Assembly (NCBI GenBank): GCA_903888345.1
Contig: CAISTG010000060.1
Location: 1 to 58,093 of the forward strand
Reading direction: 5' to 3'
Length of the DNA: 58,093 nt
DNA from: Candidatus Buchananbacteria bacterium
GTDB lineage: Bacteria; Patescibacteriota; Patescibacteriia; 2-01-FULL-39-33
Position numbers and translations under genes: made by a program. Shown in pieces: positions 1 through 58,093 of this stretch. Position 1 is the first letter of the stretch; each line of letters begins with the position of its first letter. Under the pieces are notes generated by a model. It ran no database searches. It was given only the letters and a program-made list of their open reading frames with translations, and had not been told where the DNA came from.

Positions 1-690
1 ATGGTTTCGGGAATTTCTGGAGTGGTAATTGCTTTCTTGTCTTATACGATCTTAAGCCTCATTAGTCCCCAATTATTAATTATTCACATCCCAGCTATTC
101 CTACTATCAAAGACAATTCAGGGATTGATATTAGTGCACAAAAGGCGGCTGCTCTGGGCTATAGCGATCTACCCTCTTCTAAAACCGGCAGCAACCCCAC
201 TAATGTTTCCGGTCTATCAGGATCAAACTTAACTGCCAAACAACCCAACGAAACCGCGGCTCAAGCATTAAGCAGAAATGCTGCTGCTGCCAGAGGCCAA
301 GGCATTGGTAATTCACCCGATACCGCTTATGGAGCAGTCGGTTGCGCTTTAGCGGTCGACAGACTAGTACATGCTACTTACGGATTACCAGATAATGGCT
401 ACAATCTGGGTGTGCCTGGTCTTTACAGCGAATTAACTGGATCAGGAAATTTCCAAGAGGTAGCTGTTACTAGTGCCAATCAACTCAAACCGGGCGATAT
501 CGTTATGTCTATTGATGCACCGAAGCCAGATGGCGGCACTAGATCACATACTGGCGTAGTACAAGCTAATGGTAACATCATTTCTAATTCCTCAGGCAAT
601 AGAACCTTCAGCTGGGAAACAGATTACTCTGGCTGGATTAGTTATTATCCTAATTCCAACAATAATTTTCACGTATTACGACCAAAATAA
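1..690 (+). CDS. 5'-truncated secreted papain-fold cysteine peptidase (NlpC/P60- or CHAP-like putative cell-wall hydrolase)
   Basis: The ORF is open from the window edge. A hydrophobic helix at the start (GVVIAFLSYTILSLISPQLL) is followed by a low-complexity S/T/N/A linker. The C-terminal domain has a candidate catalytic Cys (AVGCALAV) and His (KPGDIVMS...RSHTGVVQANGNIISNSS), arranged as in NlpC/P60 or CHAP hydrolases. Confidence 0.5.
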   Translation: MVSGISGVVIAFLSYTILSLISPQLLIIHIPAIPTIKDNSGIDISAQKAAALGYSDLPSSKTGSNPTNVSGLSGSNLTAKQPNETAAQALSRNAAAARGQGIGNSPDTAYGAVGCALAVDRLVHATYGLPDNGYNLGVPGLYSELTGSGNFQEVAVTSANQLKPGDIVMSIDAPKPDGGTRSHTGVVQANGNIISNSSGNRTFSWETDYSGWISYYPNSNNNFHVLRPK

Positions 691-695
691 AGATC

Positions 696-2018
696 ATGAA
701 AAACAAATTACAAACAATCTTTACTTGTTCTAATTGCGGCGCCCAATATCCGAAATGGCAGGGGCGCTGTTTGGAATGCGGTAAATGGAGCACACTAGTT
801 GAGGAGACGATCAATACCAGTGAACAAACAACCACTAAAAGCGTTAGCGCCGATGAACCGATCGACCTCACTCAACTTTCCAGTCAAAAAGAATTGCGCT
901 TACCCACTAAAATCCAAGAACTTGATCGTGTGCTGGGCGGCGGCTTAGTTCAGGGTGCTTTTATTTTACTTGGTGGCGATCCTGGTATTGGCAAATCCAC
1001 TCTCGCTCTACAACTCGCCCACAACCTTAAAAATATTTTATACATCTCGGGTGAAGAATCAGCCGAGCAAGTTAAATTGCGCGCTGACCGTTTAAAAATT
1101 AATCCGGGGGCTGTTAAATTTTTACCCCAGACCAACCTCGAAAAAATCATCGCTACTGCGATTAGCGCCAAGCCCAGTATTTTAATTATTGACTCCATTC
1201 AAACAATTTCCTCCTTGGAGGCCAGCGGTTCGCCTGGTAGCGTTAGTCAGATTACTGCTTGTGCTGCTAAATTGATGGGATTAGCCAAAACTAATAATAT
1301 TACTATAATAGTGATTGGGCACGTCACTAAAGATGGCCTAGTGGCTGGACCAAAAACTTTAGAGCACTTAGTAGACGTCGTGGTCTATTTAGAGAATGAC
1401 TCTAATGACTACTATAAGATTGCACGAACCATTAAAAACCGTTTCGGTCCAGTCGGCGAAATCGGCGTTTTTGAGATGACAGCGTCGGGACTCGCCGAAA
1501 TCAGCGATCCCACCTCTATTTTTATCGACAAAGAAATTAATACCGCCAATCCCGGCGTCGCCATGACCATGATTATGGAAGGTAGCCGATCGTTCTTAAT
1601 CGAAGTTCAGGCCCTTAATACCAAAACTATCTTCGGTTATCCCCAACGCCGCGCTACCGGCTTTGACTTGAACCGCCTGCAAATTTTACTAGCTGTTATT
1701 AGCAAATATACCAAAATCAATTTAGGTGCTCATGATATTTATTTAAACGTTGTTGGTGGCTTTAAAATTAAAGATACGGCCGCGGACCTCGCCGTTATTG
1801 GCGCCATCTTATCGGCCTATTTTGAGGTGCCGGTTCCTAAACAAACGCTGATCTTGGGTGAAGTAGGACTATCTGGGGAAGTTAGAACTGTCTCGCAAAT
1901 CGACAAAAGGATTAAAGAAGCAGAGCGACTTGGTTTCCAGAATTTCTTGGTCGCCGATCATAAAAAAGCTAACAGTATCAACAATATCAATGAGATAATC
2001 AAGCTATTTAAAAAATAA
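696..2018 (+). CDS. radA: DNA repair protein RadA/Sms
   Basis: N-terminal zinc ribbon (CSNCGAQYPKWQGRCLECGKW), Walker A (GGDPGIGKST), the RadA-specific KNRFG motif and a Lon-like C-terminal domain. Confidence 0.95.
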   Translation: MKNKLQTIFTCSNCGAQYPKWQGRCLECGKWSTLVEETINTSEQTTTKSVSADEPIDLTQLSSQKELRLPTKIQELDRVLGGGLVQGAFILLGGDPGIGKSTLALQLAHNLKNILYISGEESAEQVKLRADRLKINPGAVKFLPQTNLEKIIATAISAKPSILIIDSIQTISSLEASGSPGSVSQITACAAKLMGLAKTNNITIIVIGHVTKDGLVAGPKTLEHLVDVVVYLENDSNDYYKIARTIKNRFGPVGEIGVFEMTASGLAEISDPTSIFIDKEINTANPGVAMTMIMEGSRSFLIEVQALNTKTIFGYPQRRATGFDLNRLQILLAVISKYTKINLGAHDIYLNVVGGFKIKDTAADLAVIGAILSAYFEVPVPKQTLILGEVGLSGEVRTVSQIDKRIKEAERLGFQNFLVADHKKANSINNINEIIKLFKK

Positions 2019-2020
2019 GC

Positions 2021-2049
2021 TTGACAAAAAATATAAAATAGTCTATACT
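2021..2049 (+). promoter_or_regulatory. sigma70-type promoter candidate for the 2099 gene
   Basis: TTGACA at 2021-2026, a 17-nt spacer and TATACT at 2044-2049. A GGAGG ribosome-binding site precedes the ATG at 2099. Confidence 0.5.
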
Positions 2050-2098
2050 TAAAAATCATCATTATTAACAATAAGACAACTACTGGAGGAAATCACTA

Positions 2099-2431
2099 AT
2101 GATGCATCACCTGGATTATGAACGTCGTGAAGCAGTTTATGGGCAAGATAACGCCAAAAGACTCAAACGTCTGGCGGTCTTATTTTCAATCGTAGATATT
2201 TTGGTACTAATAAAAATGGCCTACAATTTCTTTTTCGGAGCCTACCTTGATGATCAGTTAGTACCGATTTTCTGGACAACTATCTTTGTTGTCGCCGGAC
2301 TCATTCTTTTGTTTCTTAACCGCAAACTTCATAACATTCAGAAAGAGATAAAAGAAGAAATTAAGGCAATCGACAAGGCGCGGTTAAATGCACGTCGTCT
2401 CGAGCGCAAAAAACAGGGTTTGGACTTTTAG
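2099..2431 (+). CDS. hypothetical small membrane protein
   Basis: Good GGAGG RBS, two predicted hydrophobic helices, a basic coiled C-terminus, and its own promoter and terminator. Confidence 0.6.
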   Translation: MMHHLDYERREAVYGQDNAKRLKRLAVLFSIVDILVLIKMAYNFFFGAYLDDQLVPIFWTTIFVVAGLILLFLNRKLHNIQKEIKEEIKAIDKARLNARRLERKKQGLDF

Positions 2432-2452
2432 CGGATTTTTATCCGCTTTTTT
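2430..2452 (+). terminator. intrinsic terminator
   Basis: Hairpin AGCGGAT-TTTT-ATCCGCT followed by a T-run, immediately after the stop codon. Confidence 0.6.
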
Positions 2453-2618
2453 ATTTGTAAAAAAATTGCCAACCGAAGTTGACAATTAAAAAATTATAGA
2501 ACGATATGATAGCTATATACCAAAATGACTATTTTGTGCCATAATACATCATCCTTTGCTGTTTGCCGGCGATTCATTAACCTTCGGGAAAAGCCAAGTA
2601 ATCTGAAATTCAGATATA

Positions 2619-4685
2619 TTATTCCAAGTGCAAAACCGATCCTAGCTCACTAACCTGTCGCTGTAATTCCGAATAATTTCGGAGTTCGAAATTACTATTA
2701 AAGTATATAACCGATTCTTGAACGCGGCGCAATAACGCGACATCACGGAAATCAGCCAGACGCAAATATTTAAAAAATCCCGATTGTTCTTCTCCAAAAA
2801 TACTACCACCACCGCGGACCGACAAATCATATTCAGACAACTTAAAACCATCAGAACAACTAGCCAAAAAATTCAGGCGCTCCAACGTTTTTTCTTCGTC
2901 ATTATCGGAAAATAGAAAACAAAAAGATTGATGCTCGCCGCGACCAACGCGACCACGAAATTGATGCAATTGCGCCAAACCAAAACGATCGGCCCCTTCA
3001 ATCATCATGACGGTGGCATTAGGAACATCAACGCCAACCTCCACTACAGAAGTTGACACTAAAATCTTAATTTCATTATTATTGAATCGGCGCATCACCT
3101 CTTCCTTATCATCGCTCTTTAAGCGACCGTGCAATAAGCCAACACTAATATCAGGAAATATTTGTTGGTCTAATTTCTCATGCTCCTCTAAAACCGAGCG
3201 GAAGCCCAACTTGTCTGACGGATCAATCAGTGGACAAATAACAAACACCTGACGACCAGCAATAATTTGCTGATTGATAAACTCATAGGCGGCTAGACGT
3301 TTAGTTGCCGGCACTACTTTGGTTATAATGGGCTGTCGTCCTGCTGGCATTTGCTTGATTACTGAAATATCTAAATCACCAAACAACACTAAAGACAACG
3401 AACGTGGAATTGGTGTTGCGGTTAGTGAGAGAAAATGTGGAATTAAATTGTGCGGATTTTTTTCTTTTAAAATTTGTCGCTGTTTAACGCCAAAGCGATG
3501 TTGTTCATCAATCACGACTAAGCCTAAATTAGAAAAATTTACTTTTTTTTGAATCAAGGCATGCGTACCAATAATTATTTGCGCCTCGCCGTTGCCGATT
3601 TTTTCTAACAACTCTGCCGCCTTAACCGGTTCGCCGTTGTAATATTTTTGGGAACCAGTAAGCAAGGCATGATTAATTTTAAATGGCGCCAATAATTTAG
3701 CCAAGTTAAAGTAATGTTGATAAGCCAAAATTTCTGTTGGCGCCATTAACACTGATTGTAAATTATTTAAGGCAGTATTGTACATCGCCAGTAAAGCGAC
3801 CAAAGTCTTACCCGAACCGACATCACCATCCAATAAACGGTTCATGGGACTGGTCTTTTTCAAATCCTTCAAAATTTCCCATGCCGCACGTTTTTGATCT
3901 GCCGTCATCTCAAACGGTAGGGCCTGAACAAATTCCTTAATTGCCGCTTCTCTAAATTCTATTGCCGGGGCTTGGTTTTTTTCTAATTCCGCTCGCAAAT
4001 TAATTGACCAGAGCCGCAAGATAAACAATTCATCAAAAGCCAACCGTGCTTTCGCCGCCGTAAGTAACTCCATGGTTTCCGGAAAATGGATTTGTTTAAT
4101 TGCCGTCGGTAAATCTACCAATTGCTCTTTCTCAATTAATTCTTTTGGTAAAATTTCGGCACTAGTCGGTAATTCCTCTAAGGCACGCTTAATAAGTAGT
4201 CGCAATTGTTTGACCGTTAATCCAGCCACTAGTGAATACATCGGTAAAATGCCAAGTGGCGGTGGCGTCTGCTGACCAATAACCTCAAATTCCGGATTCA
4301 TTAAGGATTGATCAAAACCACCGCCATCAACTTTACCCCAGGCCATTAATCGTATTCCGGGGCGCAGATTTTTTGTTAACCAGGGCTGATTAAACCAAAC
4401 TATTTTCACGGATCCACTATCATCAGTAAGCAGTGCTTCAGTAACTATTTGTCGTCTTCGTTTACTGCGACGACTAGAAATTAATTCGATTTTACCAACA
4501 ACAGTAACTGATGTTTCTGGTTGCAACTCACCTATCTTCAATATTTTAGAGTAGTCGAGATATTTATAGGGATAATAAAAAATGAGATCGCGAACGGTCT
4601 CAATTTTTATTTTTTTGAGTCGACCCAACAAGGCCGTGCCGACTCCGGTTAATTGATCAACTTTAGTTTCTAAAGTAATGGACAT
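2619..4685 (-). CDS. recG: ATP-dependent DNA helicase RecG
   Basis: N-terminal OB wedge region, helicase motif I (DGDVGSGKT), motif II (VIDEQHRFG) and the conserved RecG C-terminus. The start is placed at the ATG at 4685 (MSITLE), because the longer ORF-track start runs into the tRNA at 4690-4765. Confidence 0.93.
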   Translation of the reverse strand: MSITLETKVDQLTGVGTALLGRLKKIKIETVRDLIFYYPYKYLDYSKILKIGELQPETSVTVVGKIELISSRRSKRRRQIVTEALLTDDSGSVKIVWFNQPWLTKNLRPGIRLMAWGKVDGGGFDQSLMNPEFEVIGQQTPPPLGILPMYSLVAGLTVKQLRLLIKRALEELPTSAEILPKELIEKEQLVDLPTAIKQIHFPETMELLTAAKARLAFDELFILRLWSINLRAELEKNQAPAIEFREAAIKEFVQALPFEMTADQKRAAWEILKDLKKTSPMNRLLDGDVGSGKTLVALLAMYNTALNNLQSVLMAPTEILAYQHYFNLAKLLAPFKINHALLTGSQKYYNGEPVKAAELLEKIGNGEAQIIIGTHALIQKKVNFSNLGLVVIDEQHRFGVKQRQILKEKNPHNLIPHFLSLTATPIPRSLSLVLFGDLDISVIKQMPAGRQPIITKVVPATKRLAAYEFINQQIIAGRQVFVICPLIDPSDKLGFRSVLEEHEKLDQQIFPDISVGLLHGRLKSDDKEEVMRRFNNNEIKILVSTSVVEVGVDVPNATVMMIEGADRFGLAQLHQFRGRVGRGEHQSFCFLFSDNDEEKTLERLNFLASCSDGFKLSEYDLSVRGGGSIFGEEQSGFFKYLRLADFRDVALLRRVQESVIYFNSNFELRNYSELQRQVSELGSVLHLE

Positions 4686-4689
4686 AAAT

Positions 4690-4765
4690 TGGTGTACCCG
4701 GCGGGATTTGAACCTGCGACCTACAGCTCCGCAAGCTGGCGCTCTATCCACTGAGCTACGGGTAC
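4690..4765 (-). tRNA. tRNA-Arg, anticodon read as GCG, CCA encoded
   Basis: The reverse complement folds as a cloverleaf: GTACCCG TA GCTC AGTGGATA GAGC G CCAGC TTGCGGA GCTGT AGGTC GCAGG TTCAAAT CCCGC CGGGTAC A CCA. A20 in the D-loop is typical of Arg tRNAs. There is one mismatch in the anticodon stem and one in the T stem. Confidence 0.8.
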
Positions 4766-4792
4766 TAAATATTGACGGCTTCGATTAGTAAA

Positions 4793-5299
4793 TTATAAAC
4801 GCAGAAATTTTCGTAACTGCTCCGATAACGGTTCGGCTTCACGCTCTAAATCCTCATTCAAAAAATTTAATAAATATTCCCTAATGGCCACCGCATTTTG
4901 ATCATCTAACGGAACAATCAAGCGACCATGAAATGGATTCTTAAAATCAAAATAAAGATTTTTAATGCCACCAGCACGATAAACGATAAAAAAATTATCA
5001 ATCTGGCGGTAGAAGTAAAAATTTTCTCCTGATTTAATGCCCTCGGCAGTAATAACAAAATCAACTAAAGCGGACGGACGACTCTCATACATTAAGACTA
5101 TCAAGAAGAACAAGACTAAAAAAATCGCAAAAAAATAATTTTTGTCATAGATAGACCAAGCAACCCCCAAAATTAAAAGGATGGTGGCAATGATGTACCA
5201 ACGTCGATCTTTAGTATAGTTTATGTAGTCAGGATGTTGCCAAGAGAAGATCACTTGACTTAATTGAGTGTTAGCATCGCTAACATTAGTTGTATCCAT
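4793..5299 (-). CDS. hypothetical membrane protein (two TM helices followed by a soluble domain)
   Basis: Long ORF with a hydrophobic pair (YIIATILLILGVAWSI / FFAIFLVLFFLIVLM). No motif recognised. Confidence 0.65.
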   Translation of the reverse strand: MDTTNVSDANTQLSQVIFSWQHPDYINYTKDRRWYIIATILLILGVAWSIYDKNYFFAIFLVLFFLIVLMYESRPSALVDFVITAEGIKSGENFYFYRQIDNFFIVYRAGGIKNLYFDFKNPFHGRLIVPLDDQNAVAIREYLLNFLNEDLEREAEPLSEQLRKFLRL

Positions 5300-5325
5300 A
5301 TTTTTTTAAATGATCTTGTTACTAT

Positions 5326-5412
5326 CGGAGAGGGCGAGATTCGAACTCGCGGTCCTTTTAAGGGGACTTCAGTTTTCAAGACTGACGCATTCAACCGCTC
5401 TGCCACCTCTCC
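5326..5412 (-). tRNA. tRNA-Ser (TGA), class II, CCA not encoded
   Basis: Reverse complement GGAGAGGTGGCAGAGCGGTTGAATGCGTCAGTCTTGAAAACTGAAG...CGAGTTCGAATCTCGCCCTCTCCG, with a long variable arm and anticodon loop CTTGAAA. Confidence 0.9.
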
Positions 5413-5444
5413 TTACTTCTTGCTACTAGATTTTAATTTACCTT

Positions 5445-5535
5445 CGGAGAAGGGGGGATTCGAACCCCCGGAACGCCCATATAGACGTTCAACGGTTTAG
5501 CAAACCGTCGCTTTCAGCCACTCAGCCACCTCTCC
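5445..5535 (-). tRNA. tRNA-Ser (GCT), class II, CCA not encoded
   Basis: Reverse complement GGAGAGGTGGCTGAGTGGCTGAAAGCGACGGTTTGCTAAACCGT...GGGGGTTCGAATCCCCCCTTCTCCG, with a long variable arm and anticodon loop TTGCTAA. Confidence 0.9.
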
Positions 5536-5661
5536 CTATCGTTATCTAAATTTAACCTATTGGCCGTTTACCGGACCAATTCTAAAAGTTGTAATTGTTA
5601 ACAGCGCTAATATTTTAACACAAAGGAAAGGATTTTGCAAATATCTTAATTTACGGGGAAT

Positions 5662-6360
5662 TTAAGCACGACTAACGGCCAAAACAATGCAGTCTATTTT
5701 TTTAAAGCCAAATTTAGACAATTCAGCTGCCGCTTCTAGGGCTGTTGATCCGGTAGTATAGACATCATCAATTAATACTAATTCCCTGCCCCAGCTGGCA
5801 GCTAACTCCCGATAATTAACTGCAAAAATTCCCCTGACATTAGCTAAGCGGTCAATTCCACTTAATTCGGCTTGGGGTGGATTATTAACTCTTCTCAATA
5901 ATAGCTGACTGTTCACGCTACTAGCTGACTCTTGTGCAAATATTTCAGCGATTAATGCTGATTGATTGAAACCGCGGCGTAATAATTTCTGATGATGTAA
6001 GGGAATAGGAATAAAGAACTTACCAGTCACCGCTTCTGGATTACGTCGACAAAAATCTTTAATTCTTATCCGCCAAAATTCTTCGATTAAGCCAGTGACA
6101 TATTTATACTTAATTTCCGTAATCAAAACAGCGATATGGGAGTCGTGATAATCAGCCAACGACCACAGTCGTCTAATTGCACTATGTTGCTTTTGACATT
6201 CACTAGTTTTACAAATAGGACAAAGACTAACAGTGCTGGTTATAATTTTATTATCACACAAGGGACAAACAAAACTACCAGTAATACCACAACCAATGCA
6301 ATGACGAGGGAATAATAAACCACCAATGGCCGCAATTTGGTTATTTCCAGGCCACGCCAT
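5662..6360 (-). CDS. comF: ComF-family protein (competence-associated phosphoribosyltransferase-like, ComFC type)
   Basis: N-terminal double CxxC zinc finger (CIGCG...CPLCD, CPIC) and a C-terminal PRTase motif (LVLIDDVYTTGST). The start is the ATG at 6360, or the TTG at 6363. Either one overlaps the 3' end of the upstream gene, which ends at 6341. Confidence 0.85.
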   Translation of the reverse strand: MAWPGNNQIAAIGGLLFPRHCIGCGITGSFVCPLCDNKIITSTVSLCPICKTSECQKQHSAIRRLWSLADYHDSHIAVLITEIKYKYVTGLIEEFWRIRIKDFCRRNPEAVTGKFFIPIPLHHQKLLRRGFNQSALIAEIFAQESASSVNSQLLLRRVNNPPQAELSGIDRLANVRGIFAVNYRELAASWGRELVLIDDVYTTGSTALEAAAELSKFGFKKIDCIVLAVSRA

Positions 6361-6907
6361 CAATTTTCCATTCGTTATTTAGCATAACCGCCGTCAATTC
6401 TAAATCTGCCAAAAAAGTTTTTGTCTCTTGGCTGGAACCGACGGTTTGGGTACGTTGGGTTTTTACTAAGACCGTTGCATTAGTAGCATTAGAACTAACT
6501 AGCTGCAAAGACAGTGCCTTAGTAGAGAAGCCAATAAAGGCAGTGGTCGAGGCCACATCAGCCTGAATTCTATTAGCTAAGGATTTGGTCATAAACGATT
6601 GCAAGTCAGCTAAGTTCTTGGTTGGCTCATCACTCGAATAACTGCCATATCGCTCAGCAAAAGACATAGCTAACTGGCGCAAACCCAAGGGATAACTCTT
6701 ATCTTCCTTAAGCCGCTCTGCGGTTGCTGGCAATACTACTGGTGGCTCATAAACGCCACCACTAACCGTAGAGGTTGCTGCTACCGGCTGATTATTAACA
6801 ACAGTTGGCTGTGGTCGTAAAAACCACCACGCGATTAACGCGACAATAACAATAAAGGCGAGACCTAAAGAACCAAATATAATTAATCTGCGTTGTTCGT
6901 CTGACAT
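6341..6907 (-). CDS. hypothetical N-terminally membrane-anchored protein (candidate VirB8-like scaffold)
   Basis: A single N-terminal TM helix (LIIFGSLGLAFIVIVALIAWWF) is followed by a ~150-aa beta-rich domain ending in NNEWKIDGVAWK. Size, topology and position directly after VirB4 match VirB8/TcpC-type components. There is no sequence-level proof. Confidence 0.55.
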   Translation of the reverse strand: MSDEQRRLIIFGSLGLAFIVIVALIAWWFLRPQPTVVNNQPVAATSTVSGGVYEPPVVLPATAERLKEDKSYPLGLRQLAMSFAERYGSYSSDEPTKNLADLQSFMTKSLANRIQADVASTTAFIGFSTKALSLQLVSSNATNATVLVKTQRTQTVGSSQETKTFLADLELTAVMLNNEWKIDGVAWK

Positions 6908-6942
6908 AATATGAAATGATTATTAAATTGTTTATGATCAAT

Positions 6943-8868
6943 CTATGCCGGTTCTTCTTGATTGCCTTGCATCGCCTCAGAAAATTCTTTTTTGGCCTGT
7001 TCGATTTCCAGCAGCTGTCGCGGATCAGAGGTAATTAATTGATCTTCGGAATAAGAAGCGATCGTCTTAATGGCCACATGCTTAGCGCCAGCAAAGAAAA
7101 TCCCCTCGCCCACGCCACATTCTAACAGCAAATATTTCTCACCCTCAGTTAATAAGAAGGTTTTCTGAATCAAATCAATGGCGGCAGTGGATTGTTTTAA
7201 TAATAGTTGTAAAGCCGAGTTATTAATAATCGCCTGCCCGTAAGGTGAGGTTAAGAAATCATTAACATCCTGAGTGATCGTCGTCACGCCCAAATAATAT
7301 TTGCGGCAGCGTTTAACTAGGGCAAAAATGAACTTGGCCGAGTCTTCGCGTTGCATCAACCACCACGCCTCATCCACCACCAAAATTCTCTTTTTTAATT
7401 CGCTGCGAACAACATTCCAAATATAATTAACAATCATGTAGATAGCGAGTGGCTTTAACTCGTCTTCTAAATCACGTACCGAAAAAACTACTAACTGATT
7501 ATCCAATTTAACATTAGTCGGATTATTCAATAAGCCAGCAAAAGTGCCTTCGGTATATTTCTTCAAACGAATAACAATATTATCAGCGCCCTCCATACCT
7601 TCTAAAATATCCTGAAAATCCTGCATCACTGGTGGCTCCACATAACGCAAATCCGCCTCGGGCGTAATATCTTTTTTAGCATAAGTTTCCAACAACGCGC
7701 GATCAATAATCGAATCTTCCTCCGGTGTCGCATCGCCAATCATTAAACGAACTAAACCTTTGACCGTAATAACAGCATTTCTAATAATATCGGCGGGCTT
7801 CGCATCCTCACCAATAGCGCGCGGCAAATCAAAAGGATTAATTTTGGCTTCCGAATTCAGTGAAATATTAATATAGGTGCCACCAACCGCTTCACATAAA
7901 TGACTGTATTCGCGTTCCGGATCAATAATAATAACATCCGTACCAAACATCATCGAGCGCAACACCTCCAATTTAACCGCGTAAGATTTACCAGACCCCG
8001 CCTGAGCAAACACCACCATATTAGCATTTTGCATCGAGAAGCGATCAAAGAGTATCAAACTGTTGTTGTGACGATTAATGCCATACAAAATTCCCTTATC
8101 TGAAGTTAAATCAGATGAAACAAAGGGAAACGATGAGGCCGCCGGTGACGAATTCATATTAATAAACACCTGCAATTCATCAAACGACATTGGCAACGTA
8201 GAATTAAAGCCTTGTTCGGCTTGATAAAATACGCGACGCGAATAAATCAAGGTCTGTCCAAAAAAATTCTCTAATCGTTCGGAAGTTTGATCCAACTCCT
8301 CTAGCGTTTTCGCGTACAAAGTTACATAAAGCGAAATCTGAAAAAAATGTTCAATTCCTTGCGTTAAATCATCACGTAATTTTTCCATGTCCCGCAAAGC
8401 AGTTTCGGCCAAGGGATCACGCGGCGCGCCTTTTTCAGCCGCCCCCACAATTCCCGCCTCTAACACACCCACTTTTTTCTTAAGTTGTTTTAAAATTACC
8501 GAGGATTTAACGGGATAAAAATACAAAGCAATATCTGCCGTAATATCCATATTAATAATCGGCGCAAACCAACCAACTGAAATATACCTCGGATATTCAA
8601 AGACAAATATCGTACGGACAAACTGTTCGCCCAATTTCAAATAAGATGGATTAATTTCCATCGCTACTGGCGAAATCAAATCGCGAACTGTCACAATGCC
8701 CCGACGGTAAATTTTCTCTTCCTCCAACATTTCTTTGGAGGTTTCAATCGCTTTGATTTCTTGTTGCTTCAGTTGTGCCGAAGTCGGTTGCGGCGCGACC
8801 TTAAAACCACTGACTGGTGGTGGCGGCGGGAAATTATTATTTTGTTGTAGGTCTTGTGGTTCAAACAT
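6943..8868 (-). CDS. virB4: VirB4/TrsE/PrgJ-family type IV secretion ATPase (ATPase portion)
   Basis: Walker A (FAQAGSGKSYAVK), Walker B (ILVVDEAWWL), the Gram-positive VirB4 signature region (DLISPVAMEINPSYLKLGEQFVRTIFVFEYPRYISVGW) and a conserved C-terminal GVTTITQ block. Confidence 0.9.
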   Translation of the reverse strand: MFEPQDLQQNNNFPPPPPVSGFKVAPQPTSAQLKQQEIKAIETSKEMLEEEKIYRRGIVTVRDLISPVAMEINPSYLKLGEQFVRTIFVFEYPRYISVGWFAPIINMDITADIALYFYPVKSSVILKQLKKKVGVLEAGIVGAAEKGAPRDPLAETALRDMEKLRDDLTQGIEHFFQISLYVTLYAKTLEELDQTSERLENFFGQTLIYSRRVFYQAEQGFNSTLPMSFDELQVFINMNSSPAASSFPFVSSDLTSDKGILYGINRHNNSLILFDRFSMQNANMVVFAQAGSGKSYAVKLEVLRSMMFGTDVIIIDPEREYSHLCEAVGGTYINISLNSEAKINPFDLPRAIGEDAKPADIIRNAVITVKGLVRLMIGDATPEEDSIIDRALLETYAKKDITPEADLRYVEPPVMQDFQDILEGMEGADNIVIRLKKYTEGTFAGLLNNPTNVKLDNQLVVFSVRDLEDELKPLAIYMIVNYIWNVVRSELKKRILVVDEAWWLMQREDSAKFIFALVKRCRKYYLGVTTITQDVNDFLTSPYGQAIINNSALQLLLKQSTAAIDLIQKTFLLTEGEKYLLLECGVGEGIFFAGAKHVAIKTIASYSEDQLITSDPRQLLEIEQAKKEFSEAMQGNQEEPA

Positions 8869-8871
8869 AAA

Positions 8872-9552
8872 TTACATGGTAGTTTCCATCATTAATTTAT
8901 TAATGTCCTCGAGTTTTTCGTTACGAGCGACTGTGGGATTATAAGTATTATAAAATAATTCAATTAACGACTGTGTATCGAGCACCTGCGAACGCAAGCC
9001 CATACTCGCCAAGCCACTTAAAATCTTATCCACCACAATAAACAGTTCTTTTTGACGGGAGAGAAAGATTTTTTGGCTGACACTAACTACGCCCGTTGGT
9101 GAAGCCACATCGCCAACCCGCTGCCAGAAACTGCGACCCTTGGACTGAAATGGCTCATATGGCACGATTACATAAAAACGTTTAGTCATAATATTGCCCA
9201 TTTGCACTAGTTCTGTCACATACTGACGATATTCGGTCATTTGAATTTTTAGCAAATCATTAGTCTGATGCGCCTCCGCTTCTTTCAGATAATTCAGATA
9301 TTGTTCTAAATCTAATTGGCGCGATTGAATTAAAATCTGTAATGGTAGATCCAATGAGTTTAAAAAACTAACATAAGCAGAAATAATCGCATTTTGCTCG
9401 TCGTCAGACTTCAGGGCAAAATTAATTGAGGAAACCAAAAGCACAGCCCGTAAGGAGCCATCTTTCATGATCACTACATCATCCTTAATCTCAGCAATCT
9501 GTAAATATTTCTGAGTTGAGGGAGTCGCTTTAGTTGCACTTCGATTTGCCAT
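8872..9552 (-). CDS. VirB4 N-terminal-domain-like protein (separate ORF, in frame with the ATPase ORF)
   Basis: The motif pattern QKYLQIAEIKDDVVIMKDGSLRAVLLVSSINFALKSDDEQNAIISAYVSFLNSLDLPLQILIQSRQLDLEQYL matches my memory of the N-terminus of Tn916 Orf16 / TrsE-type VirB4 proteins. It is separated from the ATPase ORF by one TAA and one codon, in the same frame. Confidence 0.7.
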   Translation of the reverse strand: MANRSATKATPSTQKYLQIAEIKDDVVIMKDGSLRAVLLVSSINFALKSDDEQNAIISAYVSFLNSLDLPLQILIQSRQLDLEQYLNYLKEAEAHQTNDLLKIQMTEYRQYVTELVQMGNIMTKRFYVIVPYEPFQSKGRSFWQRVGDVASPTGVVSVSQKIFLSRQKELFIVVDKILSGLASMGLRSQVLDTQSLIELFYNTYNPTVARNEKLEDINKLMMETTM

Positions 9553-9569
9553 AATAATTTAAATAAATA

Positions 9570-10001
9570 CTAAAAGCCATTTTCGCCGTGATAAATTCCA
9601 CCAGTGTCAACAATCAAAGCGATTTCCGAAATTTTGGAAGTGGTGACCGGGCGACGAATCAAGGGCGATTTAGGAACGTCTGGCGGTTGCGCCAATAAGT
9701 CGCGCAAATATTTTAAATCTTGCGATTTTTGCCAAACTTTCAGCTTCGGGTTCTTAATTGTTTGAATAAAATTTAATAAAAATAAATGGAATGGTTGACC
9801 ATTAATTCGAGCAAAGGCTACTACCACGGTCAGCGATAAAACGATCAAGCCGAAAACAACAAAAGCCGGAAAATCCAAAGTTTTATACATAATCACCTCA
9901 ACCAAGCCGCCAACAATCAGTTCAATAAACTGGCGGACCGTCACCGGACCAATAATCTTGTCTTCAACATCGAGAAATTGTGGGACTACTACTTGTTGCA
10001 T
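9570..10001 (-). CDS. PrgI/VirB3-like small membrane protein
   Basis: The N-terminus (VPQFLDVEDKIIGPVTVRQFIELIVGG) followed by two TM helices is the typical PrgI-family layout. It lies immediately upstream of the VirB4 ORFs. Confidence 0.6.
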   Translation of the reverse strand: MQQVVVPQFLDVEDKIIGPVTVRQFIELIVGGLVEVIMYKTLDFPAFVVFGLIVLSLTVVVAFARINGQPFHLFLLNFIQTIKNPKLKVWQKSQDLKYLRDLLAQPPDVPKSPLIRRPVTTSKISEIALIVDTGGIYHGENGF

Positions 10002-10040
10002 ATCCTATCGTCATTACTTTATTTCTATTTGTCATTCCGG

Positions 10041-10118
10041 ACTCGATCCGGAATCTCCGTGTGCGTCCTAAGCAAGTGCCCAGATTCCGGCTCAAGGCCG
10101 GAATGACGGAGAACGAAA
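10041..10118. repeat. composite palindromic element of the GTCAT...ATGAC family
   Basis: GTCATTCCGG-actcgat-CCGGAATCT and AGATTCCGG-ctcaagg-CCGGAATGAC are each hairpins, and they are inverted copies of one another. The element fills the only sizeable gap (118 nt) inside the secretion gene array. Confidence 0.8.
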
Positions 10119-10119
10119 T

Positions 10120-11499
10120 TTAAAATCTTAAAGCACGATTCAATTCCATTACCGCATGAAGCTCGTCGATTGATAAAGTTGGCTTACCAGCCAATAACCT
10201 TTCGCGAACTGTTTCTTCCATGTTCTTTCCCTCAGTCATCGCCGATTGACCCAACAAACGATAAAATTTATTAACTTCGTTTTTATGCCAGGCCGTAATG
10301 CCCTCCAAACGCTTGGAGAAACTCTCCTCGCCCAGTAATTCAATTTTTTCTTTAATTTTATTAACAGCGGCATTCGGATCAGCCGCCAAGCGACGAAAAT
10401 CAATCAATGTCATATTTTCTAATTCCTCAATCGGACCCATTAATCGCTTCTCGAATCGCACATCATCCAGATTGGGTTTATTGGCATTTTTTGAATTCAA
10501 AACGGTTTCGGGAATATGCTGACTCGCGACATAAGGCGCGGGACTAGGCGCGGGCAACTTCTCGCTTGCCACTGCCGGCATCGGAGCTTGATTGACACTT
10601 ACCTGCTGCCCTGAAGACTCAGACTCTATCATAATTTTACCATGTTGACCGCTGACGGGCAATGATTTTTCAAAAGTCGGTTCATTTTTTGTGTCAACAA
10701 CTGCCGGCAACGCTTCCGTTAATGTTTGTGGCAAAGCTGCACCAGGGAACTTAATGACCGGTAGCCCATCCTCTTCTTCGATATGGATAGCTGCTGCCGG
10801 ACTTTTTTCTTCTACTTTTATCGTTTCTGGAGCCGTTACTCGCACTGGCCGGGGCAAGGCGGGTCGCCTAGTCTTCGATTCACCAGTATTTAAATCATAA
10901 TTCTTAAGCGCTGTTATAATCACCTCTGCCTGAGTCTCCGAAAATTCCATACCTCCCACCTTATTGCTTTTCATTAAAATTTCCTTCGTTTCCAAGTCAT
11001 CTCGAACCTGTTTCAAACGCGCTATTATAATATTGCGTAAGCGTTTGAATAATACATCATCGGCTAGATTCAAATTTAAACGATTAATAATATTGGCGGC
11101 AATAATCTCATAATCAATAACCGTTGCGGTCGATGCCTGTTGTTTATATTTCTCCACCTCAGCTTCATCTTCACGCGAAAAAGTTAAATGCGAATTATTA
11201 ACGGCAGGACCAGCATCTGCTTTTTCATTAACAGTTTGTCCGATTTTTTCCACTAAAGCGCCGAAACGACTCTTGATCTGTTCCGCTAAAAATTGATTGA
11301 AATCATAAGTCGCTTTCAAATACTCGGTCAGATTAGCGTAATCAATATCGCGCAACAACAGGTCGATCAAGATTGAAGTTGACTTGATACCGAAATTTTC
11401 ATCGAGATTATCTAATTCCGCCAAAATATCAGCCTGAGAAATGCTGTCTCGGACCGCTTCGGATAATTTATTAAGTTTTGCCAGGGAACTATTAGCCAT
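10120..11499 (-). CDS. hypothetical protein, no TM helix, with a central Pro/Ala-rich linker
   Basis: Long ORF tightly packed in the array, 5 nt after the upstream gene. No motif recognised. It has helical N- and C-terminal domains and a P-rich middle (PALPRPVRVTAPE...LPAPSPAPY). Confidence 0.7.
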   Translation of the reverse strand: MANSSLAKLNKLSEAVRDSISQADILAELDNLDENFGIKSTSILIDLLLRDIDYANLTEYLKATYDFNQFLAEQIKSRFGALVEKIGQTVNEKADAGPAVNNSHLTFSREDEAEVEKYKQQASTATVIDYEIIAANIINRLNLNLADDVLFKRLRNIIIARLKQVRDDLETKEILMKSNKVGGMEFSETQAEVIITALKNYDLNTGESKTRRPALPRPVRVTAPETIKVEEKSPAAAIHIEEEDGLPVIKFPGAALPQTLTEALPAVVDTKNEPTFEKSLPVSGQHGKIMIESESSGQQVSVNQAPMPAVASEKLPAPSPAPYVASQHIPETVLNSKNANKPNLDDVRFEKRLMGPIEELENMTLIDFRRLAADPNAAVNKIKEKIELLGEESFSKRLEGITAWHKNEVNKFYRLLGQSAMTEGKNMEETVRERLLAGKPTLSIDELHAVMELNRALRF

Positions 11500-11504
11500 A
11501 ATAT

Positions 11505-12005
11505 TTACTGATTGTTCATTAAAAATTCATCTAACTTTTTTTGCGTTAACCCAATTTCCTCTAACGCCAATCGCTTTTCTAGGGGTGGCATTTTCTGCCA
11601 ATCATATTGTGCGATTTTTTCCTTCAGATCCAAGACTCGTTCTGTGGCCAAGCTTTTAACTGGCTCATTTTCTATTGCCGGCAATACCAAGCCTTCTAAT
11701 CCTAGACTTTTAACAAATTCATCAAATCCAGAGATATACGGTTTTAGCTCGAGGAAGCGATGCGTTAAAATCGCCACCACAATATCGCTGATTGTCGCCG
11801 GATCTTTTTTCAAGGCCGCACTCAAACGCTCCTGAAATCCATCAATTTTATCGGAGCCAATAATAACTCGAGTCATCAAACGAATGACCTCCAAAAATTC
11901 CGCATCCGTCAATTGAAATGACGCCAACCAGGGAGTATCCGACTTAAGATACTCCAGATCATTATCATCATCAACAATTTTATTTTCGTCCTCGTTCATA
12001 GTCAA
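11505..12005 (-). CDS. hypothetical acidic cytoplasmic protein
   Basis: ORF packed 3 nt after the VirB6-like gene. No TM helix and no recognised motif. Confidence 0.7.
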   Translation of the reverse strand: MTMNEDENKIVDDDNDLEYLKSDTPWLASFQLTDAEFLEVIRLMTRVIIGSDKIDGFQERLSAALKKDPATISDIVVAILTHRFLELKPYISGFDEFVKSLGLEGLVLPAIENEPVKSLATERVLDLKEKIAQYDWQKMPPLEKRLALEEIGLTQKKLDEFLMNNQ

Positions 12006-12008
12006 GAA

Positions 12009-15000
12009 TTATAATATATCGCTAAAGAGCTTACTTCTTGATAGCTTATCGCTATCGGTGCTACCCTTAAATTCAATTAGTTTATCAACGATAGCGGTAG
12101 CGACTTTTCTATTCTCAGTACTACCCAAAAATGCTTTTAGCGCCTTAAATGGCATATTCATAGCAATGGCCTCAATATGAAGTTTATTCGCACTCGGATC
12201 ATCTCCGAGGTTAATATTTTTTAAGGTGTCAGCGCTAAATTTTCCTACCGATTTTCTGAATACGTCCTGATTTGCATGATTATTATTTAATTCGATTTCT
12301 GTTCCGGCAGAAGCCATTTGGAACATTAACTCAGTTGCCCGCTTCTCATCACTTTTTCTTATTGTCGGAGTGGACATACCACTAAGCTCCTTTGTTCTAT
12401 TAAAAGCCTTAGATAAACCAAGATTTAACTTTTCCTTGTGATCAACTGACGCTCTGCCCAAGTCTTTAACCTCTTTAGCTGATAAGCTCCCAAGATGATT
12501 CTCAATAAAGTCGTCATCAATATTTTCATGAGAGATATTCTTAAGCACATCCGCTCGTTTGGAACCACTTAGGGCCGCCTTCATGGCCTTCTTTTGTGCT
12601 TCTGATGCAGTACTACCATGTTCCACCGTAGCACCATTTATTAATGCCTGTTCATAAATCTTGGCGTCATCGTTGGCGTTAGCTCCATCGACCAGACTAG
12701 TCAAATCCTTAAAACCATCTTTAACTTTTTTCTTATTTAATTTCTTGTAATCAGTATCTGATAGACCGGCCTTAACAGCTGAACGTAAGAAATCAGCATT
12801 AATATTTTCTTCCGCCAAACTATCAAGAACTTTACTCTTATTCTTGCCGGTTAAGATTTCTTTCATCGCATCGCGACGACCCTCGGTATCGTTTTTAACT
12901 TCGCTATGAGCCAATAATGCATTTTCCATTGTCTTTCTAGCTCGCTCTTTATTTTTGGTCGCCACAGCTAAATCAGGGCTTGATGTACCATCTAAATCAG
13001 CCTCCTGAATATTTGTAGCGATTTTATTAAAGGCTTCCTTCAACTTAGTTTCAAATTCTGAACCACGTTTTTGAATTTGTTCTAATGCATGAGGGTCAAA
13101 CACATGGCCAACATGATCCATTAATTTATCTAATTTGCCTGCCCCAATTTCTGCCGCAATAAACGATTGATTAGCACTAACATAATTATCTCGCTTTTCT
13201 TCTTCGCTAGCACCAAAAATCTTATCGAAACGAAAATCTTTTGCCGAATGGATATAGGCATCGCGCATTTTATCCAATTTTTTCTGCTCATCTTTATATG
13301 CAGTGGTTCCAGCAGCTAAAGTTGATTCAAAATGCGTCGATTTAACTCCACTGACATCATCAGATAACATATCTTTGGCTGCTTTTGACAAGCCCGCCAT
13401 GACCGTGCCAAATTCCTTGTCATCCTTACTATTTTTAACTAAATATTTCATCAAATCATCAGCATTACCACCTCCCAAAGCTTTCAAAGTTACCGCATCA
13501 GCCTCCTTCATTAAATCAGCCAATTTAACCTTGCCATCTTGAATATCGGCAGTCAATTTAGCAACATCAGTGCCCTTACCATAAATACTAGATTTTAACG
13601 CCAAATTTGGATTGGATTTCTTGAGATTATTATCAAAAGTATTCTTCAAGTCCTGAGGCAATTGAGAGCGATAAAAGTCGATTAACTTGGTGTTATTGGC
13701 ACTATTAGCCTCATCATCATCTTTAATCCAGCCATTTTTAAGCAGGGCTTGCGTGGCAGCCATCTTTTGCGCGGTTGAACCACCAATCGAATTGGCTTTG
13801 GCTCGCAATTGCGCTTGACTCATCCGACTCATACCAAAAGCTACAGCTGAAGCATCAATCTTAGCTTGTTCGCGTTTTGAGGTGCCTGATTCTAAGGCGC
13901 CGATCTTACTGCCCAGCGCCACATTAAGTCCAGGCACAAATTTTCCGCCCACTTGATAAGCGGCACCATACAACTTCGAGCGTAAACCTAACTTGTCATC
14001 AACGGCAGTGCCCACAAAAGCCGGAACTTTTTTGGCGATATTTAAGCCGGTAAACTTTTTCATCCAACCCTGGGCATCACCAGCAATTTTGCCAGCACCA
14101 CCAAGCCTGCTACCCATCAGTAGTGAGCCCCATAATAAACCAATAACTACCATCACATTAATCAAACCATTTGGACTGGCCATGTTCGATAGATTGGTTG
14201 AGGAATCTTGTCCACTTTCAGTCAATGTCAAACTAGACACTGCCTTAATATCGGTACCTCCAGCTGCTTCATTACCGACGCCTAAATAGTTACTATTGGT
14301 AGTAGACCCATTATTAGCGCCAAAAGTCGCCATCGCCATAAACGACAGATATAAGAAGAACATCATCACTGGACCAGTAATTAAATATTTCTTAATCTCG
14401 CCTTCCCATTGGCCCGTTATTGAGCCCAACTGGTTAAAAGCTTTACCAAAAATCCACAACGGCGACAAAATAATCAAGAACCAGAACATAATAATGCGAT
14501 AAACCAAGATTCCGGCAATCGCAATGATTACTACTAAGGCAGCAATCGTAACTACAATTGCAAAAATTAAAGCAGCAAAAATATCTACCCAGGCAATTTG
14601 CGGCGTAATTGGATTACCACTACCATCAGTTATTTGGCTAGTAACATTTGTTAATTGCGCTAAACTTGGCAAGCCAAAACTGGCTAAAATTATATTGTAA
14701 CCGGTTAAAGTCGCGAGTGGTGCAGCAAAAGTCAGCATGATTACTTGAGAAGCATCAATCATCAAACCAGTTAACATCTTCGAAAAATTAATCAAAATTG
14801 CAGCAAATAAGACTTTCGGTAGCATGGTGTGCCATTGATAATTTTGTACTTTTAAAGTCGTACCGATTGCCATCGCGATCATCAAAATAATAAAAAAGTT
14901 ATTACAAACGTCGCGCGTAATTGTCCAACCAATAACTACCGGGGCAATATTAACAAAATTATTAAACACCGCCACCATCAACATCACCTTAGTAACCAAC

Positions 15001-15587
15001 ATTAAAATTGTGCCCAAGCCGTAAGCAATTCCATAAAGAACATAAGAGACGGCGAGGCCGAGAAGGTCGAGAAGGCCGGTGGAAGTAGTTTGACTAACTG
15101 CTTTACCAAGCGCATTATTTGATTTATTTTGAGCTTGATTGGTCTGAGCTAGAAGTCCTTTTTGCTTATCGATTTCTTTCTGTAATGCTGCCTTTGCTTC
15201 CTCTGTCATTACATTTTTACCATTGGCTAATTGATTCTCTAATTTAGTTATATTGGCAGTCTGAGTTTGAATACTATTTCCTAACTGCCGAACACTATCA
15301 TCTTGTGTGTCTTGATTGTTATATGAGCCATCCAAATAATGAAGGGGGTTTAAATCAAATTCTGAATATTTAGTTACGACCGCTCCCGCAGTATTTAGAG
15401 TCGCGTTTTTTGCGCCACTAAACGTAAAGCCACTAACTAAGCCATTCCAAAGTGCCTGCGCACTCCAAATACTAGTATTTACTGGTTTCGTTGCCGCTCT
15501 AACAACGCCAGCACCCAACAAAAACGACATAGCAAAAACTGCTAGGAAAATTCCGACCGTTAAAATTTTTCGAGTTTTAAATATCAT
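12009..15587 (-). CDS. VirB6/TrbL-like polytopic membrane protein with a long C-terminal soluble extension
   Basis: Signal peptide (MIFKTRKILTVGIFLAVFAMSFLLGAGVVRA/A), a coiled-coil stretch, and a cluster of about 7-9 hydrophobic helices encoded at ~14100-15085. These are followed by ~650 aa of K/D/A-rich, probably helical sequence. The start is placed at the ATG at 15587, because the longer GTG start at 15647 lies inside a palindromic repeat. Confidence 0.7.
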   Translation of the reverse strand: MIFKTRKILTVGIFLAVFAMSFLLGAGVVRAATKPVNTSIWSAQALWNGLVSGFTFSGAKNATLNTAGAVVTKYSEFDLNPLHYLDGSYNNQDTQDDSVRQLGNSIQTQTANITKLENQLANGKNVMTEEAKAALQKEIDKQKGLLAQTNQAQNKSNNALGKAVSQTTSTGLLDLLGLAVSYVLYGIAYGLGTILMLVTKVMLMVAVFNNFVNIAPVVIGWTITRDVCNNFFIILMIAMAIGTTLKVQNYQWHTMLPKVLFAAILINFSKMLTGLMIDASQVIMLTFAAPLATLTGYNIILASFGLPSLAQLTNVTSQITDGSGNPITPQIAWVDIFAALIFAIVVTIAALVVIIAIAGILVYRIIMFWFLIILSPLWIFGKAFNQLGSITGQWEGEIKKYLITGPVMMFFLYLSFMAMATFGANNGSTTNSNYLGVGNEAAGGTDIKAVSSLTLTESGQDSSTNLSNMASPNGLINVMVVIGLLWGSLLMGSRLGGAGKIAGDAQGWMKKFTGLNIAKKVPAFVGTAVDDKLGLRSKLYGAAYQVGGKFVPGLNVALGSKIGALESGTSKREQAKIDASAVAFGMSRMSQAQLRAKANSIGGSTAQKMAATQALLKNGWIKDDDEANSANNTKLIDFYRSQLPQDLKNTFDNNLKKSNPNLALKSSIYGKGTDVAKLTADIQDGKVKLADLMKEADAVTLKALGGGNADDLMKYLVKNSKDDKEFGTVMAGLSKAAKDMLSDDVSGVKSTHFESTLAAGTTAYKDEQKKLDKMRDAYIHSAKDFRFDKIFGASEEEKRDNYVSANQSFIAAEIGAGKLDKLMDHVGHVFDPHALEQIQKRGSEFETKLKEAFNKIATNIQEADLDGTSSPDLAVATKNKERARKTMENALLAHSEVKNDTEGRRDAMKEILTGKNKSKVLDSLAEENINADFLRSAVKAGLSDTDYKKLNKKKVKDGFKDLTSLVDGANANDDAKIYEQALINGATVEHGSTASEAQKKAMKAALSGSKRADVLKNISHENIDDDFIENHLGSLSAKEVKDLGRASVDHKEKLNLGLSKAFNRTKELSGMSTPTIRKSDEKRATELMFQMASAGTEIELNNNHANQDVFRKSVGKFSADTLKNINLGDDPSANKLHIEAIAMNMPFKALKAFLGSTENRKVATAIVDKLIEFKGSTDSDKLSRSKLFSDIL

Positions 15588-15617
15588 AATTAAATTATTG
15601 ATAGACCACACTTGTTC

Positions 15618-15653
15618 GTCATTGCGAGTCCGCCGTGGCGAACTCACAATGAC
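15618..15653. repeat. palindromic element of the GTCAT...ATGAC family
   Basis: GTCATTGCGAGTccgccgtggcgaACTCACAATGAC lies in the 78-nt gap between the giant gene and the VirB6-like gene. Confidence 0.75.
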
Positions 15654-15665
15654 GCAGAGAAATTA

Positions 15666-18600
15666 TTATTGAGGACCATTAACGCTAATAAAGTTAACAC
15701 TAGCGGCGGTATTATCCGCATTCCAGTTATCGATCACCTTAACATTTGGTCGCATCTTAAAAACATTAGTTCCATCATTACAGTTTTCACTTACCGCGCC
15801 AGAGCAAGCAGGTAGATTCTTAATCAAACTATAATAACTATAGGAATGATAAAGTGTCAGTGGATTCTTCTGATCCGGGCGATTTAAAAGTGAAACGCCA
15901 GCATAAGAAGTTTTATCACCGTCACCCCAATTTACTTCGAATGACTTCAGTGGTAATTGATTGGCGTCAACATCGACGACAAAGACGAATTTAATGGAAC
16001 CGATATTGCTGACCACTGACGGAGTCGACGACGGACTGATCGGGAATTTCGGGCGAATCTTACAATAAATATTTTCATTGGTGCTGCTGCGATAGCTAAA
16101 ACTCGGATTACGGTCCTCACAATATTCGGTTGGTACCGACCAGAGTCCGCTATCAACTTTTTGATAGCCACTATCTTTATTACTCCAAATCCAATGGCCA
16201 TAACTCTTAGCGAACAATGCCTTCAGATTATCCACGGTGTAAACCTGTCCCATACGCGCTTGATAAGGCGCCGTCGAACCAAAGGGAGTTTCGTAATACA
16301 GGGGTTGCTTGCCGCTCGTGCCCGGTCGAGTATCCCAATTACTAGGATTTTGTGACGTAATTGGCGCCACGACTGAACCATAAGGCTTATAATCAGTCGT
16401 TAAATAATTATAGCCGTTATAGGCATAAATTTTACTGAAAATAGCAGGATAGCCATTACTACTATCACAAAAATAATTTGCTGCGAGTCTCGAGCCGCTG
16501 CCATTTGCTTTATTGACACTGTTTACATTCTGTCCAGAACACAACAATATTCTATTATCATCACCCGGATCAACAACTGCATTGCTATCTGGACAGCCGA
16601 TTAAATTATCACAGTTGCCCTTCCAGTCTTTACCGGCCGAATCCTTACAATTATTGATACTGCTAAGGCAATAAGTTGATTGATAGAAACACTGGGTACC
16701 AGCTATTAAAGAATCGGTCACACAGTCGCTACCTGCCCCCGTATATCCAGAACCAGAAGACAATCGAGCGGCCCAAGCACGATTTTGTCCAGAAGAATTA
16801 ACCACTTGAACAATATCGGTACAATATTCAGGACTAATTTTGGCACTAACATTACCGCCTAACGCCGCTCCTCCTGTTTTATCGCCAAATCCCTGCGCTC
16901 CGCCAATATCCCAATAATGGACAAACCCCAAAACATCACCGGGACGATTCGGATCTGGATCAGTGAACCTACTGGCATACTGTAAATCCTGGTCAGTAAC
17001 AATTTTCATGCCGCCATACATAACAAATAAATGTGCCAAATCACCAACTACCGGTACAGCTTGGGCTAAGCCGCCGATTAAGGAGATGGCCGTTGAGGCC
17101 AGTTTACCGATAAACGACTCTTGAAAACCCATAACCGTATGCCAAGGCAATTCCAAATGAACCACCGCTATTAACCCGGCCACATCAACCATCGTACCGA
17201 CCGAACCCCAACCACCCCATTCGTCGTCTTGATTTAAATTTAGACTTCCAGCAATATCCTTTAATGCAGAAATAATTAAATTTTTAACTGGTTGAATCAC
17301 ATGTTCTTCAACCCAATTCAAGCCCTCCTTTTTATTGGCGCATTGTGGATCTGAATCATCGCAGGTATCATTCGTAGTGGTAACCGTATTAGAGCTCGGC
17401 GCAATCTCTCGATAACACAAGAAACCATTGGCTGGATCAACCCCAAAAATTAACTGAGCCAAACTGGCAATACCAGGACAAACCATCTTGGGATACATGG
17501 TCGCATTTAATACTCCGACAATCGGCTTATGGCTACCGGTAGACCCAATACCAAAGATTCCACCTAAGAAATCAAAACGATAAACAAACGGATAACGAAA
17601 CATCGGCGCCCAAGCATTATCAGGACTAAAAGCTACGGCCTGAATGCTGCCTAGATCACTAAAATTATCAGTAGTATAACCAGAACTCGCTCCTCCCTGA
17701 CCAAATTTTCCTAAATTAGCCATGGCCGTATTCAAATCAATCGGATTAGACTTAGCCTTCGCCAAACAATAATACAACGGATAGCGTTCTTTATAATAAC
17801 CATTAAAATCACTCAGCATTTCCCCCTTAATAGTATCAACTGGCCACCATTGCAAGCATTGTTGAGCGTTACTCGGGTCGTTCAATAAGCAATAGCCGTA
17901 TTGGCCGTAGTAATTCGTGTTGTTATCGTTATAACTGCAAGCTTGCGCATTGGCAGTCGGATAAACGCGGCAAGAACGGTTGACTTCATTATCGGTTCCA
18001 GCGTTTAATACCGGCTTAACTTCAATTTCGTCCCAAGCTGAATAACCACCCAGTTTAGTATTGTCATAATTCTTTTCCGCATCCGGATTCATATTCATTA
18101 AAGCAAAAGACAAATTAACCGATTGATTCAAAACTTTAATACGATATTTTAATTGAGTCCATTGCTGGCCGCTGGCCAATCGCAAGCTATTGTCAAAAAT
18201 CCAGCCACCATTATCATTGGGATCAATGCTCGTAGAACGCGTACCATCAGCGCTTAATAATTCAACAATTCCCGTATTGGTTATCGGGGCACCCTGTAAA
18301 CTGGTGAATTTTAATTGCACTTCGGCGCGCGGCTTATCGCCAGTCCTACCATCGGCCTGACCATTTAGATTTTGAGTATTGACCCACAAGGAAACATAAT
18401 ATGAATTGTTACTATTTAATTCGACTGGCTCAGAAATAACCGCATTACCAGCATTAAGTTTCAAATAGTTACTGCCCTCATGGGCGATATTGCCAAGATT
18501 ACTTAGAGAATAATTATTCGGTATCCAAGTTAATCCGGATTCAGTCGGATCACCAGTACAATTACTGAGATCGGCGCACTTATAATAAGCGCCACTCCAG

Positions 18601-21600
18601 CCAATCGGTTCGGCTGTTCCGTTGTATCCATTTTCAAAATTACCATTGACCACACTACTACTCTCACCATTTTGCTTCATCATGTCATAATACTTCAAGT
18701 TTGCCCCCGCAAAACCAGTTGCTCCCGCAAAGCGCGAAACATTATCAGCCGTGATCATTGTACTCGAAGCGTTGTCGACAAAATCGCCGCATTGGCCATT
18801 ATCATCAACATAATCGCAAGCCTTAACTTGTAAACAGCGATCATTGACTGAAAAGAAAGGGTTATTGTCATTAGCCTGCGCTTTTTCGTAAGTCGTACAG
18901 GTCAGCCAATTACTGCAAGTACGGTTAGGCTTAACCTTCAAAATGGCGTTACTATCACCTTCACTGCCATTAGACAGACTAGGATTAACAGCATTCTGTG
19001 CGCCGCTTAATTGCATATTTAATGCAAAGGTGTCCGGCGCTCGATAAGTCAGATAGTCATAGAAGCGCTTAGCGACTGTCGCACTAGTGTTAGGTAAAAC
19101 CGAATAATCAAGACCATCGCGTTCATTAAAGAGAACACAACCCTTATTGAAATCAACGACACCAGCACACTCAGATTTATTGACTGAATTCTTAGTGGCA
19201 TAATACACACCAGCAATAGTGATCTTGTCGCCACCGGCACGCGTGTCCTCGTTAAAATCAAAGACATGACCATTTTTGGTAGCAAGATTATAGAAACAAT
19301 CGGTTTTATTTGGTTCATTAATATAGAAATACGATCCTGACACCTTGCCGCCCAATAAAGCGAAGGTCTGGCCATCAACTGTCTCGCTGGTTAACGGTTG
19401 GGAAGCGCAACTACCAGCGATTGGCGTGAAATTCAAACCACCAACAACACTATAACTATAGAGAGTATTGGCTTTCAGTTTAACTTTAGAGCAACTCGAG
19501 GTAGCCTGACCATTAACTTGGCAAGCGCTCGACAAGACCTGATTAGTATAGATATAAGGTAGCGGATCAACATATTCGCTACAACCACTCTGGGCAGTCG
19601 GACAAGTTCCGGCCCAACCATCATAGCTCGGATTAATCGCCATCGTCACATTATCCACTGGTCCCACTGGCTGACTCTTTTTGACGGCCGGCTCGTAACC
19701 AGTGCCCAGAGTCAAATTAGTAGTCGTCGCACACTTTTCTTCGGTACCAGAAACATACCAACCCTCAGCCAAAGTGGCATTCGGACGACCGTAAGCACAA
19801 ACTTTACCATGTGGATCCTTAAAGTAAGTCGTGGAATCATTAGTAGTATATTGTTCACACCATTGCTCCTCGTGCTTACACATCGAAGTATCGTAAGTAT
19901 CGGGATCATTTTTTAAAAATAGTGTCGAATAGCCCAGGGTCTGATCCCAGCGATCAATTAGCGGCAAGCCAACTGCCGTACAACCCTTAGCTGAAGCCTG
20001 ACAAGAGAACTCGGCGCGATTAACCATATAGACAGTTTCGTCGGCCGGCACCGTGACCACGTCAGCATCATAACCATTGACATCCGTTCCTGCATTAACT
20101 GTCGTCGCCTCCGGCGCTTCGCTATTGTGGGTATCAACTAATGCCTCACAACCAACGGCTTCCTCGCGACACAACGAAGAGAAAGATCTTAAATACCAAG
20201 GATTCTTAAAACGGTCAGAATAGGCTTGGCAACCAACCATCTCACCGATCGAGCAACGCCCGGAAGAAGAATCTTGGCAAGTACCAGAGGCAATCGCTTT
20301 TTTGCCATCAGCATCATCCATTCGATTATCACAAGAAATTGGAGTGTACCAAGAATTATCAATCAAATAAACCTTATTGCTAATTTCTTTGAGAATTACA
20401 TTATCTAAATAAATCTTTTGACCGCCCAAATTGAAAACCAAATACTCATCCACGGCTGGATCCCAAGAAACAAAAACTGGACCCAACTCATAATAACGCC
20501 AATTGTTCGTGATTTGCACACGACCACCTAGCAAATTATCACCCACAACACGCGAATAAGTGAAATAATCACTGGCTGGAGCGTCACTGAATTTAATGCT
20601 ACTAGCGTAATAAGACTGATCACCTTTCGCCCAGAAACTTAAGATGTAGGTTTTATTTTTGGTTAAAGTAACCTTTCTCTGGATATTATCGGAGGCCAAG
20701 GCATTAGACAAGGAATTACCGCCCGGGAAAGTGGCTTCGGTCGAAATCTTTAAGCCAGTCTTACCAAGCGGATTACGCATATCAAACCAAGCATCATCCG
20801 TGCTCGTACCGGCCGCAAAATCCTGCACATCAATCACATTTCTAACGTTATTGCCTTGATTACCCGTATAAGCGCGGCAACCCTTAGCCGCTGCCGAACA
20901 AGAACGCGCCTCAGTCGAAATCGACATATAGACACACTCACTATTCTTATTAAAATAACCATGAGACTCAATACAATCAGCTTGCGCTTGTGCTACTGTC
21001 GCCTGAGTTTGAGTGCGACGATAAGGATGGCAGTCAGCCGCCACAGTAACGGTTTTTGACAGTAAGCGATAGGCAATATTACCATTAACATCATACAGCT
21101 CGCGACAATCCGGGTTAGTAATCATCTGATCTTGTGAACAGATGGCGGCACTACTGGCATCATCACAATAATTCTGACCCGCTTTGACATTACTACTGTC
21201 GAAATATTTCAAATTAGTACAAGCGGCCGTACTAATATTAGATTTCTTAAGGGTATAGGATTTTAATTGATAACCAGTCGTGTCTGATCCTTCCCAAGTA
21301 TAATAGGCGGCATCATCAGCAGCCGGTTTTTGGCAAGCCCGCAACTCCGAAAAATATTCTTTAACTTCGGCGCCTTGACCAATGACATCTAAGTTGGTGA
21401 ACTCATCACAACCAGCATCCGCGGCAGAGCAATATTTTACTTTTGAGTCGGCAATAAATTGCTTGAAAGTAGAAGTAGCAAAGTAAGTGCTTTCTTGTTT
21501 AAAGACTTGATAGCCAACACACTCTGAACCACATAAATCCAAATTATCAACCACGCCCGGCACCAAAGGATCACCACTCGCCGGAGTATAAGCTTCGCAA

Positions 21601-24600
21601 CCAACCTCTTTTTTGGTACAAACTCCAGAATAAGTTGAGCACATTTCATTTCGATTCTGCAAAACGCTAGTTAACTCTGAAATCGTTTCTGGCCACTTAC
21701 CGCCCAAGGTTTTATAGCAATTGAAATAATCCGGGGCTTTCTTCAAATAGGAAACTTGATTAGCTAAACGCAAACTCGGATCATAAGCGCTATAGGCTGT
21801 GCCACTTAAATTACTTAAAGAAACTTTTTCCAACTTAAAGCTATCAACATTCACCGAGCCATTAACACCGCCAACAGTAAATTTCAAAACCTTGCCGCCC
21901 GCCGGAATTTTAAACCAGCAGGAAACACGTTCCAGGTCCGCGCTACTAGGCGCCGCATTTAAATTCAAACTATTAACGCCGCTCGCGACACAATTAGTGT
22001 CACTAGCAGCAATCGCTAAGTGATTATCACTAGAGGCCTCAGTAACAAAATATAAGTTCAAATTAGTTTGGGCTGCCACATTAGCGTCCGCTCGAGCGAC
22101 ATCATAAGCCAAATTATAATAATCGTTACTATCAACCGCGACCGATTTATTGAACAAACTAGCCGCTGGAATGGTTGCCCCGCCAGTAGCGTTAGCAATC
22201 CAAGCGGAATTCCAACCAGTCAAACCATGTTCAAAACCACCATTATAAATCAAATTGCCACCAGTATTAGCTTTATTACGCAAGAATAAGGAACAGCCAT
22301 CATCTTGAGCGCTGCAAGTGGCTGCATCACGATCTAGATATAAATTAGAGCTATTAGTTTTATTAGGCGCATTAACCGTGCCAGTAAACAACATAATACT
22401 GACCGAGTTCTGACAGGCGGCAGTCATTTTTTGAATTCTAAAATCGTCAAAATATACGTCCGCAATCGAAGCGGCGACAGTCGTAATAGCAATTGTGCTA
22501 GTCGAATGTCCTTTGCTGGAAAATTGTAAAACGTATTCTTTCCAATCACCTAAACTGCCGGCCAAGGTGTAACTAATACCCGCCAAATCATCGCTACCCG
22601 AGAGCACATTAATCTTCAGTAAGCCAGCCGTCACCGAACCCTTAGCCCAGAATTTTAATGAATAGTTGGCATTATTTTTATCCAAGGGAACATTTTCTAA
22701 TTTAGTCACCAATTCAACCGGATTATTGGAAGCAACTGTATGTAAAGACGCATTGCCGCTATGTTTTTGATCGGTAGCGCGATAAGCGCGATTACTTAAG
22801 TTAAAGTAAGCCAATTCATCAGACCAATATCTCGCATCACCGGCGGTCGCTGATTCTTCGAAACCATTATTAAAGCCTGTCCCGCCAATAACATTCCCCT
22901 GTTCATAACAAGCTTCCACCAAACAAGAAACAGCGCTCGGAGCCGTAGTACAGGTATTGCCACTCTTATTGAAGTTACAGGTCTTAGTGCTCGCCTCCCA
23001 GTTGCATTTGCTGTCTACCCCGGAACAGAGCTCTGGCGTACAAGTCTGAGTAATTTTTAACCGATTATTAACGCTGGCATTATGATATTGCTTCACTTTC
23101 CAACTCGCATCACCGCCAACCGTCAAAACTTGCGCGCCACTACTAAGAGCGTAAAGTTGTAAATCCTTGGCTTCGTTTAAAAACTCTCCATTCCAAATCG
23201 CTCCGGCCAAATTAAAATTAGTCGTCAAGGCTTGGCAGCCAACATTTAAATTAGAGCAATTAGAAAAATCAAGTGAGTTCTTTAAGAGCGAACCAGCAGT
23301 GCCACTACGACCACTATAAGTTTGACAGGTGTTATAAGCGGCTTGGCAACTATTGCCGACGTCCCATAAGGCGCGCTCTTCTGAGCAATAACCATAGGCC
23401 TTACAATTACCTTTACTATCGTCAGCCAAACATTGCTGCTCGTCGGCACAATAAGTATCGCGAGCAATATCACCCGTTTGATTATTGCCCGCTGAATTAT
23501 GGGCGCCAAAACCCTCGCGGCGGCAAAAAGCTTCATAAACTTTCAAGAGCCAATTAGGATTAACTAAACCCTTAAAAGCATCGGTATTACAATTATTGAT
23601 TCCCTGCCCATAATAACAATTCATCACTTCACCTAAGGTCCAACGCTTAGCGCTAACGCCAGCAGTTGTGGTCACTTCATTGTTATGGATTTTATTAGCG
23701 GCGATTTCCCAACCCACCGGAACAATGCGGTATTTTCTTAAAATTAAAATGCTGCGATAAGGAATTTCTGTTTCTAAGCTGTTGGTCTGACTAATAATCG
23801 GCGCGAAAGCGCGACCTAAAATATTGGTGCCATTAGAATCGCTCGGCAAATCTTTGACGTAAGTCATTTTCTTAATCTGCTCCGAAAACGAATTATCAAT
23901 AACACAGTCAGTAACATTAGGATTTAATTTAGCGCTATCAGAACAGCTGGCCAATTTCAATAAGACATCGTATTTATTACCAACCTTTTCTTTACTCGTA
24001 ATTAAATTCGCGAACTTATTTTCGGCTCCCGCGGCACCGGAAACGACCGGCGAGGAATTATAATTAAATAAATTAACCAAGGTATCAACGGCATCAGAAG
24101 CATTCAGTCCGAGCGGATTAGAATTAGCACCGGTACTACCTCCCGAATTAGTTGAAGCAAACAAACCAGTTTGCAAGCCGCTCAATAATTGCGACACCAA
24201 AGTATTGCCAAATTCTTCCACCATATCAGCAGCCGTATTAGTGAAAGTTGATAATCCCAATGTGGTGTTACTGTCGGCAGTTTTGTCACGAAAAGTATTG
24301 GCAACCACAGTGCCCGGCGTTAAGATTTTGCCAGCCACATTAGTAATATCCTTCCACAATCCAGTAGTTTCCGCTTTTTTGGTAGCGACATTAACCGCAT
24401 CACCCACATAAGAATTACGCTCATCAGCCATTTGGATCATAAAAGAAATGTCATTGGCTCCTGGTCGCATAGCATTACGATAATCAACGGCAAAGGAAGC
24501 GCTACTAATCGCACCTTCCCAATTGGTCATGATTTTTGAAAAACTACAAGAGGTACTTTTTTGAACTTGCTTATAATTAAGCGCCGTCTGAATCATGAGC

Positions 24601-25211
24601 TTCACCCGGAAATCTGGCTGACATAAATTGACGCCATATTGAGTGCCAATACCATCGATAAACTGTCCTAAAGCCGAGTCCGCTGTATTTTGTAAATAGG
24701 CGCCCCAACCCTCAGTAATAAACAATGGCTGCTGGCCCTTGCCACCGGATGCTACCCAGACGGCTGTGTCATGGGCTACTTGGCGGGAAAAAGTTTTTAA
24801 AGCTGATTTAAACGCAAACGCCAAAACTTCGCGTGCTTTGTCTTTGGTTTTAGCTTCGGCAATCAAAGCCAGTACTTGTTTTTTTTGGGCATCATCAGTG
24901 GCATCCTTAGTACATTGCGCTCCCGCTACTCCAATAGCATCATCATGTTCTTTACAATTCAAAGTAACGCCAGCCGGCAAACAGGGCACCGCTTTAGCAA
25001 TATTAAGCATCACCTGACACTTCCCAATCGTACCACCGTCATAGAGTGCTGGCGATTCCACCGCGATCGAATTGATCGAACTAATGGCATCTGCGCCCGC
25101 TCGAGCTGATGGCGCAAAAAATAAATTGCCGCCAACAAATAGCAGAAAGAAAATCACTAAGACCTTTGCGAACTTTTTGTTTTTAGGATTGCTAAAAACT
25201 ACTGGGATCAT
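15666..25211 (-). CDS. giant (3181 aa) secreted cysteine-rich surface protein with CBM-like jelly-roll modules and a C-terminal PKD-like domain
   Basis: Uninterrupted 9.5-kb ORF with a signal peptide (KVLVIFFLLFVGGNLFFAPSARA/G). It has many Cys residues in recurring x-GC-x-x-[YFL] contexts. Three N-G-x-F-E-x-G...W motifs typical of CBM4/9-like sugar-binding modules lie at ~22818-22876, ~22206-22245 and ~18592-18650. The WGDGD motif of a PKD-like domain lies at ~15901-15941. Confidence 0.85.
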   Translation of the reverse strand: MIPVVFSNPKNKKFAKVLVIFFLLFVGGNLFFAPSARAGADAISSINSIAVESPALYDGGTIGKCQVMLNIAKAVPCLPAGVTLNCKEHDDAIGVAGAQCTKDATDDAQKKQVLALIAEAKTKDKAREVLAFAFKSALKTFSRQVAHDTAVWVASGGKGQQPLFITEGWGAYLQNTADSALGQFIDGIGTQYGVNLCQPDFRVKLMIQTALNYKQVQKSTSCSFSKIMTNWEGAISSASFAVDYRNAMRPGANDISFMIQMADERNSYVGDAVNVATKKAETTGLWKDITNVAGKILTPGTVVANTFRDKTADSNTTLGLSTFTNTAADMVEEFGNTLVSQLLSGLQTGLFASTNSGGSTGANSNPLGLNASDAVDTLVNLFNYNSSPVVSGAAGAENKFANLITSKEKVGNKYDVLLKLASCSDSAKLNPNVTDCVIDNSFSEQIKKMTYVKDLPSDSNGTNILGRAFAPIISQTNSLETEIPYRSILILRKYRIVPVGWEIAANKIHNNEVTTTAGVSAKRWTLGEVMNCYYGQGINNCNTDAFKGLVNPNWLLKVYEAFCRREGFGAHNSAGNNQTGDIARDTYCADEQQCLADDSKGNCKAYGYCSEERALWDVGNSCQAAYNTCQTYSGRSGTAGSLLKNSLDFSNCSNLNVGCQALTTNFNLAGAIWNGEFLNEAKDLQLYALSSGAQVLTVGGDASWKVKQYHNASVNNRLKITQTCTPELCSGVDSKCNWEASTKTCNFNKSGNTCTTAPSAVSCLVEACYEQGNVIGGTGFNNGFEESATAGDARYWSDELAYFNLSNRAYRATDQKHSGNASLHTVASNNPVELVTKLENVPLDKNNANYSLKFWAKGSVTAGLLKINVLSGSDDLAGISYTLAGSLGDWKEYVLQFSSKGHSTSTIAITTVAASIADVYFDDFRIQKMTAACQNSVSIMLFTGTVNAPNKTNSSNLYLDRDAATCSAQDDGCSLFLRNKANTGGNLIYNGGFEHGLTGWNSAWIANATGGATIPAASLFNKSVAVDSNDYYNLAYDVARADANVAAQTNLNLYFVTEASSDNHLAIAASDTNCVASGVNSLNLNAAPSSADLERVSCWFKIPAGGKVLKFTVGGVNGSVNVDSFKLEKVSLSNLSGTAYSAYDPSLRLANQVSYLKKAPDYFNCYKTLGGKWPETISELTSVLQNRNEMCSTYSGVCTKKEVGCEAYTPASGDPLVPGVVDNLDLCGSECVGYQVFKQESTYFATSTFKQFIADSKVKYCSAADAGCDEFTNLDVIGQGAEVKEYFSELRACQKPAADDAAYYTWEGSDTTGYQLKSYTLKKSNISTAACTNLKYFDSSNVKAGQNYCDDASSAAICSQDQMITNPDCRELYDVNGNIAYRLLSKTVTVAADCHPYRRTQTQATVAQAQADCIESHGYFNKNSECVYMSISTEARSCSAAAKGCRAYTGNQGNNVRNVIDVQDFAAGTSTDDAWFDMRNPLGKTGLKISTEATFPGGNSLSNALASDNIQRKVTLTKNKTYILSFWAKGDQSYYASSIKFSDAPASDYFTYSRVVGDNLLGGRVQITNNWRYYELGPVFVSWDPAVDEYLVFNLGGQKIYLDNVILKEISNKVYLIDNSWYTPISCDNRMDDADGKKAIASGTCQDSSSGRCSIGEMVGCQAYSDRFKNPWYLRSFSSLCREEAVGCEALVDTHNSEAPEATTVNAGTDVNGYDADVVTVPADETVYMVNRAEFSCQASAKGCTAVGLPLIDRWDQTLGYSTLFLKNDPDTYDTSMCKHEEQWCEQYTTNDSTTYFKDPHGKVCAYGRPNATLAEGWYVSGTEEKCATTTNLTLGTGYEPAVKKSQPVGPVDNVTMAINPSYDGWAGTCPTAQSGCSEYVDPLPYIYTNQVLSSACQVNGQATSSCSKVKLKANTLYSYSVVGGLNFTPIAGSCASQPLTSETVDGQTFALLGGKVSGSYFYINEPNKTDCFYNLATKNGHVFDFNEDTRAGGDKITIAGVYYATKNSVNKSECAGVVDFNKGCVLFNERDGLDYSVLPNTSATVAKRFYDYLTYRAPDTFALNMQLSGAQNAVNPSLSNGSEGDSNAILKVKPNRTCSNWLTCTTYEKAQANDNNPFFSVNDRCLQVKACDYVDDNGQCGDFVDNASSTMITADNVSRFAGATGFAGANLKYYDMMKQNGESSSVVNGNFENGYNGTAEPIGWSGAYYKCADLSNCTGDPTESGLTWIPNNYSLSNLGNIAHEGSNYLKLNAGNAVISEPVELNSNNSYYVSLWVNTQNLNGQADGRTGDKPRAEVQLKFTSLQGAPITNTGIVELLSADGTRSTSIDPNDNGGWIFDNSLRLASGQQWTQLKYRIKVLNQSVNLSFALMNMNPDAEKNYDNTKLGGYSAWDEIEVKPVLNAGTDNEVNRSCRVYPTANAQACSYNDNNTNYYGQYGYCLLNDPSNAQQCLQWWPVDTIKGEMLSDFNGYYKERYPLYYCLAKAKSNPIDLNTAMANLGKFGQGGASSGYTTDNFSDLGSIQAVAFSPDNAWAPMFRYPFVYRFDFLGGIFGIGSTGSHKPIVGVLNATMYPKMVCPGIASLAQLIFGVDPANGFLCYREIAPSSNTVTTTNDTCDDSDPQCANKKEGLNWVEEHVIQPVKNLIISALKDIAGSLNLNQDDEWGGWGSVGTMVDVAGLIAVVHLELPWHTVMGFQESFIGKLASTAISLIGGLAQAVPVVGDLAHLFVMYGGMKIVTDQDLQYASRFTDPDPNRPGDVLGFVHYWDIGGAQGFGDKTGGAALGGNVSAKISPEYCTDIVQVVNSSGQNRAWAARLSSGSGYTGAGSDCVTDSLIAGTQCFYQSTYCLSSINNCKDSAGKDWKGNCDNLIGCPDSNAVVDPGDDNRILLCSGQNVNSVNKANGSGSRLAANYFCDSSNGYPAIFSKIYAYNGYNYLTTDYKPYGSVVAPITSQNPSNWDTRPGTSGKQPLYYETPFGSTAPYQARMGQVYTVDNLKALFAKSYGHWIWSNKDSGYQKVDSGLWSVPTEYCEDRNPSFSYRSSTNENIYCKIRPKFPISPSSTPSVVSNIGSIKFVFVVDVDANQLPLKSFEVNWGDGDKTSYAGVSLLNRPDQKNPLTLYHSYSYYSLIKNLPACSGAVSENCNDGTNVFKMRPNVKVIDNWNADNTAASVNFISVNGPQ

Positions 25212-25219
25212 ATTGAAAA

Positions 25220-26170
25220 TTATTGATTGTTTAATTTAGCTTGAAGTTGGGCAATAAAATTTATCTTTAACTGCTCATCAGTCACTGAAGCCAAAACTGA
25301 GGCGTCAGCACCGAGATTAGTAATCATTAACTGGCGAATTTGCGCGCCAGTTAGATTCTGTAAATCAGCAGCGCTTTTAATATTTAAAGCCTTTAAATCC
25401 AGACTCGTAGAGGTAGAATTAATCGTCTTAACAACTGCAGTTGAGGTGGCCGTAACCGCCTTAACCTTTAATCCTTGTAATCCACTAAAGTCATAGCCCT
25501 GACTAGTTAAGGTTTGTACAACATCGGGATTATCGTTCAAATAAGTCGAAAATTCTGTCATAATTTCAGCGTCTGATAATGCACTCACTTCGGTATCGGT
25601 CAAACCAGTTTGCTTCATCATTTCTCTAATAACAGCAGGGGTAATAACTGGCGCCGACGCCGTTATAGCACTGCCAGTCAAACTTGGAGCCGCATAAGTC
25701 GAGGTGCCAGTATCCGCACCGGCCGAAAAACAAACTTGCCCCTCAGGACAATTGGGATCAGTGCCACGCTTGACCTCATCGCCATCGCTAATGCCATCAC
25801 TGTCAGAATCGGCAATATAAGGACTTGTGTTGTATTGGTTGACTTCCAAATAATCAGTTAAGCCATCCTGGTCAGTATCAATAGTTTGTTGAGCTAATAA
25901 CGCTTGTTGCTGCAATTCTGTTGCCGCTGCCTGGTCTTTAGCAGCCTTAGCCAAAATCGTTGAAAACGGATTAGTTAAATTAAAATAAAAGACCAATAAG
26001 CCAAAAAGCATGGACCCCAGGCCCACGACGATAACTAAAATTGATCTGAATTTTTCTTGGCGACGCAACATTTCAGACTGAGCCGACCGATTACCATCGG
26101 CCAATTCCGACTCTACGCCATTAACGCCAGAAAAATTATTCCAACCACTGTTTTTTTCTTCACCTTCCAT
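25220..26170 (-). CDS. membrane-anchored protein with thrombospondin-type-3-like Ca-binding repeats
   Basis: Cytoplasmic N-terminus and a TM helix (ILVIVVGLGSMLFGLLVFYF), then DTDQDGLTDYLE and DSDSDGISDGDEVKRGTDP repeats (~25750-25880) and a T/S/A-rich C-terminal domain. This is the first gene of the array, ending 8 nt before the giant gene. Confidence 0.75.
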   Translation of the reverse strand: MEGEEKNSGWNNFSGVNGVESELADGNRSAQSEMLRRQEKFRSILVIVVGLGSMLFGLLVFYFNLTNPFSTILAKAAKDQAAATELQQQALLAQQTIDTDQDGLTDYLEVNQYNTSPYIADSDSDGISDGDEVKRGTDPNCPEGQVCFSAGADTGTSTYAAPSLTGSAITASAPVITPAVIREMMKQTGLTDTEVSALSDAEIMTEFSTYLNDNPDVVQTLTSQGYDFSGLQGLKVKAVTATSTAVVKTINSTSTSLDLKALNIKSAADLQNLTGAQIRQLMITNLGADASVLASVTDEQLKINFIAQLQAKLNNQ

Positions 26171-26196
26171 GTGAGTTGTGGATAAGTTATGAATTA

Positions 26197-26225
26197 ATTA
26201 TACCATATTTTAGATTTGTAACCAA
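26197..26225 (-). promoter_or_regulatory. candidate promoter of the secretion gene array
   Basis: On the minus strand: TTGGTT, a 17-nt spacer and an extended -10 (TGGTATAAT). The -10 lies ~27 nt upstream of the ATG at 26170. Confidence 0.3.
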
Positions 26226-26294
26226 GTATATATTAGGACATAAAGTAATAAAATTTTCAAAGCATATTTATCACTTCGCGAGCCATCTCTCTTC

Positions 26295-26387
26295 GTCAGT
26301 ACAAGCTTTCATTTTTTTGTCATGACGAGTCTTCATTCTTTGTTATAGCGAGCTTTCATTGTTTGTCATGGCGAGCTTTCATTCTTT
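26295..26387. repeat. tandem array of four degenerate 23-24-nt units
   Basis: The contiguous units are GTCAGTACAAGCTTTCATTTTTTT, GTCATGACGAGTCTTCATTCTTT, GTTATAGCGAGCTTTCATTGTTT and GTCATGGCGAGCTTTCATTCTTT. They run directly into the palindromic unit at 26388. Confidence 0.8.
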
Positions 26388-26479
26388 GTCATTCCGGGCT
26401 TGACCCGGAATCTGAGCCCAATACTCTAAAATAAGATTCTGGCTCAAGCCTGCCTACCGGTAGGCAGGGCAGGAATGAC
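26388..26479. repeat. composite palindromic element of the GTCAT...ATGAC family
   Basis: GTCATTCCGGGcttgaCCCGGAATCTGAG ... AGATTCTGGCTCAAGCCtgcctaccggtaggcaGGGCAGGAATGAC. The architecture matches 10041-10118, with an extra internal hairpin. Confidence 0.75.
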
Positions 26480-26493
26480 TGGGCGCGATAGGC

Positions 26494-26570
26494 GTCATCC
26501 TGAATAAAATGAAGGATCCCATGTTTAACACACGAGATCCTTCACTCCGCTTCGCTATATTCAGGATGAC
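26494..26570. repeat. palindromic element of the GTCAT...ATGAC family
   Basis: GTCATCCTGAATA...TATTCAGGATGAC with an internal hairpin GAAGGATC...GATCCTTC. It contains CCGCTTCGCTA, which is shared with the dispersed repeat at 29737 and 54569. Confidence 0.75.
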
Positions 26571-26582
26571 AGCTAAAGCAAT

Positions 26583-27422
26583 TTAATACTTTTTTTCGGT
26601 GGTTAATTTCGTCAAAGCAATCCAATTATCGACACTCAAATCTTGGGCGCGAATATCTTCACGCAAGCCTAACTGCTGTAAAAGCTGCTTTATCTCCTCG
26701 CTATTTCTCTTTAAACCGCCTGCTAAATTATTGTGTAATTGCTTCCGTTTCGCGGCAAAGCCAATACGGGCCAAACGAAACAATGCTTTCGGGTCAATGT
26801 CAGGCAACTGCTGTTTAACCTTAATCTTAATTACGGCTGAGTCAATTTCCGGTTCCGGCCAAAAGCAAGACCGTGGTACCTCAAATAAAATCTCCGGTTC
26901 ACCAAAAAATTGCGCCGACAGTGCCAGCAAATTCATCTCGCCCAGCTGCGAGATAATGCGTTTAGCCACTTCTTTCTGAATCATCACGATAATTTCTAAT
27001 GGCTTCGGACCATATTCCAAAAACATTCGAAAGAATTTAGAAGTAATACTATAAGGCAGATTAGCAACAATCTTAAATTTAAAATCCTGTAACCCCAACT
27101 CGCGAAAATTCACCCGCAAGGCATCAGCTTCCACTAATTTAAGCTTTCCCTGTTGTAATGGCTCAGTAAACTGTTTTTTTAAATACACAATCACTTGATC
27201 ATCCAACTCTACTGCCAACAAATTATCAACTGTTTCTAATAATTTTTCAGTTAATACACCCAAACCCGGACCAATTTCTAAAATTTGGTCAGTCGGCTTC
27301 AGGTTAGCGCCAGCTAAAATCTTAGCGATAATATTATCATCAACTAAGAAATTTTGGCCCTTGCTTTTAGTGGGTTTAATGCCATAAGCTTGGCAAAGCT
27401 CTTTAACTTTACTAGGTAACAT
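26583..27422 (-). CDS. rsmA: 16S rRNA (adenine1518/1519-N6)-dimethyltransferase RsmA/KsgA
   Basis: KSKGQNFLVD motif, SAM-binding motif ILEIGPGLGVLT, and NLPYSIT. Confidence 0.93.
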   Translation of the reverse strand: MLPSKVKELCQAYGIKPTKSKGQNFLVDDNIIAKILAGANLKPTDQILEIGPGLGVLTEKLLETVDNLLAVELDDQVIVYLKKQFTEPLQQGKLKLVEADALRVNFRELGLQDFKFKIVANLPYSITSKFFRMFLEYGPKPLEIIVMIQKEVAKRIISQLGEMNLLALSAQFFGEPEILFEVPRSCFWPEPEIDSAVIKIKVKQQLPDIDPKALFRLARIGFAAKRKQLHNNLAGGLKRNSEEIKQLLQQLGLREDIRAQDLSVDNWIALTKLTTEKKY

Positions 27423-28393
27423 AAACTTAAAATAATAATGAAATCGGTTATTGCAATTGCCATAATACCAGTAAATCTGATATTTATCAACTCGCCACCG
27501 ATAGTTTTAATGATAAGAAATTGTAAAAAATAGAGCACTAGTGCGTTTTTACCCAATAACTCCAAATCTTGGAGCCAAAAATATCGCTTGACTCGTAAGC
27601 CATAAGCCGCCGCGAAACCACTTAATATGCAGCCAAAAATCCAGAGCCAAGTCAATGTTGAAGGAACCCAGTAACCAGCTAAATTATAGTCATAACCAAA
27701 CAAGAATAACCACCAGCGACCGGTCAAAATCGACAAAAAGAACCAAACTACCAACAAAATCCCACCCCACCAGCCTAAATTTTTTGCCAACCGTGCTTGC
27801 GCTTCAGAAGAAAGCAACAACAAATAACGACCCAGGGCAGCACCAAGCAACAACACCAACACCCAAGGATAAAGTGAAAATTCTCCAAAAACTATTTGCG
27901 TTAAAATTGAATGCTGAGTCACAGCGAGCTTAATAACTGGGAACAATAACGGATAAGACAACAACAAACCGAAACCAATAGCGACAGCCATCATGATCGA
28001 CTGTTTTGTTTTCAAATATTTAAGCACCGGATAACTTAACACCAAGCCACTGCCGATTGTTAATAAAATTCGTCCGAAATACCAGGAGCCTTCCAATAGA
28101 AAAAAGGCCGCGTTAATAATAATACCAAGTAACAATAACCAGAGGCCACGCCGCCAAAAATAATCGAATTTCAAAGTCTCCCCCGTTGCTAATTTATTCT
28201 GCCAAGTAACGGCCGCACTAAAGCCGGCAACAAACAAAAACAGCGGCGCTGCCCAAGTAACCGTCAAATACACTACTAAGTAATTGGCGTAACTAGTTGA
28301 CGTCGCTGACACCAGATAATGACCGACATGATTAATAATCATGGCCACAATCGCCAGACCCCGCAAAGAATCAAGATAACTGAGTCGCTTCAT
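27344..28393 (-). CDS. polytopic membrane protein, acyltransferase-like (DUF1624 / heparan-glucosaminide N-acetyltransferase-like N-terminus)
   Basis: The N-terminus (RLSYLDSLRGLAIVAMIINHVGHY) is typical of that family, and there are about 9-10 TM helices. The 3' end overlaps the rsmA start by 79 nt. Confidence 0.65.
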   Translation of the reverse strand: MKRLSYLDSLRGLAIVAMIINHVGHYLVSATSTSYANYLVVYLTVTWAAPLFLFVAGFSAAVTWQNKLATGETLKFDYFWRRGLWLLLLGIIINAAFFLLEGSWYFGRILLTIGSGLVLSYPVLKYLKTKQSIMMAVAIGFGLLLSYPLLFPVIKLAVTQHSILTQIVFGEFSLYPWVLVLLLGAALGRYLLLLSSEAQARLAKNLGWWGGILLVVWFFLSILTGRWWLFLFGYDYNLAGYWVPSTLTWLWIFGCILSGFAAAYGLRVKRYFWLQDLELLGKNALVLYFLQFLIIKTIGGELINIRFTGIMAIAITDFIIILSLCYLVKLKSFAKLMALNPLKARAKIS

Positions 28394-28396
28394 GTA

Positions 28397-29587
28397 TTAG
28401 CGTGCTTTAAAAAATAAATAAAATAAAGACATCACTGCACCCAAAATAAACATTGCATTCCAGCCGGGCGTAAATATTTGTAATAAAATCAAACAAAGCA
28501 ACATGGCTACAATCTTGCCAATAACCAACGACATCTCAAAAAACACAATCGAGTTCATAACTGAACCTTGCTGCGCCTCTTGATATAAATCGGCGGTGAT
28601 TGGTAATGCAATAGTATTTTTAGCAACCCGAGAATACACATCGACTGTCGCCACGCCAAACGGATGACGCACCAAGACCTTAAAAACCCAACTTAAAAAA
28701 TATAAAATCGTGCCATAACGCAACACCCTATTCTTATCACTCTTATCCGTCCAACGACCGACAAATAATAACACTAAGGTCGATAAAAAGATAGAAATAG
28801 CCGAAATTAAACCTAATCCCAAATAGTCACTGGCTACTAAAAACATAAAAATCGGCCACATATTTAAAATAATCCACTCTTCCCCATAACCCATATGTGC
28901 CAGAAATTTCTTTCCGGTATTCTTCGCAAATAAGCGTCTAAAGGCAGCCCAGTAAGCAAAGGGGTGCGGATCAAATTGCTCCTTAGTAATTAACATGGGT
29001 ATATTTGAAACTAAAATCAAAACCGATACCACCAAAAATAAAACTTTAAAGCCATAAAATTGTAAAATCAAACCACCAATAAGCGGGCCAGCAATAAACA
29101 CCAAAGCCTCCAGAATATATAGATTAGATAACTCCCTCCCTTGTTCACCTTGCGAAGAAAACTTAGCAAAATTGGAGTGATAAGCGGGCCAATAGAAAGC
29201 CTTAGCAATCGCATAAATAATCATCGCCAGTATAACAGCTGGATAAAACCGATTCATGCCAAACAAAAAGAAATAGAGGGCAATTTGGAAAATTGAAGCT
29301 AAGGCAATCGAGTTTTCATAGCCATAGCGCTTCGCAAATTTAGCGCCAAGCGGGACGATAAATAAATAAATTATATAAACTCCCAAGTAGAATAAGGTTA
29401 CTTGTTCCAAAGCACCCTTCAGTGGAAAAAATTTCGAAAAGAAAACATACAAAAAAACCGGCTCAAAAATCGAGACCATCGCGACAGCGAAATCCAAAAT
29501 TAGAGTCGCCGTATAAAGTTCGCGCACCTGTCGCGTTAAGCGATGAGCAAAGAGAGAGTTAACGATGTTGAAGGGTTTTGAGAGCAT
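28397..29587 (-). CDS. MFS-type transporter
   Basis: About 12 predicted TM helices of the right length, with a GRWTDK-type loop motif between helices in the C-terminal half. Confidence 0.7.
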   Translation of the reverse strand: MLSKPFNIVNSLFAHRLTRQVRELYTATLILDFAVAMVSIFEPVFLYVFFSKFFPLKGALEQVTLFYLGVYIIYLFIVPLGAKFAKRYGYENSIALASIFQIALYFFLFGMNRFYPAVILAMIIYAIAKAFYWPAYHSNFAKFSSQGEQGRELSNLYILEALVFIAGPLIGGLILQFYGFKVLFLVVSVLILVSNIPMLITKEQFDPHPFAYWAAFRRLFAKNTGKKFLAHMGYGEEWIILNMWPIFMFLVASDYLGLGLISAISIFLSTLVLLFVGRWTDKSDKNRVLRYGTILYFLSWVFKVLVRHPFGVATVDVYSRVAKNTIALPITADLYQEAQQGSVMNSIVFFEMSLVIGKIVAMLLCLILLQIFTPGWNAMFILGAVMSLFYLFFKAR

Positions 29588-29736
29588 GGCTATTTATTTG
29601 ATTTTAATTTTTTGTTCCGGTCTTAGTTCCCGTCCCCGCCTTACGACCATTTGAAAATATTGTGCTGATTTTATGCGGGAACGACTCAAAAATTATCGCA
29701 AGCGACAGCGTCAGATAATTTTTAGGAGTGAAGCAT

Positions 29737-29900
29737 AATCCGCCGCGGCGGACAGCCATGATTTTCATCCGGTCGCGACTTTTTGGTTACTTTTTCTAAT
29801 TCAGTCCGTAGCGAAGCGAAGGATAATAATTAAGTTGCCAGCGGAGCTGGCTCCAAAAGAATATAGCCAACCCCGATATCGCCAGCAGGCGATTTGGCTA
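29737..29900 (-). repeat. dispersed structured repeat, copy A (inverted relative to copy B)
   Basis: Its reverse complement aligns with 54569-54730. This includes a perfect 46-nt block, TAGCCAAATCGCCTGCTGGCGATATCGGGGTTGGCTATATTCTTTT at 29855-29900, matching 54569-54614. It lies in a 473-nt hairpin-dense intergenic region. Confidence 0.85.
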
Positions 29901-30060
29901 AGAAAAAGTGACAAAAGTTAATTCATAAAACTAAATTCCCACCTTCGCGGCAATGACGGTACTAAGCGTACTCCCAATCCTACATAACTACAGATCAGAA
30001 ATGTTGGAATGACAGAAGAAATATAATAATTAGACTGAAAAAAAGTGACAAGAGACAATA

Positions 30061-31065
30061 CTATAAAAATCTCTTCATCAACCGATAACCACTATACAAT
30101 ATTTTATTAAACACCAAATCATAAGCGCCAACATATTTAATTAATCGCGTCTCTGGTGCAAAACCAATTTTAAACCTAGTTACTCCGGGCCAGCGCGCCT
30201 CATTGGCGCCCCAGAAATCATAAAACTGGCAACCTTGTTGCTTAGCTAATTTGATCATCTCCCATTGCAAAGTATAAGGTGCCATCTTGTCACGAAATTC
30301 ATAGTCAGAAGCACCATGCAAATAAACACACCACTGCCCCCAAAATACCATAATATTAGCTGCCAGAGCCTTCCCTGAGGCCAAATTATCACTTCTGGCG
30401 AAGACTAATCTTACCCCTGGCACCTTGAGCATTTTCAGGTAATAATCGTGCCTGTGCGTTTTTATGCGGTCACGCGCAGCAGTCTTCTCCATCAGCTCCC
30501 AAAACTCGGCGAAATCAGCTTGAGGGTTTTGGCTAACTTGAGCAAAAATCCCATGTCGCTCCCCCACTTTAATATTATAGCGTGTCTTGGACTTCATGTT
30601 TTTGAGCAAGTCCGCCTCGCTTAAATTTAAATCTAAAATTAAAGTCTGTTGCGGTTGGACTTCACCAATTAAGCGCAGCTTATTACTTACTAAGTGCTGT
30701 GACTCGGCCCAAGCCGGATCAATCCTTAAGAAAAAGGCTTTTTCTGATTGGGAGATTTTTTTTATTTCGGCAAATAGAAATCTTAAAGCGTCGGACCGCA
30801 ATTCACTGGTCACCGATTTATCCAAAACCGGACCACGCGGGCAATATAAATAACTAAAACCATAAGGTAAACGATGTTTAACAATTAAGGCAACAACCAT
30901 AACTTCACCATCCACCTCAACTGCCAACCGATAATTAGTCCGACCGCTCGCGACCTGAAAATCACCCCAACCGGCAGATTGCAAAAAACCACCATCTAAA
31001 CTATTGGCGGCAACGAACAGGTCCCATTTTTCGGGTGTTAAGTTTTGATTTAAGTTGAAATTCAC
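30061..31065 (-). CDS. FemAB-family peptidoglycan interpeptide-bridge aminoacyltransferase
   Basis: Typical FemX/MurM layout. The N-terminus has W..FV......GFLQS..WG.F, and the C-terminal half has KTRYNIK...LHGAS motifs. Confidence 0.85.
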   Translation of the reverse strand: MNFNLNQNLTPEKWDLFVAANSLDGGFLQSAGWGDFQVASGRTNYRLAVEVDGEVMVVALIVKHRLPYGFSYLYCPRGPVLDKSVTSELRSDALRFLFAEIKKISQSEKAFFLRIDPAWAESQHLVSNKLRLIGEVQPQQTLILDLNLSEADLLKNMKSKTRYNIKVGERHGIFAQVSQNPQADFAEFWELMEKTAARDRIKTHRHDYYLKMLKVPGVRLVFARSDNLASGKALAANIMVFWGQWCVYLHGASDYEFRDKMAPYTLQWEMIKLAKQQGCQFYDFWGANEARWPGVTRFKIGFAPETRLIKYVGAYDLVFNKILYSGYRLMKRFL

Positions 31066-31207
31066 CTTTTTACTATAACATATTTTGTGCTCAATAAAAA
31101 GCTGACAACCAGCGAATCATTTAATCAACTTTAATTAAACGTCTTCAGGGTTGAAAAATATGCCGAAATATGCTATGCTATAAAAAGTTAAATCAATAAA
31201 CCCCACT

Positions 31208-32620
31208 ATGGAACGGAATTTACCGCAAGTTGTCATTATTGGAAGAGCCAATGTCGGCAAATCAACCCTATTTAATCGTATAATTGAACAAAAGAAGGCT
31301 TTGGTGTCCCCAGTTTCTGGAACCACACGTGACCGTAACATTGGTGTCGCCGAATGGCGCGGTCGCAAATTTCAAATTACTGATACTGGTGGCTTAGATA
31401 TCGACCTCAATGAAGAAACTGATAAGGAAATCGCCAAAGGAATCATTAGACAAGCTGAAACTGCTGCTAAAACTGCAGATTTGGTATTGTTTGTTATTGA
31501 TGCGATGACTGGCGCCACTCCGGCTGATCGTGAATTATACAAAAAAGTAAAAAAATATTTAAATCCGGATAAAATCATCTTTATTGCTAATAAAGCCGAG
31601 AGCGCTCGTAACAATAAATATGACAACAGTATTTTCAAATTGGGTCTCGGTGAACCAATGTATTTATCAGCTTCTTCTGGATCCGGTGTTGGTGATTTAC
31701 TTGATGAAGTCTTAAATAAAATTCCTAAAAATAAAACTGACAAGGGCGCCGAAAATGCTTTCCCTACTATTAAAGTCGCCTTCTTGGGTCGACCCAATGT
31801 CGGAAAATCTTCCCTTTTAAATGCGATCTTAGGCGAAGAGCGCGTCATTGTTTCTCCAATTGCTCACACTACTCGCGAAGCGCATGACACTGAATTCTTT
31901 TATAAAGAACATCGCTTTGTAATTGTTGATACCGCCGGCTTACGCAAAAAAGCTAAAGTTGAAAAAGGTGGATTAGAAAGAAAATCGGTCGATAAATCAT
32001 TACAAGCGATCGCTCACTGTGATGTTGCGGTTTTAGTGACTGAAGCTGATAAGACAGTTGATACTCAAGACAAAAAAATCACCCAGGCAATTTTAGAATC
32101 CGGCAAGTCCGTGATCATTGTCGCCAACAAATGGGATCTAGTAGAAAATAAAGAAACCGATACTATCAATTCTTATGTCGATTACTATCGCTTAGAATTC
32201 CCTTACCTCTGGTGGGCACCATTGATTTTCGTTTCCGCCAAAGACGATGTGCGTTGCCGCAAAATTTTAGACATGGCGATTGAAACCGCCACATCCCGCC
32301 ATATCACGATCGCCAATTCAACTTTAGATAAATTCTTAAAACAAAAAATCAAACAGCATCGTCCGAGCCGCGGCAAAGGCTTAAAGAATCCTTATATTTA
32401 CGAAATCGAACAAGAATCCACCAATCCTCCGCGTTTCATTATCTATGTTAATGATCCAATGATTCTACATTTCTCCTATATCCGCTTCCTGCAAAATAAC
32501 CTGCGTGATCAATTTAAGATTATGGGCACACCAATCCAAATTGAAGTTCGTAAATGGAATCCGAAACGAGAAAAAGAAAATAAACCACAAAAAAAACGTA
32601 AGCGACATCGAAACTACTAA
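31208..32620 (+). CDS. der: ribosome-associated GTPase Der/EngA
   Basis: Two tandem G domains (GRANVGKSTLFNR and GRPNVGKSSLLNA, each followed by DTGG/DTAG and NKxD motifs) plus a KH-like, basic C-terminus. Confidence 0.95.
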   Translation: MERNLPQVVIIGRANVGKSTLFNRIIEQKKALVSPVSGTTRDRNIGVAEWRGRKFQITDTGGLDIDLNEETDKEIAKGIIRQAETAAKTADLVLFVIDAMTGATPADRELYKKVKKYLNPDKIIFIANKAESARNNKYDNSIFKLGLGEPMYLSASSGSGVGDLLDEVLNKIPKNKTDKGAENAFPTIKVAFLGRPNVGKSSLLNAILGEERVIVSPIAHTTREAHDTEFFYKEHRFVIVDTAGLRKKAKVEKGGLERKSVDKSLQAIAHCDVAVLVTEADKTVDTQDKKITQAILESGKSVIIVANKWDLVENKETDTINSYVDYYRLEFPYLWWAPLIFVSAKDDVRCRKILDMAIETATSRHITIANSTLDKFLKQKIKQHRPSRGKGLKNPYIYEIEQESTNPPRFIIYVNDPMILHFSYIRFLQNNLRDQFKIMGTPIQIEVRKWNPKREKENKPQKKRKRHRNY

Positions 32621-32622
32621 CT

Positions 32623-33126
32623 ATGAAGAGTGTCGATTTAAAAAAATATATTTTAGACTTACCACAAGACAAAATTGCTTGGCTTTTTGTTATTATCTAT
32701 TCCTTGCGGGCACCGACCTACTACTTGATCGGCTTCATAAATGCCGGATATTCCTGGTGGTATACCGCAGAAATTTTAAGGATAATTTACTGGACCTTCA
32801 GCTACTTTCTAGCTGGCATTATGATGATATTAATATTAATCTTACTAGGTTGGCTACTGAGTTTGATTCTTAAACTTATAAAGAAAAATGTCGAACTAAA
32901 AAAAATTATAAATCTTACGTTTTTTTCTTCGTTAATTTACACCATCCCAATTACTGTCTACTCTGTATATTTGGAAATTTTACCCTACTTTACTGGTCGC
33001 AATGTAGATTTTCAAATTATGCATTTTAAAGTCTTTCCCCTAGTAGATCAATTTACCACAATTTTGTGGCTGGTTCTTTTCCTTTACGGGCTTATCATCA
33101 CTATTAAAAATCAAAAGCGAGTATGA
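32623..33126 (+). CDS. hypothetical membrane protein (4-5 TM helices)
   Basis: The ORF starts 3 nt after der, and its stop overlaps the pth start (ATGA). It is strongly hydrophobic. Confidence 0.6.
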   Translation: MKSVDLKKYILDLPQDKIAWLFVIIYSLRAPTYYLIGFINAGYSWWYTAEILRIIYWTFSYFLAGIMMILILILLGWLLSLILKLIKKNVELKKIINLTFFSSLIYTIPITVYSVYLEILPYFTGRNVDFQIMHFKVFPLVDQFTTILWLVLFLYGLIITIKNQKRV

Positions 33127-33683
33127 AATTAATCGTCGGCCTGGGCAATCCCGGCAAACAATATCAGAATACTTGGCATAACATCGGCTTTGCCACTTTA
33201 GAAGAATTGTGCAAACAATTCGGTTTTAGTGATTTCAAAAAATCAGTCAAATTCAAGGCGGAAATTACCAAAGGCGAAGTTGCCGGCGAAACCATCATCT
33301 TAGCGAAGCCGCAAACTTTTATGAATAACTCGGGCTTAAGCGTCGCCGCCATTGCTAATTTTTATAAAACTAAAACAACGGATATTATTGTAGTTCAAGA
33401 CGACTTAGATTTAGTGGCCGGCAAACTTCGCCTGGCTAAAGATTCTTCCGCTGGCGGCCATAACGGTATTAAATCAATTATTGAACACTTGGGCACCAAA
33501 GATTTTATGCGAGTTAAAGTTGGCATCAAAACTGAATTGCTAACCAAAGTTGATCCGGCTGATTATGTTTTAATGGCTTATAAAAAGATCCCTGAAATTT
33601 CTAAATTAATAAAAACCGCTGCGGAAGCAACGGCAACTATTATCGAAACTGGACTCGCCAAAGCGATGAATAAGTATAACTAG
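33123..33683 (+). CDS. pth: peptidyl-tRNA hydrolase
   Basis: MKLIVGLGNPGKQYQNTWHNIGF N-terminus, and GGHNGIKSI. Confidence 0.93.
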   Translation: MKLIVGLGNPGKQYQNTWHNIGFATLEELCKQFGFSDFKKSVKFKAEITKGEVAGETIILAKPQTFMNNSGLSVAAIANFYKTKTTDIIVVQDDLDLVAGKLRLAKDSSAGGHNGIKSIIEHLGTKDFMRVKVGIKTELLTKVDPADYVLMAYKKIPEISKLIKTAAEATATIIETGLAKAMNKYN

Positions 33684-33901
33684 TTATTTTCTAAAATAAA
33701 AAAATGGCACTGAGATTACTGTCTGCCAGCTTGGCGACAACTGCCAGGAGGGGGGCAATTACCGTAAGTTAACAGACAGAAACCTAAGGGCCATTTATTT
33801 AAACCGCATAAACAATACTTCAAGGACGGCTTTAAATTACGTGGGTATCTTACCAAACTGACCCGCCCCTGTCAATAGACCGAAATTTAACTCTTTTACT
33901 C

Positions 33902-34993
33902 ATGGAGGACTTAAAATATTTCCTGGCTTTTGGCCAGATTTCCGGCTTCGGCCCACTCAAATTCAATCGTCTCTTGACCCATTACTCAACTCTGGGTGAG
34001 GCTTGGTCCATTAATCTACCGGAGTTAATGGCAATAGGTTTTACTGAAAGCGAAGCTGACAAAATCATAATCAGCAGATCAAACATCAACCCCGATGAAG
34101 AGTTTGCCAAATTAAATAAGCAAGGAATTTCTGCCATCACCATTAAAGATTCAGCTTATCCAAAAAACCTTAAAGAGATTTATGATGCACCGGCGGTTCT
34201 ATATTATCGCGGCAATCTCAATTGTTTAAACAACGAATGTTTGGCAGTAGTGGGGGCGCGTAAGCACACTCCTTATGGTCAAATGGCGGTTGATAAAATT
34301 ATCGAACCACTGGCTGCGGCAGGACTAACCATTGTTTCCGGTTTAGCCCTAGGGATTGATGCCCTCGCCCATCAAGCGGCGCTTAAAGTTAATGGCTTAA
34401 CTGCTGGCGTCTTAGGTTCTGATTTGCAATGGACCAATATCGGACCCAAAACTAACACTCGCTTAGCTGAAAAAATATTGGAGAATAACGGCTGCCTCTT
34501 ATCAGAATTTTCAATAGGCACAGCTGCCAACAAAACAACCTTTCCCCAGCGCAATCGTATCGTCTCCGGTTTATCTCGCGGCGTACTCGTAATTGAAGCC
34601 GCCGAAAACTCAGGGACCTTAATTACTGTTAATCATGCTCTAGACCAAAATCGCGACATTTTTGCTGTGCCGGGCAATATCTTTAGTCCCTATTGCGAAG
34701 GCACCAATAACCTGATCCGTAAGGGCGCCAAAATCACCATCAACGCCGACGATGTCTTGAATGAATTTAACCTAGCTCCGCAGCTAAAGTTAAACAAGAA
34801 ACCTGAGCCACTACAACTTGATACTGAAGACGCCCTGATCGTCAACAACCTCAGTTCCGAACCACTACAACTTGACAAACTAGCTGAACTATGCCAGATT
34901 AGGATTAATTCCTTAAATTCTAAACTAATGTTGCTAGAACTAAAAGGAGTAATTAAGAACATCGGCAATAATCAATATATCAAATTAAATTAG
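33902..34993 (+). CDS. dprA: DNA processing protein DprA (Smf)
   Basis: Rossmann-like DprA core (VVGARKHTPYG, SGLALGIDALAHQAAL, FPQRNRIVSGLSRGVLVIEAAENSGTLIT) plus a C-terminal winged-helix-like tail. Confidence 0.92.
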   Translation: MEDLKYFLAFGQISGFGPLKFNRLLTHYSTLGEAWSINLPELMAIGFTESEADKIIISRSNINPDEEFAKLNKQGISAITIKDSAYPKNLKEIYDAPAVLYYRGNLNCLNNECLAVVGARKHTPYGQMAVDKIIEPLAAAGLTIVSGLALGIDALAHQAALKVNGLTAGVLGSDLQWTNIGPKTNTRLAEKILENNGCLLSEFSIGTAANKTTFPQRNRIVSGLSRGVLVIEAAENSGTLITVNHALDQNRDIFAVPGNIFSPYCEGTNNLIRKGAKITINADDVLNEFNLAPQLKLNKKPEPLQLDTEDALIVNNLSSEPLQLDKLAELCQIRINSLNSKLMLLELKGVIKNIGNNQYIKLN

Positions 34994-35000
34994 CATACTT

Positions 35001-37190
35001 ATGTCAAATAAATTGCTCATCGTCGAGTCTCCGGCCAAGGCCAAGACCATCAAGAAATACCTTAATAATGAATACGAAGTTAAGGCTTCGGTTGGTCACA
35101 TTCGTGATTTACCTAAATCTAATAAAGGCGCGATTGATATCGAAGCTGGTTTTGTGCCGCATTACGAAATCTCTCCCGGCAAAGAAAAGGTAGTCGCTGA
35201 ATTACGCGCCTTAGCTAAAGACGCTGATGAAGTACTGCTGGCAACCGATCCTGACCGCGAAGGTGAAGCGATTGCATGGCATATCAAAGAAGCGATCGGA
35301 CTAAAGCATCCGAAACGCGTGGCTTTTCATGAAATTACCAAGGAGGCCGTCATCGAAGCGATGAAGCACCCGCGGGACATTGATGAAAATTTAAAAGAAG
35401 CCCAAGAGGCTCGTCGCGTTTTGGACCGTATTTTCGGTTATGACTTAAGCGGTTTACTCTGGAAAAAATTACGTTACGGCTTGTCCGCCGGCCGGGTTCA
35501 ATCTCCCGCTCTAAGAATTCTCGTCGAACGTGAAAAAGAAATCCGCGCCTTTATTCCAGAAAAATATTATATTATTGAAGCGGATTTTGAAACTCCTAAT
35601 AAAGAACCAATCAAATTCCATTGCCAAGAAGAAGTTAAGGACGGCGATCGAGCGACCGCCATTGTTAAGGCTGCTCCAAAAGCCGATTGGAAAGTCGGTT
35701 CAGTGGACGTTAGCGAAGGCACCAAACGCGCCAAAGCGCCGTTTATTACTTCGACTTTACAACAAGCCGCTTCTTCCCGTTTGGGTTACTCCCCGTCTAT
35801 CACGATGCGTTTAGCCCAGAAACTCTATGAAGCCGGACACATTACCTATATGCGTACCGACTCTACTAACTTGTCGGGCCAAGCCATGAAGGAAATCAAT
35901 ACTTATATTATTGATAACTTTGGTAAGAATTACGCCAAGCCCCAAAAGTTTTTAACTAAATCCAAAAATGCGCAAGAAGCTCATGAGGCCATTCGCCCTT
36001 CTCATATCTCACTTAAAGATGCTGGCGCTACTCCGCAAGAAAAGAAACTCTATAATTTAATTTGGCGCCGCACCGTCGCCTGTCAGATGGCCGATGCTAA
36101 ACTCAACAAAACCAAAGTCATTGCTGTTAGTTCTGATTCAACCTTGCCAGAGTTCGGTGTTAATGGTTCCTTTATCACTTTTGACGGTTGGTTAAAAGTT
36201 GATCCTAAGGCCGCTGGCGAAGAAACTTTACTGCCAAAATTAATCGCTGACGAAGTACTCAAATTATTTGGCATTCAAGATACAGAAAAAGAAACTGAAC
36301 CACCACACCGCTATAGTGAAGCTGGTCTAGTTAAGGAATTAGAAAAACGTGGTATTGGCCGTCCATCTACTTATGCCGCGATTATCAGCACTATTGTCAA
36401 ACGCGGTTATGTCGAGAAAGAAAATAAATCCTTAAAGCCAACGGATACTGGTGAAGTTGTCGATCAATTCTTAGAAGATAACTTTGGCGAATACATTTCT
36501 GATACCTATACTGCTCAACTTGAAGATGAATTGGACGAAGTCGCCAAGGGAAAATTAACTTACCTAAAATTATTGACTGATTTCTACAAGCCGTTTGAAA
36601 AAGATATCAAGAGCAAAAAAGATATCGAAAAAATTTCAAACTTGGGCGATGCTCCCGAAAATCTCAAATGTCCCGAATGTGGTGCGAGCATGATTATTAA
36701 ATTAGGTCGCGGTGGTAAATTCTATTCTTGCTCTCGCTTTCCTGATTGTAATGGCGCGATGGCACTTGACGGCAAAGTCTTAGCCGCACCAGTTTCCACT
36801 GGCGAGAAGTGTCCGAAGTGCGGCAAGGGTGATTTAATTGAACGGGATGGTAAGTACGGCAAGTTCATCGCCTGTTCTAACTATCCGAAATGTAAGTTCA
36901 TCAAAAAAGATGAGGCCGCCGAAGCCGAGCGCATGAAAGCGAATGACACTGGTGTCCAGTGTACCGAATGCAAAAAAGGCACCATGGTAGAAAAGCGCGG
37001 ACGCTTCGGTGTTTTCTATGGCTGTTCTAATTATCCGGATTGCAAAAACATCATTAAAACCAAACCGACCGGCAAACTCTGCCCAATGTGTGGCAAACTA
37101 ATGATGGAAGGCACCAAAACTATCCCCGAAAGATGCTCTGATAAAACCTGTCCAAATCACAACCCACAAAAGTTAAACCCAGTTAAATAA
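35001..37190 (+). CDS. topA: DNA topoisomerase I
   Basis: TOPRIM N-terminus (LLIVESPAKAKTIKKYL), active-site Tyr context (GHITYMRTDS) and four C-terminal Cys4 zinc ribbons (CPECG..CSRFPDC, CPKCG..CSNYPKC, CTECK..CSNYPDC, CPMCG). Confidence 0.95.
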   Translation: MSNKLLIVESPAKAKTIKKYLNNEYEVKASVGHIRDLPKSNKGAIDIEAGFVPHYEISPGKEKVVAELRALAKDADEVLLATDPDREGEAIAWHIKEAIGLKHPKRVAFHEITKEAVIEAMKHPRDIDENLKEAQEARRVLDRIFGYDLSGLLWKKLRYGLSAGRVQSPALRILVEREKEIRAFIPEKYYIIEADFETPNKEPIKFHCQEEVKDGDRATAIVKAAPKADWKVGSVDVSEGTKRAKAPFITSTLQQAASSRLGYSPSITMRLAQKLYEAGHITYMRTDSTNLSGQAMKEINTYIIDNFGKNYAKPQKFLTKSKNAQEAHEAIRPSHISLKDAGATPQEKKLYNLIWRRTVACQMADAKLNKTKVIAVSSDSTLPEFGVNGSFITFDGWLKVDPKAAGEETLLPKLIADEVLKLFGIQDTEKETEPPHRYSEAGLVKELEKRGIGRPSTYAAIISTIVKRGYVEKENKSLKPTDTGEVVDQFLEDNFGEYISDTYTAQLEDELDEVAKGKLTYLKLLTDFYKPFEKDIKSKKDIEKISNLGDAPENLKCPECGASMIIKLGRGGKFYSCSRFPDCNGAMALDGKVLAAPVSTGEKCPKCGKGDLIERDGKYGKFIACSNYPKCKFIKKDEAAEAERMKANDTGVQCTECKKGTMVEKRGRFGVFYGCSNYPDCKNIIKTKPTGKLCPMCGKLMMEGTKTIPERCSDKTCPNHNPQKLNPVK

Positions 37191-37300
37191 ACACTCATCC
37201 GTATTTATATATAATTGACGATCAGGCGCCTCGTAATCCATTAAGATATAGTCATTACGAAACGCTATTTAATAGGGTAAATAAATAGATTACAATAAAA

Positions 37301-37331
37301 AACTCCCACTCAATTGAGTGGGAGTTTTGTT
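37301..37331. terminator. bidirectional intrinsic terminator
   Basis: Perfect hairpin ACTCCCACTC-AATT-GAGTGGGAGT flanked by an A-run and a T-run. It lies between the convergent topA and the 37341 gene. Confidence 0.7.
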
Positions 37332-37340
37332 TATCAAAGT

Positions 37341-39128
37341 CTAATTTGTTATGGTCACACTATCGATGGGAAAATTAGATAAATATACTCCGCTTAAACC
37401 GGACACACTTGCATTATCATCATTCCATAAGAAGCTAGCGCCATTAGATAAACCCACGGTTACTGCTGCCGTACCTGCACTACCCAAAGAACCAGAAATC
37501 TCACCGTATAAGGACAATACCGTACTGCTGGCCTGTGAGACAGCATAACCACCATTAAAAATAAAATCTGCTATTTTACCGGACTGAGAAAATGACCCGG
37601 TAGCCACGGTTACGCCCTGATTGTTTTTTAGAACAAGTTTATTGACTAGGACGTTGGCCGAGGAATTGATAACGAAATCCATCTGATTTATTTTTATCGC
37701 TCCATTAGTTGAAACGTTAACCGAGGCTAATTTAACCGTACCATTATATAACCTATTGCTAACTGAATTCAAATTTATTATCGGTAAACTGGCCACCGGA
37801 AACATAGGAGCAGATACCGCAGAGGCAGCCTCAGGGACATAAGTAGCGACTCGCATGGTAGCGTCATGCCATTTTACGCTATCAAGCTGTAAATAATAAT
37901 ACTGCCCCGGTTTGATTCCTCCATTGCCAACAGCATTAATAGCAACTCCGACCGCAACATCTTTACCACCATAGCTGGCGGGCACAGTCAAGTTAAGTCC
38001 ACTAAATATAGCCTGATTGTTTACTACAGCAACAGTGCGACCATTAAAAGTAACTGAGGTAACCGGACTATCACCAAGACTAACTGAGGTGCCATGAATG
38101 CTAAAAGTAACCGCATCAATTGTTAGGCCTGATTTTTTTGTTAAAAAATTATAAGATATCAAATTATTTTGATTTGATTTTCCCAGTACATATTGACTCA
38201 GTAGTAATGTTGACTCTTGCCTTTTAACACTAATGTCAGCCACACAACTACCACTTGCACAACCATTAGCACAAGCTATTCCAGTCGATAAAACTTGACC
38301 ATTACTACAATAATATTCGGTTAACTGATTGGCATCAAAGCAAGAATCTTGGACATTAACACTAACTCCATTCATAAATCCCACCGTGGTTCCCTTAACA
38401 TAAGGGTCACTTGTGCCCGAAATATAGGGGAAGGTAGTTGAGCTCAAATCCGAATCAAAACAAACTGGGATAGGATTTTTAACACAAGCGCCACTCACAC
38501 AGCCATTCTTACAAAGATAGTTCCAACCACCAACCGCATATTTAGTGCTCGAAGTAATAACCGCTCCGGAAGAAGAAACTACTGGATAAGCAAAACGATC
38601 CATGACGCGGCAACGCTTATCAGTCGGCGCACAAGAAGCAACGGCAGAAGAGCCGACGTATCCTAGCGAACCATAAATATCAATATAACACTGATCTTTC
38701 AAGGCAACATATTTTGTCGCATCCTGACAACGGGCAGTACTAGCAGTAAAAGGATCAAATTTAATTAAATTATTTGTCGACGTCCCGTAAGCCGCCACAA
38801 AACCAGCTGACGGATAAATTTGAGAGTAATCTAAAGTAACGGCGGCACTGTCACCATCAGTACATTGCGACCAATCAAACAAGATCGGCGGATTATTTTG
38901 ACCTGACAGATTAATGATGCCAGCAGCCATTGAGGTACCAAAAGCACCCAATAAAACAACGCAGCAAATCATGAGGGTCGCTAAAACGATTTGGTTTTCA
39001 GTACGAACCAAAGTAGGGGTCGCCAACTGTACTGGCCGCGGTGCTAAGGGCACGCTAACAGGATCACTGAAAGAGCGAGTCGCTCTGGGTTTAATCCCAC
39101 TGACTCGGGCGGGAGTTTTACGGGGCAT
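37341..39128 (-). CDS. membrane-anchored or secreted cysteine-rich surface protein with a beta-rich C-terminal half
   Basis: Basic cytoplasmic N-terminus and a TM helix (IVLATLMICCVVLLGAFGTSMAAG). Repeated Cys modules end in C-x-NGC-x-SG-x-CV (LCKNGCVSGACV, IACANGCASGSCV). The C-terminal part is S/T/V/N-rich and Ig-like. Confidence 0.75.
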   Translation of the reverse strand: MPRKTPARVSGIKPRATRSFSDPVSVPLAPRPVQLATPTLVRTENQIVLATLMICCVVLLGAFGTSMAAGIINLSGQNNPPILFDWSQCTDGDSAAVTLDYSQIYPSAGFVAAYGTSTNNLIKFDPFTASTARCQDATKYVALKDQCYIDIYGSLGYVGSSAVASCAPTDKRCRVMDRFAYPVVSSSGAVITSSTKYAVGGWNYLCKNGCVSGACVKNPIPVCFDSDLSSTTFPYISGTSDPYVKGTTVGFMNGVSVNVQDSCFDANQLTEYYCSNGQVLSTGIACANGCASGSCVADISVKRQESTLLLSQYVLGKSNQNNLISYNFLTKKSGLTIDAVTFSIHGTSVSLGDSPVTSVTFNGRTVAVVNNQAIFSGLNLTVPASYGGKDVAVGVAINAVGNGGIKPGQYYYLQLDSVKWHDATMRVATYVPEAASAVSAPMFPVASLPIINLNSVSNRLYNGTVKLASVNVSTNGAIKINQMDFVINSSANVLVNKLVLKNNQGVTVATGSFSQSGKIADFIFNGGYAVSQASSTVLSLYGEISGSLGSAGTAAVTVGLSNGASFLWNDDNASVSGLSGVYLSNFPIDSVTITN

Positions 39129-39187
39129 AAAATTTGTTTTAATAATATTACAAAAAAATTAACGTTAGTATTAGTCGTGGACCACTC

Positions 39188-40114
39188 TTACATTACCCAT
39201 TCCGCCACCACCGCTTTAACATCGCGGGCGGAAACTTTTAACTTTGTCGCTGGTGCCTTGAGATTACTTAATCGCACTCGACTACAAGCCTCATCAATAG
39301 CATCAATGGCTTTGTCGGGATAAGATTTGTTTTTTACATTCTTGGTGCCAGTGATTGCCATCTTAAGAGCCGAATCATCCACAATGACATTGTGATATTG
39401 TTCATAAACCGGCTTAATGCCCCGTAAAATCATTTCTGTCTGCTCATTATTAGGCTCAGCAACAAACACTGGTTGCAATCTTCTATCTAAAGTCTTGTCC
39501 TGTTTAATATATTTCAAGTATTCTTCTTTGGTGGTAGCACCAACAACTTGCAACTCACCACGAGCCAACAGCGGCTTCAAAATATCCGCAGCATTAATTG
39601 CTCCTTCCGCCTGTCCCGCCTCCGCCAAGATATGAATTTCATCAATAAATAAAATGATACTACGTTTGGCAGCTAAGATTTCATCAACTACCTTCTTCAA
39701 ACGCTGTTCAAACTCGCCCCGATACTTGGTGCCAGCTAGAATGCCAGCCAAATCCAACGCTAAAACGCGCTTCCCGTAAAGCGCACTCGAAACTTGCTTG
39801 GCGACGATACGTAAAGCTAAGCCCTCAGCAATAGCTGTTTTACCTACCCCTGGCGCTCCAACCAAAACCGGATTGTTCTTACCACGTCGTGATAAGATTT
39901 CGACAACGCGTGAGATTTCATGTTCTCTACCAATAACCGGATCAAGTTTTTTGTCTGTCGCTAGTTGGGTCAAATCACGAGCATACTTTAATAAGGTCGA
40001 GCTAGAAGAAACTCGCTCACCCGCCCCCTTGAACCAGCCGCCTTGTTTGTACATTGACCATAAAATTCCACCCAGCACAACAAGGATAACGACTAAAGAA
40101 AAATATTGGTTCAT
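39188..40114 (-). CDS. membrane-anchored single-domain AAA+ ATPase homologous to the D1 module of ClpA/ClpB/ClpC
   Basis: An N-terminal TM helix ([18 protein letters not shown]) is followed by the Clp D1 signature run: [75 protein letters not shown], and [11 protein letters not shown]. The ORF ends there, with no M-domain and no D2. Confidence 0.85.
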
Positions 40115-40330
40115 AAACGATGTTTGTATAAATAACTAATTATATTATAGCACGTTTTATTAAAACATTAAATCAGTAAATATTTATCATAAATCATATA
40201 ACATGAATCATGTAAGAATATAACATGGAACTGAACCGTGCTCCATCTTCCATGTTTTGTTTTCTATGTTCTGTGTTTCCTGCCCCCAGTGGACGAAAAC
40301 CGAAATCTTCACTATAATACCTATACTCAT

Positions 40331-41797
40331 ATGTCAGACATCAATCCCCAACAAGAGTTCGAAAAACTCCTTACTACCATTAAAGACAACCAAATTGCTG
40401 GCGATTTGGAGTTATTGCGATTGGCTTATGATTTTGCTTTTGATGCCCATGCCGGCCAGGTTCGCGCTTCCGGTGAACCCTATATTATCCATCCCCTGGC
40501 CACCGCTCAGAAATTAGCGGAAATGAAGTTGGATATGCCAACGATTATGGCCGGACTACTACATGATGTACCGGAAGATACCAAAGTTACTCTCAAAGAA
40601 ATTGAAAAGAATTTCGGTGTGGAGATTGCCAAACTAGTCGAAGGCATTACCAAGTTAGGCAAACTGAAATATCGCGGCATGGAACGCTACGCCGAAAACT
40701 TACGTAAAATGTTTGTCGCGATGTCTGAAGATATTAGAGTGATCTTAATTAAGTTCGCTGATCGTTTACACAATTTAAAAACTTTAGACGTCCTGCCTCC
40801 AGATAAGCAATTCCGTATCGCTAAAGAAACTCTAGAGATCTACGCCCCGATTGCCGATCGTTTGGCGATCGGAAAAATTAAAGGTGAACTCGAAGACTTA
40901 GCTTTTCAATACGTCTATCCAGAAGATTACAAATGGATTACGACGATTATTCCGCGCGAATATAAAATCAAAGAAAAATATTTACAAGAAGTTAAAGATA
41001 AGGTCAAGAAAAAATTAGCCGAAGAAAATATCGTCATCGATGAAATTTCGGTTCAAGGACGAACAAAACATTTATACAGTTTATACAAAAAGCTATTACG
41101 GCCGCATATCAATCGTGACCTTAATAAAATTTACGACCTGATCGCCTTGCGTTTAATTGTGCCTACTGTTGTTGATTGCTATGGCGCCCTCGGCGTCTTG
41201 CATGGCATGTTTCGACCAATGCCGGGACGTATTAAGGACTACATTGCTAATCCGAAACCCAACGGCTACCAATCATTGCACACCACCGTCTTTACTGATG
41301 ATGGTGAAATTGTTGAATTCCAAATTCGTACTCGGGAAATGCATGATCAAGCGGAATTTGGTATCGCCGCTCACTGGAACTACAAGGAGACTGGCGGCAA
41401 AACTACGGCCAAGAATATTAAATGGCTCGAGGAATTAGTTAAATGGCAAAAACAAATCACGGATAACGACCAATTCTTACAAACAGTTAAATTGGATGTC
41501 TTCCAAAATCGAATTTTTGTCTTTACGCCCAAAGGCGATGTTATTGATTTGCCCGAAGGTGCCACGCCAATTGACTTTGCCTATCACGTCCACTCCTCGC
41601 TGGGTGATAAATGTGTTGGTGCTAGAGTCAACGAACAACTAGTCAATCTTGGACATCAACTGCAATCTGGTGATATCGTCGAAATTATCACCGACAAAAA
41701 TCGTAAAACACCGAATCCTGATTGGGTCGATACCGTTAAGACCTCGATGGCTAAGAGCAAAATTAGAGCCGCCATCAATAAAATTAAGTTAAAATAA
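40331..41797 (+). CDS. rel: bifunctional-type RelA/SpoT homologue (HD hydrolase, synthetase and TGS domains; no C-terminal ACT region)
   Basis: HD motif (LLHDVPEDT), synthetase motifs (YDLIALRLIV, GYQSLHTTV, EFQIRT) and a TGS domain (VFTPKGDVIDLPEGATPIDFAYHVHS). The start is placed at the ATG at 40331 (MSDINPQ) instead of the upstream GTG. Confidence 0.9.
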   Translation: MSDINPQQEFEKLLTTIKDNQIAGDLELLRLAYDFAFDAHAGQVRASGEPYIIHPLATAQKLAEMKLDMPTIMAGLLHDVPEDTKVTLKEIEKNFGVEIAKLVEGITKLGKLKYRGMERYAENLRKMFVAMSEDIRVILIKFADRLHNLKTLDVLPPDKQFRIAKETLEIYAPIADRLAIGKIKGELEDLAFQYVYPEDYKWITTIIPREYKIKEKYLQEVKDKVKKKLAEENIVIDEISVQGRTKHLYSLYKKLLRPHINRDLNKIYDLIALRLIVPTVVDCYGALGVLHGMFRPMPGRIKDYIANPKPNGYQSLHTTVFTDDGEIVEFQIRTREMHDQAEFGIAAHWNYKETGGKTTAKNIKWLEELVKWQKQITDNDQFLQTVKLDVFQNRIFVFTPKGDVIDLPEGATPIDFAYHVHSSLGDKCVGARVNEQLVNLGHQLQSGDIVEIITDKNRKTPNPDWVDTVKTSMAKSKIRAAINKIKLK

Positions 41798-41800
41798 AAA

Positions 41801-41826
41801 ACGATTCGCCGCGGCGAATCGTTTTT
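41801..41826. terminator. bidirectional intrinsic terminator
   Basis: ACGATTCGCCGCGGCGAATCGT hairpin flanked by an A-run and a T-run, between the convergent rel and the 41837 ORF. Confidence 0.7.
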
Positions 41827-41836
41827 AAAAGTTCAA

Positions 41837-42049
41837 TTATGGCATAAAATACGAATCGGGAGTTGTCAGTAGAGCATCAGGAAGCTGAAGATCATTGGGT
41901 ATTTCCACGCCAGCAGTGTTAATGTTCTCAATCACGCAAGAAGCCATAGCACCCTGCCATAAAGCTCGAGTTACTAATTCGGATAATTCCCTTTTGGTCA
42001 ACTTTACTTTCTGCTGTCGCAATCCATCGTTAGCAGTGACCTCAAACAT
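41837..42049 (-). CDS. hypothetical small protein downstream of parB
   Basis: 70-aa ORF on the same strand, 33 nt after parB and followed by a terminator. No motif recognised. Confidence 0.4.
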   Translation of the reverse strand: MFEVTANDGLRQQKVKLTKRELSELVTRALWQGAMASCVIENINTAGVEIPNDLQLPDALLTTPDSYFMP

Positions 42050-42082
42050 GGCAATATCTCCTATTGGTTGTTTAAAATTTTC

Positions 42083-42979
42083 TTAGGTAATCTTCCTTAA
42101 AATCTCGTGTAGCTCCTCATTACTAAAGAACTTAATGGTAATTTGACCAGACCCACCATGGCGGCGAATTTCTACTTTAGTGCCTAAAGCCGCTGCGACC
42201 TCATTTTCCATATCTTTTATTTCGGGATCAAACTTTACATTACGCAGATGCTTTTTGACCACAACTTCCTTAGACGCCTTCTCTGCTTCACGCACCGATA
42301 ATTTACCTTCAATAATGCGTCTCATGCCTTCGAGTTGGTCCTCGATTGGCAAGCCTGCCAAAGTTCGCGCATGACCTTCCGACAATTTACCTTCCATGAT
42401 GGCCTTTTTCACTTCATCGCGCAAAGTCAGTAAGCGGATAAAATTATTAACCGCCGAAAAACTTTTGCCGACTTTTTTGGCCAGCTCCTGACGTGATAAA
42501 TTAAATTCATCCTCCAATTTCTTGTAAGCCATCGCGACTTCGAGCGCATTTAAATCCTCACGCTGTAAATTTTCAATCAGCGCTAATTCCATTTTCTTTT
42601 GTTCATCAAAATCACGAACAATAGCGCTAATAGTTTTAAAGCCGGCCAACTTCGCCGCTTTTAAACGGCGTTCTCCTGCAATCAACTCATAAACGTCAGC
42701 TGATTTTTTGCTCACCACAATCGGTTGAATTAAACCATGCTCTTTGAGGGAGTCGGCTAATTCATTTAGAGCTTCTTCAGCAAAAACTTGGCGTGGTTGA
42801 TGTGGGCTCGACATGACTTTACCAACCGGCAACTGCACAATCCGTTCATCAGTATCTAAAACATCATGCAAAGGACTAGATTCGGGGATTTGAATACTAG
42901 TCGACATGACGTCACTAGGTTTTTTATTAGGGATTAAAGAGCTAAGGCCTCTGCCCAAGCCCGAAGGTCGAGATGACAT
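42083..42979 (-). CDS. parB: chromosome partitioning protein ParB/Spo0J
   Basis: ParB box (LIQPIVV, ELIAGERRLKAAKLAG) and an HTH region (LSRQELAKKVGKSFSAVNNFIRLL). Confidence 0.92.
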   Translation of the reverse strand: MSSRPSGLGRGLSSLIPNKKPSDVMSTSIQIPESSPLHDVLDTDERIVQLPVGKVMSSPHQPRQVFAEEALNELADSLKEHGLIQPIVVSKKSADVYELIAGERRLKAAKLAGFKTISAIVRDFDEQKKMELALIENLQREDLNALEVAMAYKKLEDEFNLSRQELAKKVGKSFSAVNNFIRLLTLRDEVKKAIMEGKLSEGHARTLAGLPIEDQLEGMRRIIEGKLSVREAEKASKEVVVKKHLRNVKFDPEIKDMENEVAAALGTKVEIRRHGGSGQITIKFFSNEELHEILRKIT

Positions 42980-43033
42980 ATGATAAGTCTAAAGTTTAAA
43001 GTTAAAAGTGTTTAAAGTGGACAAAGAAGAAGT

Positions 43034-43813
43034 TTAGAACTTTGCCTGGTCGTTATCAGTTAAATATACAAACTCTCTGGCTAAGCGTTCATAAGCTTTG
43101 GCACCACGAGAATTTGGATCATAGTTTAAAATTGATTGACCGTGACTTGGCGCTTCGGATAATCTAACACTACGTGGAATAACTGAGCGGAAAATTTTAT
43201 TAGGAAAATAATTATATAATTCTTTGAGAACATCATTGGCTAAACGATAACGACTATCATACATTGTTAGTACTACTCCCAAAACATCGAGTTCTGGTTT
43301 CAAGTTTTCTTTAATTAAATTAATAGTCTCAATCAGCTGCCCCAACCCTTCTAAGGCAAAATATTCGGCCTGAACTGGAATTAAAATTTGATCAGCAGCA
43401 GTCAAGCCATTTAAAGTCAGCAAACCTAAGGAGGGTGGATTATCAATTAATATGAAATCATAATCATTTTTGATATCAAGCAAATTATCATACAGCCGAA
43501 ACTCCCGGCGATCCATATTAACGAATTCTACATTGGCTCCTGATAGTGCGGTGGTCGAGGGCGCTAAATGAAAACCTTCGTGACCCGTCTCCACTTTAAC
43601 GTCATGAAAGGAATGCGGACCAGTCAAAACTTCATAAACACCGCGCTCCAAATTCTTATCAATACCTAAGCCCGAAGTGGCATTGGATTGCGGATCGAGG
43701 TCAATCAAAAGAACCGACTTGCCAAGTTTGGCTAAGTAGGCTGCTAAATTGATCGAGGTAGTGGTTTTGCCCACACCCCCTTTTTGATTAACGATTGATA
43801 TAACTCTTCCCAT
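43034..43813 (-). CDS. parA: chromosome partitioning ATPase ParA/Soj
   Basis: Deviant Walker A (NQKGGVGKTTTSINLA), DLDPQ, and DFILIDNPPSL. The start is placed at the ATG at 43813 (MGRVISIV). Confidence 0.93.
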   Translation of the reverse strand: MGRVISIVNQKGGVGKTTTSINLAAYLAKLGKSVLLIDLDPQSNATSGLGIDKNLERGVYEVLTGPHSFHDVKVETGHEGFHLAPSTTALSGANVEFVNMDRREFRLYDNLLDIKNDYDFILIDNPPSLGLLTLNGLTAADQILIPVQAEYFALEGLGQLIETINLIKENLKPELDVLGVVLTMYDSRYRLANDVLKELYNYFPNKIFRSVIPRSVRLSEAPSHGQSILNYDPNSRGAKAYERLAREFVYLTDNDQAKF

Positions 43814-43888
43814 AACAAGGATATTATAGCATAAAGCGCTGGCCAAGGCAAAGCTAATACTTATCCCAAACTCGGTACCAATCCGAGG

Positions 43889-43917
43889 TTGACAAAAATT
43901 GTGTTTTAATATAAAAT
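43889..43917 (+). promoter_or_regulatory. sigma70-type promoter candidate for the tRNA cluster
   Basis: TTGACA at 43889-43894, a 17-nt spacer and TAAAAT at 43912-43917, about 20 nt before tRNA-Leu. Confidence 0.5.
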
Positions 43918-43937
43918 AAGTATACCGATTTATTTAT

Positions 43938-44020
43938 GCCCGAGTGGCGGAACTGGTAGACGCGCACGACTCAAAATCGTGTAGGTACCCCCTGTGAGAG
44001 TTCGATTCTCTCCTCGGGCA
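43938..44020 (+). tRNA. tRNA-Leu (CAA), class II, CCA not encoded
   Basis: GCCCGAGTGGCGGAACTGGTAGACGCGCACGACTCAAAATCGTG...GAGAGTTCGATTCTCTCCTCGGGCA, with a long variable arm. Confidence 0.9.
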
Positions 44021-44035
44021 TATAAAATTTATTAT

Positions 44036-44109
44036 CGCGGGGTAGAGCAGTCTGGCAGCTCGCCTGGCTCATAACCAGGAGGTCATTGGTTCGAATCCAA
44101 TCCCCGCAA
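44036..44109 (+). tRNA. tRNA-Met (CAT), initiator-like
   Basis: Cloverleaf CGCGGGG TA GAGC ... GCTC G CCTGG CTCATAA CCAGG ... CCCCGCA A. The C1xA72 mismatch and the A11:U24 pair are initiator hallmarks. Only two of the three canonical G:C pairs next to the anticodon loop are present. Confidence 0.8.
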
Positions 44110-44116
44110 CATATAA

Positions 44117-44193
44117 GCTAGTCTCTAAAGTCAAAAGCCCATCAAGTCAATAAAGTTTTTCTTTTGAGACCAACATGACTTTTGACTTTTAGC
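44117..44193. repeat. AAAGTC/GACTTT hairpin spacer
   Basis: GCTAGTCTCTAAAGTCAAAAG ... CTTTTGACTTTTAGC inverted repeat between two tRNA genes. Confidence 0.7.
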
Positions 44194-44209
44194 TTTAAAA
44201 ATTTAATTT

Positions 44210-44284
<75 letters not shown>

Positions 44285-44339
44285 GATTTTTTTTGGACTT
44301 TCAAATCAACGATCAGAAAAACCAACAGGAGCAGCTATC

Positions 44340-44660
44340 ATGAAAATACAGGAATTAGTGACTAATGTTATTGGTTATCTTGTTTCTAGCAACGACGAAC
44401 GCGTTGTGACTTTTGTGCGGGGCGAACATATGTTTGTTTCTGGCACCTATAATAGCGAACCGGAAACGCAATTTCTGCAACTCGTTGAACTACCCGCGCC
44501 GGTGGCACCAGGAACCATTGTATCACAAGAGCAATATGAACGATCCATGCCACTAATCAGAATCGAATTCAATGATCTCGGTTCATTAGAGGCACTAGAA
44601 CGGGCCATTGCCGTGATAAGGAAAAGACTCACTCCAGCTACTGAAGCCACTGAACCATGA
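44340..44660 (+). CDS. hypothetical protein
   Basis: 106-aa ORF after the tRNA cluster. Its stop overlaps the start of the next ORF (ATGA). No motif recognised. Confidence 0.5.
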   Translation: MKIQELVTNVIGYLVSSNDERVVTFVRGEHMFVSGTYNSEPETQFLQLVELPAPVAPGTIVSQEQYERSMPLIRIEFNDLGSLEALERAIAVIRKRLTPATEATEP

Positions 44661-44890
44661 TTGCCCCGCCTAAGTTCAAGCCACCGCCCTTTCAGGAAAA
44701 CTTTGACCTCTTGGAGCGAGCCAGAAAAAAAATAACTGGCGCCAACAATCACAGACTAAACGGGCTAATTGCCACATATCGAGTGGCGGTTGCTATAGTC
44801 AAATATGCACGAGACCAAAAAGATTACGAAGAAATTTTAACAAAAGTCAGAGAAGCTGAAACTGACTTATTAAATAAAATTGAAAGTTGA
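44657..44890 (+). CDS. hypothetical small helical protein
   Basis: 77-aa ORF translationally coupled to the previous one and followed by a terminator. Confidence 0.45.
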   Translation: MIAPPKFKPPPFQENFDLLERARKKITGANNHRLNGLIATYRVAVAIVKYARDQKDYEEILTKVREAETDLLNKIES

Positions 44891-44900
44891 ATACCGACAC

Positions 44901-44935
44901 GCGATTAGCCACAATGGTTAGTCGCTTTTTTATTT
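44901..44935 (+). terminator. intrinsic terminator
   Basis: GCGATTAGCC-acaat-GGTTAGTCGC hairpin (with G-U pairs) followed by TTTTTTATTTT. Confidence 0.55.
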
Positions 44936-44962
44936 TCCGCCAATTTGCTATAATATAGGTAT

Positions 44963-45487
44963 ATGTTTATAACCGTTCACGCAGCTGCCGGCGCTATTGT
45001 CGGCACTCAAATCAGTAATCCCTATTTAGCCTTTATCGCCGGAGTCGGCTTGCATTTTATCATGGACATCATCCCCCATGGTGATCGCGAATTAGGCAAA
45101 AGATTTTTTGGTTTACTCAACAAAAAACTAAGTGAGGAAGAAAAACTAAGATCCCTAGCCGCCTATGGCGTCATGGATTACTTAGTCTTGATCTTTTTCC
45201 TTATCTATTCTTTTAAGAATTTTTATTTTGCCAAAGACGATGGAGTCATCTGGGCCATGATTGGTAGTATTTTGCCTGATGTGCTCGTAGCTCTTTATAT
45301 GCTCACTAAATATAAATGGCTAAAATGGTTTTTTGACTTCCATCACTGGGTCCACCATCTAATTATCGGTCGTCTCAAACATGACATTCACCTCAAGACT
45401 GGCATCATCATGCAACTCATCGTGTTCATTATCCTGCTATTAGTCCTCAATTATATCAATAACTTTAGCCCATTAATTTCCTTTTAA
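44963..45487 (+). CDS. hypothetical membrane protein (4-5 TM helices, conserved His/Asp residues)
   Basis: Hydrophobic ORF with HFIMDIIPHGD and HHWVHH motifs, suggesting a metal-binding membrane protein. The family is not recognised with confidence. Confidence 0.6.
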   Translation: MFITVHAAAGAIVGTQISNPYLAFIAGVGLHFIMDIIPHGDRELGKRFFGLLNKKLSEEEKLRSLAAYGVMDYLVLIFFLIYSFKNFYFAKDDGVIWAMIGSILPDVLVALYMLTKYKWLKWFFDFHHWVHHLIIGRLKHDIHLKTGIIMQLIVFIILLLVLNYINNFSPLISF

Positions 45488-45502
45488 TCAGAAGGCTATC
45501 TT

Positions 45503-45548
45503 AAAAAACATTCGAATCAGTTTACATAAACTGATTCGAATGTTTTTT
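45503..45548. terminator. bidirectional intrinsic terminator
   Basis: Perfect 16-bp hairpin ACATTCGAATCAGTTT-acat-AAACTGATTCGAATGT flanked by A- and T-runs, between convergent genes. Confidence 0.75.
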
Positions 45549-45571
45549 ATAGTTAATATTTCGGCACCAGC

Positions 45572-46690
45572 TCAAATAATCGTACCAAGAACCCGATTAA
45601 CCTCTTCAGCACTACTCTCCCAAGCGAACTGTGACGCTCTCAAATGAGCCTCAGACTTGAGCTTTTCATAACCCGCCGAATTATGCGTTATTTCTTGCAA
45701 TACCCCTAAAATCGAAGATTCTGACCCGCTATCGATATATAATGCGGCCTCGCCGCCAATTTCCGGTAAAGCGGAATTATTAGCCAAAATCAATGGTAGG
45801 TTAAATTGTAGCGCCTCAGCGGCAGGCAAACCAAAGCCCTCATATTTCGAAGGCAAAATCAGTGCGTAAGCCGATTGATATAAGGCTACCTTTTCTTCAT
45901 TACTAATAAAACCAAGATACTTAATTTTTTCTTCTCCCAATGTCTGATTAACCGACTTGATAGCGGCAAAAATTTCTTCATTTTTCCAACCGGACTTCCC
46001 TGCCAGAACTAAATCAAAATCATTATTGCCCGCCTGAACAAAATTTTTGTACGCTGCAATTAATAATAATAAATTCTTGCGTGGCTCAATCGTGCCGATG
46101 AACAAAAAATATGTCTTTGTCTCGAGGCCTACTGGAATTGCAGAGCTTACAAGTTGACGATCATAATCAAAATTACCACCCTCGTAAACAACCGTAATCT
46201 TAGTAGCGGCAATTTTAAATATCTCCATGATGTCATTTTTAGTACTCTGTGAGACAGCAATAATCTTGCTAGCGCGTCGCAATGAGACCGGCACCAGTAT
46301 CCGACGATCGAGACTAATAGCTGAATCGGGAAATAACTCAGGTATTTTATATACAGCTAAATCATGAACCGTCACTACTGATCTTCTGAAATATAATAGT
46401 GGGATAATATTAGCCGGAAACCAACAAACATCCAGCTGCTGCCACCACATCACTATTGGCACAATCAATTGCGAATAGACTAAAGGTAAATACTTTTTAT
46501 ATTTATAAAACGGTAAAATTATTACTTTAACATTAGGCTGGCGATAATTTTGCGCCGTCGCTGCATCAACAAAAAACAGCACGAACTGATCGTCGCTGTT
46601 TTGTTCGATTAAATGTTTTACAATTTGCCGTGTATACTCGCCGATGCCAGCTGGCTCGGAGATAGTACGGCAATCGATGCCAATTTTCAT
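45572..46690 (-). CDS. GT4-family (GT-B fold) glycosyltransferase
   Basis: C-terminal EGFGLPAAEA motif and a typical GT1/GT4 two-Rossmann layout. Confidence 0.85.
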   Translation of the reverse strand: MKIGIDCRTISEPAGIGEYTRQIVKHLIEQNSDDQFVLFFVDAATAQNYRQPNVKVIILPFYKYKKYLPLVYSQLIVPIVMWWQQLDVCWFPANIIPLLYFRRSVVTVHDLAVYKIPELFPDSAISLDRRILVPVSLRRASKIIAVSQSTKNDIMEIFKIAATKITVVYEGGNFDYDRQLVSSAIPVGLETKTYFLFIGTIEPRKNLLLLIAAYKNFVQAGNNDFDLVLAGKSGWKNEEIFAAIKSVNQTLGEEKIKYLGFISNEEKVALYQSAYALILPSKYEGFGLPAAEALQFNLPLILANNSALPEIGGEAALYIDSGSESSILGVLQEITHNSAGYEKLKSEAHLRASQFAWESSAEEVNRVLGTII

Positions 46691-47944
46691 TTACTTGAGA
46701 AGTTTTTTGAATCTTGCACTATCCTTAAACGGCCCAATGACCGCTAAATTTGCTTTCTTAAAATCAAAAATTTCTTCGGCCACTGCCTTAACTTCGCTAG
46801 CCTTGACTGCCATAATTTTCTTTAACTTTTCCGCTGGAGCAACTAAAGGCTTGCCTAACAATTCCAAATTACCGTAGTACTGCGCGATCGACATGGAGTC
46901 TTCTAAATCAATCGCTGTCTTGCCAGCAATATATTCCTTAGCGCGCTTTAATTCTTCTTCGGTTACTCCCACTTTCAGCTTATCTAACTCAGTCATAATC
47001 GCTTTAATCGCGAAATCAATGCGCGCCTTATCCAGTCCAGCCTGAATCACCATCGCTCCCCGATCTTCGTATAAATTCGGCCACGAGCGGATAAAATAAC
47101 ATAAACCATTCTTCTCGCGAATATTAATAAATAGTCTCGAGCTCATATTACCACCAAGAATAACGGACATTAATTGTAAGGCATAATTACGCTTGTCAGT
47201 CTGCGAAAAAGCTGGGAAACCCAAAGCTAATTGTACTTGTTCGGTATCTTTATGCTTCACGGCAACCTGCGGCGTCTTTTGTGTGGCGACTGATTTAATT
47301 ATTTTAGACTTAGTCCCCTTCTTAATGTCGAATTTCGCTTTAATTTCTTGAACATGTTTGTCGGTAAACTTACCTGCCAAAGCAATGACTAAATTAGAGC
47401 CGTTATAAAAATTATTTTTATATTTCATCATCGAAGCGCGAGTGACGGCGCGAACAGTCTCACGGCTACCGGCAATTTGATGTCCCAGCTGCGAGCCAGT
47501 AAACACCATTTCTTCTAAAACCTCTTCAATAAACATCATCGGATTATCTTCATACATATTGATCTCTTCGACAATCACGCCTTTTTCTTTCGCTAATTCT
47601 TCCGCATCAAATTTAGAGTTAATTAACATGTCAGATAACATATCAATAGCGAGTGACAGATGACGGCTGTCAGATTTGATGTAGTATCCTGTAACATCTT
47701 TACCAGTATAAGCATTATATTCTGCACCAATACCATCCAACTCTTTTGATAAATCCAAAGTCGTTGGGCGCTTCTTGGTGCCCTTAAACATCATATGCTC
47801 CACGAAATGCGAAATACCATAAATCGGCTTAGTCTCCTGGCGGCTGCCAACCTTGGTCAAAACCAGCAAACTAGCGGTTTGCGTTTCTTTAAGTGGCGAA
47901 GTAATCAAGCGAATACCATTTTTTAATGTTTGTTTTTTATGCAT
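46691..47944 (-). CDS. M16-family (pitrilysin/insulinase-like) zinc peptidase
   Basis: Inverted zinc motif HFVEHMMFKGT, and an N-terminus (MHKKQTLKNGIRLI) typical of the family. The start is placed at the ATG at 47944. Its stop abuts the GT4 start. Confidence 0.88.
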   Translation of the reverse strand: MHKKQTLKNGIRLITSPLKETQTASLLVLTKVGSRQETKPIYGISHFVEHMMFKGTKKRPTTLDLSKELDGIGAEYNAYTGKDVTGYYIKSDSRHLSLAIDMLSDMLINSKFDAEELAKEKGVIVEEINMYEDNPMMFIEEVLEEMVFTGSQLGHQIAGSRETVRAVTRASMMKYKNNFYNGSNLVIALAGKFTDKHVQEIKAKFDIKKGTKSKIIKSVATQKTPQVAVKHKDTEQVQLALGFPAFSQTDKRNYALQLMSVILGGNMSSRLFINIREKNGLCYFIRSWPNLYEDRGAMVIQAGLDKARIDFAIKAIMTELDKLKVGVTEEELKRAKEYIAGKTAIDLEDSMSIAQYYGNLELLGKPLVAPAEKLKKIMAVKASEVKAVAEEIFDFKKANLAVIGPFKDSARFKKLLK

Positions 47945-47985
47945 AATATGTATTAGTTTCTGGAATAATCTTAGCAAAAACCGAC

Positions 47986-48016
47986 AAAAAAAGCCACCTG
48001 CTTTAGCAAGTGGCTT
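47986..48016 (-). terminator. intrinsic terminator downstream of glyQS
   Basis: On the minus strand: AAGCCACTTGCTAAAGCAGGTGGCTT hairpin followed by TTTTTTT. Confidence 0.65.
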
Positions 48017-48022
48017 TTATCT

Positions 48023-49405
48023 TTAACTAATTTTATTTTTAAGCCAATCCTTCAAATCTTCCACCTTAACTTTATCCTGCTTCATAGTATCGCGATCGCG
48101 AACAGTTACTTCTCCCTTTTCTAGTGTATCGAAATCGACTGTCACGCAGAATGGGGTACCGACTTCGTCTTGGCGACGATAGCGTTTGCCAACATTACCA
48201 TTGTCATCAAATTCGCATTTAAATTCTGACTTCAAGTCAGCAAAAATTTCTCGAGCTTTAGCTACCAATTCTGGTTTATTTTTCAGTAACGGGAAAATAG
48301 CAACTTTAGTTGGCGCCAGCTTCGGTGGGAATTTCATAACCACGCGAATATCCCCTTCACCCAAATCTTCTTCAGTATAGGCAGCGGATAAAGCCACTAA
48401 GACTGCACGATCAACACCGAAGGTTGGCTCCAAAACATGCGGCAGATATCTTTTATTGGTAGTTGAATCAAAATAAGTTAGATCAGAGCCAGAAAATTTC
48501 TGATGTTGACTCAAATCAAAATCACCACGATGGGCTAAGCCAAATAATTCAGCAAAGCCAAACGGGAAATTATACTCGATATCCACGGTTTTACGGGAAT
48601 AGTGGGATAACTTTTCCTTAGGATGCTCATAACGCTTCAAATCTTCAGCTTTCGCTCCTAGCGATTTGGCAAATTCTTCTTGCGCTTCCAACCAGTTATT
48701 AAACATAGCTTCCCACTCGGCTTCGGGCGAAATAAAATATTCAATTTCCATTTGCTCGAATTCTCTGACGCGGAAAATAAAGTTACGCGCCACGATTTCA
48801 TTGCGAAACGCTTTGCCGATCTGACCAATGCCGAAAGGTACTTTAACGCGGCAAGAATCAATCACATTCTTAAAGTCCACAAAAATCGCCCCGGCGGTTT
48901 CTGGTCGTAAATAAACCGGGCCCTCAACACTATTCATTTCGGTTTTAAACATCATGTTGAAAAATCTCGCTTCAGTCCAATTCTGTTTGCCACAATTCGG
49001 GCATTTGATTTCGGTTTGGATTGTCTTGGTCATTTCATCTAATTTACCTTCCAAGTCCTTGCCTAAAACTTCACTAATCAAATTATCGGCGCGATAGCGC
49101 ATCTTGCACTCTTTGCAATCAATCATCGCATCATTAAAACCACCTAAGTGGCCCGAGGCCTCCCATAATTTTGAGTTGAGTAAAATCGGACCATCAAGTC
49201 CCACCATATCTTCGCGGCCATCAACAAACTTCTTCCACCATAATTGTTTGATATTGTTCTTGAGCTCGACGCCATAGGGGCCATAGGAATAGGCATTGGC
49301 AAAACCACCATAAATTTCACACGCCGGAAAAACAAAGCCTTTGCGTTTACAAAAAGCAACGATTTTCTCCATTTGTTCGTTTTTGATATTCTTTTCTTTG
49401 GCCAT
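48023..49405 (-). CDS. glyQS: glycine--tRNA ligase, homodimeric class II type
   Basis: The N-terminus (IVAFCKRKGFVFPACEIYGGFANAYSYGPYGVELKNNIKQLWW), class II motifs and a C-terminal anticodon-binding domain are characteristic of GlyQS. Confidence 0.95.
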   Translation of the reverse strand: MAKEKNIKNEQMEKIVAFCKRKGFVFPACEIYGGFANAYSYGPYGVELKNNIKQLWWKKFVDGREDMVGLDGPILLNSKLWEASGHLGGFNDAMIDCKECKMRYRADNLISEVLGKDLEGKLDEMTKTIQTEIKCPNCGKQNWTEARFFNMMFKTEMNSVEGPVYLRPETAGAIFVDFKNVIDSCRVKVPFGIGQIGKAFRNEIVARNFIFRVREFEQMEIEYFISPEAEWEAMFNNWLEAQEEFAKSLGAKAEDLKRYEHPKEKLSHYSRKTVDIEYNFPFGFAELFGLAHRGDFDLSQHQKFSGSDLTYFDSTTNKRYLPHVLEPTFGVDRAVLVALSAAYTEEDLGEGDIRVVMKFPPKLAPTKVAIFPLLKNKPELVAKAREIFADLKSEFKCEFDDNGNVGKRYRRQDEVGTPFCVTVDFDTLEKGEVTVRDRDTMKQDKVKVEDLKDWLKNKIS

Positions 49406-49574
49406 ATAATTAAATTGTTTAATCGTTTTTAATATTGAATTGATATGATGCTGGTGTGGTGGTAAATAATCTAGCCACTTAACAATTAATTTTAGTATAA
49501 CTACCGTTAAATCACAGGCCTATCTTAGCAATAAATCGGCCCTTTAGTCAAAAATCCCGCACCTGGCGAGATAT

Positions 49575-50225
49575 TTAATAACTGGTTTGTGGCGTCTCAA
49601 CTCCGGGCTCAGAACTAATTAGCGGCTCTTTTTCAGCAAAGGCACCGGCGACACGACCAGTAAAACGCAGTTTAGCGATCAATCTGCCCGCTTGAGATGT
49701 TAAGATTTCATCATTATATGGGCCCTGAGCCAAACTTGTCTCCGCCACCTTTAAGGGCCACGCATAAACAGTCTCCACAGCCGCCAAAAAAACACTAGCA
49801 CCCTGCTGCTTCTGGGAATTAAACTCAATTAATGGCAACATTAAGTAGGAAATACAAATAACAGCCACTGCCAGTAAAATTGATTGCCAAAACCACACTA
49901 AAGGACTAAGCCAATTAAATTCCCCAGTCGCCGTAATTTCTCTAGTCCAAGACTCTCGCTTGCGATTAATCTCATAATGCTCGGCAACCGTTTGGGTTAA
50001 GTGATGTTTTAAGGTTTGTTTAAAATCTTGCAACCAACGCTCCTCCAAAAACCACTGACCATCAACTTGATAGGCTTTAACTTTACCATCTCGAATCAGT
50101 CGCGTTAAATATTTTTCGCTCACCTTCAGATAAGCAGCTGCTTCTGGCAATACAAACAACTCACTGCTAGAAAATTTCTTCAGCAGTTGTTTCATGGCTT
50201 GGCAAGTTGTCTGGGTCTGACTCAT
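49575..50225 (-). CDS. excisionase/MerR-type HTH domain protein with a TM segment
   Basis: The N-terminal motif (LPEAAAYLKVSEKYLTRLIRDGKVKAYQVDGQWFLEERWL) matches the excisionase-family helix-turn-helix pattern. A central hydrophobic helix (WFWQSILLAVAVICISYLMLPL) follows. Confidence 0.7.
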   Translation of the reverse strand: MSQTQTTCQAMKQLLKKFSSSELFVLPEAAAYLKVSEKYLTRLIRDGKVKAYQVDGQWFLEERWLQDFKQTLKHHLTQTVAEHYEINRKRESWTREITATGEFNWLSPLVWFWQSILLAVAVICISYLMLPLIEFNSQKQQGASVFLAAVETVYAWPLKVAETSLAQGPYNDEILTSQAGRLIAKLRFTGRVAGAFAEKEPLISSEPGVETPQTSY

Positions 50226-50377
50226 TTGTTGAAATTGATTATCGGATATCCGACACGGCGGATTCCGATAATGACGAATAAGGATGAATTCTAATATAAA
50301 TTATAACATAAATTTCTCGGTGCGTTAAATGGTGTTGTCCTCGTCGCCTGAGAGCTGACAGATACGAAAATCTCCGA

Positions 50378-50412
50378 CAAAAAAATCCGTTCCGAAGTTA
50401 ATCGGAACGGAT
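50378..50412 (-). terminator. intrinsic terminator downstream of the 50427 gene
   Basis: On the minus strand: ATCCGTTCCGATTAACTTCGGAACGGAT hairpin followed by TTTTTTT. Confidence 0.7.
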
Positions 50413-50426
50413 TTTTAAATAAAAAT

Positions 50427-50963
50427 TTATTTCTTGGCGGCAGCAGCCTGGTCACTAACGTAACTAGCGATTGCCTGTACGACACGAGAATCAGCCTTTA
50501 ACTTTTCAGTCAAAAGAACCTGATCGCGATTGATAATCATCGCATCGGTCGGGCCATGAATTTCATTACCCAACTTGATCAAAGTTAACTCTTGTTGAGT
50601 CTGAGCAGCTGTTGTAGCAGCGGCACCAGTAGCGGTACTTTGTAATGGCTTAGTAACTACCTGTAGATAGTAGATATCAGCCAAAACAACTGACTTCATA
50701 CCAACTTGCTTAACTTTACCAAAATAAACTTGGCCATTGGTTAAGAAAATTGCCTGCCAGTCCTTGCCAGAAACAGCAGCGATTGAATCATCGGACCACA
50801 TCTTTTTAACACCGACACAAAGCGCTCCTACTACGACGACGATCACTACGATCACAATTACCCAACCTAAAAATTTTAACACCTTACCACCAGCCGATTT
50901 TCGAACTGGCGCCTCTGACTTGTTTGCATCGTCAAAAGGACTCATTGTCTTATTGATTGCCAT
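50427..50963 (-). CDS. hypothetical N-terminally membrane-anchored protein
   Basis: A single TM helix (WVIVIVVIVVVVGALCVGV) followed by a ~120-aa soluble domain. No motif recognised. Confidence 0.65.
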   Translation of the reverse strand: MAINKTMSPFDDANKSEAPVRKSAGGKVLKFLGWVIVIVVIVVVVGALCVGVKKMWSDDSIAAVSGKDWQAIFLTNGQVYFGKVKQVGMKSVVLADIYYLQVVTKPLQSTATGAAATTAAQTQQELTLIKLGNEIHGPTDAMIINRDQVLLTEKLKADSRVVQAIASYVSDQAAAAKK

Positions 50964-51157
50964 TTTATTGTCTCCTTCTGCCGCATCGCCAGACGCAGAA
51001 GCGAATATTGATGGGCCAGTAGCTTATGCTACCAAATTAATTATTTATGTAAAAATTACGTTAAACTAATTCTACTTCCATTATACCAACTTATAAATAT
51101 TATAACAAGTTGTCATAATTATAACAAGATATTAATATTATAACAAATTTAATTTTA

Positions 51158-52213
51158 CTAATCAACATCAGCAGTTGTGGAAAAGCCAGCTTTGCTATGA
51201 TTAAGGATATCGCCAAAAACAACGCTCAAGGCCGTAGTGACTGGGATTGCTAAAATGATTCCAACAATACCAGCGATCTGTGCACCAATCATCATAGCCA
51301 CAATCACCACCACAGGATTTAAACCGACCGCACGTTTCATGACTTGCGGCACAATAACATAATTCTCCAGCTGTTGAATGACAATATACAAAACAGCAAC
51401 TGATAACCCCAAGACTGGCGACACCGTAAAAGCAATAAATACCGCCGGCACCGCGCCGATAAACGGCCCGAGATAAGGAATAATTTCAGTAACGCCCGCA
51501 AACAAAGCCAACACCCAAGCATATTTAACTCCCAATAACGACAGACCCGCTAAGGAGCAAGCGAAGATAATAAAAGATAATAATAACTGACCGCGCAACC
51601 ATAAGCCGATTTTTTCTTGCATGCGGGTCACCAAATGCATAAAGTAAGGTTGATACTTTGGCGGCAAGAATGAACGGAGCTTTTTTTTCATTGGGGCATC
51701 ATAGACTGCCAAATAAAAAGTCATCACTAAAATAACTAAGCCAGAAAAGACGCTTCCGATAAATGTGAAAATCCCACCAAAGACATTAGTAGCCATTGAG
51801 GTGGCACTAGCCTGTAACGCATCTAAAGCATTTTGAATATTAGATTGTAAGCCATGACTAACGGAGAAAATCTCAACTTGTTGCCAGCCAGACGATAACT
51901 TTTCCCAATAGCCAGGAAAATCACTAGATAGATTCTTAATTTCCGAAGAGATAGGATTAATCAACAAATAAGAAGAGAAAAATACCAGAAAGAAAGCAAC
52001 GACGTAAATAAAGAAAACTGATAACGACCGTGGAACCTTAAACTTTTGAAACCAATCAACCCAGGGGTCAATAGCGGAGGCAAAAACTAAGGCGACAAAA
52101 ACAATCATAACCACATCGCGCAAATAAAAGAGGACGGCCACGGCAGTGACAATTAGGAGAATCTTCAACAGGGTGAAGAGCGATATTTCGACGACGAGTT
52201 TTTTGTCTGGCAT
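51158..52213 (-). CDS. AI-2E (PerM/YdiK) family transporter
   Basis: About 8 TM helices with the characteristic EIIPYLGPFIGAVPAV segment. Confidence 0.88.
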   Translation of the reverse strand: MPDKKLVVEISLFTLLKILLIVTAVAVLFYLRDVVMIVFVALVFASAIDPWVDWFQKFKVPRSLSVFFIYVVAFFLVFFSSYLLINPISSEIKNLSSDFPGYWEKLSSGWQQVEIFSVSHGLQSNIQNALDALQASATSMATNVFGGIFTFIGSVFSGLVILVMTFYLAVYDAPMKKKLRSFLPPKYQPYFMHLVTRMQEKIGLWLRGQLLLSFIIFACSLAGLSLLGVKYAWVLALFAGVTEIIPYLGPFIGAVPAVFIAFTVSPVLGLSVAVLYIVIQQLENYVIVPQVMKRAVGLNPVVVIVAMMIGAQIAGIVGIILAIPVTTALSVVFGDILNHSKAGFSTTADVD

Positions 52214-52276
52214 GGGCTTTGATTAATTTCTATTTATATTATACTATATATTCGTAACACAAGCAAAATATTTAAG

Positions 52277-52726
52277 ATGAAAATAATCACCAAAAACAAA
52301 GAAGGCTTATACAGCTATGAAATTTTAGACACCTGGAAAGCCGGGTTGGTTTTAAGTGGCCCAGAAGTTAAGGCGGTTAAGGGTGGCCTAGTCAGCTTGA
52401 AGGGCTCCTTTGTCCAGTTGGATAATAAGAATGAGGTCTGGCTAGTCAACTCCTTTATTGGCCCCTACAAGCCAGCCAAAACCCAACAATTAGGCTACGA
52501 TCCCTACCAAAGACGCAAGTTATTACTGAATAAACGTGAAATTGATTCCATCTTAGGTAAAAAGTCCCAAAAAGGCTTGACAATTGTCCCAATTTCAGTA
52601 TATACTAATAAGAGATTGATTAAGGTTGAGATTGGACTAGCCCGTGGCAAGACCAAAATCGACAAGCGAGAATCCATTAAAAAACGAGAGCTTAATCGCG
52701 AAATCTTGCGAACCTTAAAACAGTAA
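52277..52726 (+). CDS. smpB: SsrA-binding protein SmpB
   Basis: KNKEGLYSYEILDTWKAGLVLSGPEVKAV, and YDPYQRRKLLLNKREI. Confidence 0.95.
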   Translation: MKIITKNKEGLYSYEILDTWKAGLVLSGPEVKAVKGGLVSLKGSFVQLDNKNEVWLVNSFIGPYKPAKTQQLGYDPYQRRKLLLNKREIDSILGKKSQKGLTIVPISVYTNKRLIKVEIGLARGKTKIDKRESIKKRELNREILRTLKQ

Positions 52727-52728
52727 TT

Positions 52729-53114
52729 GGGGATGTCTTGCTTTGATAGGGATGAAATTTCCATTTTGGCAAATCGAGGCTGATGGCCAGCTCGTAAACC
52801 GACCATCACGGCTAAAATGCCAACAATCTTTTGGCAAAAGTACGATCCGCTTTCAGCGGCTTGGCTTTTGCTCCAGCCCTAGCCTAATATCTAGCGCCAT
52901 CGCTACCGCCCACTCCTAACAAGCAGTTAGCGGTGTTATATCTATAGGATCGCCAAAATCTCTACTCGATGGATCTTGGTTAAACATATTCGAGCTAACT
53001 GAAAGATTTTTTGCCGCTTTTAGAATCTTTCAGCCAAAACTTAAAACGGCTAAATTTGTAATACCGATGGGACACTTTTGTTCTTAGACAGGGGCTCAAT
53101 ACCCCTCATCTCCA
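52729..53114 (+). ncRNA. ssrA: tmRNA (SsrA), one-piece
   Basis: It starts with GGGGATG directly after smpB. The 3' end GGGGCTCAATACCCCTCATCTCCA forms a T-arm and an acceptor stem with the G3:U70 alanine identity pair. The internal tag frame GCC AAC AAT ... CTA GCC TAA (52819-52887) encodes ANNLLAKVRSAFSGLAFAPALA. The terminal CCA is not encoded (CAA follows). Confidence 0.9.
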
Positions 53115-53120
53115 CAATCA

Positions 53121-53195
53121 TTGTTTAAAGTCGAAAGTCCATAAAGTTCCTAAAGTTTGGGACTTTTGACTTTAAAGACTTTTTACTTTAGAGAC
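53121..53195. repeat. AAAGTC/GACTTT hairpin spacer
   Basis: AAAGTCGAAAGTCC (53127-53140) pairs with GGACTTTTGACTTT (53160-53173), followed by further GACTTT/ACTTTA units. It lies between ssrA and infC. Confidence 0.7.
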
Positions 53196-53207
53196 TAACC
53201 AACTATC

Positions 53208-53777
53208 ATGCGTAAATCATTTAGAGGACACAATCAAAAACCAGAAGGACCAAAAGAATTCCGCGTCAATGAGAAAATCATGTCGCCGGAACTGATGGTC
53301 ATTGATGAAAATGGCGTCAGTTTGGGCAACCTTAGCCGTGATGCGGCTTTGGCAGAAGCCAAGCGACGAGAATTGGATTTGGTGGAAGTTTCACCTAAAG
53401 CCAATCCTCCGATTGCCAAATTTATTGATTACGGCAGTTTTAAGTACCAAAAAGAAAAACAAGAGCGCAAGGCTAAGGCCAAGCAAAAGGTGGTCGAAAC
53501 CAAGACTATCAAGCTCTCCCCTCGTATTGGTCAACATGACGCTGAAATTCGCGCCGATCAAGCTGTAAAATTCTTGCTCGAAGGCGATAAGGTCAGAATT
53601 GAATTGCAATTGCGTGGCCGAGAAAACCAACATGCCGATCTCGCTAAGAGCAACATTAAAGACCTGATTGAACAAATCAAAATCAAATTAGCCGCCACCG
53701 GTTCAACCGAAGCTGTTAAGACCGAGGGCGATATCGCTCGCCAAGGTGGAAAATTATCCTTAAATATTTCAATATAA
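53208..53777 (+). CDS. infC: translation initiation factor IF-3
   Basis: FRVNEKIMSPELMVIDENG, and the C-terminal domain (IKLSPRIGQHDAEIRADQAVKFLLEGDKV). The exact start is uncertain, because infC often uses atypical start codons. Confidence 0.9.
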   Translation: MRKSFRGHNQKPEGPKEFRVNEKIMSPELMVIDENGVSLGNLSRDAALAEAKRRELDLVEVSPKANPPIAKFIDYGSFKYQKEKQERKAKAKQKVVETKTIKLSPRIGQHDAEIRADQAVKFLLEGDKVRIELQLRGRENQHADLAKSNIKDLIEQIKIKLAATGSTEAVKTEGDIARQGGKLSLNISI

Positions 53778-53804
53778 TATAAACTATACAGATTAACAAA
53801 AGTT

Positions 53805-54002
53805 ATGCCGAAAATAAAAACTAGAAAGTCGGTTGCTAAAAGATTTAAAGTAACCAAAACCAAAAAAGTCACCAAGCGCGGTTGTGGCCAAGACCACTTC
53901 AATGCTCGTGAGTCAGGCAAGCAAAAGCGAGGCAAGAAATTGGATCGCTCTGTCGCTGAAACCGATGCCGCCAACATCAGAAAAATGTTGCCTTACAACT
54001 AA
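53805..54002 (+). CDS. rpmI: 50S ribosomal protein L35
   Basis: MPKIKTRKSVAKRFKVTKTKKV. Confidence 0.93.
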   Translation: MPKIKTRKSVAKRFKVTKTKKVTKRGCGQDHFNARESGKQKRGKKLDRSVAETDAANIRKMLPYN

Positions 54003-54043
54003 GGTCGCATCTTCCTAATTATAAACTAAAATTATTATCACAT

Positions 54044-54427
54044 ATGCCTAGAGTAAAACGTGGCGTGATGCATTCCAAGCGCCGAAAGAATCTCTTGAAG
54101 ACCACCAAAGGCTTCCAAAGAGGTAGAAAAAAATTGATTAAACTAGCAACTACTGCTGCCATGAAAGCCGGAGCTAATGCTTTTCGTGATCGTAAGGTCA
54201 AAAAGCGAACCGCTCGTACTCTCTGGCAAATCAGATTAAATGCTGCTGTTCGCGGATTCGGATTATCTTATAGCCGCTTCATTGATGGCTTAAAGAAATC
54301 CAACATTGAAATGGATCGCAAGGTCTTATCTCAATTAGCTCAGAAAGAACCACAAGTATTCGCGAAGATTGTTGAGAAGGTTCAAGCTGAAGTTAAAGTA
54401 GCCGCTAAAGTTGAAGCTAAAGCTTAA
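54044..54427 (+). CDS. rplT: 50S ribosomal protein L20
   Basis: MPRVKRGVMHSKRRKNLLKTTKGFQRGRKKL. A short K/A/E/V-rich C-terminal extension is present. Confidence 0.95.
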   Translation: MPRVKRGVMHSKRRKNLLKTTKGFQRGRKKLIKLATTAAMKAGANAFRDRKVKKRTARTLWQIRLNAAVRGFGLSYSRFIDGLKKSNIEMDRKVLSQLAQKEPQVFAKIVEKVQAEVKVAAKVEAKA

Positions 54428-54446
54428 TTACAATTCTATATTTAAA

Positions 54447-54476
54447 AACCGGAGTCAATAATGACTCCGGTTTTTT
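54447..54476 (+). terminator. intrinsic terminator of infC-rpmI-rplT
   Basis: AACCGGAGTCA-ataa-TGACTCCGGTT hairpin followed by TTTTTT. Confidence 0.75.
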
Positions 54477-54568
54477 ATTTGTCACTCCGCCTTTATTAAA
54501 TCTTCTTTTCGTTTTTTTCAAGAAGATGGAAATCCAATTTAATATGAATTACCTTTTACCACCTTTTG

Positions 54569-54730
54569 TAGCCAAATCGCCTGCTGGCGATATCGGGGTT
54601 GGCTATATTCTTTTTGAATCAGCTCCGCTGAATCTTATTTTACTATCCTCCGCTTCGCTACGGACTGAATTAATAAGGTTGAGCCAAAATCGCGACCGGC
54701 GAAAATCACGGCTATTTGTTGTGGCGGATT
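54569..54730 (+). repeat. dispersed structured repeat, copy B
   Basis: It aligns with the reverse complement of 29737-29900. There is a 46-nt perfect block, and by eye roughly three quarters of the remaining positions are identical. Nested hairpins are TAGCCAA/TTGGCTA around ATCGCC/GGCGAT, and CAGC-TCC-GCTG. Confidence 0.85.
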
Positions 54731-54759
54731 CTAATGGTAGCATTGGGGACGGCGAATAA

Positions 54760-54801
54760 AAAAATAAAAAAAATACCGCGTTAGTCAAAAGCCAACGCGG
54801 T
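54760..54801 (-). terminator. intrinsic terminator downstream of the 54843 gene
   Basis: On the minus strand: TACCGCGTT-ggcttttgact-AACGCGGTA hairpin followed by a long T-rich run. Confidence 0.6.
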
Positions 54802-54842
54802 AAAAATATGATTGGAAAGAACTAAATCAGTATATAATACTA

Positions 54843-55406
54843 TTACTTACTAATTGCTGCCATGTCATATCCCAAAAAATTTGCACCTAGCCAGCCAGAT
54901 ACAGAAATCCACTTACCATTATCCCAGCAAAGACCACGTATAGAAAAGAGTGGCCCCTCTCCGCCCAGGTAGATAGTCCCCCAGAAATATACTGTGAACT
55001 TTTTCCATTCATTCGGAATCAATTCAGGATTAGCCAACAAATAATCAAGCACATTAGCATTCATGACTTGTTTGCTACTTAGACTTTTTCGTAAGTCTTT
55101 ACCAGCTAAACCCTTAACTTTTCTCTGTCTCTCATCTCGGTAAAGTTCGACTTTATCGGGATTCCACTCCAATTGGCCACCATTGACATGTTCTTCTAAA
55201 CCCCAGCAAGATGGCGTATATGGAACAGAATCACAATCTATTACATGTTTGACTGTAATAATTTGCGCTTGTCCTGATAATACTGATTTTAACATCCCCA
55301 AATGACGGCATTGTTGAAGTTTAGTCACGTCATCAGGTGTGAAGCCAGCATTCTCCAGGGCATCCATAAGCTTATTTGATTGACCGATTGTGAACAGTGT
55401 GGACAT
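54843..55406 (-). CDS. hypothetical protein (orphan)
   Basis: The ATG at 55406 is preceded by AAGGAG at the correct spacing. 187 aa, with no TM helix and no motif recognised. It has its own terminator. Confidence 0.6.
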   Translation of the reverse strand: MSTLFTIGQSNKLMDALENAGFTPDDVTKLQQCRHLGMLKSVLSGQAQIITVKHVIDCDSVPYTPSCWGLEEHVNGGQLEWNPDKVELYRDERQRKVKGLAGKDLRKSLSSKQVMNANVLDYLLANPELIPNEWKKFTVYFWGTIYLGGEGPLFSIRGLCWDNGKWISVSGWLGANFLGYDMAAISK

Positions 55407-55598
55407 AGTCCAGCTCCTTTTCTGCGGACACATTCCAGGGGGAATTCGTCCATTTTTGAGCAAATTGGCTCTGCCGAAATGACAGCTTACCAATGCTCGA
55501 TCTTAGTTGAATTAGTTAATTTTGTCAAGTACTTTATCCCCTTATCTATTTAAATATATCTAAATTTAAACAAAATAAATATGACATATCTATATATA

Positions 55599-55626
55599 TT
55601 GACATTTACCAGATTTTTGCTATAAT
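55599..55626 (+). promoter_or_regulatory. strong sigma70-type promoter with extended -10
   Basis: TTGACA at 55599-55604, a 16-nt spacer and TGCTATAAT, with the -10 hexamer at 55621-55626. Confidence 0.6.
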
Positions 55627-55632
55627 TAGATT

Positions 55633-55775
55633 AATTTAAGTCTTACCAACGCCCTTAGCGGGCTATCTTAGGCAAAAGTGACCTAAGAAAGGCAAACCAA
55701 AATCTACTCGCATCCGTCTCGGCGGACAGGCTAGATCCTATGGCTTTGCTGTAGGATTTTTTGTTGGACTTAAAG
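55633..55775 (+). promoter_or_regulatory. structured leader or small RNA upstream of rpsF, with a terminator-like hairpin
   Basis: Closing helix TTAAGT..CCAAC (55636-55650) with GTTGGACTTAA (55763-55773). Internal hairpins are GCCC-TTAGC-GGGC and CTTAGG-caaaagtga-CCTAAG. ATCCTATGG-ctttg-CTGTAGGAT (55735-55757) is followed by TTTTTT. Confidence 0.4.
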
Positions 55776-55798
55776 ATAAGAAATTAACTAAATAAAGT

Positions 55799-56281
55799 AT
55801 GAACAATTACGAGTTGCTTTACATCATCCCCAACCAATACACTGAGGACGAAGCTAAAGTAATCAAAACCAAAATCGACACTATGTTGACTAGCAACGGC
55901 GCCGTTATTGGTTATGAAGAAAACATGGGCAAGAAAAAATTAGCTTACCCAATCGATCACGTTGCTCACGGTTATTACATCTTAACCGAATTCGAATTAG
56001 AAGATGGCAGCAAAGTTAAAGTTATCAATGATAACTTGCGCTTAGACAAAGAAATCTTGCGCGCCCAAATCCTGACTAAGAAAAAACTTAGCCCAGAAGA
56101 AATGGAAAAGCAAAAGAAGCGTGAAGCCGCTAGCTTGCGTTACGAAGCCGAAAGAGCTAAGGGCGAAAAGGGTGAAGAAAAACCAGTCAAAGCTGAGGAT
56201 GCTAAAATCGAAAAAAAGGTAGAAATGAAAAATCTTGACGATAAATTGGACGAGATTTTAAAAACCGACGATTTAGTGTAA
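55799..56281 (+). CDS. rpsF: 30S ribosomal protein S6 (with a K/E-rich C-terminal extension)
   Basis: MNNYELLYIIPNQYTEDEA...GKKKLAYPI. Confidence 0.93.
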   Translation: MNNYELLYIIPNQYTEDEAKVIKTKIDTMLTSNGAVIGYEENMGKKKLAYPIDHVAHGYYILTEFELEDGSKVKVINDNLRLDKEILRAQILTKKKLSPEEMEKQKKREAASLRYEAERAKGEKGEEKPVKAEDAKIEKKVEMKNLDDKLDEILKTDDLV

Positions 56282-56289
56282 GATATAAA

Positions 56290-56392
56290 CAGTTCATAAA
56301 GTCGAAAGTAGAAAGTCCATAAAGACTAAAAAATATTTTAACCTAGTCGACTTTATAAACTTTTAACTTTATAAACTTTTAACTTTATAAAC
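56290..56392. repeat. AAAGTC/GACTTT hairpin spacer plus a 16-nt tandem repeat
   Basis: ATAAAGTCGA (56296-56305) pairs with TCGACTTTAT (56347-56356). CTTTATAAACTTTTAA is then repeated 2.6 times (56351-56392), ending 12 nt before the ssb ATG. Confidence 0.75.
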
Positions 56393-56404
56393 TAATTTAA
56401 ACTT

Positions 56405-56887
56405 ATGAACCTCAATAAAGCCATTATCATCGGCAATTTGACTCAGAACCCTGAAGTCAAAAAAACTCCGAACGGGCAATCAGTTGCTAACTTCGGTGTT
56501 GCCACTAATCGCGTTTGGACCAATCAGCAAGGCGTTAAGCAAGAGCAAGCTGAATTCCATAATATTGTCGCTTTCGGCCGCTTGGCTGATATCGTCGGAC
56601 AATATTTAGCCAAAGGCAGGTTATGTATGGTAGAGGGACGTTTACAAACCAGAAATTGGACCGACAATGCTGGTGTCAAACATTGGAAAACTGAAATCAT
56701 GGCCGAAAACATCCAACTCGGACCAAAGAGTGCTAGCACTGGACCCAGCAACTATGCTGGTGGCAATAGCTACGCCGATGGCGGTTACTCCGGTGGTAAC
56801 AACGAACAGCCAGCTTACCAAGCTGAACCCATGATGCCTTCTTCACCTGATGAAGAAGAAATCAAAGTTGAAGACATCCCCTTCTAG
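56405..56887 (+). CDS. ssb: single-stranded DNA-binding protein
   Basis: OB-fold N-terminus (NKAIIIGNLTQNPEVKKTPNGQSVANFGVATNR), a G/N/Y-rich linker and an acidic tail ending in DIPF. Confidence 0.95.
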   Translation: MNLNKAIIIGNLTQNPEVKKTPNGQSVANFGVATNRVWTNQQGVKQEQAEFHNIVAFGRLADIVGQYLAKGRLCMVEGRLQTRNWTDNAGVKHWKTEIMAENIQLGPKSASTGPSNYAGGNSYADGGYSGGNNEQPAYQAEPMMPSSPDEEEIKVEDIPF

Positions 56888-56965
56888 TCCTAAGTCTTTA
56901 AAGTCAAAAGTCTAAAGTATAAATATTTACTTGATTTTCCGGCTTTAGCGACTACTGACTTTATA
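56886..56965. repeat. AAAGTC/GACTTT spacer
   Basis: TAAGTCTTTAAAGTCAAAAGTCTAAAGT ... CTGACTTTATAAA between ssb and rpsR. Confidence 0.6.
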
Positions 56966-56986
56966 AAAAATTTAATAACTATAATT

Positions 56987-57232
56987 ATGGCTACTAATAA
57001 CAAACGAACTCACTCTCCTGTTTCGACCGAAAAGAAGTATTGTTACTTCTGCGTCAACAATGTTCAGGATATCGATTACAAAAATATTAACTTGCTAAGA
57101 AGATTTATTTCCTCTTACTCCAAAATTGTTTCTCGCAAAAGAAGCGGCGTCTGCGCTTTTCATCAACGCAAGCTATCTAACGCCATTAAGCGCGCTAGAA
57201 TTATGGCCTTGCTTCCTTTCGTGACTAAATAA
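56987..57232 (+). CDS. rpsR: 30S ribosomal protein S18
   Basis: IDYKNINLLRRFISSYSKIVSRKRSGVCAFHQRKLSNAIKRARIMALLPF. Confidence 0.93.
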   Translation: MATNNKRTHSPVSTEKKYCYFCVNNVQDIDYKNINLLRRFISSYSKIVSRKRSGVCAFHQRKLSNAIKRARIMALLPFVTK

Positions 57233-57240
57233 TAATTAAG

Positions 57241-57330
57241 TAAAAAGTCAGTAAAGTCCATAAAGTTAAAAGTAAAACTTTTACTAAAGGCATTAAAGAC
57301 TTTCAACTTTTTACTTTATGGACTTTATAG
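57241..57330. repeat. AAAGTC/GACTTT hairpin spacer
   Basis: AGTCCATAAAGT (57255-57266) pairs with ACTTTATGGACT (57313-57324). There is an inner hairpin AAAAGT-aaa-ACTTTT. It lies between rpsR and efp. Confidence 0.75.
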
Positions 57331-57341
57331 ACTAAATCCCT

Positions 57342-57914
57342 ATGGCTACCCTATCAACACTTAATGATATCAAAAAAGGAATCAACATCCTTCACGAAAA
57401 TGAGCCTTACCTCGTCGTAGAAGCCAACTTTGTCCGTATGCAACAGCGCAAGCCCGTCATGCAGACTAAGATGCGCAACCTACTCAATGGCAAAGTTGCT
57501 CAGGTCAATTTCCATCCTGGTGATCGAATTGAAGAAGCTGATTTGATGCGTAAAAAAGTTGACTACTTATACAGCGACGGCGACAACTATAACTTCATGT
57601 CCCAAGACGACTTCGAGCAATTCATCTTGCCAAAAGATTCCTTAGGTGACAAAATCGGCTTTTTGAAAGACGGCGATAAAGTTGATGCCTTGTATTTCAA
57701 TGGCAATCCAATTTCTATCTCCCTGCAACCGAAAGTTGAACTGAAGATTGTTTCTGCTCCTGATGGCGAAAAAGGCAATTCCGCTCAAGGCCGCGTCACT
57801 AAACTGGCCGAACTCGAGACTGGCGTTTCCATTGCCGTGCCCTTATTCGTTAAGGCTGGCGATACCATCAGAATCAACACTGAAACCGGGGAATACGTCG
57901 AACGCGTTTCCTAA
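57342..57914 (+). CDS. efp: elongation factor P
   Basis: Three-domain EF-P pattern: N-terminal DIKKGINILHENEPYLVVEANFV, the loop region KPVMQTKMRNLLNG, and C-terminal ETGVSIAVPLFVKAGDTIRINTETGEYVERV. Confidence 0.95.
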   Translation: MATLSTLNDIKKGINILHENEPYLVVEANFVRMQQRKPVMQTKMRNLLNGKVAQVNFHPGDRIEEADLMRKKVDYLYSDGDNYNFMSQDDFEQFILPKDSLGDKIGFLKDGDKVDALYFNGNPISISLQPKVELKIVSAPDGEKGNSAQGRVTKLAELETGVSIAVPLFVKAGDTIRINTETGEYVERVS

Positions 57915-57930
57915 CCTAATAAGACTAGAA

Positions 57931-57957
57931 AAATCACCGAGCAATCGGTGATTTTTT
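57931..57957. terminator. bidirectional intrinsic terminator
   Basis: AAATCACCGA-gcaa-TCGGTGATTT followed by TTTT, between efp and the convergent transposase fragment. Confidence 0.7.
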
Positions 57958-57964
57958 AGTATGT

Positions 57965-58093
57965 TTAGTTAACAGTCAAGGGTGACACTTTTGATTCGAC
58001 CGATGACAGATATTGATTAAATTTTTGTATTGGGGTTAATCCGTTCATATCCTTACCTAAGTGATATCTCTCGTGATTATACCAATGAACATA
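57965..58093 (-). mobile_element. 3' end of a DDE transposase/integrase (rve-type) gene running off the window
   Basis: Minus-strand translation from the window edge gives YVHWYNHERYHLGKDMNGLTPIQKFNQYLSSVESKVSPLTVN*. The xYNxxRxHxxL...G(L/M)TP pattern is the conserved C-terminal end of IS3/IS481-like integrase-core transposases. It is too short to appear in the ORF track. Confidence 0.55.

Follow-up and report, generated by a model that had tools for sequence, protein, structure and literature searches.

The closest described relatives of the locus analysed here are the chromosomal type IV secretion systems (T4SSs) of Patescibacteria. Quinonero-Coronel et al. (2025) reported a Patescibacteria-clade T4SS which lacks a relaxase and has TrsD as a separate ORF, and which occurs in all Patescibacteria classes; ABY1 loci commonly hold comF, recG and radA, VirD4 homologues lie far from virB4 in many Patescibacteria, and no adhesins such as PrgB were detected in that survey (PMC12102498). 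A version of the system is essential in Saccharibacteria (Wang et al. 2023; S. epibionticum genes SEML1_0006-0019), and since comEC is dispensable in the same organism (PMC10633639), the essential role there is not classical transformation. Effector delivery is the favoured view for the Saccharibacteria T4SS (PMC10633639, PMC11665869), and the analogy to ComB has already been drawn for Patescibacteria (PMC11665869).

Here, we analysed a stretch of 58,093 nt (hereafter the window) with an array of ten genes, which is the ABY1/Buchananbacteria type of this already described chromosomal T4SS and is not new as a kind. It shares with the Patescibacteria-clade systems an MPF-FATA-related VirB4, a separate TrsD, PrgI/VirB3 and VirB6, together with a VirB8, which is rare and mostly found in ABY1. 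Further common properties are the chromosomal position near ksgA/rsmA with no relaxase or nearby coupling protein (T4CP), the presence of comF, recG and radA in the ABY1 locus, and VirB2-like pilin-domain genes nearby. The first-pass annotation of this DNA had presented the array as a poorly described T4SS repurposing; this wording is outdated, as both the system and the ABY1 neighbourhood of comF, recG and radA are in print (PMC12102498), and the ComB-like and host-contact readings which it offered had both been published (PMC11665869, PMC10633639). The array differs from the published descriptions, however, by a giant protein bearing a carbohydrate-binding module (CBM) and by an anchor protein with thrombospondin type 3 (TSP3) repeats. 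In the literature searched we did not find a description of a fixed link of a T4SS to a giant sugar-binding protein and a TSP3 anchor.

Layout and chromosomal setting of the array

Ten co-directional minus-strand ORFs span positions 5662-26170, and the ORF finder returned the same ten ORFs, packed on one strand, that had been described before. The array in transcription order, followed by the neighbouring features, is as follows:

25220-26170, minus strand: TSP3-repeat anchor protein, 316 aa, first gene of the array
15666-25211, minus strand: secreted Cys-rich giant, 3181 aa
12009-15647, minus strand: extended VirB6/TrbL-like polytopic membrane protein, 1212 aa
11505-12005, minus strand: cytoplasmic protein with no family match, 166 aa
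10120-11499, minus strand: cytoplasmic protein with no known domain, 459 aa
9570-10001, minus strand: PrgI/VirB3-like small membrane protein, 143 aa
8872-9552, minus strand: TrsD-like protein (VirB4 N-terminal domain as its own ORF), 226 aa
6943-8868, minus strand: VirB4 ATPase body of the MPF-FATA/CD1110 type, 641 aa
6341-6907, minus strand: VirB8-like bitopic protein, 188 aa
5662-6363, minus strand: ComF (ComFC/GntX-type), 233 aa
1-690, plus strand: VirB2-like pilin-domain protein, C-terminal 229 aa, cut by the window edge
696-2018, plus strand: radA (Pfam zinc ribbon, KaiC/AAA_25, ChlI/Lon_C)
2619-4689, minus strand: recG (Pfam RecG_wedge, DEAD, Helicase_C)
10002-10119, minus strand: the only long intra-array gap, with a hairpin
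26171-26582, minus strand: leader region between rsmA and the first gene, 412 nt

The genes follow each other at +8 nt (TSP3 to giant), +18 nt (giant to VirB6), +3 nt (VirB6 to the 166-aa protein), +5 nt (166-aa to 459-aa protein), +118 nt (459-aa protein to PrgI), +17 nt (PrgI to TrsD), +3 nt (TrsD to VirB4 ATPase) and +35 nt (VirB4 ATPase to the VirB8-like gene). The VirB8-like gene and comF overlap by 23 nt if the latter is read from a TTG start and by 20 nt if the next codon, ATG, is taken instead. Overall, the gaps range from -23 to +118 nt.

The gap at 10002-10119 contains a perfect-stem hairpin formed from the CCGGAATGAC motif (RNA fold -42.7 kcal/mol, z = -3.7) and no T-run after it; the motif is also present in the leader, with copies at 10028, 10098 and 26385. 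In relatives, the gap at this position is mostly no longer than 50 nt. The leader carries a hairpin element and a 23-nt tandem repeat (3.8 copies at 26304-26392, Tandem Repeats Finder), and a TGnTATAAT-like extended -10 element was read by eye at 26205-26197, the consensus promoter scan being uninformative.

The flanks are formed by tRNA-Ser/Ser/Arg genes, recG and radA on one side and by rsmA on the other. The listed recG ORF reaches position 4751, but since tRNA-Arg occupies 4690-4765, the true recG start lies further inside the ORF. The same gene order recurs in 80 VirB4-centred and 123 giant-centred loci of other Patescibacteria genomes, with all array genes intact, and the same housekeeping position (rsmA upstream; comF, tRNA, recG and radA downstream) is found in more than 100 species; such an arrangement is far beyond chance. 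The VirB4 relatives are the best 80 genomic matches, all of them metagenome-assembled genomes mostly labelled Patescibacteria, and the taxon labels of many TPA records and of a few other VirB4 relatives look wrong. In comparison with L001, pS was 0.73-0.93 (saturated) and pN was 0.085 for VirB4 and 0.136 for TrsD; at the level of sequence divergence, these values show strong purifying selection on the T4SS core genes.

GC content is uniform across the window (0.38-0.44), and no repeats flank the array. Pfam scans, limited to window ORFs that reach 100 aa and do not lie inside a larger annotated one, revealed no relaxase, VirD4/TcpA or integrase families in the 58-kb window, and the remaining ORFs matched only housekeeping families. 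The sole VirD4-like trace was VirB4 itself, with a sub-threshold similarity to a VirD4-like model (E 0.064). The description of a chromosomal array with neither relaxase nor coupling protein in the window was correct, and in many species the array has these housekeeping flanks; a coupling protein may be encoded elsewhere in the genome. A T4SS of a conjugative mobile element was rejected as an identity for the array, given the absence of relaxase, VirD4/TcpA and integrase from the 58 kb and the constant housekeeping flanks.

The array encodes a complete monoderm inner-membrane translocon

Profile or structure tests upheld the earlier assignments of VirB3, the VirB4 N-domain, the VirB4 ATPase, VirB6 and VirB8. 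The PrgI/VirB3-like protein scored 32.9 bits against PF12666 PrgI (Pfam gathering score 27), and its position is kept in 77 of the 80 VirB4-centred loci. The VirB4 ATPase exceeded the cut-off of the NF045971 conju_CD1110 model (345 bits vs 325) over model positions 175-734 of 752, matched PF19044 (E 2e-31), and has both Walker A (GSGKS) and Walker B (VVDEAW) intact. As the N-terminus of the VirB4 model is absent from this ORF, it is supplied by the preceding TrsD-like ORF, which matches NCBIfam NF041427 TrsD (E 4.6e-9), positions 4-119 of the CD1110 VirB4 model and positions 101-233 of VirB4_plasma, and whose orthologues align with 59% mean identity per column. VirB4 identity is 68-87% to Patescibacteria relatives and 30-35% to the nearest plasmid VirB4s.

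The VirB6-like protein of the window has no Pfam match itself, and 11 of its 40 aligned orthologues match PF04610 TrbL (best E 6e-6). Hydropathy places approximately 9-10 transmembrane (TM) segments in aa 19-510, and the C-terminal ~700 aa after them are hydrophilic; the conserved polytopic region in the orthologue comparison is aa ~190-540. No similarity to other proteins was detected for the C-terminal 700 aa. The VirB8-like protein consists of an N-terminal TM helix, a linker and an NTF2-like domain, and has a weak Pfam match to TcpC (E 3e-4). Its AlphaFold2 model (mean pLDDT 86.6) was compared with PDB by Foldseek, and VirB8-like proteins were the commonest class among the best matches: OrfG of ICESt3 (E 2.7e-4), PrgL of pCF10, TcpC (3ub1), CagV and Rickettsia/Bartonella VirB8, with E from 3e-4 to 8e-3, a score range in which other NTF2-like folds (ARC6/PARC6, CaMKII hub) also appear. 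Taken together, PrgI/VirB3, the split VirB4, the extended VirB6 and the VirB8-fold protein constitute a complete monoderm inner-membrane translocon.

Two cytoplasmic proteins are encoded between VirB6 and PrgI. The 166-aa protein has no TM segment, and it matched no family in Pfam or NCBIfam; over aa 20-130 it matches the N-terminal portion of a single protein of ~425-540 aa, which takes the position of the 459-aa protein in loci L002, L003, L008 and L010, and outside these four loci it is poorly conserved. The 459-aa protein is Pro-rich in the middle and ends in a conserved domain of ~120 aa, with no known domain across 41 orthologues and no relative in PDB. Of the 80 VirB4-centred loci, 74 have its gene upstream of PrgI, and the contig is too short in the other six.

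The giant protein, the pilin-domain module and the DNA-related neighbours

The giant has a signal-peptide-like N-terminus, 98 Cys residues (3.1%) and a PF02018 CBM_4_9 domain at aa 1510-1575 (E 8e-9, 36.3 bits vs the Pfam threshold of 25.9). Conservation extends over an N-terminal domain (aa ~130-650) and over Cys-rich blocks, and the lectin-like (CBM_4_9-type) inserts vary; the conserved N-terminal domain gave no usable model (pLDDT 52) and no structural match. Since the giant carries a Sec signal, it is not a T4SS substrate. Homologues form at least 129 clusters of ~1,800-4,100 aa, nearly all of 2,500-4,000 aa (median length of orthologues 3112 aa), and their functional annotation contains nothing beyond domain-based names ('carbohydrate binding domain-containing', 'dockerin type I'). 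The family of the N-domain comprises 1249 clusters at 50% identity, and almost all of the 150 matches listed carry the domain N-terminally. According to precomputed data, CBM_4_9 is present in most members of the giant family, and further modules of lectin or adhesion type (dockerin, LamG, VWA, fn3) vary. The partner protein has a single TM segment at aa ~40-62 (hydropathy) and two bacterial TSP3 (Ca-binding) repeats (PF18884 TSP3_bac, E 1e-8), whose DTDxDGLxD / DSDxDG...TDPNCP motifs are at least 90% conserved in 39 orthologues.

Synteny across relatives confirmed that the giant and its TSP3 partner are kept neighbours of the VirB6 gene, as the first-pass annotation had it. The TSP3 gene immediately precedes the giant in 102 of 106 loci (median gap 7 nt), the VirB6 gene comes next after the giant in 38 of 42 (median gap in relatives 53 nt), and the order rsmA-TSP3-giant-VirB6 is almost invariant in more than 100 related loci. 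In a case where the T4SS is split over two loci (L117 vs L050), the giant stays with VirB6. Among the genes further upstream, MFS and FemAB are kept in 30 and 25 of 47 loci, respectively, Der, Pth and DprA in 3 of 47, and rsmA is as constant as the giant. Conserved adjacency is thus weak evidence in these genomes, because rsmA, MFS and FemAB also stay adjacent. On this linkage, we consider the giant and the TSP3 protein to be probable functional partners of the T4SS.

The T4SS genes are not confined to 5662-26170, as had been assumed, and the earlier term 'minimal core' overlooked a pilin-domain/transglycosylase/DsbA module which belongs to the same locus in relatives and starts at the left edge of the window. 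There, aa 3-37 of ORF 1-690 align by BLASTP (E 5e-7) with the last part of the PF18895 T4SS_pilin domain in L003:17693-18709(-), the domain call itself having been made by Pfam on the L003 protein. The order in L003 (PD40-like, DsbA, pilin+SLT, pilin, then radA) agrees with the left edge of the window, and ORF 1-690 is part of a second T4SS module converging on the main array. In ABY1-type loci, pilin domains form the N-termini of 340-500-aa proteins, in which a transglycosylase or Cys-rich domain is fused to them, in contrast to Saccharimonadia T4SSs with their arrays of small pilins. The comF, radA and recG genes are located between the two T4SS modules.

ComF appears to combine an N-terminal Cys-rich zinc ribbon with a phosphoribosyltransferase-like domain. 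It matched positions 1-188 of 190 of TIGR00201 comF (E 8.7e-24), with 84.5 bits vs a cut-off of 233.6; a GntX match (E 5.9e-23) was also below the NCBI naming cut-off, and Pfam DZR_2 and Pribosyltran were weak, under their gathering scores. Homology to the ComFC/GntX family is clear, and the protein is a candidate for functional equivalence. The coupling of comF to the array, claimed previously, holds for the overlap with the VirB8-like stop in this window, but of 60 informative loci only 34 (57%) have a same-strand comF after the VirB8-like gene (median gap in relatives 6 nt), so the T4SS does not require co-transcription of comF. In the remaining 43%, comF is absent or lies on the opposite strand, or the comF..radA block is inverted.

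The distance from the pilin-domain ORF to radA is 5 nt here and no more than a few nt in L045 and L024; radA immediately follows the pilin-domain gene in 14 of 30 loci, and in the others it is found within ~1.5 kb downstream of the VirB8-like gene, with a DsbA-like gene in many of them. recG lies within 10 kb of VirB4 in ~35 of 80 loci. Both radA and recG are conserved neighbours of the machine. Two further genes had been cited as supporting neighbours, dprA and ssb, and neither carries weight: dprA is close to the array in 3 of 47 relatives, and ssb is ~30 kb away, directly after the gene of ribosomal protein S6.

Proposed function and relation to known systems

The array is almost certainly a functional, non-conjugative Patescibacteria T4SS. 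As the best overall explanation, with a probability of roughly 0.4, we propose that this ABY1 T4SS would act as a host-contact translocon together with the giant/TSP3 pair, the pilin module and DNA as cargo. The system descends from monoderm (MPF-FATA) conjugation machinery, is vertically inherited and has given up conjugation. From gene linkage we infer a translocon working with three accessory sets. The Sec-exported giant with its lectin-like modules and the Ca-binding TSP3 anchor would be the extracellular host-binding, wall-spanning part; the pilin-domain/cell-wall hydrolase fusions and DsbA may serve wall penetration and disulfide formation; the two conserved cytoplasmic proteins (166 and 459 aa) would form the third set. 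The giant would attach the small cell to glycans of the host surface, and the channel powered by VirB4 would carry macromolecules across the contact. Our leading guess for the cargo, a tentative one held at somewhat less than even odds, is host-derived DNA or nucleic acid handed to ComFC, RadA and RecG, because comF overlaps the VirB8-like stop, radA starts 5 nt after the pilin gene and recG is situated between. We regard as improbable the most specific version, in which the giant and TSP3 protein make up the active extracellular end of the T4SS, a structure that docks to the host, spans the wall and is attached to the extended VirB6, and the machine imports host DNA for processing by ComFC, RadA and RecG. 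If true, a contact-dependent T4SS importing DNA would be a first for monoderm bacteria, and DNA import would be a nucleotide supply route for these auxotrophs.

The T4SS might instead export effector or toxin proteins into the host cell or onto its surface, with the giant merely an adhesin and comF, radA and recG neighbours by genome history. This is the usual direction for T4SSs, including most non-conjugative ones, and the one favoured for Saccharibacteria, where the T4SS is essential and comEC is not (PMC10633639, PMC11665869); the 166- and 459-aa proteins inside the array could be substrates, chaperones or adaptors, and comF is not an adjacent same-strand gene in 43% of loci. However, Pfam and NCBIfam revealed no effector-like gene, toxin domain or immunity gene in the array, no coupling protein is nearby although most effector translocators use one, and three ssDNA/recombination genes abut T4SS genes at distances of -23 to +5 nt. 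We consider protein export rather unlikely.

Equally to be weighed is the view that the giant and the TSP3 protein serve the envelope or adhesion in general and have no tie to the T4SS, in a gene order frozen in ABY1. The short same-strand gaps (TSP3-giant median 7 nt; giant-VirB6 18 nt here and median 53 nt) make this doubtful, as does the giant staying with virB6 where the T4SS genes are distributed over two loci; synteny is lost further upstream (Der, Pth, DprA 3/47) whereas the rsmA-TSP3-giant-VirB6 block is kept, and an adhesin encoded with monoderm T4SS genes has a precedent in PrgB of pCF10. On the other hand, the unrelated rsmA is equally constant upstream, MFS and FemAB are often retained too, the giant is Sec-dependent, and in these searches its family is apparently limited to the ABY1-type lineage, whereas the T4SS is found in all Patescibacteria classes. 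A decayed integrated conjugative element, on its way out after losing relaxase and coupling protein, is close to refuted: its VirB4 is of a conjugative family (CD1110 of CTn2), and relaxase and T4CP are absent from the window, but all genes are intact, synonymous divergence is saturated with low pN, the same chromosomal site and order persist in more than 100 species, the window contains no integrase, flanking repeats or compositional shift, and the Saccharibacteria homologue is essential (PMC10633639).

The host-contact translocon with DNA import, which is the reading we prefer, would parallel by analogy ComB of Helicobacter and Ced of Sulfolobales. ComB of Helicobacter pylori is likewise a chromosomal T4SS with VirB4 and no coupling protein or relaxase, used with competence proteins of the ComFC/ComEC type; here, DNA uptake is proposed from gene linkage to comF, radA and recG. 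As a diderm system, ComB also has VirB7, VirB9 and VirB10, and its genes are not known to lie next to comF. Ced, which has a VirB4/HerA-type ATPase, imports DNA between touching cells in a single-membrane organism. It differs by the CedA membrane components, the archaeal envelope and the lack of an adhesin giant, and the likeness is at the level of the ATPase superfamily only, VirB4 matching the CedB NCBIfam model weakly (E 7e-11, far below cut-off).

Extended VirB6 proteins, e.g., those of Rickettsiales, similarly have a polytopic core followed by a large hydrophilic domain and were noted as an unexplained class (PMC12857230); unlike in Rickettsiales, the host here is a monoderm, and the C-terminal 700 aa match nothing detected. 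The MPF-FATA conjugative T4SSs (CTn2 CD1110, pCF10 Prg, pGO1 Trs) share with the array the order VirB6-VirB3-(TrsD)-VirB4-VirB8, a VirB4 above the CD1110 family cut-off and a VirB8-like fold matching PrgL, OrfG and TcpC. They differ in that the array has no relaxase, VirD4/TcpA, oriT context or mobile element, and its VirB4 is only 30-35% identical to plasmid homologues. In pCF10, the large surface adhesin PrgB is encoded upstream and constitutes a functional parallel to the giant, which is unrelated to PrgB in sequence and which we take to be ~2.5 times larger.

A translocon array without conjugation-specific parts in the window

All ten minus-strand ORFs that the first-pass annotation had described were reproduced exactly by the ORF list, and they encode a complete, conserved monoderm translocon that lacks conjugation-specific parts in the window.

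ORFs of the array, in transcription order
25220-26170, minus strand: TSP3 protein with thrombospondin type 3 repeats, 316 aa
15666-25211, minus strand: giant secreted protein, 3181 aa
12009-15647, minus strand: VirB6-like protein, 1212 aa
11505-12005, minus strand: 166-aa protein
10120-11499, minus strand: 459-aa protein
9570-10001, minus strand: PrgI, 143 aa
8872-9552, minus strand: TrsD, 226 aa
6943-8868, minus strand: VirB4, 641 aa
6341-6907, minus strand: VirB8-like protein, 188 aa
5662-6363, minus strand: ComF-like protein, 233 aa

The gaps between these genes are, in the same order, +8, +18, +3, +5, +118, +17, +3 and +35 nt, and comF overlaps the VirB8-like gene by 23 nt from a TTG start or by 20 nt if counted from the ATG in the next codon. 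Scans for sigma-70 promoters and intrinsic terminators found sites no more numerous than in shuffled sequence and are thus uninformative on operon structure. The 118-nt gap (10002-10119) carries a long hairpin (-42.7 kcal/mol, z -3.7) that no T-run follows, and an inverted-repeat element, CCGGAATGAC, is shared by the array's two long non-coding gaps, 10002-10119 and 26380-26420 (minus strand). Since the hairpin gap is mostly missing in relatives, the element looks like a species-specific REP/MITE-like insertion. The rsmA-TSP3 intergenic region also holds a 23-nt tandem repeat (26304-26392, 3.8 copies, 80% matches), with an extended -10-like site, TGgTATAAT, downstream of it (26205-26197). As listed, the rsmA ORF (26583-27422) and the upstream acyltransferase ORF (27344-28393, minus strand) overlap by 79 nt, and rsmA probably starts further in.

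The 641-aa protein scored 345 bits against the NCBI cut-off of 325 for the CD1110 family of VirB4-like conjugal ATPases, and its Walker A (GSGKS) and Walker B (VVDEAW) motifs are legible directly in the sequence. Because it covers only positions 175-734 of this model, and the 226-aa protein matches the TrsD family together with the first ~120 positions of two VirB4 models, VirB4 is indeed split into an N-domain ORF and a separate ATPase ORF, as had been claimed. The 143-aa protein passed the Pfam threshold for PrgI, in agreement with its earlier PrgI/VirB3-like assignment. The VirB6/TrbL assignment of the 1212-aa protein also holds, though through its relatives: the protein itself gave no family match, but TrbL/VirB6 was matched by 11 of 40 aligned orthologues (best E 6e-6). 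With approximately 10 hydrophobic segments between aa 19 and 510 and a hydrophilic stretch of 700 residues behind them, it qualifies as an 'extended VirB6'.

For the 188-aa protein, a weak TcpC match was not reproduced by Pfam scans of 41 VirB8-like orthologues, so the VirB8 assignment rests on the predicted fold. An AlphaFold2 model built from an alignment of 38 homologues (mean pLDDT 86.6) has a membrane helix at the N-terminus that a linker joins to an NTF2-like domain. Its best PDB matches were mostly VirB8-like (OrfG of ICESt3, PrgL of pCF10, TcpC, CagV and the Rickettsia and Bartonella VirB8 proteins; E 3e-4 to 8e-3), and other NTF2-like folds (ARC6/PARC6, the CaMKII hub) equalled them in score range; the model therefore supports the proposed VirB8-like identity at the level of fold. 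The 233-aa protein matched the ComF and GntX models over the full length of these models (E ~1e-23, below the NCBI naming cut-offs), and the 316-aa protein combines a single membrane helix with two bacterial thrombospondin type 3 repeats. Profile searches against PDB sequences with the VirB8-like, 459-aa, TrsD, giant and VirB6-like families returned noise only.

The 166-aa and 459-aa proteins have no hydrophobic segment and no known domain, and no family recurred when 41 orthologues of the latter were scanned with Pfam. We rejected the idea that the two are paralogues, as BLAST similarity between them is nil. In four relatives (L002, L003, L008, L010) a single ~425-540-aa protein occupies the place of the 459-aa protein, and its N-terminus is matched by the N-terminal half of the 166-aa protein. 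The two genes may have arisen by partial duplication or by a split.

The array is flanked by three tRNAs, recG and radA on one side and by rsmA on the other, and GC content is even throughout the window (0.38-0.44). The remaining ORFs of 100 aa or more, apart from any nested within a larger annotated one, were scanned with Pfam, and all were either housekeeping genes (e.g., Der, Pth, DprA, TopA, RelA/SpoT, ParAB, ProRS-like, IF3, L20, S6, SSB, SmpB, EF-P) or without match. Relaxase, VirD4/TcpA and integrase families had zero matches among them, which bears out the reported absence of these functions from the window. Elsewhere in the window, a 595-aa ORF (37341-39128, minus strand) matched no Pfam family even with relaxed thresholds and adjoins a truncated Clp-like AAA protein (39188-40114), and a tmRNA missed by ARAGORN lies at 52729-53117 on the plus strand (Rfam, 117.6 bits), directly 3' of smpB (52277-52726).

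Relative to L001, its closest relative, the array has saturated synonymous sites (pS 0.73-0.93) and non-synonymous differences of 0.085 for VirB4, 0.136 for TrsD and up to 0.48 for VirB6. This marks a maintained system, and the reading as a decayed conjugative element can practically be dismissed. The nearest plasmid-borne VirB4 proteins, from Firmicutes and Actinobacteria, share 30-35% identity, and this level of sequence similarity is consistent with an old monoderm conjugative ancestry.

The giant protein and its conserved neighbours

A genome scan with the VirB4 protein gave at least 485 related stretches, of which the best 80 (68-87% identity) were analysed; all 80 are from metagenome-assembled genomes. 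Their informative labels are Buchananbacteria, Falkowbacteria, Magasanikbacteria, Parcubacteria and 'Patescibacteria group', and we take the relatives labelled Buchananbacteria, Falkowbacteria, Magasanikbacteria and the like to belong to the GTDB class ABY1. Many TPA bins that carry the Patescibacteria locus (L003, L005, L006, L010-L013 and others) are labelled 'uncultured Gammaproteobacteria', and single bins are labelled Nanoarchaeota, Methylomirabilis, Omnitrophota and Tangfeifania; these bins look mislabelled or contaminated. The block 459-aa protein - PrgI - TrsD - VirB4 - VirB8-like is present in all of the best 80 loci where the contig reaches.

The giant begins with a signal-peptide-like segment and contains 98 cysteines and a single CBM_4_9 module that passes the threshold, and by eye further N(G/N)xFE starts, typical of CBM_4_9-type modules, can be seen at aa 781, 990 and 2189. 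BLAST found no internal repeats. Its homologues form at least 129 clusters in a database search (~1,800-4,100 aa, nearly all 2,500-4,000 aa), with Patescibacteria-type source names or plain 'bacterium', and their products are named 'hypothetical protein' or by domain, e.g., 'carbohydrate binding domain-containing', 'dockerin type I domain-containing' and 'vWA domain-containing'. Some possess additional adhesion-type modules (dockerin, LamG, VWA, fn3). Conservation is patchy, with conserved stretches at aa 130-650, 1150-1450, 1600-1850, 2000-2200, 2400-2500 and in the last 230 residues, and with variable lectin-like stretches. The N-terminal domain alone matched 1249 clusters at 50% identity, 650 of them at E <= 1e-30; it sits N-terminally in nearly all of the 150 matches listed, most of these proteins being 2000-3900 aa long. 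An AlphaFold2 model of this domain (aa 100-700, 26-sequence alignment) had a pLDDT of 52 and gave no Foldseek match.

Two scans with conserved motifs of the giant, yielding 44 and 79 loci, confirmed that the giant and the TSP3 gene are regular neighbours of the VirB6-like gene. In all but a few of these loci rsmA, TSP3, giant and VirB6-like gene lie on one strand, and the remaining array genes follow wherever the flank extends to them. The TSP3 gene is directly upstream of the giant in 102/106 loci (median gap 7 nt), and the VirB6-like gene is downstream of it in 38/42. In one group of loci (e.g., L117, L118, L120, L123) unrelated genes, such as one for a PEP-utilising enzyme, come after the rsmA-TSP3-giant-VirB6 block, and in the genome of L117 (JAQTMH010000001.1) PrgI-TrsD-VirB4-VirB8 is found on a different long contig, L050 (JAQTMH010000004.1). 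It can thus be concluded that the system can be split, and that the giant then stays with VirB6.

comF, radA and a second T4SS module

The first-pass annotation had treated comF as co-operonic with the array and had named dprA and ssb as supporting neighbours. We assessed comF placement in the 60 loci that extend 1.5 kb or more past the VirB8-like gene. The next gene was comF on the same strand in 34, radA in 12 and another gene in 14. comF overlaps the VirB8-like gene here, and in relatives the median gap is 6 nt; co-transcription with comF is common and not required. In the radA-first loci the opposite strand carries recG and the gene for a 168-aa membrane protein, and in L052 comF as well; the comF..radA block is thus inverted. 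The two other genes should leave the DNA-uptake argument, since dprA is near in just 3/47 relatives and ssb lies ~30 kb off, directly behind the gene for ribosomal protein S6. In the window, the 168-aa protein (4793-5299, minus strand; two adjacent membrane helices, no known family) is encoded between the tRNAs and recG, and its place beside recG is kept in at least 17 relatives. The longest recG ORF (2619-4751, GTG start at 4751) is overlapped at its 5' end by tRNA-Arg (4690-4765), so the true start must be downstream of 4690.

In the 14 loci with other genes, those behind the VirB8-like gene include ones for a PD40-repeat protein, a DsbA-like thioredoxin and 450-500-aa proteins with a T4SS_pilin (VirB2-like) domain, and radA begins a few nt past the last pilin-domain gene. 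In L003, a locus of window-type arrangement, this module lies beyond radA on the strand of radA (16329-21717, minus strand: PD40-like, DsbA, pilin domain with SLT transglycosylase, pilin domain, radA), and it recurs in L045 (12481-18266, plus strand), L024, L036, L042 and L068. In these relatives the module has two pilin-domain proteins, one fused to the transglycosylase, others with Cys-rich tails, and radA is always at the end. Within 10 kb of VirB4, 22-23 of 80 loci have pilin-domain genes and 26-27 have DsbA. The notion that the giant replaces pilins in ABY1 was rejected, as pilin-domain genes occur in ABY1 loci.

The start of an edge-cut window ORF (1-690, plus strand) aligns with the end of the L003 pilin domain (E 5e-7), and radA (696-2018, plus strand) starts 5 nt after its stop. 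By sequence, this ORF represents the C-terminal end of a VirB2-like pilin-domain protein, and the locus then really consists of two T4SS modules converging on comF - tRNAs - 168-aa protein - recG - radA. The C-terminal part of the ORF (GCALAVDRL ... SHTGVV) resembles by eye a Cys/His cell-wall hydrolase, with no Pfam match. The pilin-transglycosylase fusion would fill the VirB1 (wall hydrolase) role, and DsbA would suit the Cys-rich giant and the Cys-rich pilin-domain proteins.

Possible cargo and comparison with published systems

It seems that the giant may bind host surface glycans through its variable lectin modules, held at the membrane by the TSP3 protein and possibly also by the long VirB6 tail. 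Pilin-domain hydrolases would open the wall, DsbA would make disulfides, and VirB4 would drive translocation through VirB3, VirB6 and VirB8. As cargo we tentatively favour imported DNA or nucleic acid, with a probability of about 0.35-0.4, because in this genome and many related ones comF and radA lie at operon distances from T4SS genes, with recG in between, and because DNA importers of the VirB4-only kind are known (ComB, Ced). However, adjacency carries little weight here, even rsmA being constant in these genomes, and comF is not a same-strand neighbour (opposite strand or absent) in 43% of loci (n = 60). Moreover, Tn-seq in Saccharibacteria found the T4SS essential for epibiotic growth and comEC dispensable (Wang et al. 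2023, PMC10633639), i.e., the T4SS is essential independently of comEC.

Export of protein to the host is a serious rival of only slightly lower probability. That the giant is a mere neighbour of the T4SS deserves equally serious attention, at about the same probability as export; rsmA accompanies the block just as constantly, but the giant follows VirB6 even where the system is split. Import of DNA or nucleic acid is retained as the preferred reading.

Much of this has precedents. The survey of 2,474 Patescibacteria virB4 genes by Quinonero-Coronel et al. 2025 (PMC12102498) described a monophyletic VirB4 clade related to MPF-FATA, with separate TrsD, PrgI/VirB3, VirB6 and VirB2-like pilins, rare VirB8 homologues ('nearly all' in ABY1), relaxases in 103 genomes only, T4CP homologues mostly distant from virB4, KsgA among frequent neighbours, and comF, recG and radA as common members of ABY1 loci. 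The Saccharibacteria T4SS likewise has no recognisable coupling and relaxase proteins (PMC10633639), PMC11665869 is the source of both the ComB analogy and the effector-delivery idea, and a 2025 FEMS review treats Patescibacteria T4SSs as an established new branch. With the system and both functional ideas already in print, the first-pass finding is a correct rediscovery: its interpretation is largely right, already published, and goes too far on comF, dprA and ssb. PMC12102498 reported no adhesins of the PrgB kind, the Pfam domain terms that we searched for are absent from its text supplements, and our literature searches found no description of a giant or adhesin adjoining the ABY1 T4SS.

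The Patescibacteria T4SS is essential in the one species tested, and the core content of the window is already published. To this the analysis adds the conserved TSP3-giant-VirB6 module and how large the giant family is, a second module (pilin-domain, hydrolase, DsbA) with radA attached, and the splitting of the system with the giant following VirB6. The ABY1 system has a fixed giant sugar-binding surface protein from a family of ~1250 sequence clusters, is accompanied by pilin-domain cell-wall hydrolases and DsbA, and has the recombination genes radA and comF joined to its T4SS genes at operon-like distances; these features offer concrete candidates for the host-binding part and the cargo in ABY1.

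Follow-up and report, generated by a model that had tools for sequence, protein, structure and literature searches.

What is a secreted protein of more than 3000 residues doing in a T4SS locus of a patescibacterium, and could it be the part with which such cells recognise the cells they live on? Patescibacteria, which live on other cells, account for a large part of bacterial diversity. The T4SS encoded on their chromosomes is essential in the one species tested, S. epibionticum, and its role has been called "completely unknown" (PMC10633639, PMC11665869), and a published survey of Patescibacteria T4SSs found no adhesin, PrgB-like or other, and does not mention the giant gene described here (PMC12102498). 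The explanation that we favour, at a probability of roughly 0.55, is that this giant would serve an ABY1-class (Buchananbacteria-like) patescibacterium as the arm with which its chromosomal, monoderm-type (MPF-FATA-like) T4SS contacts the host, in adhesion or recognition. A previous reading of the sequence alone had called it the extracellular business end of the apparatus, which is a reasonable inference from synteny.

The window, that is the whole stretch of 58,093 nucleotides that was analysed, carries the gene as follows.

15666..25211, minus strand: giant ORF, ATG start, 3181 codons plus stop, no internal stop
25098..25211, minus strand: Sec signal peptide, aa 1-38, hydropathy peak 2.25, predicted cleavage between ARA and GA

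The gene is real and not an artefact. The single uninterrupted 9.5-kb frame with a signal peptide noticed by the sequence-only reading was borne out (3181 codons, 0 internal stops), as was the place of every other sequence feature it listed, all on the minus strand, and the product is a protein of 3181 aa and ~340 kDa that would be extracellular under the favoured explanation. The N-terminus, MIPVVFSNPKNKKFAKVLVIFFLLFVGGNLFFAPSARA followed by GA, has all the marks of a classical Sec/SPase-I signal, with a Kyte-Doolittle mean of 2.25 over 19 residues and a cleavage site predicted by the -3/-1 rule, and nearly all full-length homologues have AXA-type cleavage sites and comparable signals. Inspection of sequence and hydropathy found neither an LPXTG motif nor a lipobox, nor a TM at the C-terminus: the sortase-anchor pattern (LPXTG, TM, charged tail) is absent from a C-terminus that ends in NFISVNGPQ, with no hydrophobic peak beyond aa 2730. 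Assembly chimerism, which the same reading had considered, is effectively excluded because collinear homologues of 2.5-4.1 kaa stand in independent assemblies; two of them (P0001 and P0002) are 51% identical to the giant in alignments that cover 99% of its length, and over 100 others come from unrelated assemblies.

These homologues belong to a large, undescribed family of ultrasmall Patescibacteria, which comprises at least 1162 clusters (50% identity), is present in no fewer than 539 GTDB species genomes, and whose named members are all Patescibacteria and all annotated "hypothetical". Outside its CBMs the giant has no match in Pfam, NCBIfam, PHROGs or PDB sequences, and in searches of the same resources, including PDB profiles, no named T4SS component and no named adhesin proved homologous to it. 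Its conserved parts are the following.

23547..24794, minus strand: conserved N-domain, aa 140-555, in 120/120 homologues, motifs AHDTAVWVASGGKGQQPLFITEGWGAYL and ILRKYRIVPVGWEIAA
23130..23546, minus strand: Cys-rich linker 1, aa 556-694 (YCADEQQC...YGYC...), first C-x6-C hairpins 622/629 and 652/659
20850..21776, minus strand: conserved core A, aa 1146-1454, hairpins 1198/1205, 1261/1268, 1438/1445
19512..20366, minus strand: conserved core B, aa 1616-1900, hairpins 1681/1688, 1737/1744, 1778/1785, 1870/1877
18678..19226, minus strand: conserved core C, aa 1996-2178, C2015-x9-C2025 hairpin and Cys cluster 2099-2141
17712..17984, minus strand: conserved core D, aa 2410-2500 (RSCRVYP...YGYCL...CLQWWPVD)
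16032..16391, minus strand: conserved C-terminal domain segment, aa 2941-3060, pLDDT 68-86

The N-domain is always N-terminal and occurs only in giant proteins (1162 representative clusters); it has no match in Pfam, PDB or PHROGs, and is modelled by AlphaFold as mostly helical at low confidence (pLDDT <50 for aa ~150-410). Core C is likewise modelled with low confidence, while the C-terminal segment keeps the motifs QPL..E.P and LK.LFA.SYG.W.

How closely is this family tied to the T4SS? The giant gene is flanked on the same strand by the following genes.

25220..26170, minus strand: upstream TSP3 partner, 316 aa, Pfam TSP3_bac E 1e-8, single-pass with TM at aa ~43-65
12009..15647, minus strand: downstream VirB6/TrbL-like partner, 1212 aa, polytopic with TM at aa ~190-510 and a ~700-aa hydrophilic tail
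5662..12005, minus strand: rest of the T4SS-type operon (Pfam), including soluble proteins of 166 aa and 459 aa and the next five genes
9570-10001, minus strand: PrgI/VirB3 (Pfam)
8872-9552, minus strand: TrsD/TraC-like (Pfam)
6943-8868, minus strand: VirB4 ATPase (Pfam)
6341-6907, minus strand: TcpC-like (Pfam)
5662-6363, minus strand: ComF-like (Pfam)

The stop codon of the TSP3-repeat (Ca-binding) gene lies 8 nt before the ATG of the giant, and a TSP3-like homologue is found directly upstream in 72/72 loci with enough DNA. On the other side the VirB6-like gene starts 18 nt past the stop of the giant, as the adjacency first noticed in the sequence had it, and a VirB6-like gene lies downstream in 52 of 57 loci; Pfam TrbL matches 2/6 of the VirB6-like orthologues (best E 5.8e-5). 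The order PrgI, TrsD, VirB4, TcpC-like, ComF is the same in the window and in three other loci (L001, L085, L086), and the window also carries comF, recG and radA, which in the literature are typical members of ABY1 T4SS loci. PrgI and VirB4 are not found within 10 kb of the giant in L003, L004 and L087 (3/8 loci with enough flanking DNA), the last of which also lacks the VirB6-like gene.

Such gene order could have another origin. The giant might be a surface adhesin or envelope scaffold that works independently of the T4SS, the synteny being that of an ancient, vertically inherited and origin-proximal LeuRS-MFS-KsgA-TSP3-giant block. KsgA and LeuRS are indeed kept upstream in most loci, parAB and ribosomal genes also lie within the window, export is by Sec, and the three loci just named have no VirB4 or PrgI within 10 kb. 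The coupling to the VirB6-like gene is, however, tighter than housekeeping synteny explains, and the N-domain is confined to giant proteins. We regard this alternative as unlikely.

The protein itself is unusually rich in cysteine, with 98 Cys (3.1%), 57 of which are conserved at >=80% in 119 homologues. The sequence-only reading had seen in it a degenerate, disulfide-stabilised repeat built on a GC-x-x-aromatic context, and this context proved to belong to a longer motif, C-x6-C-x2-[YFL], of which it makes up one half. C-x6-C pairs number 15 against a mean of 2.9 and a maximum of 9 in 2000 shuffles, and the stricter C-x5-[GW]-C-x2-[YFL] is found 8 times where 0.05 would be expected; two of the eleven contexts listed earlier, MVGCQAYSD and NKGCVLFNE, have another spacing to the first Cys (x7 and x9). 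Nine main pairs are 97-100% conserved in the 119 homologues (652/659, 966/973, 1198/1205, 1261/1268, 1438/1445, 1681/1688, 1737/1744, 1778/1785 and 1870/1877), as are Cys 563-659 of linker 1 (97-100%) and Cys 2414-2482 of core D (98-100%). In hhalign comparisons of family sub-profiles, the Cys modules match one another at 50-96% probability, up to 96% for core A, whose mean identity is 41% across the 119 homologues. The repeat is thus genuine, in number and in mutual alignability, but it is not periodic: the modules are hairpin staples of ~20-30 aa placed before, between and after the domains. They also stand outside named families, as first suspected, with no match in Pfam, NCBIfam or PHROGs.

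Between these staples lie four jelly-roll domains (JR1 to JR4).

22407..23129, minus strand: JR1, aa ~695-935, starts NNGFEES, pLDDT 80-94
21777..22289, minus strand: JR2, aa ~975-1145, starts NGGFEHGLTGW after hairpin C966/C973, pLDDT 75-89
20367..20849, minus strand: JR3, aa ~1455-1615, missed by the sequence-only reading, sequence evidence
17985..18677, minus strand: JR4, aa ~2179-2409, starts NGNFENGYNGTAEPIGW, pLDDT 75-88

The N-G-x-F-E motifs (aa 781, 990 and 2189; 3 in all, where shuffling predicts 0.06) do mark the beginning of CBM4/9-type jelly rolls, according to Pfam, PDB profiles and AlphaFold superposition, but the domains number four and not the three first proposed. Over the whole protein Pfam CBM_4_9 (PF02018) reaches 36.3 bits against a gathering cut-off of 25.9 (E 8e-9), while single-domain scores all fall under the gathering score (JR1 19.1, JR2 12.8 and JR3 23.5 bits; no match for JR4). 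The giant-family profile matches the CBM of a hyaluronate lyase (4d0q, E 1.8e-8) and the CBM4 of a laminarinase (1gui, E 2.6e-5), the latter through JR3, which is also the best CBM_4_9 stretch (aa 1510-1575); JR1 matches CBM_4_9 at E 1.7e-3 over profile positions 6-129 of 136, and for JR2 the family profile matches xylanase CBM4/22 chains. The AlphaFold models superpose on CBM22, CBM16 and CBM4-2: Foldseek pairs JR1 and JR2 with the tandem CBM22 4xup (E 2e-12) and with CBM16 (TM 0.72-0.77), and JR4 with the porphyran CBM 8xmz (TM 0.73) and CBM16 (TM 0.64-0.68). By hhalign, JR1 resembles JR3 (96.8%) and JR4 (96.7%). Four domains of the CBM4/9/16/22 type are thus present, JR3 by sequence and the others also as predicted models.

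The jelly rolls are the variable, gain-and-loss parts of the giant. They are the least conserved (mean identity 11-29%, where the N-domain and cores reach 32-41%), JR1 is an insertion found in under half of the family (occupancy 0.34-0.44), and relatives carry modules that match Dockerin_1, VWA, fn3, Laminin_G_3, Toxin_R_bind_N and sialidase lectins. By their fold they may bind glycans. CBM-type folds can also bind proteins or act as spacers, as in the Cry/Vip3 toxins and Eph receptors. The four beta-jelly rolls, three with the N-G-x-F-E...W start, resemble CBM4/9/16/22 modules at TM up to 0.77, and differ from them in being set in a Cys-stapled scaffold with no glycoside hydrolase attached, each below the Pfam gathering score.

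CBMs are normally attached to catalytic domains, and a giant envelope-degrading enzyme could be envisaged, in which the N-domain or another core would represent a new kind of glycan or peptidoglycan hydrolase, brought to its target by the CBMs and supplying the missing VirB1-like wall opening. The operon has no VirB1-like, SLT or CHAP gene (Pfam), and VirB1 homologues are rarely near virB4 and may be substituted by other glycosidases (PMC12102498); the N-domain, predicted largely helical, is credited with two acidic residues that are invariant, D590 and E612, and with others conserved at >=90%. Yet searches of Pfam, NCBIfam and PDB found no carbohydrate-active catalytic domain in the giant, and sequence and profile comparisons gave no hydrolase-family match in Pfam, NCBIfam, PHROGs or PDB. 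The fold of the N-domain is not confident in AlphaFold, and the invariant residues, mostly Cys, Gly and Trp, look structural rather than catalytic, all of which renders an enzyme quite improbable.

The C-terminal third holds two further features that had attracted attention.

17007..17219, minus strand: Gly/Ala/Val-rich block, aa 2665-2735, between conserved WGGWG and GMKIVTDQD
15669..16031, minus strand: C-terminal beta-sandwich, aa 3061-3181, PKD-like W-G-D-G...H-x-Y...DNW motif

Could the block insert in membranes, as had been proposed? It would then make the giant a membrane-attacking or fusogenic effector acting on the host membrane, a Cry/Vip3-like combination of lectin and pore former. 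Two stretches do have a hydropathy of 1.6-1.7 and a glycine-zipper-like spacing, and Cry1A and Vip3 are among the Foldseek matches, but these matches are limited to the jelly-roll domains of the toxins (TM 0.1-0.18). The block has a borderline maximum hydropathy (1.68 over 19 residues), contains D, E and H residues, and is indel-rich inside, with its flanks alone conserved. It is confined to the ~40 closest homologues and missing from most of the family, comparable hydropathy peaks being found in about half of these ~40 and rarely further out; it has no Pfam or pilin match, and AlphaFold places it, at low confidence (pLDDT 50-70), as a hairpin and helices within a globular C-terminal domain. 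Membrane insertion is not supported by these data, and a fusogenic effector is highly improbable. As for the PKD-like end, the query has FEVNWGDGDKTSY at aa 3091, and its NWGDG...LYHSY recalls the PKD signature W-x-F-G-D-G...H-x-Y, with a conserved family consensus of [IV]DWGDG...NPF.LYH.YDY...DNW; no Pfam PKD match at E<=1 was obtained for aa 2740-3181, nor for 10 C-termini from the family, that of the query among them, and Foldseek gives a weak PKD match, to 1wgo (SorCS2 PKD; E 3e-3, TM 0.48, 18% identity, rank 30; pLDDT 55-82); the likeness is mainly one of motif. Finally, a role in an S-layer, or as a wall protein of purely structural function, as size, secretion, beta-sandwich richness and universality within the clade might suggest, is barely credible, since S-layer proteins do not typically contain 3% Cys, invariant Cys pairs or lectin modules that are hypervariable, and the gene is tightly coupled to the VirB6-like gene.

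The host-contact arm of a T4SS, our preferred explanation, could operate as follows. The giant would be exported by Sec, and its signal, which is evident, presumably cut by signal peptidase I. About ten conserved C-x6-C hairpin modules and the other invariant Cys would form disulfides that rigidify the conserved scaffold. The N-domain and/or the conserved C-terminal domains would hold the giant at the cell surface by non-covalent docking, the partners suggested by synteny being the membrane protein with TSP3 repeats and the channel protein of VirB6-like type. The four fast-evolving jelly rolls, supplemented or swapped in relatives for dockerin, vWA, FN3, LamG or toxin-lectin modules, would then bind host glycans or other envelope polymers and thereby position the T4SS channel. 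Several observations weigh against this scheme: a Sec signal means that export of the giant needs no T4SS, the searches described above linked it to no named T4SS protein or adhesin, the docking step is based on gene order only, L003, L004 and L087 have no PrgI/VirB4 nearby, the N-domain model is of low confidence, and CBM-type folds are not always glycan-binding.

A bolder version, which we consider rather improbable, makes the giant a core extracellular subunit of the ABY1/Parcubacteria-type T4SS that replaces the VirB2/VirB5 pilus of Saccharibacteria. The N-domain would sit on the VirB6-like platform with the TSP3 protein, and a stapled rigid arm with interchangeable host-selecting lectins would be part of the conduit or position it. 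If so, the arm would be a few tens of nanometres long, reaching through the wall or S-layer, and the conduit would take DNA or nutrients from the host, which would fit the comF, dprA, recG and radA neighbours. The analysis defines a giant family locked between VirB6-like and TSP3 genes, with a conserved scaffold and hypervariable lectins. It provides a concrete candidate for host recognition by these cells, and for an extracellular T4SS part in classes without pilin arrays, and its N-domain, C-x6-C hairpin and C-terminal domain could become new family models.

How does the giant compare with known systems? TraN of F-like plasmids is a Cys-rich, Sec-exported mating-pair stabilisation protein that recognises a structure on the surface of the partner cell. 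It shares with the giant its richness in Cys and its export by Sec, and is a T4SS accessory protein, as the giant may be, but it is a diderm outer-membrane protein of ~600 aa, with no lectin modules and no known homology to the giant. The surface adhesins of conjugative T4SSs in Gram-positives, PrgB/aggregation substance, PrgA and PrgC (pCF10) and TraO (pIP501), are also Sec-exported surface proteins within an MPF-FATA-type T4SS operon, and are believed to mediate cell-cell contact (PMC12102498). The giant shares no sequence or domain homology with them, has no LPXTG sortase anchor, is two to three times larger, and is chromosomal and vertically inherited whereas they are plasmid-borne.

VirB5 of Gram-negative T4SSs is likewise a signal-peptide protein encoded directly upstream of a VirB6-type gene, and it mounts on VirB6 as a tip adhesin (PMC9259494, PMC12857230); according to a FEMS review, systems of the Gram-positive type lack it (PMC12857230). 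Helices are also predicted for the N-terminal part of the giant, but with low confidence in the N-domain (pLDDT <50, aa ~150-410), no HMM or PDB-sequence match to VirB5 was found, and the giant is about 15 times larger. Within the same Patescibacteria T4SS lineage, the pilin arrays of S. epibionticum (SEML1_0014-0019) are also extracellular and sequence-variable, and these pilins are essential in Tn-seq (PMC10633639). That locus has no ~3000-aa protein and the window no pilin array; the giant may, hypothetically, be an alternative extracellular solution.

Lastly, the giant genes of Omnitrophota (bioRxiv 10.1101/2023.11.21.568195) and Giant1-5 of Apilactobacillus (PMC12863079) similarly encode secreted proteins of several thousand residues with beta-sandwich and lectin-type domains, and both have been implicated in cell-cell interaction. 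Those proteins are long tandem-repeat arrays, whereas the present giant is fixed, collinear and non-repetitive, and is set apart by its unique conserved N- and C-domains, its invariant Cys pairs and its coupling to a VirB6-like gene.

The giant protein is encoded by an uninterrupted minus-strand reading frame of 3181 codons with an ATG start (15666..25211 (-), from ORF listing and translation). The single unbroken 9.5-kb ORF behind a signal peptide, as described in the sequence-only reading, is thus borne out, and every motif quoted there was located in the protein. At the N-terminus, a basic n-region precedes a hydrophobic core of 16 residues (hydropathy over 19 residues 2.25), and an A-R-A|G site follows; judged by its composition this is a classical Sec/SPase-I signal, and almost all full-length homologues start alike; Cys content is high (98 residues, 3.1%). 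A word-indexed protein search returned 129 matches at E<=1e-3. Among the best 120 of these, lengths range from 1843 to 4084 aa (mostly 2.5-4 kaa), annotations are hypothetical or just 'carbohydrate binding domain-containing', and all organism-named matches are Patescibacteria (Buchananbacteria, Falkowbacteria or Parcubacteria), the two top ones sharing 51% identity over 99% of the protein. An exhaustive phmmer search with aa 140-660, covering the conserved N-domain, yielded 1162 clusters (50% identity), 583 of them at E<=1e-30. In the best 150 of these 1162 clusters all matches are giant proteins or fragments, the N-domain lies at residues ~1-730 in 150/150, and carriers are mostly 2.3-3.9 kaa, the shorter ones resembling contig-end fragments. 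Among GTDB species representatives, at least 539 genomes were confirmed, the closest among the matches listed being Ca. Buchananbacteria. Collinear full-length homologues in many independent assemblies strongly argue against an assembly chimera, an artefact that the sequence-only reading had considered. A public 894-aa fragment (P0121) is 100% identical to aa 140-660, so this organism, or one nearly identical to it, has also been assembled elsewhere, there with a truncated gene. A literature search, in part poorly targeted, found no paper describing this family.

The gene sits within a tightly packed minus-strand operon, with intergenic gaps of 3-35 nt, the exceptions being a 118-nt gap and a 23-nt overlap; promoter and terminator consensus matches occur at chance level (49 vs 43 expected and 16 vs 17.6, respectively), so the operon structure rests on the short gaps only. 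In order of transcription, it comprises:

25220-26170 (-), TSP3-repeat single-pass membrane protein, stop codon 8 nt ahead of the giant's ATG
15666-25211 (-), giant protein
12009-15647 (-), 1212-aa polytopic VirB6-like protein, TM region aa ~190-510 and 700-aa hydrophilic tail
10120-12005 (-), 166-aa and 459-aa soluble proteins
9570-10001 (-), PrgI/VirB3 (E 9e-8)
8872-9552 (-), TrsD/TraC-like
6943-8868 (-), VirB4 (TraG P-loop, E 2e-31)
6341-6907 (-), TcpC-like
5662-6363 (-), ComF-like

The polytopic protein has no Pfam match of its own, but 2/6 of its orthologues match TrbL/VirB6 (best E 5.8e-5), which makes the earlier 'VirB6-like' label reasonable. Its C-terminal ~700 aa (12009-14090) form a Lys/Glu/Asp-rich tail past the TM region, and tail length varies among orthologues of 879-1212 aa. 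VirB4 function is split between a 226-aa TraC/TrsD-like protein (the N-terminal VirB4-like part) and a 641-aa ATPase; the TrsD arrangement is reported to be the commonest T4SS component among Patescibacteria (PMC12102498). Relatives have a single soluble protein of ~450-520 aa between the VirB6-like gene and PrgI, where the window instead has the 166-aa and 459-aa ORFs, neither belonging to a Pfam family, the latter with a Pro-rich central linker, and both with tblastn matches in L001, L085 and other loci. The candidate small tandem ORFs for a pilin array in the window proved to be S6, SSB, S18, EF-P, L20, IF3 and SmpB; in locus L087 a T4SS_pilin-SLT fusion gene lies nearby.

Across 87 loci around homologues, the upstream gene is TSP3-like wherever enough DNA is available (72/72), and the downstream gene is VirB6-like in 52/57. 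The complete PrgI-TrsD-VirB4-TcpC-ComF continuation is found in L001/L002 (Falkowbacteria), L085 and L086, and PrgI stands at the locus edge in L012. Adjacency to both membrane-protein genes is therefore near-obligate, and to the whole T4SS frequent. We favour, at a probability of roughly 0.55, a role as host-contact arm of the T4SS. An adhesin acting independently of the T4SS is the best surviving alternative: the continuation was not found within 10 kb in L003, L004 and L087, as such a protein would allow, but the near-constant VirB6-like neighbour makes it rather unlikely.

Natural-transformation and recombination genes (radA, recG, comF-like, dprA, topA) surround the operon, and comF is its final gene in four loci. 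The wider neighbourhood includes:

696-2018, radA
2619-4751, recG
33902-34993, dprA
35001-37190, topA
42083-43846, parA/parB
53208-57914, translation-gene run IF3, L20, S6, SSB, S18, EF-P, SmpB

The presence of comF, recG and radA matches a remark that ABY1-class T4SS loci include these genes (PMC12102498), and such neighbours hint at a possible part in DNA uptake for the apparatus. The parA/parB and translation genes agree with the reported origin-proximal position of Patescibacteria T4SS loci. The longest recG ORF (GTG start 4751) is overlapped at its 5' end by a predicted tRNA-Arg (4690-4765), so the true recG start is probably further downstream. A 595-aa ORF without Pfam match immediately follows a 308-aa AAA+/AAA_lid_9 protein (37341-39128 and 39188-40114, (-)); the pair may represent a Clp/Hsp100-type chaperone that has been split or has diverged.

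The following architecture was drawn from a MAFFT alignment of 120 sequences and from AlphaFold models of aa 36-1215 (mean pLDDT 62.6) and aa 1990-3181 (mean pLDDT 60.0, pTM 0.63), JR1-JR4 denoting four CBM4/9/16/22-type jelly-roll domains:

aa 1-38, signal peptide
aa 39-139, variable helical stretch
aa 140-555, conserved N-domain, 32% mean identity (119 homologues), motifs SGGKGQ.PLFITEGWG and ILRKYRIVPVGWE
aa 556-694, Cys-rich linker, Cys conserved 97-100%
aa ~695-935, JR1
Cys 966/973, hairpin
aa ~975-1145, JR2
aa 1146-1454, core A
aa ~1455-1615, JR3
aa 1616-1900, core B
aa 1901-1995, variable stretch
aa 1996-2178, core C
aa 2179-2409, JR4
aa 2410-2500, core D, including YGYC and CLQWWPVD
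aa 2501-2940, variable C-terminal region with hydrophobic block and query-specific Cys-rich insert
aa 2941-3060, conserved C-terminal domain
aa 3061-3181, final beta-sandwich

The N-domain has no match in Pfam, NCBIfam or PHROGs, a family profile run against all PDB sequences gives no match for it either, and most of it is modelled at pLDDT <50 (26-sequence alignment). The cysteines recur as a unit, [IV]-Y-[LFM]-x(5-9)-C-x6-C-x2-[YFL]: C-x6-C occurs 15 times vs 2.9 in shuffles (maximum 9 among 2000), and the stricter C-x5-[GW]-C-x2-[YFL] 8 times vs 0.05. Homologues carry 9-31 C-x6-C pairs (median 14), and conservation of the nine canonical pairs across the family is 97-100%. In hhalign comparisons of family sub-profiles the modules align mutually (17-32 columns, probability 50-96%; for 1261/1268 vs 1438/1445, 96% and E 4e-9), and no family in Pfam, NCBIfam or PHROGs matches them. 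The repeated module outside named families proposed from sequence thus holds, but its periodicity does not, spacings between canonical pairs being aperiodic (314, 232, 63, 177, 243, 56, 41 and 92 residues). Pairs 652/659, 966/973 and 1438/1445 lie immediately upstream of JR1, JR2 and JR3. Since AlphaFold predicts strand-loop-strand for 966/973, the sole copy within a modelled region, the module is most simply read as a beta-hairpin, presumably closed by a disulfide. DsbA/thioredoxin-like genes, which could be related to oxidative folding of such a Cys-rich protein, occur a few kb upstream of the giant gene in two relatives, L086 and L087 (intervals for these genes and the L087 T4SS_pilin-SLT fusion taken together: L086 736-1419; L087 3771-4460 and 2751-3770), and no DsbA-like gene was found among the window ORFs scanned.

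N-G-x-F-E occurs at aa 781, 990 and 2189 (3 observed vs 0.06 expected). All three CBM-like motifs reported earlier are therefore present, and the fold is supported by several approaches, though the domains number four. Against Pfam CBM_4_9 the whole protein scores 36.3 bits, above threshold; alone, JR1 matches nearly the full model (E 1.7e-3), JR3 reaches E 7.7e-5, JR2 matches at the start motif only and JR4 not at all. In profile comparison JR1, JR3 and JR4 are clearly homologous (~97%), and JR2 is related to them more weakly (50-68%). The family profile finds PDB sequences 4d0q (1.8e-8), 1gui (2.6e-5) and CBM4/22 modules of several xylanases. By Foldseek, what both models resemble are proteins with jelly rolls (CBMs, Eph ligand-binding domains, MAM domains, Cry/Vip3, phage tail fibres), JR1 and JR2 matching the tandem CBM22 of Xyn10C (E 2e-12) and CBM16 (TM 0.72-0.77, 22-23% identity), and JR4 a porphyran CBM (TM 0.73), CBM16 and CBM4-2. 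Such enzyme-borne modules would suit a CBM-targeted novel hydrolase replacing VirB1, but no catalytic domain was found in the protein, and this explanation appears improbable.

The jelly rolls are the least conserved parts (mean identity 11, 15, 29 and 17% for JR1-JR4 vs 32-41% for N-domain and cores), and JR1, with an occupancy of 0.34-0.44, is present in less than half of the family. Precomputed Pfam matches in other members include Dockerin_1, VWA, fn3, Laminin_G_3, Toxin_R_bind_N and a sialidase lectin domain. Additional modules (MopE-like copper-binding, Laminin_G_3, clostridial toxin receptor-binding lectin, sialidase lectin, dockerin, fn3, vWA) are borne by P0016, P0066, P0076, P0080, P0097, P0107, P0114 and P0117, showing modular swapping at variable positions. 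Low identity, patchy occupancy and other modules in relatives together give the pattern expected if recognition modules can be exchanged on a scaffold that stays fixed.

The hydrophobic block (aa 2665-2735, window 17007-17219) had been read as a membrane-inserting or fusogenic element. Its flanks (D-x-WGGWG and G-[MV]-K-[IV]-[IV]-T-D-x-D...DP.P..GD[IV]) are conserved in the ~40 closest homologues, among which its interior shows indels of 10-40 residues, the query version being the longest; more distant members lack it wholly. Its best 19-residue hydropathy windows reach just 1.57-1.68, with D, E and H inside, and AlphaFold models it as a hairpin and two helices (pLDDT 50-70) within a compact C-terminal assembly. 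Together these features do not support a conserved membrane-insertion device. A membrane-attacking effector, which the block would have armed, thus seems most improbable, and the block may have a clade-specific role. It has no Pfam match, and an embedded VirB2-type pilin was rejected (T4SS_pilin and TrbC, no match even at E<=10). No anchor motif was found, and an S-layer-type protein, with which large size and secretion would be compatible, deserves very little credence given the high Cys content and the near-constant VirB6-like neighbour.

At the C-terminus, FEVNWGDGDKTSY was found at aa 3091, and the family consensus VD..QLPL..Y.[IV]DWGDG.....SG..L..R.N..NPF.LYH.YDY ... DNW resembles the PKD signature. 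The 'PKD-like' likeness consequently survives at motif level, but Pfam PKD models match none of 10 C-termini (query and nine others), and a PKD domain ranks only 30th by Foldseek (E 3e-3, TM 0.48); we describe this end as an Ig-like beta-sandwich that bears a PKD-like motif.

Taken together, the observations of the sequence-only reading were confirmed and sharpened and its interpretation is partly supported; the protein is probably a T4SS-associated surface adhesin combining three conserved modules outside named families with known lectin folds. In the host-contact reading, invariant Cys pairs would staple the scaffold by disulfides, the flanking membrane proteins would retain it non-covalently, and the variable CBM-fold modules would bind host-surface glycans. 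This matters in a lineage whose T4SS apparatus is essential yet unexplained: the T4SS locus of S. epibionticum is essential and bears a pilin array (PMC10633639), with no gene near 3000 aa (PMC10633639 and supplement), and reviews call the role of this T4SS unknown (PMC11665869, PMC12857230). A survey of these systems did not detect PrgB-like adhesins, and its text does not mention the giant gene (PMC12102498). The window's VirB6-like protein belongs with the 'extended VirB6' proteins, which include those of Rickettsiales and, in S. epibionticum, SEML1_0013. Homology of the giant protein was tested, and not found, with VirB5 and with the surface adhesins of Gram-positive conjugation systems; VirB5 on VirB6 is nevertheless its analogue by gene order and signal peptide, and the Gram-positive adhesins are its closest functional analogues.
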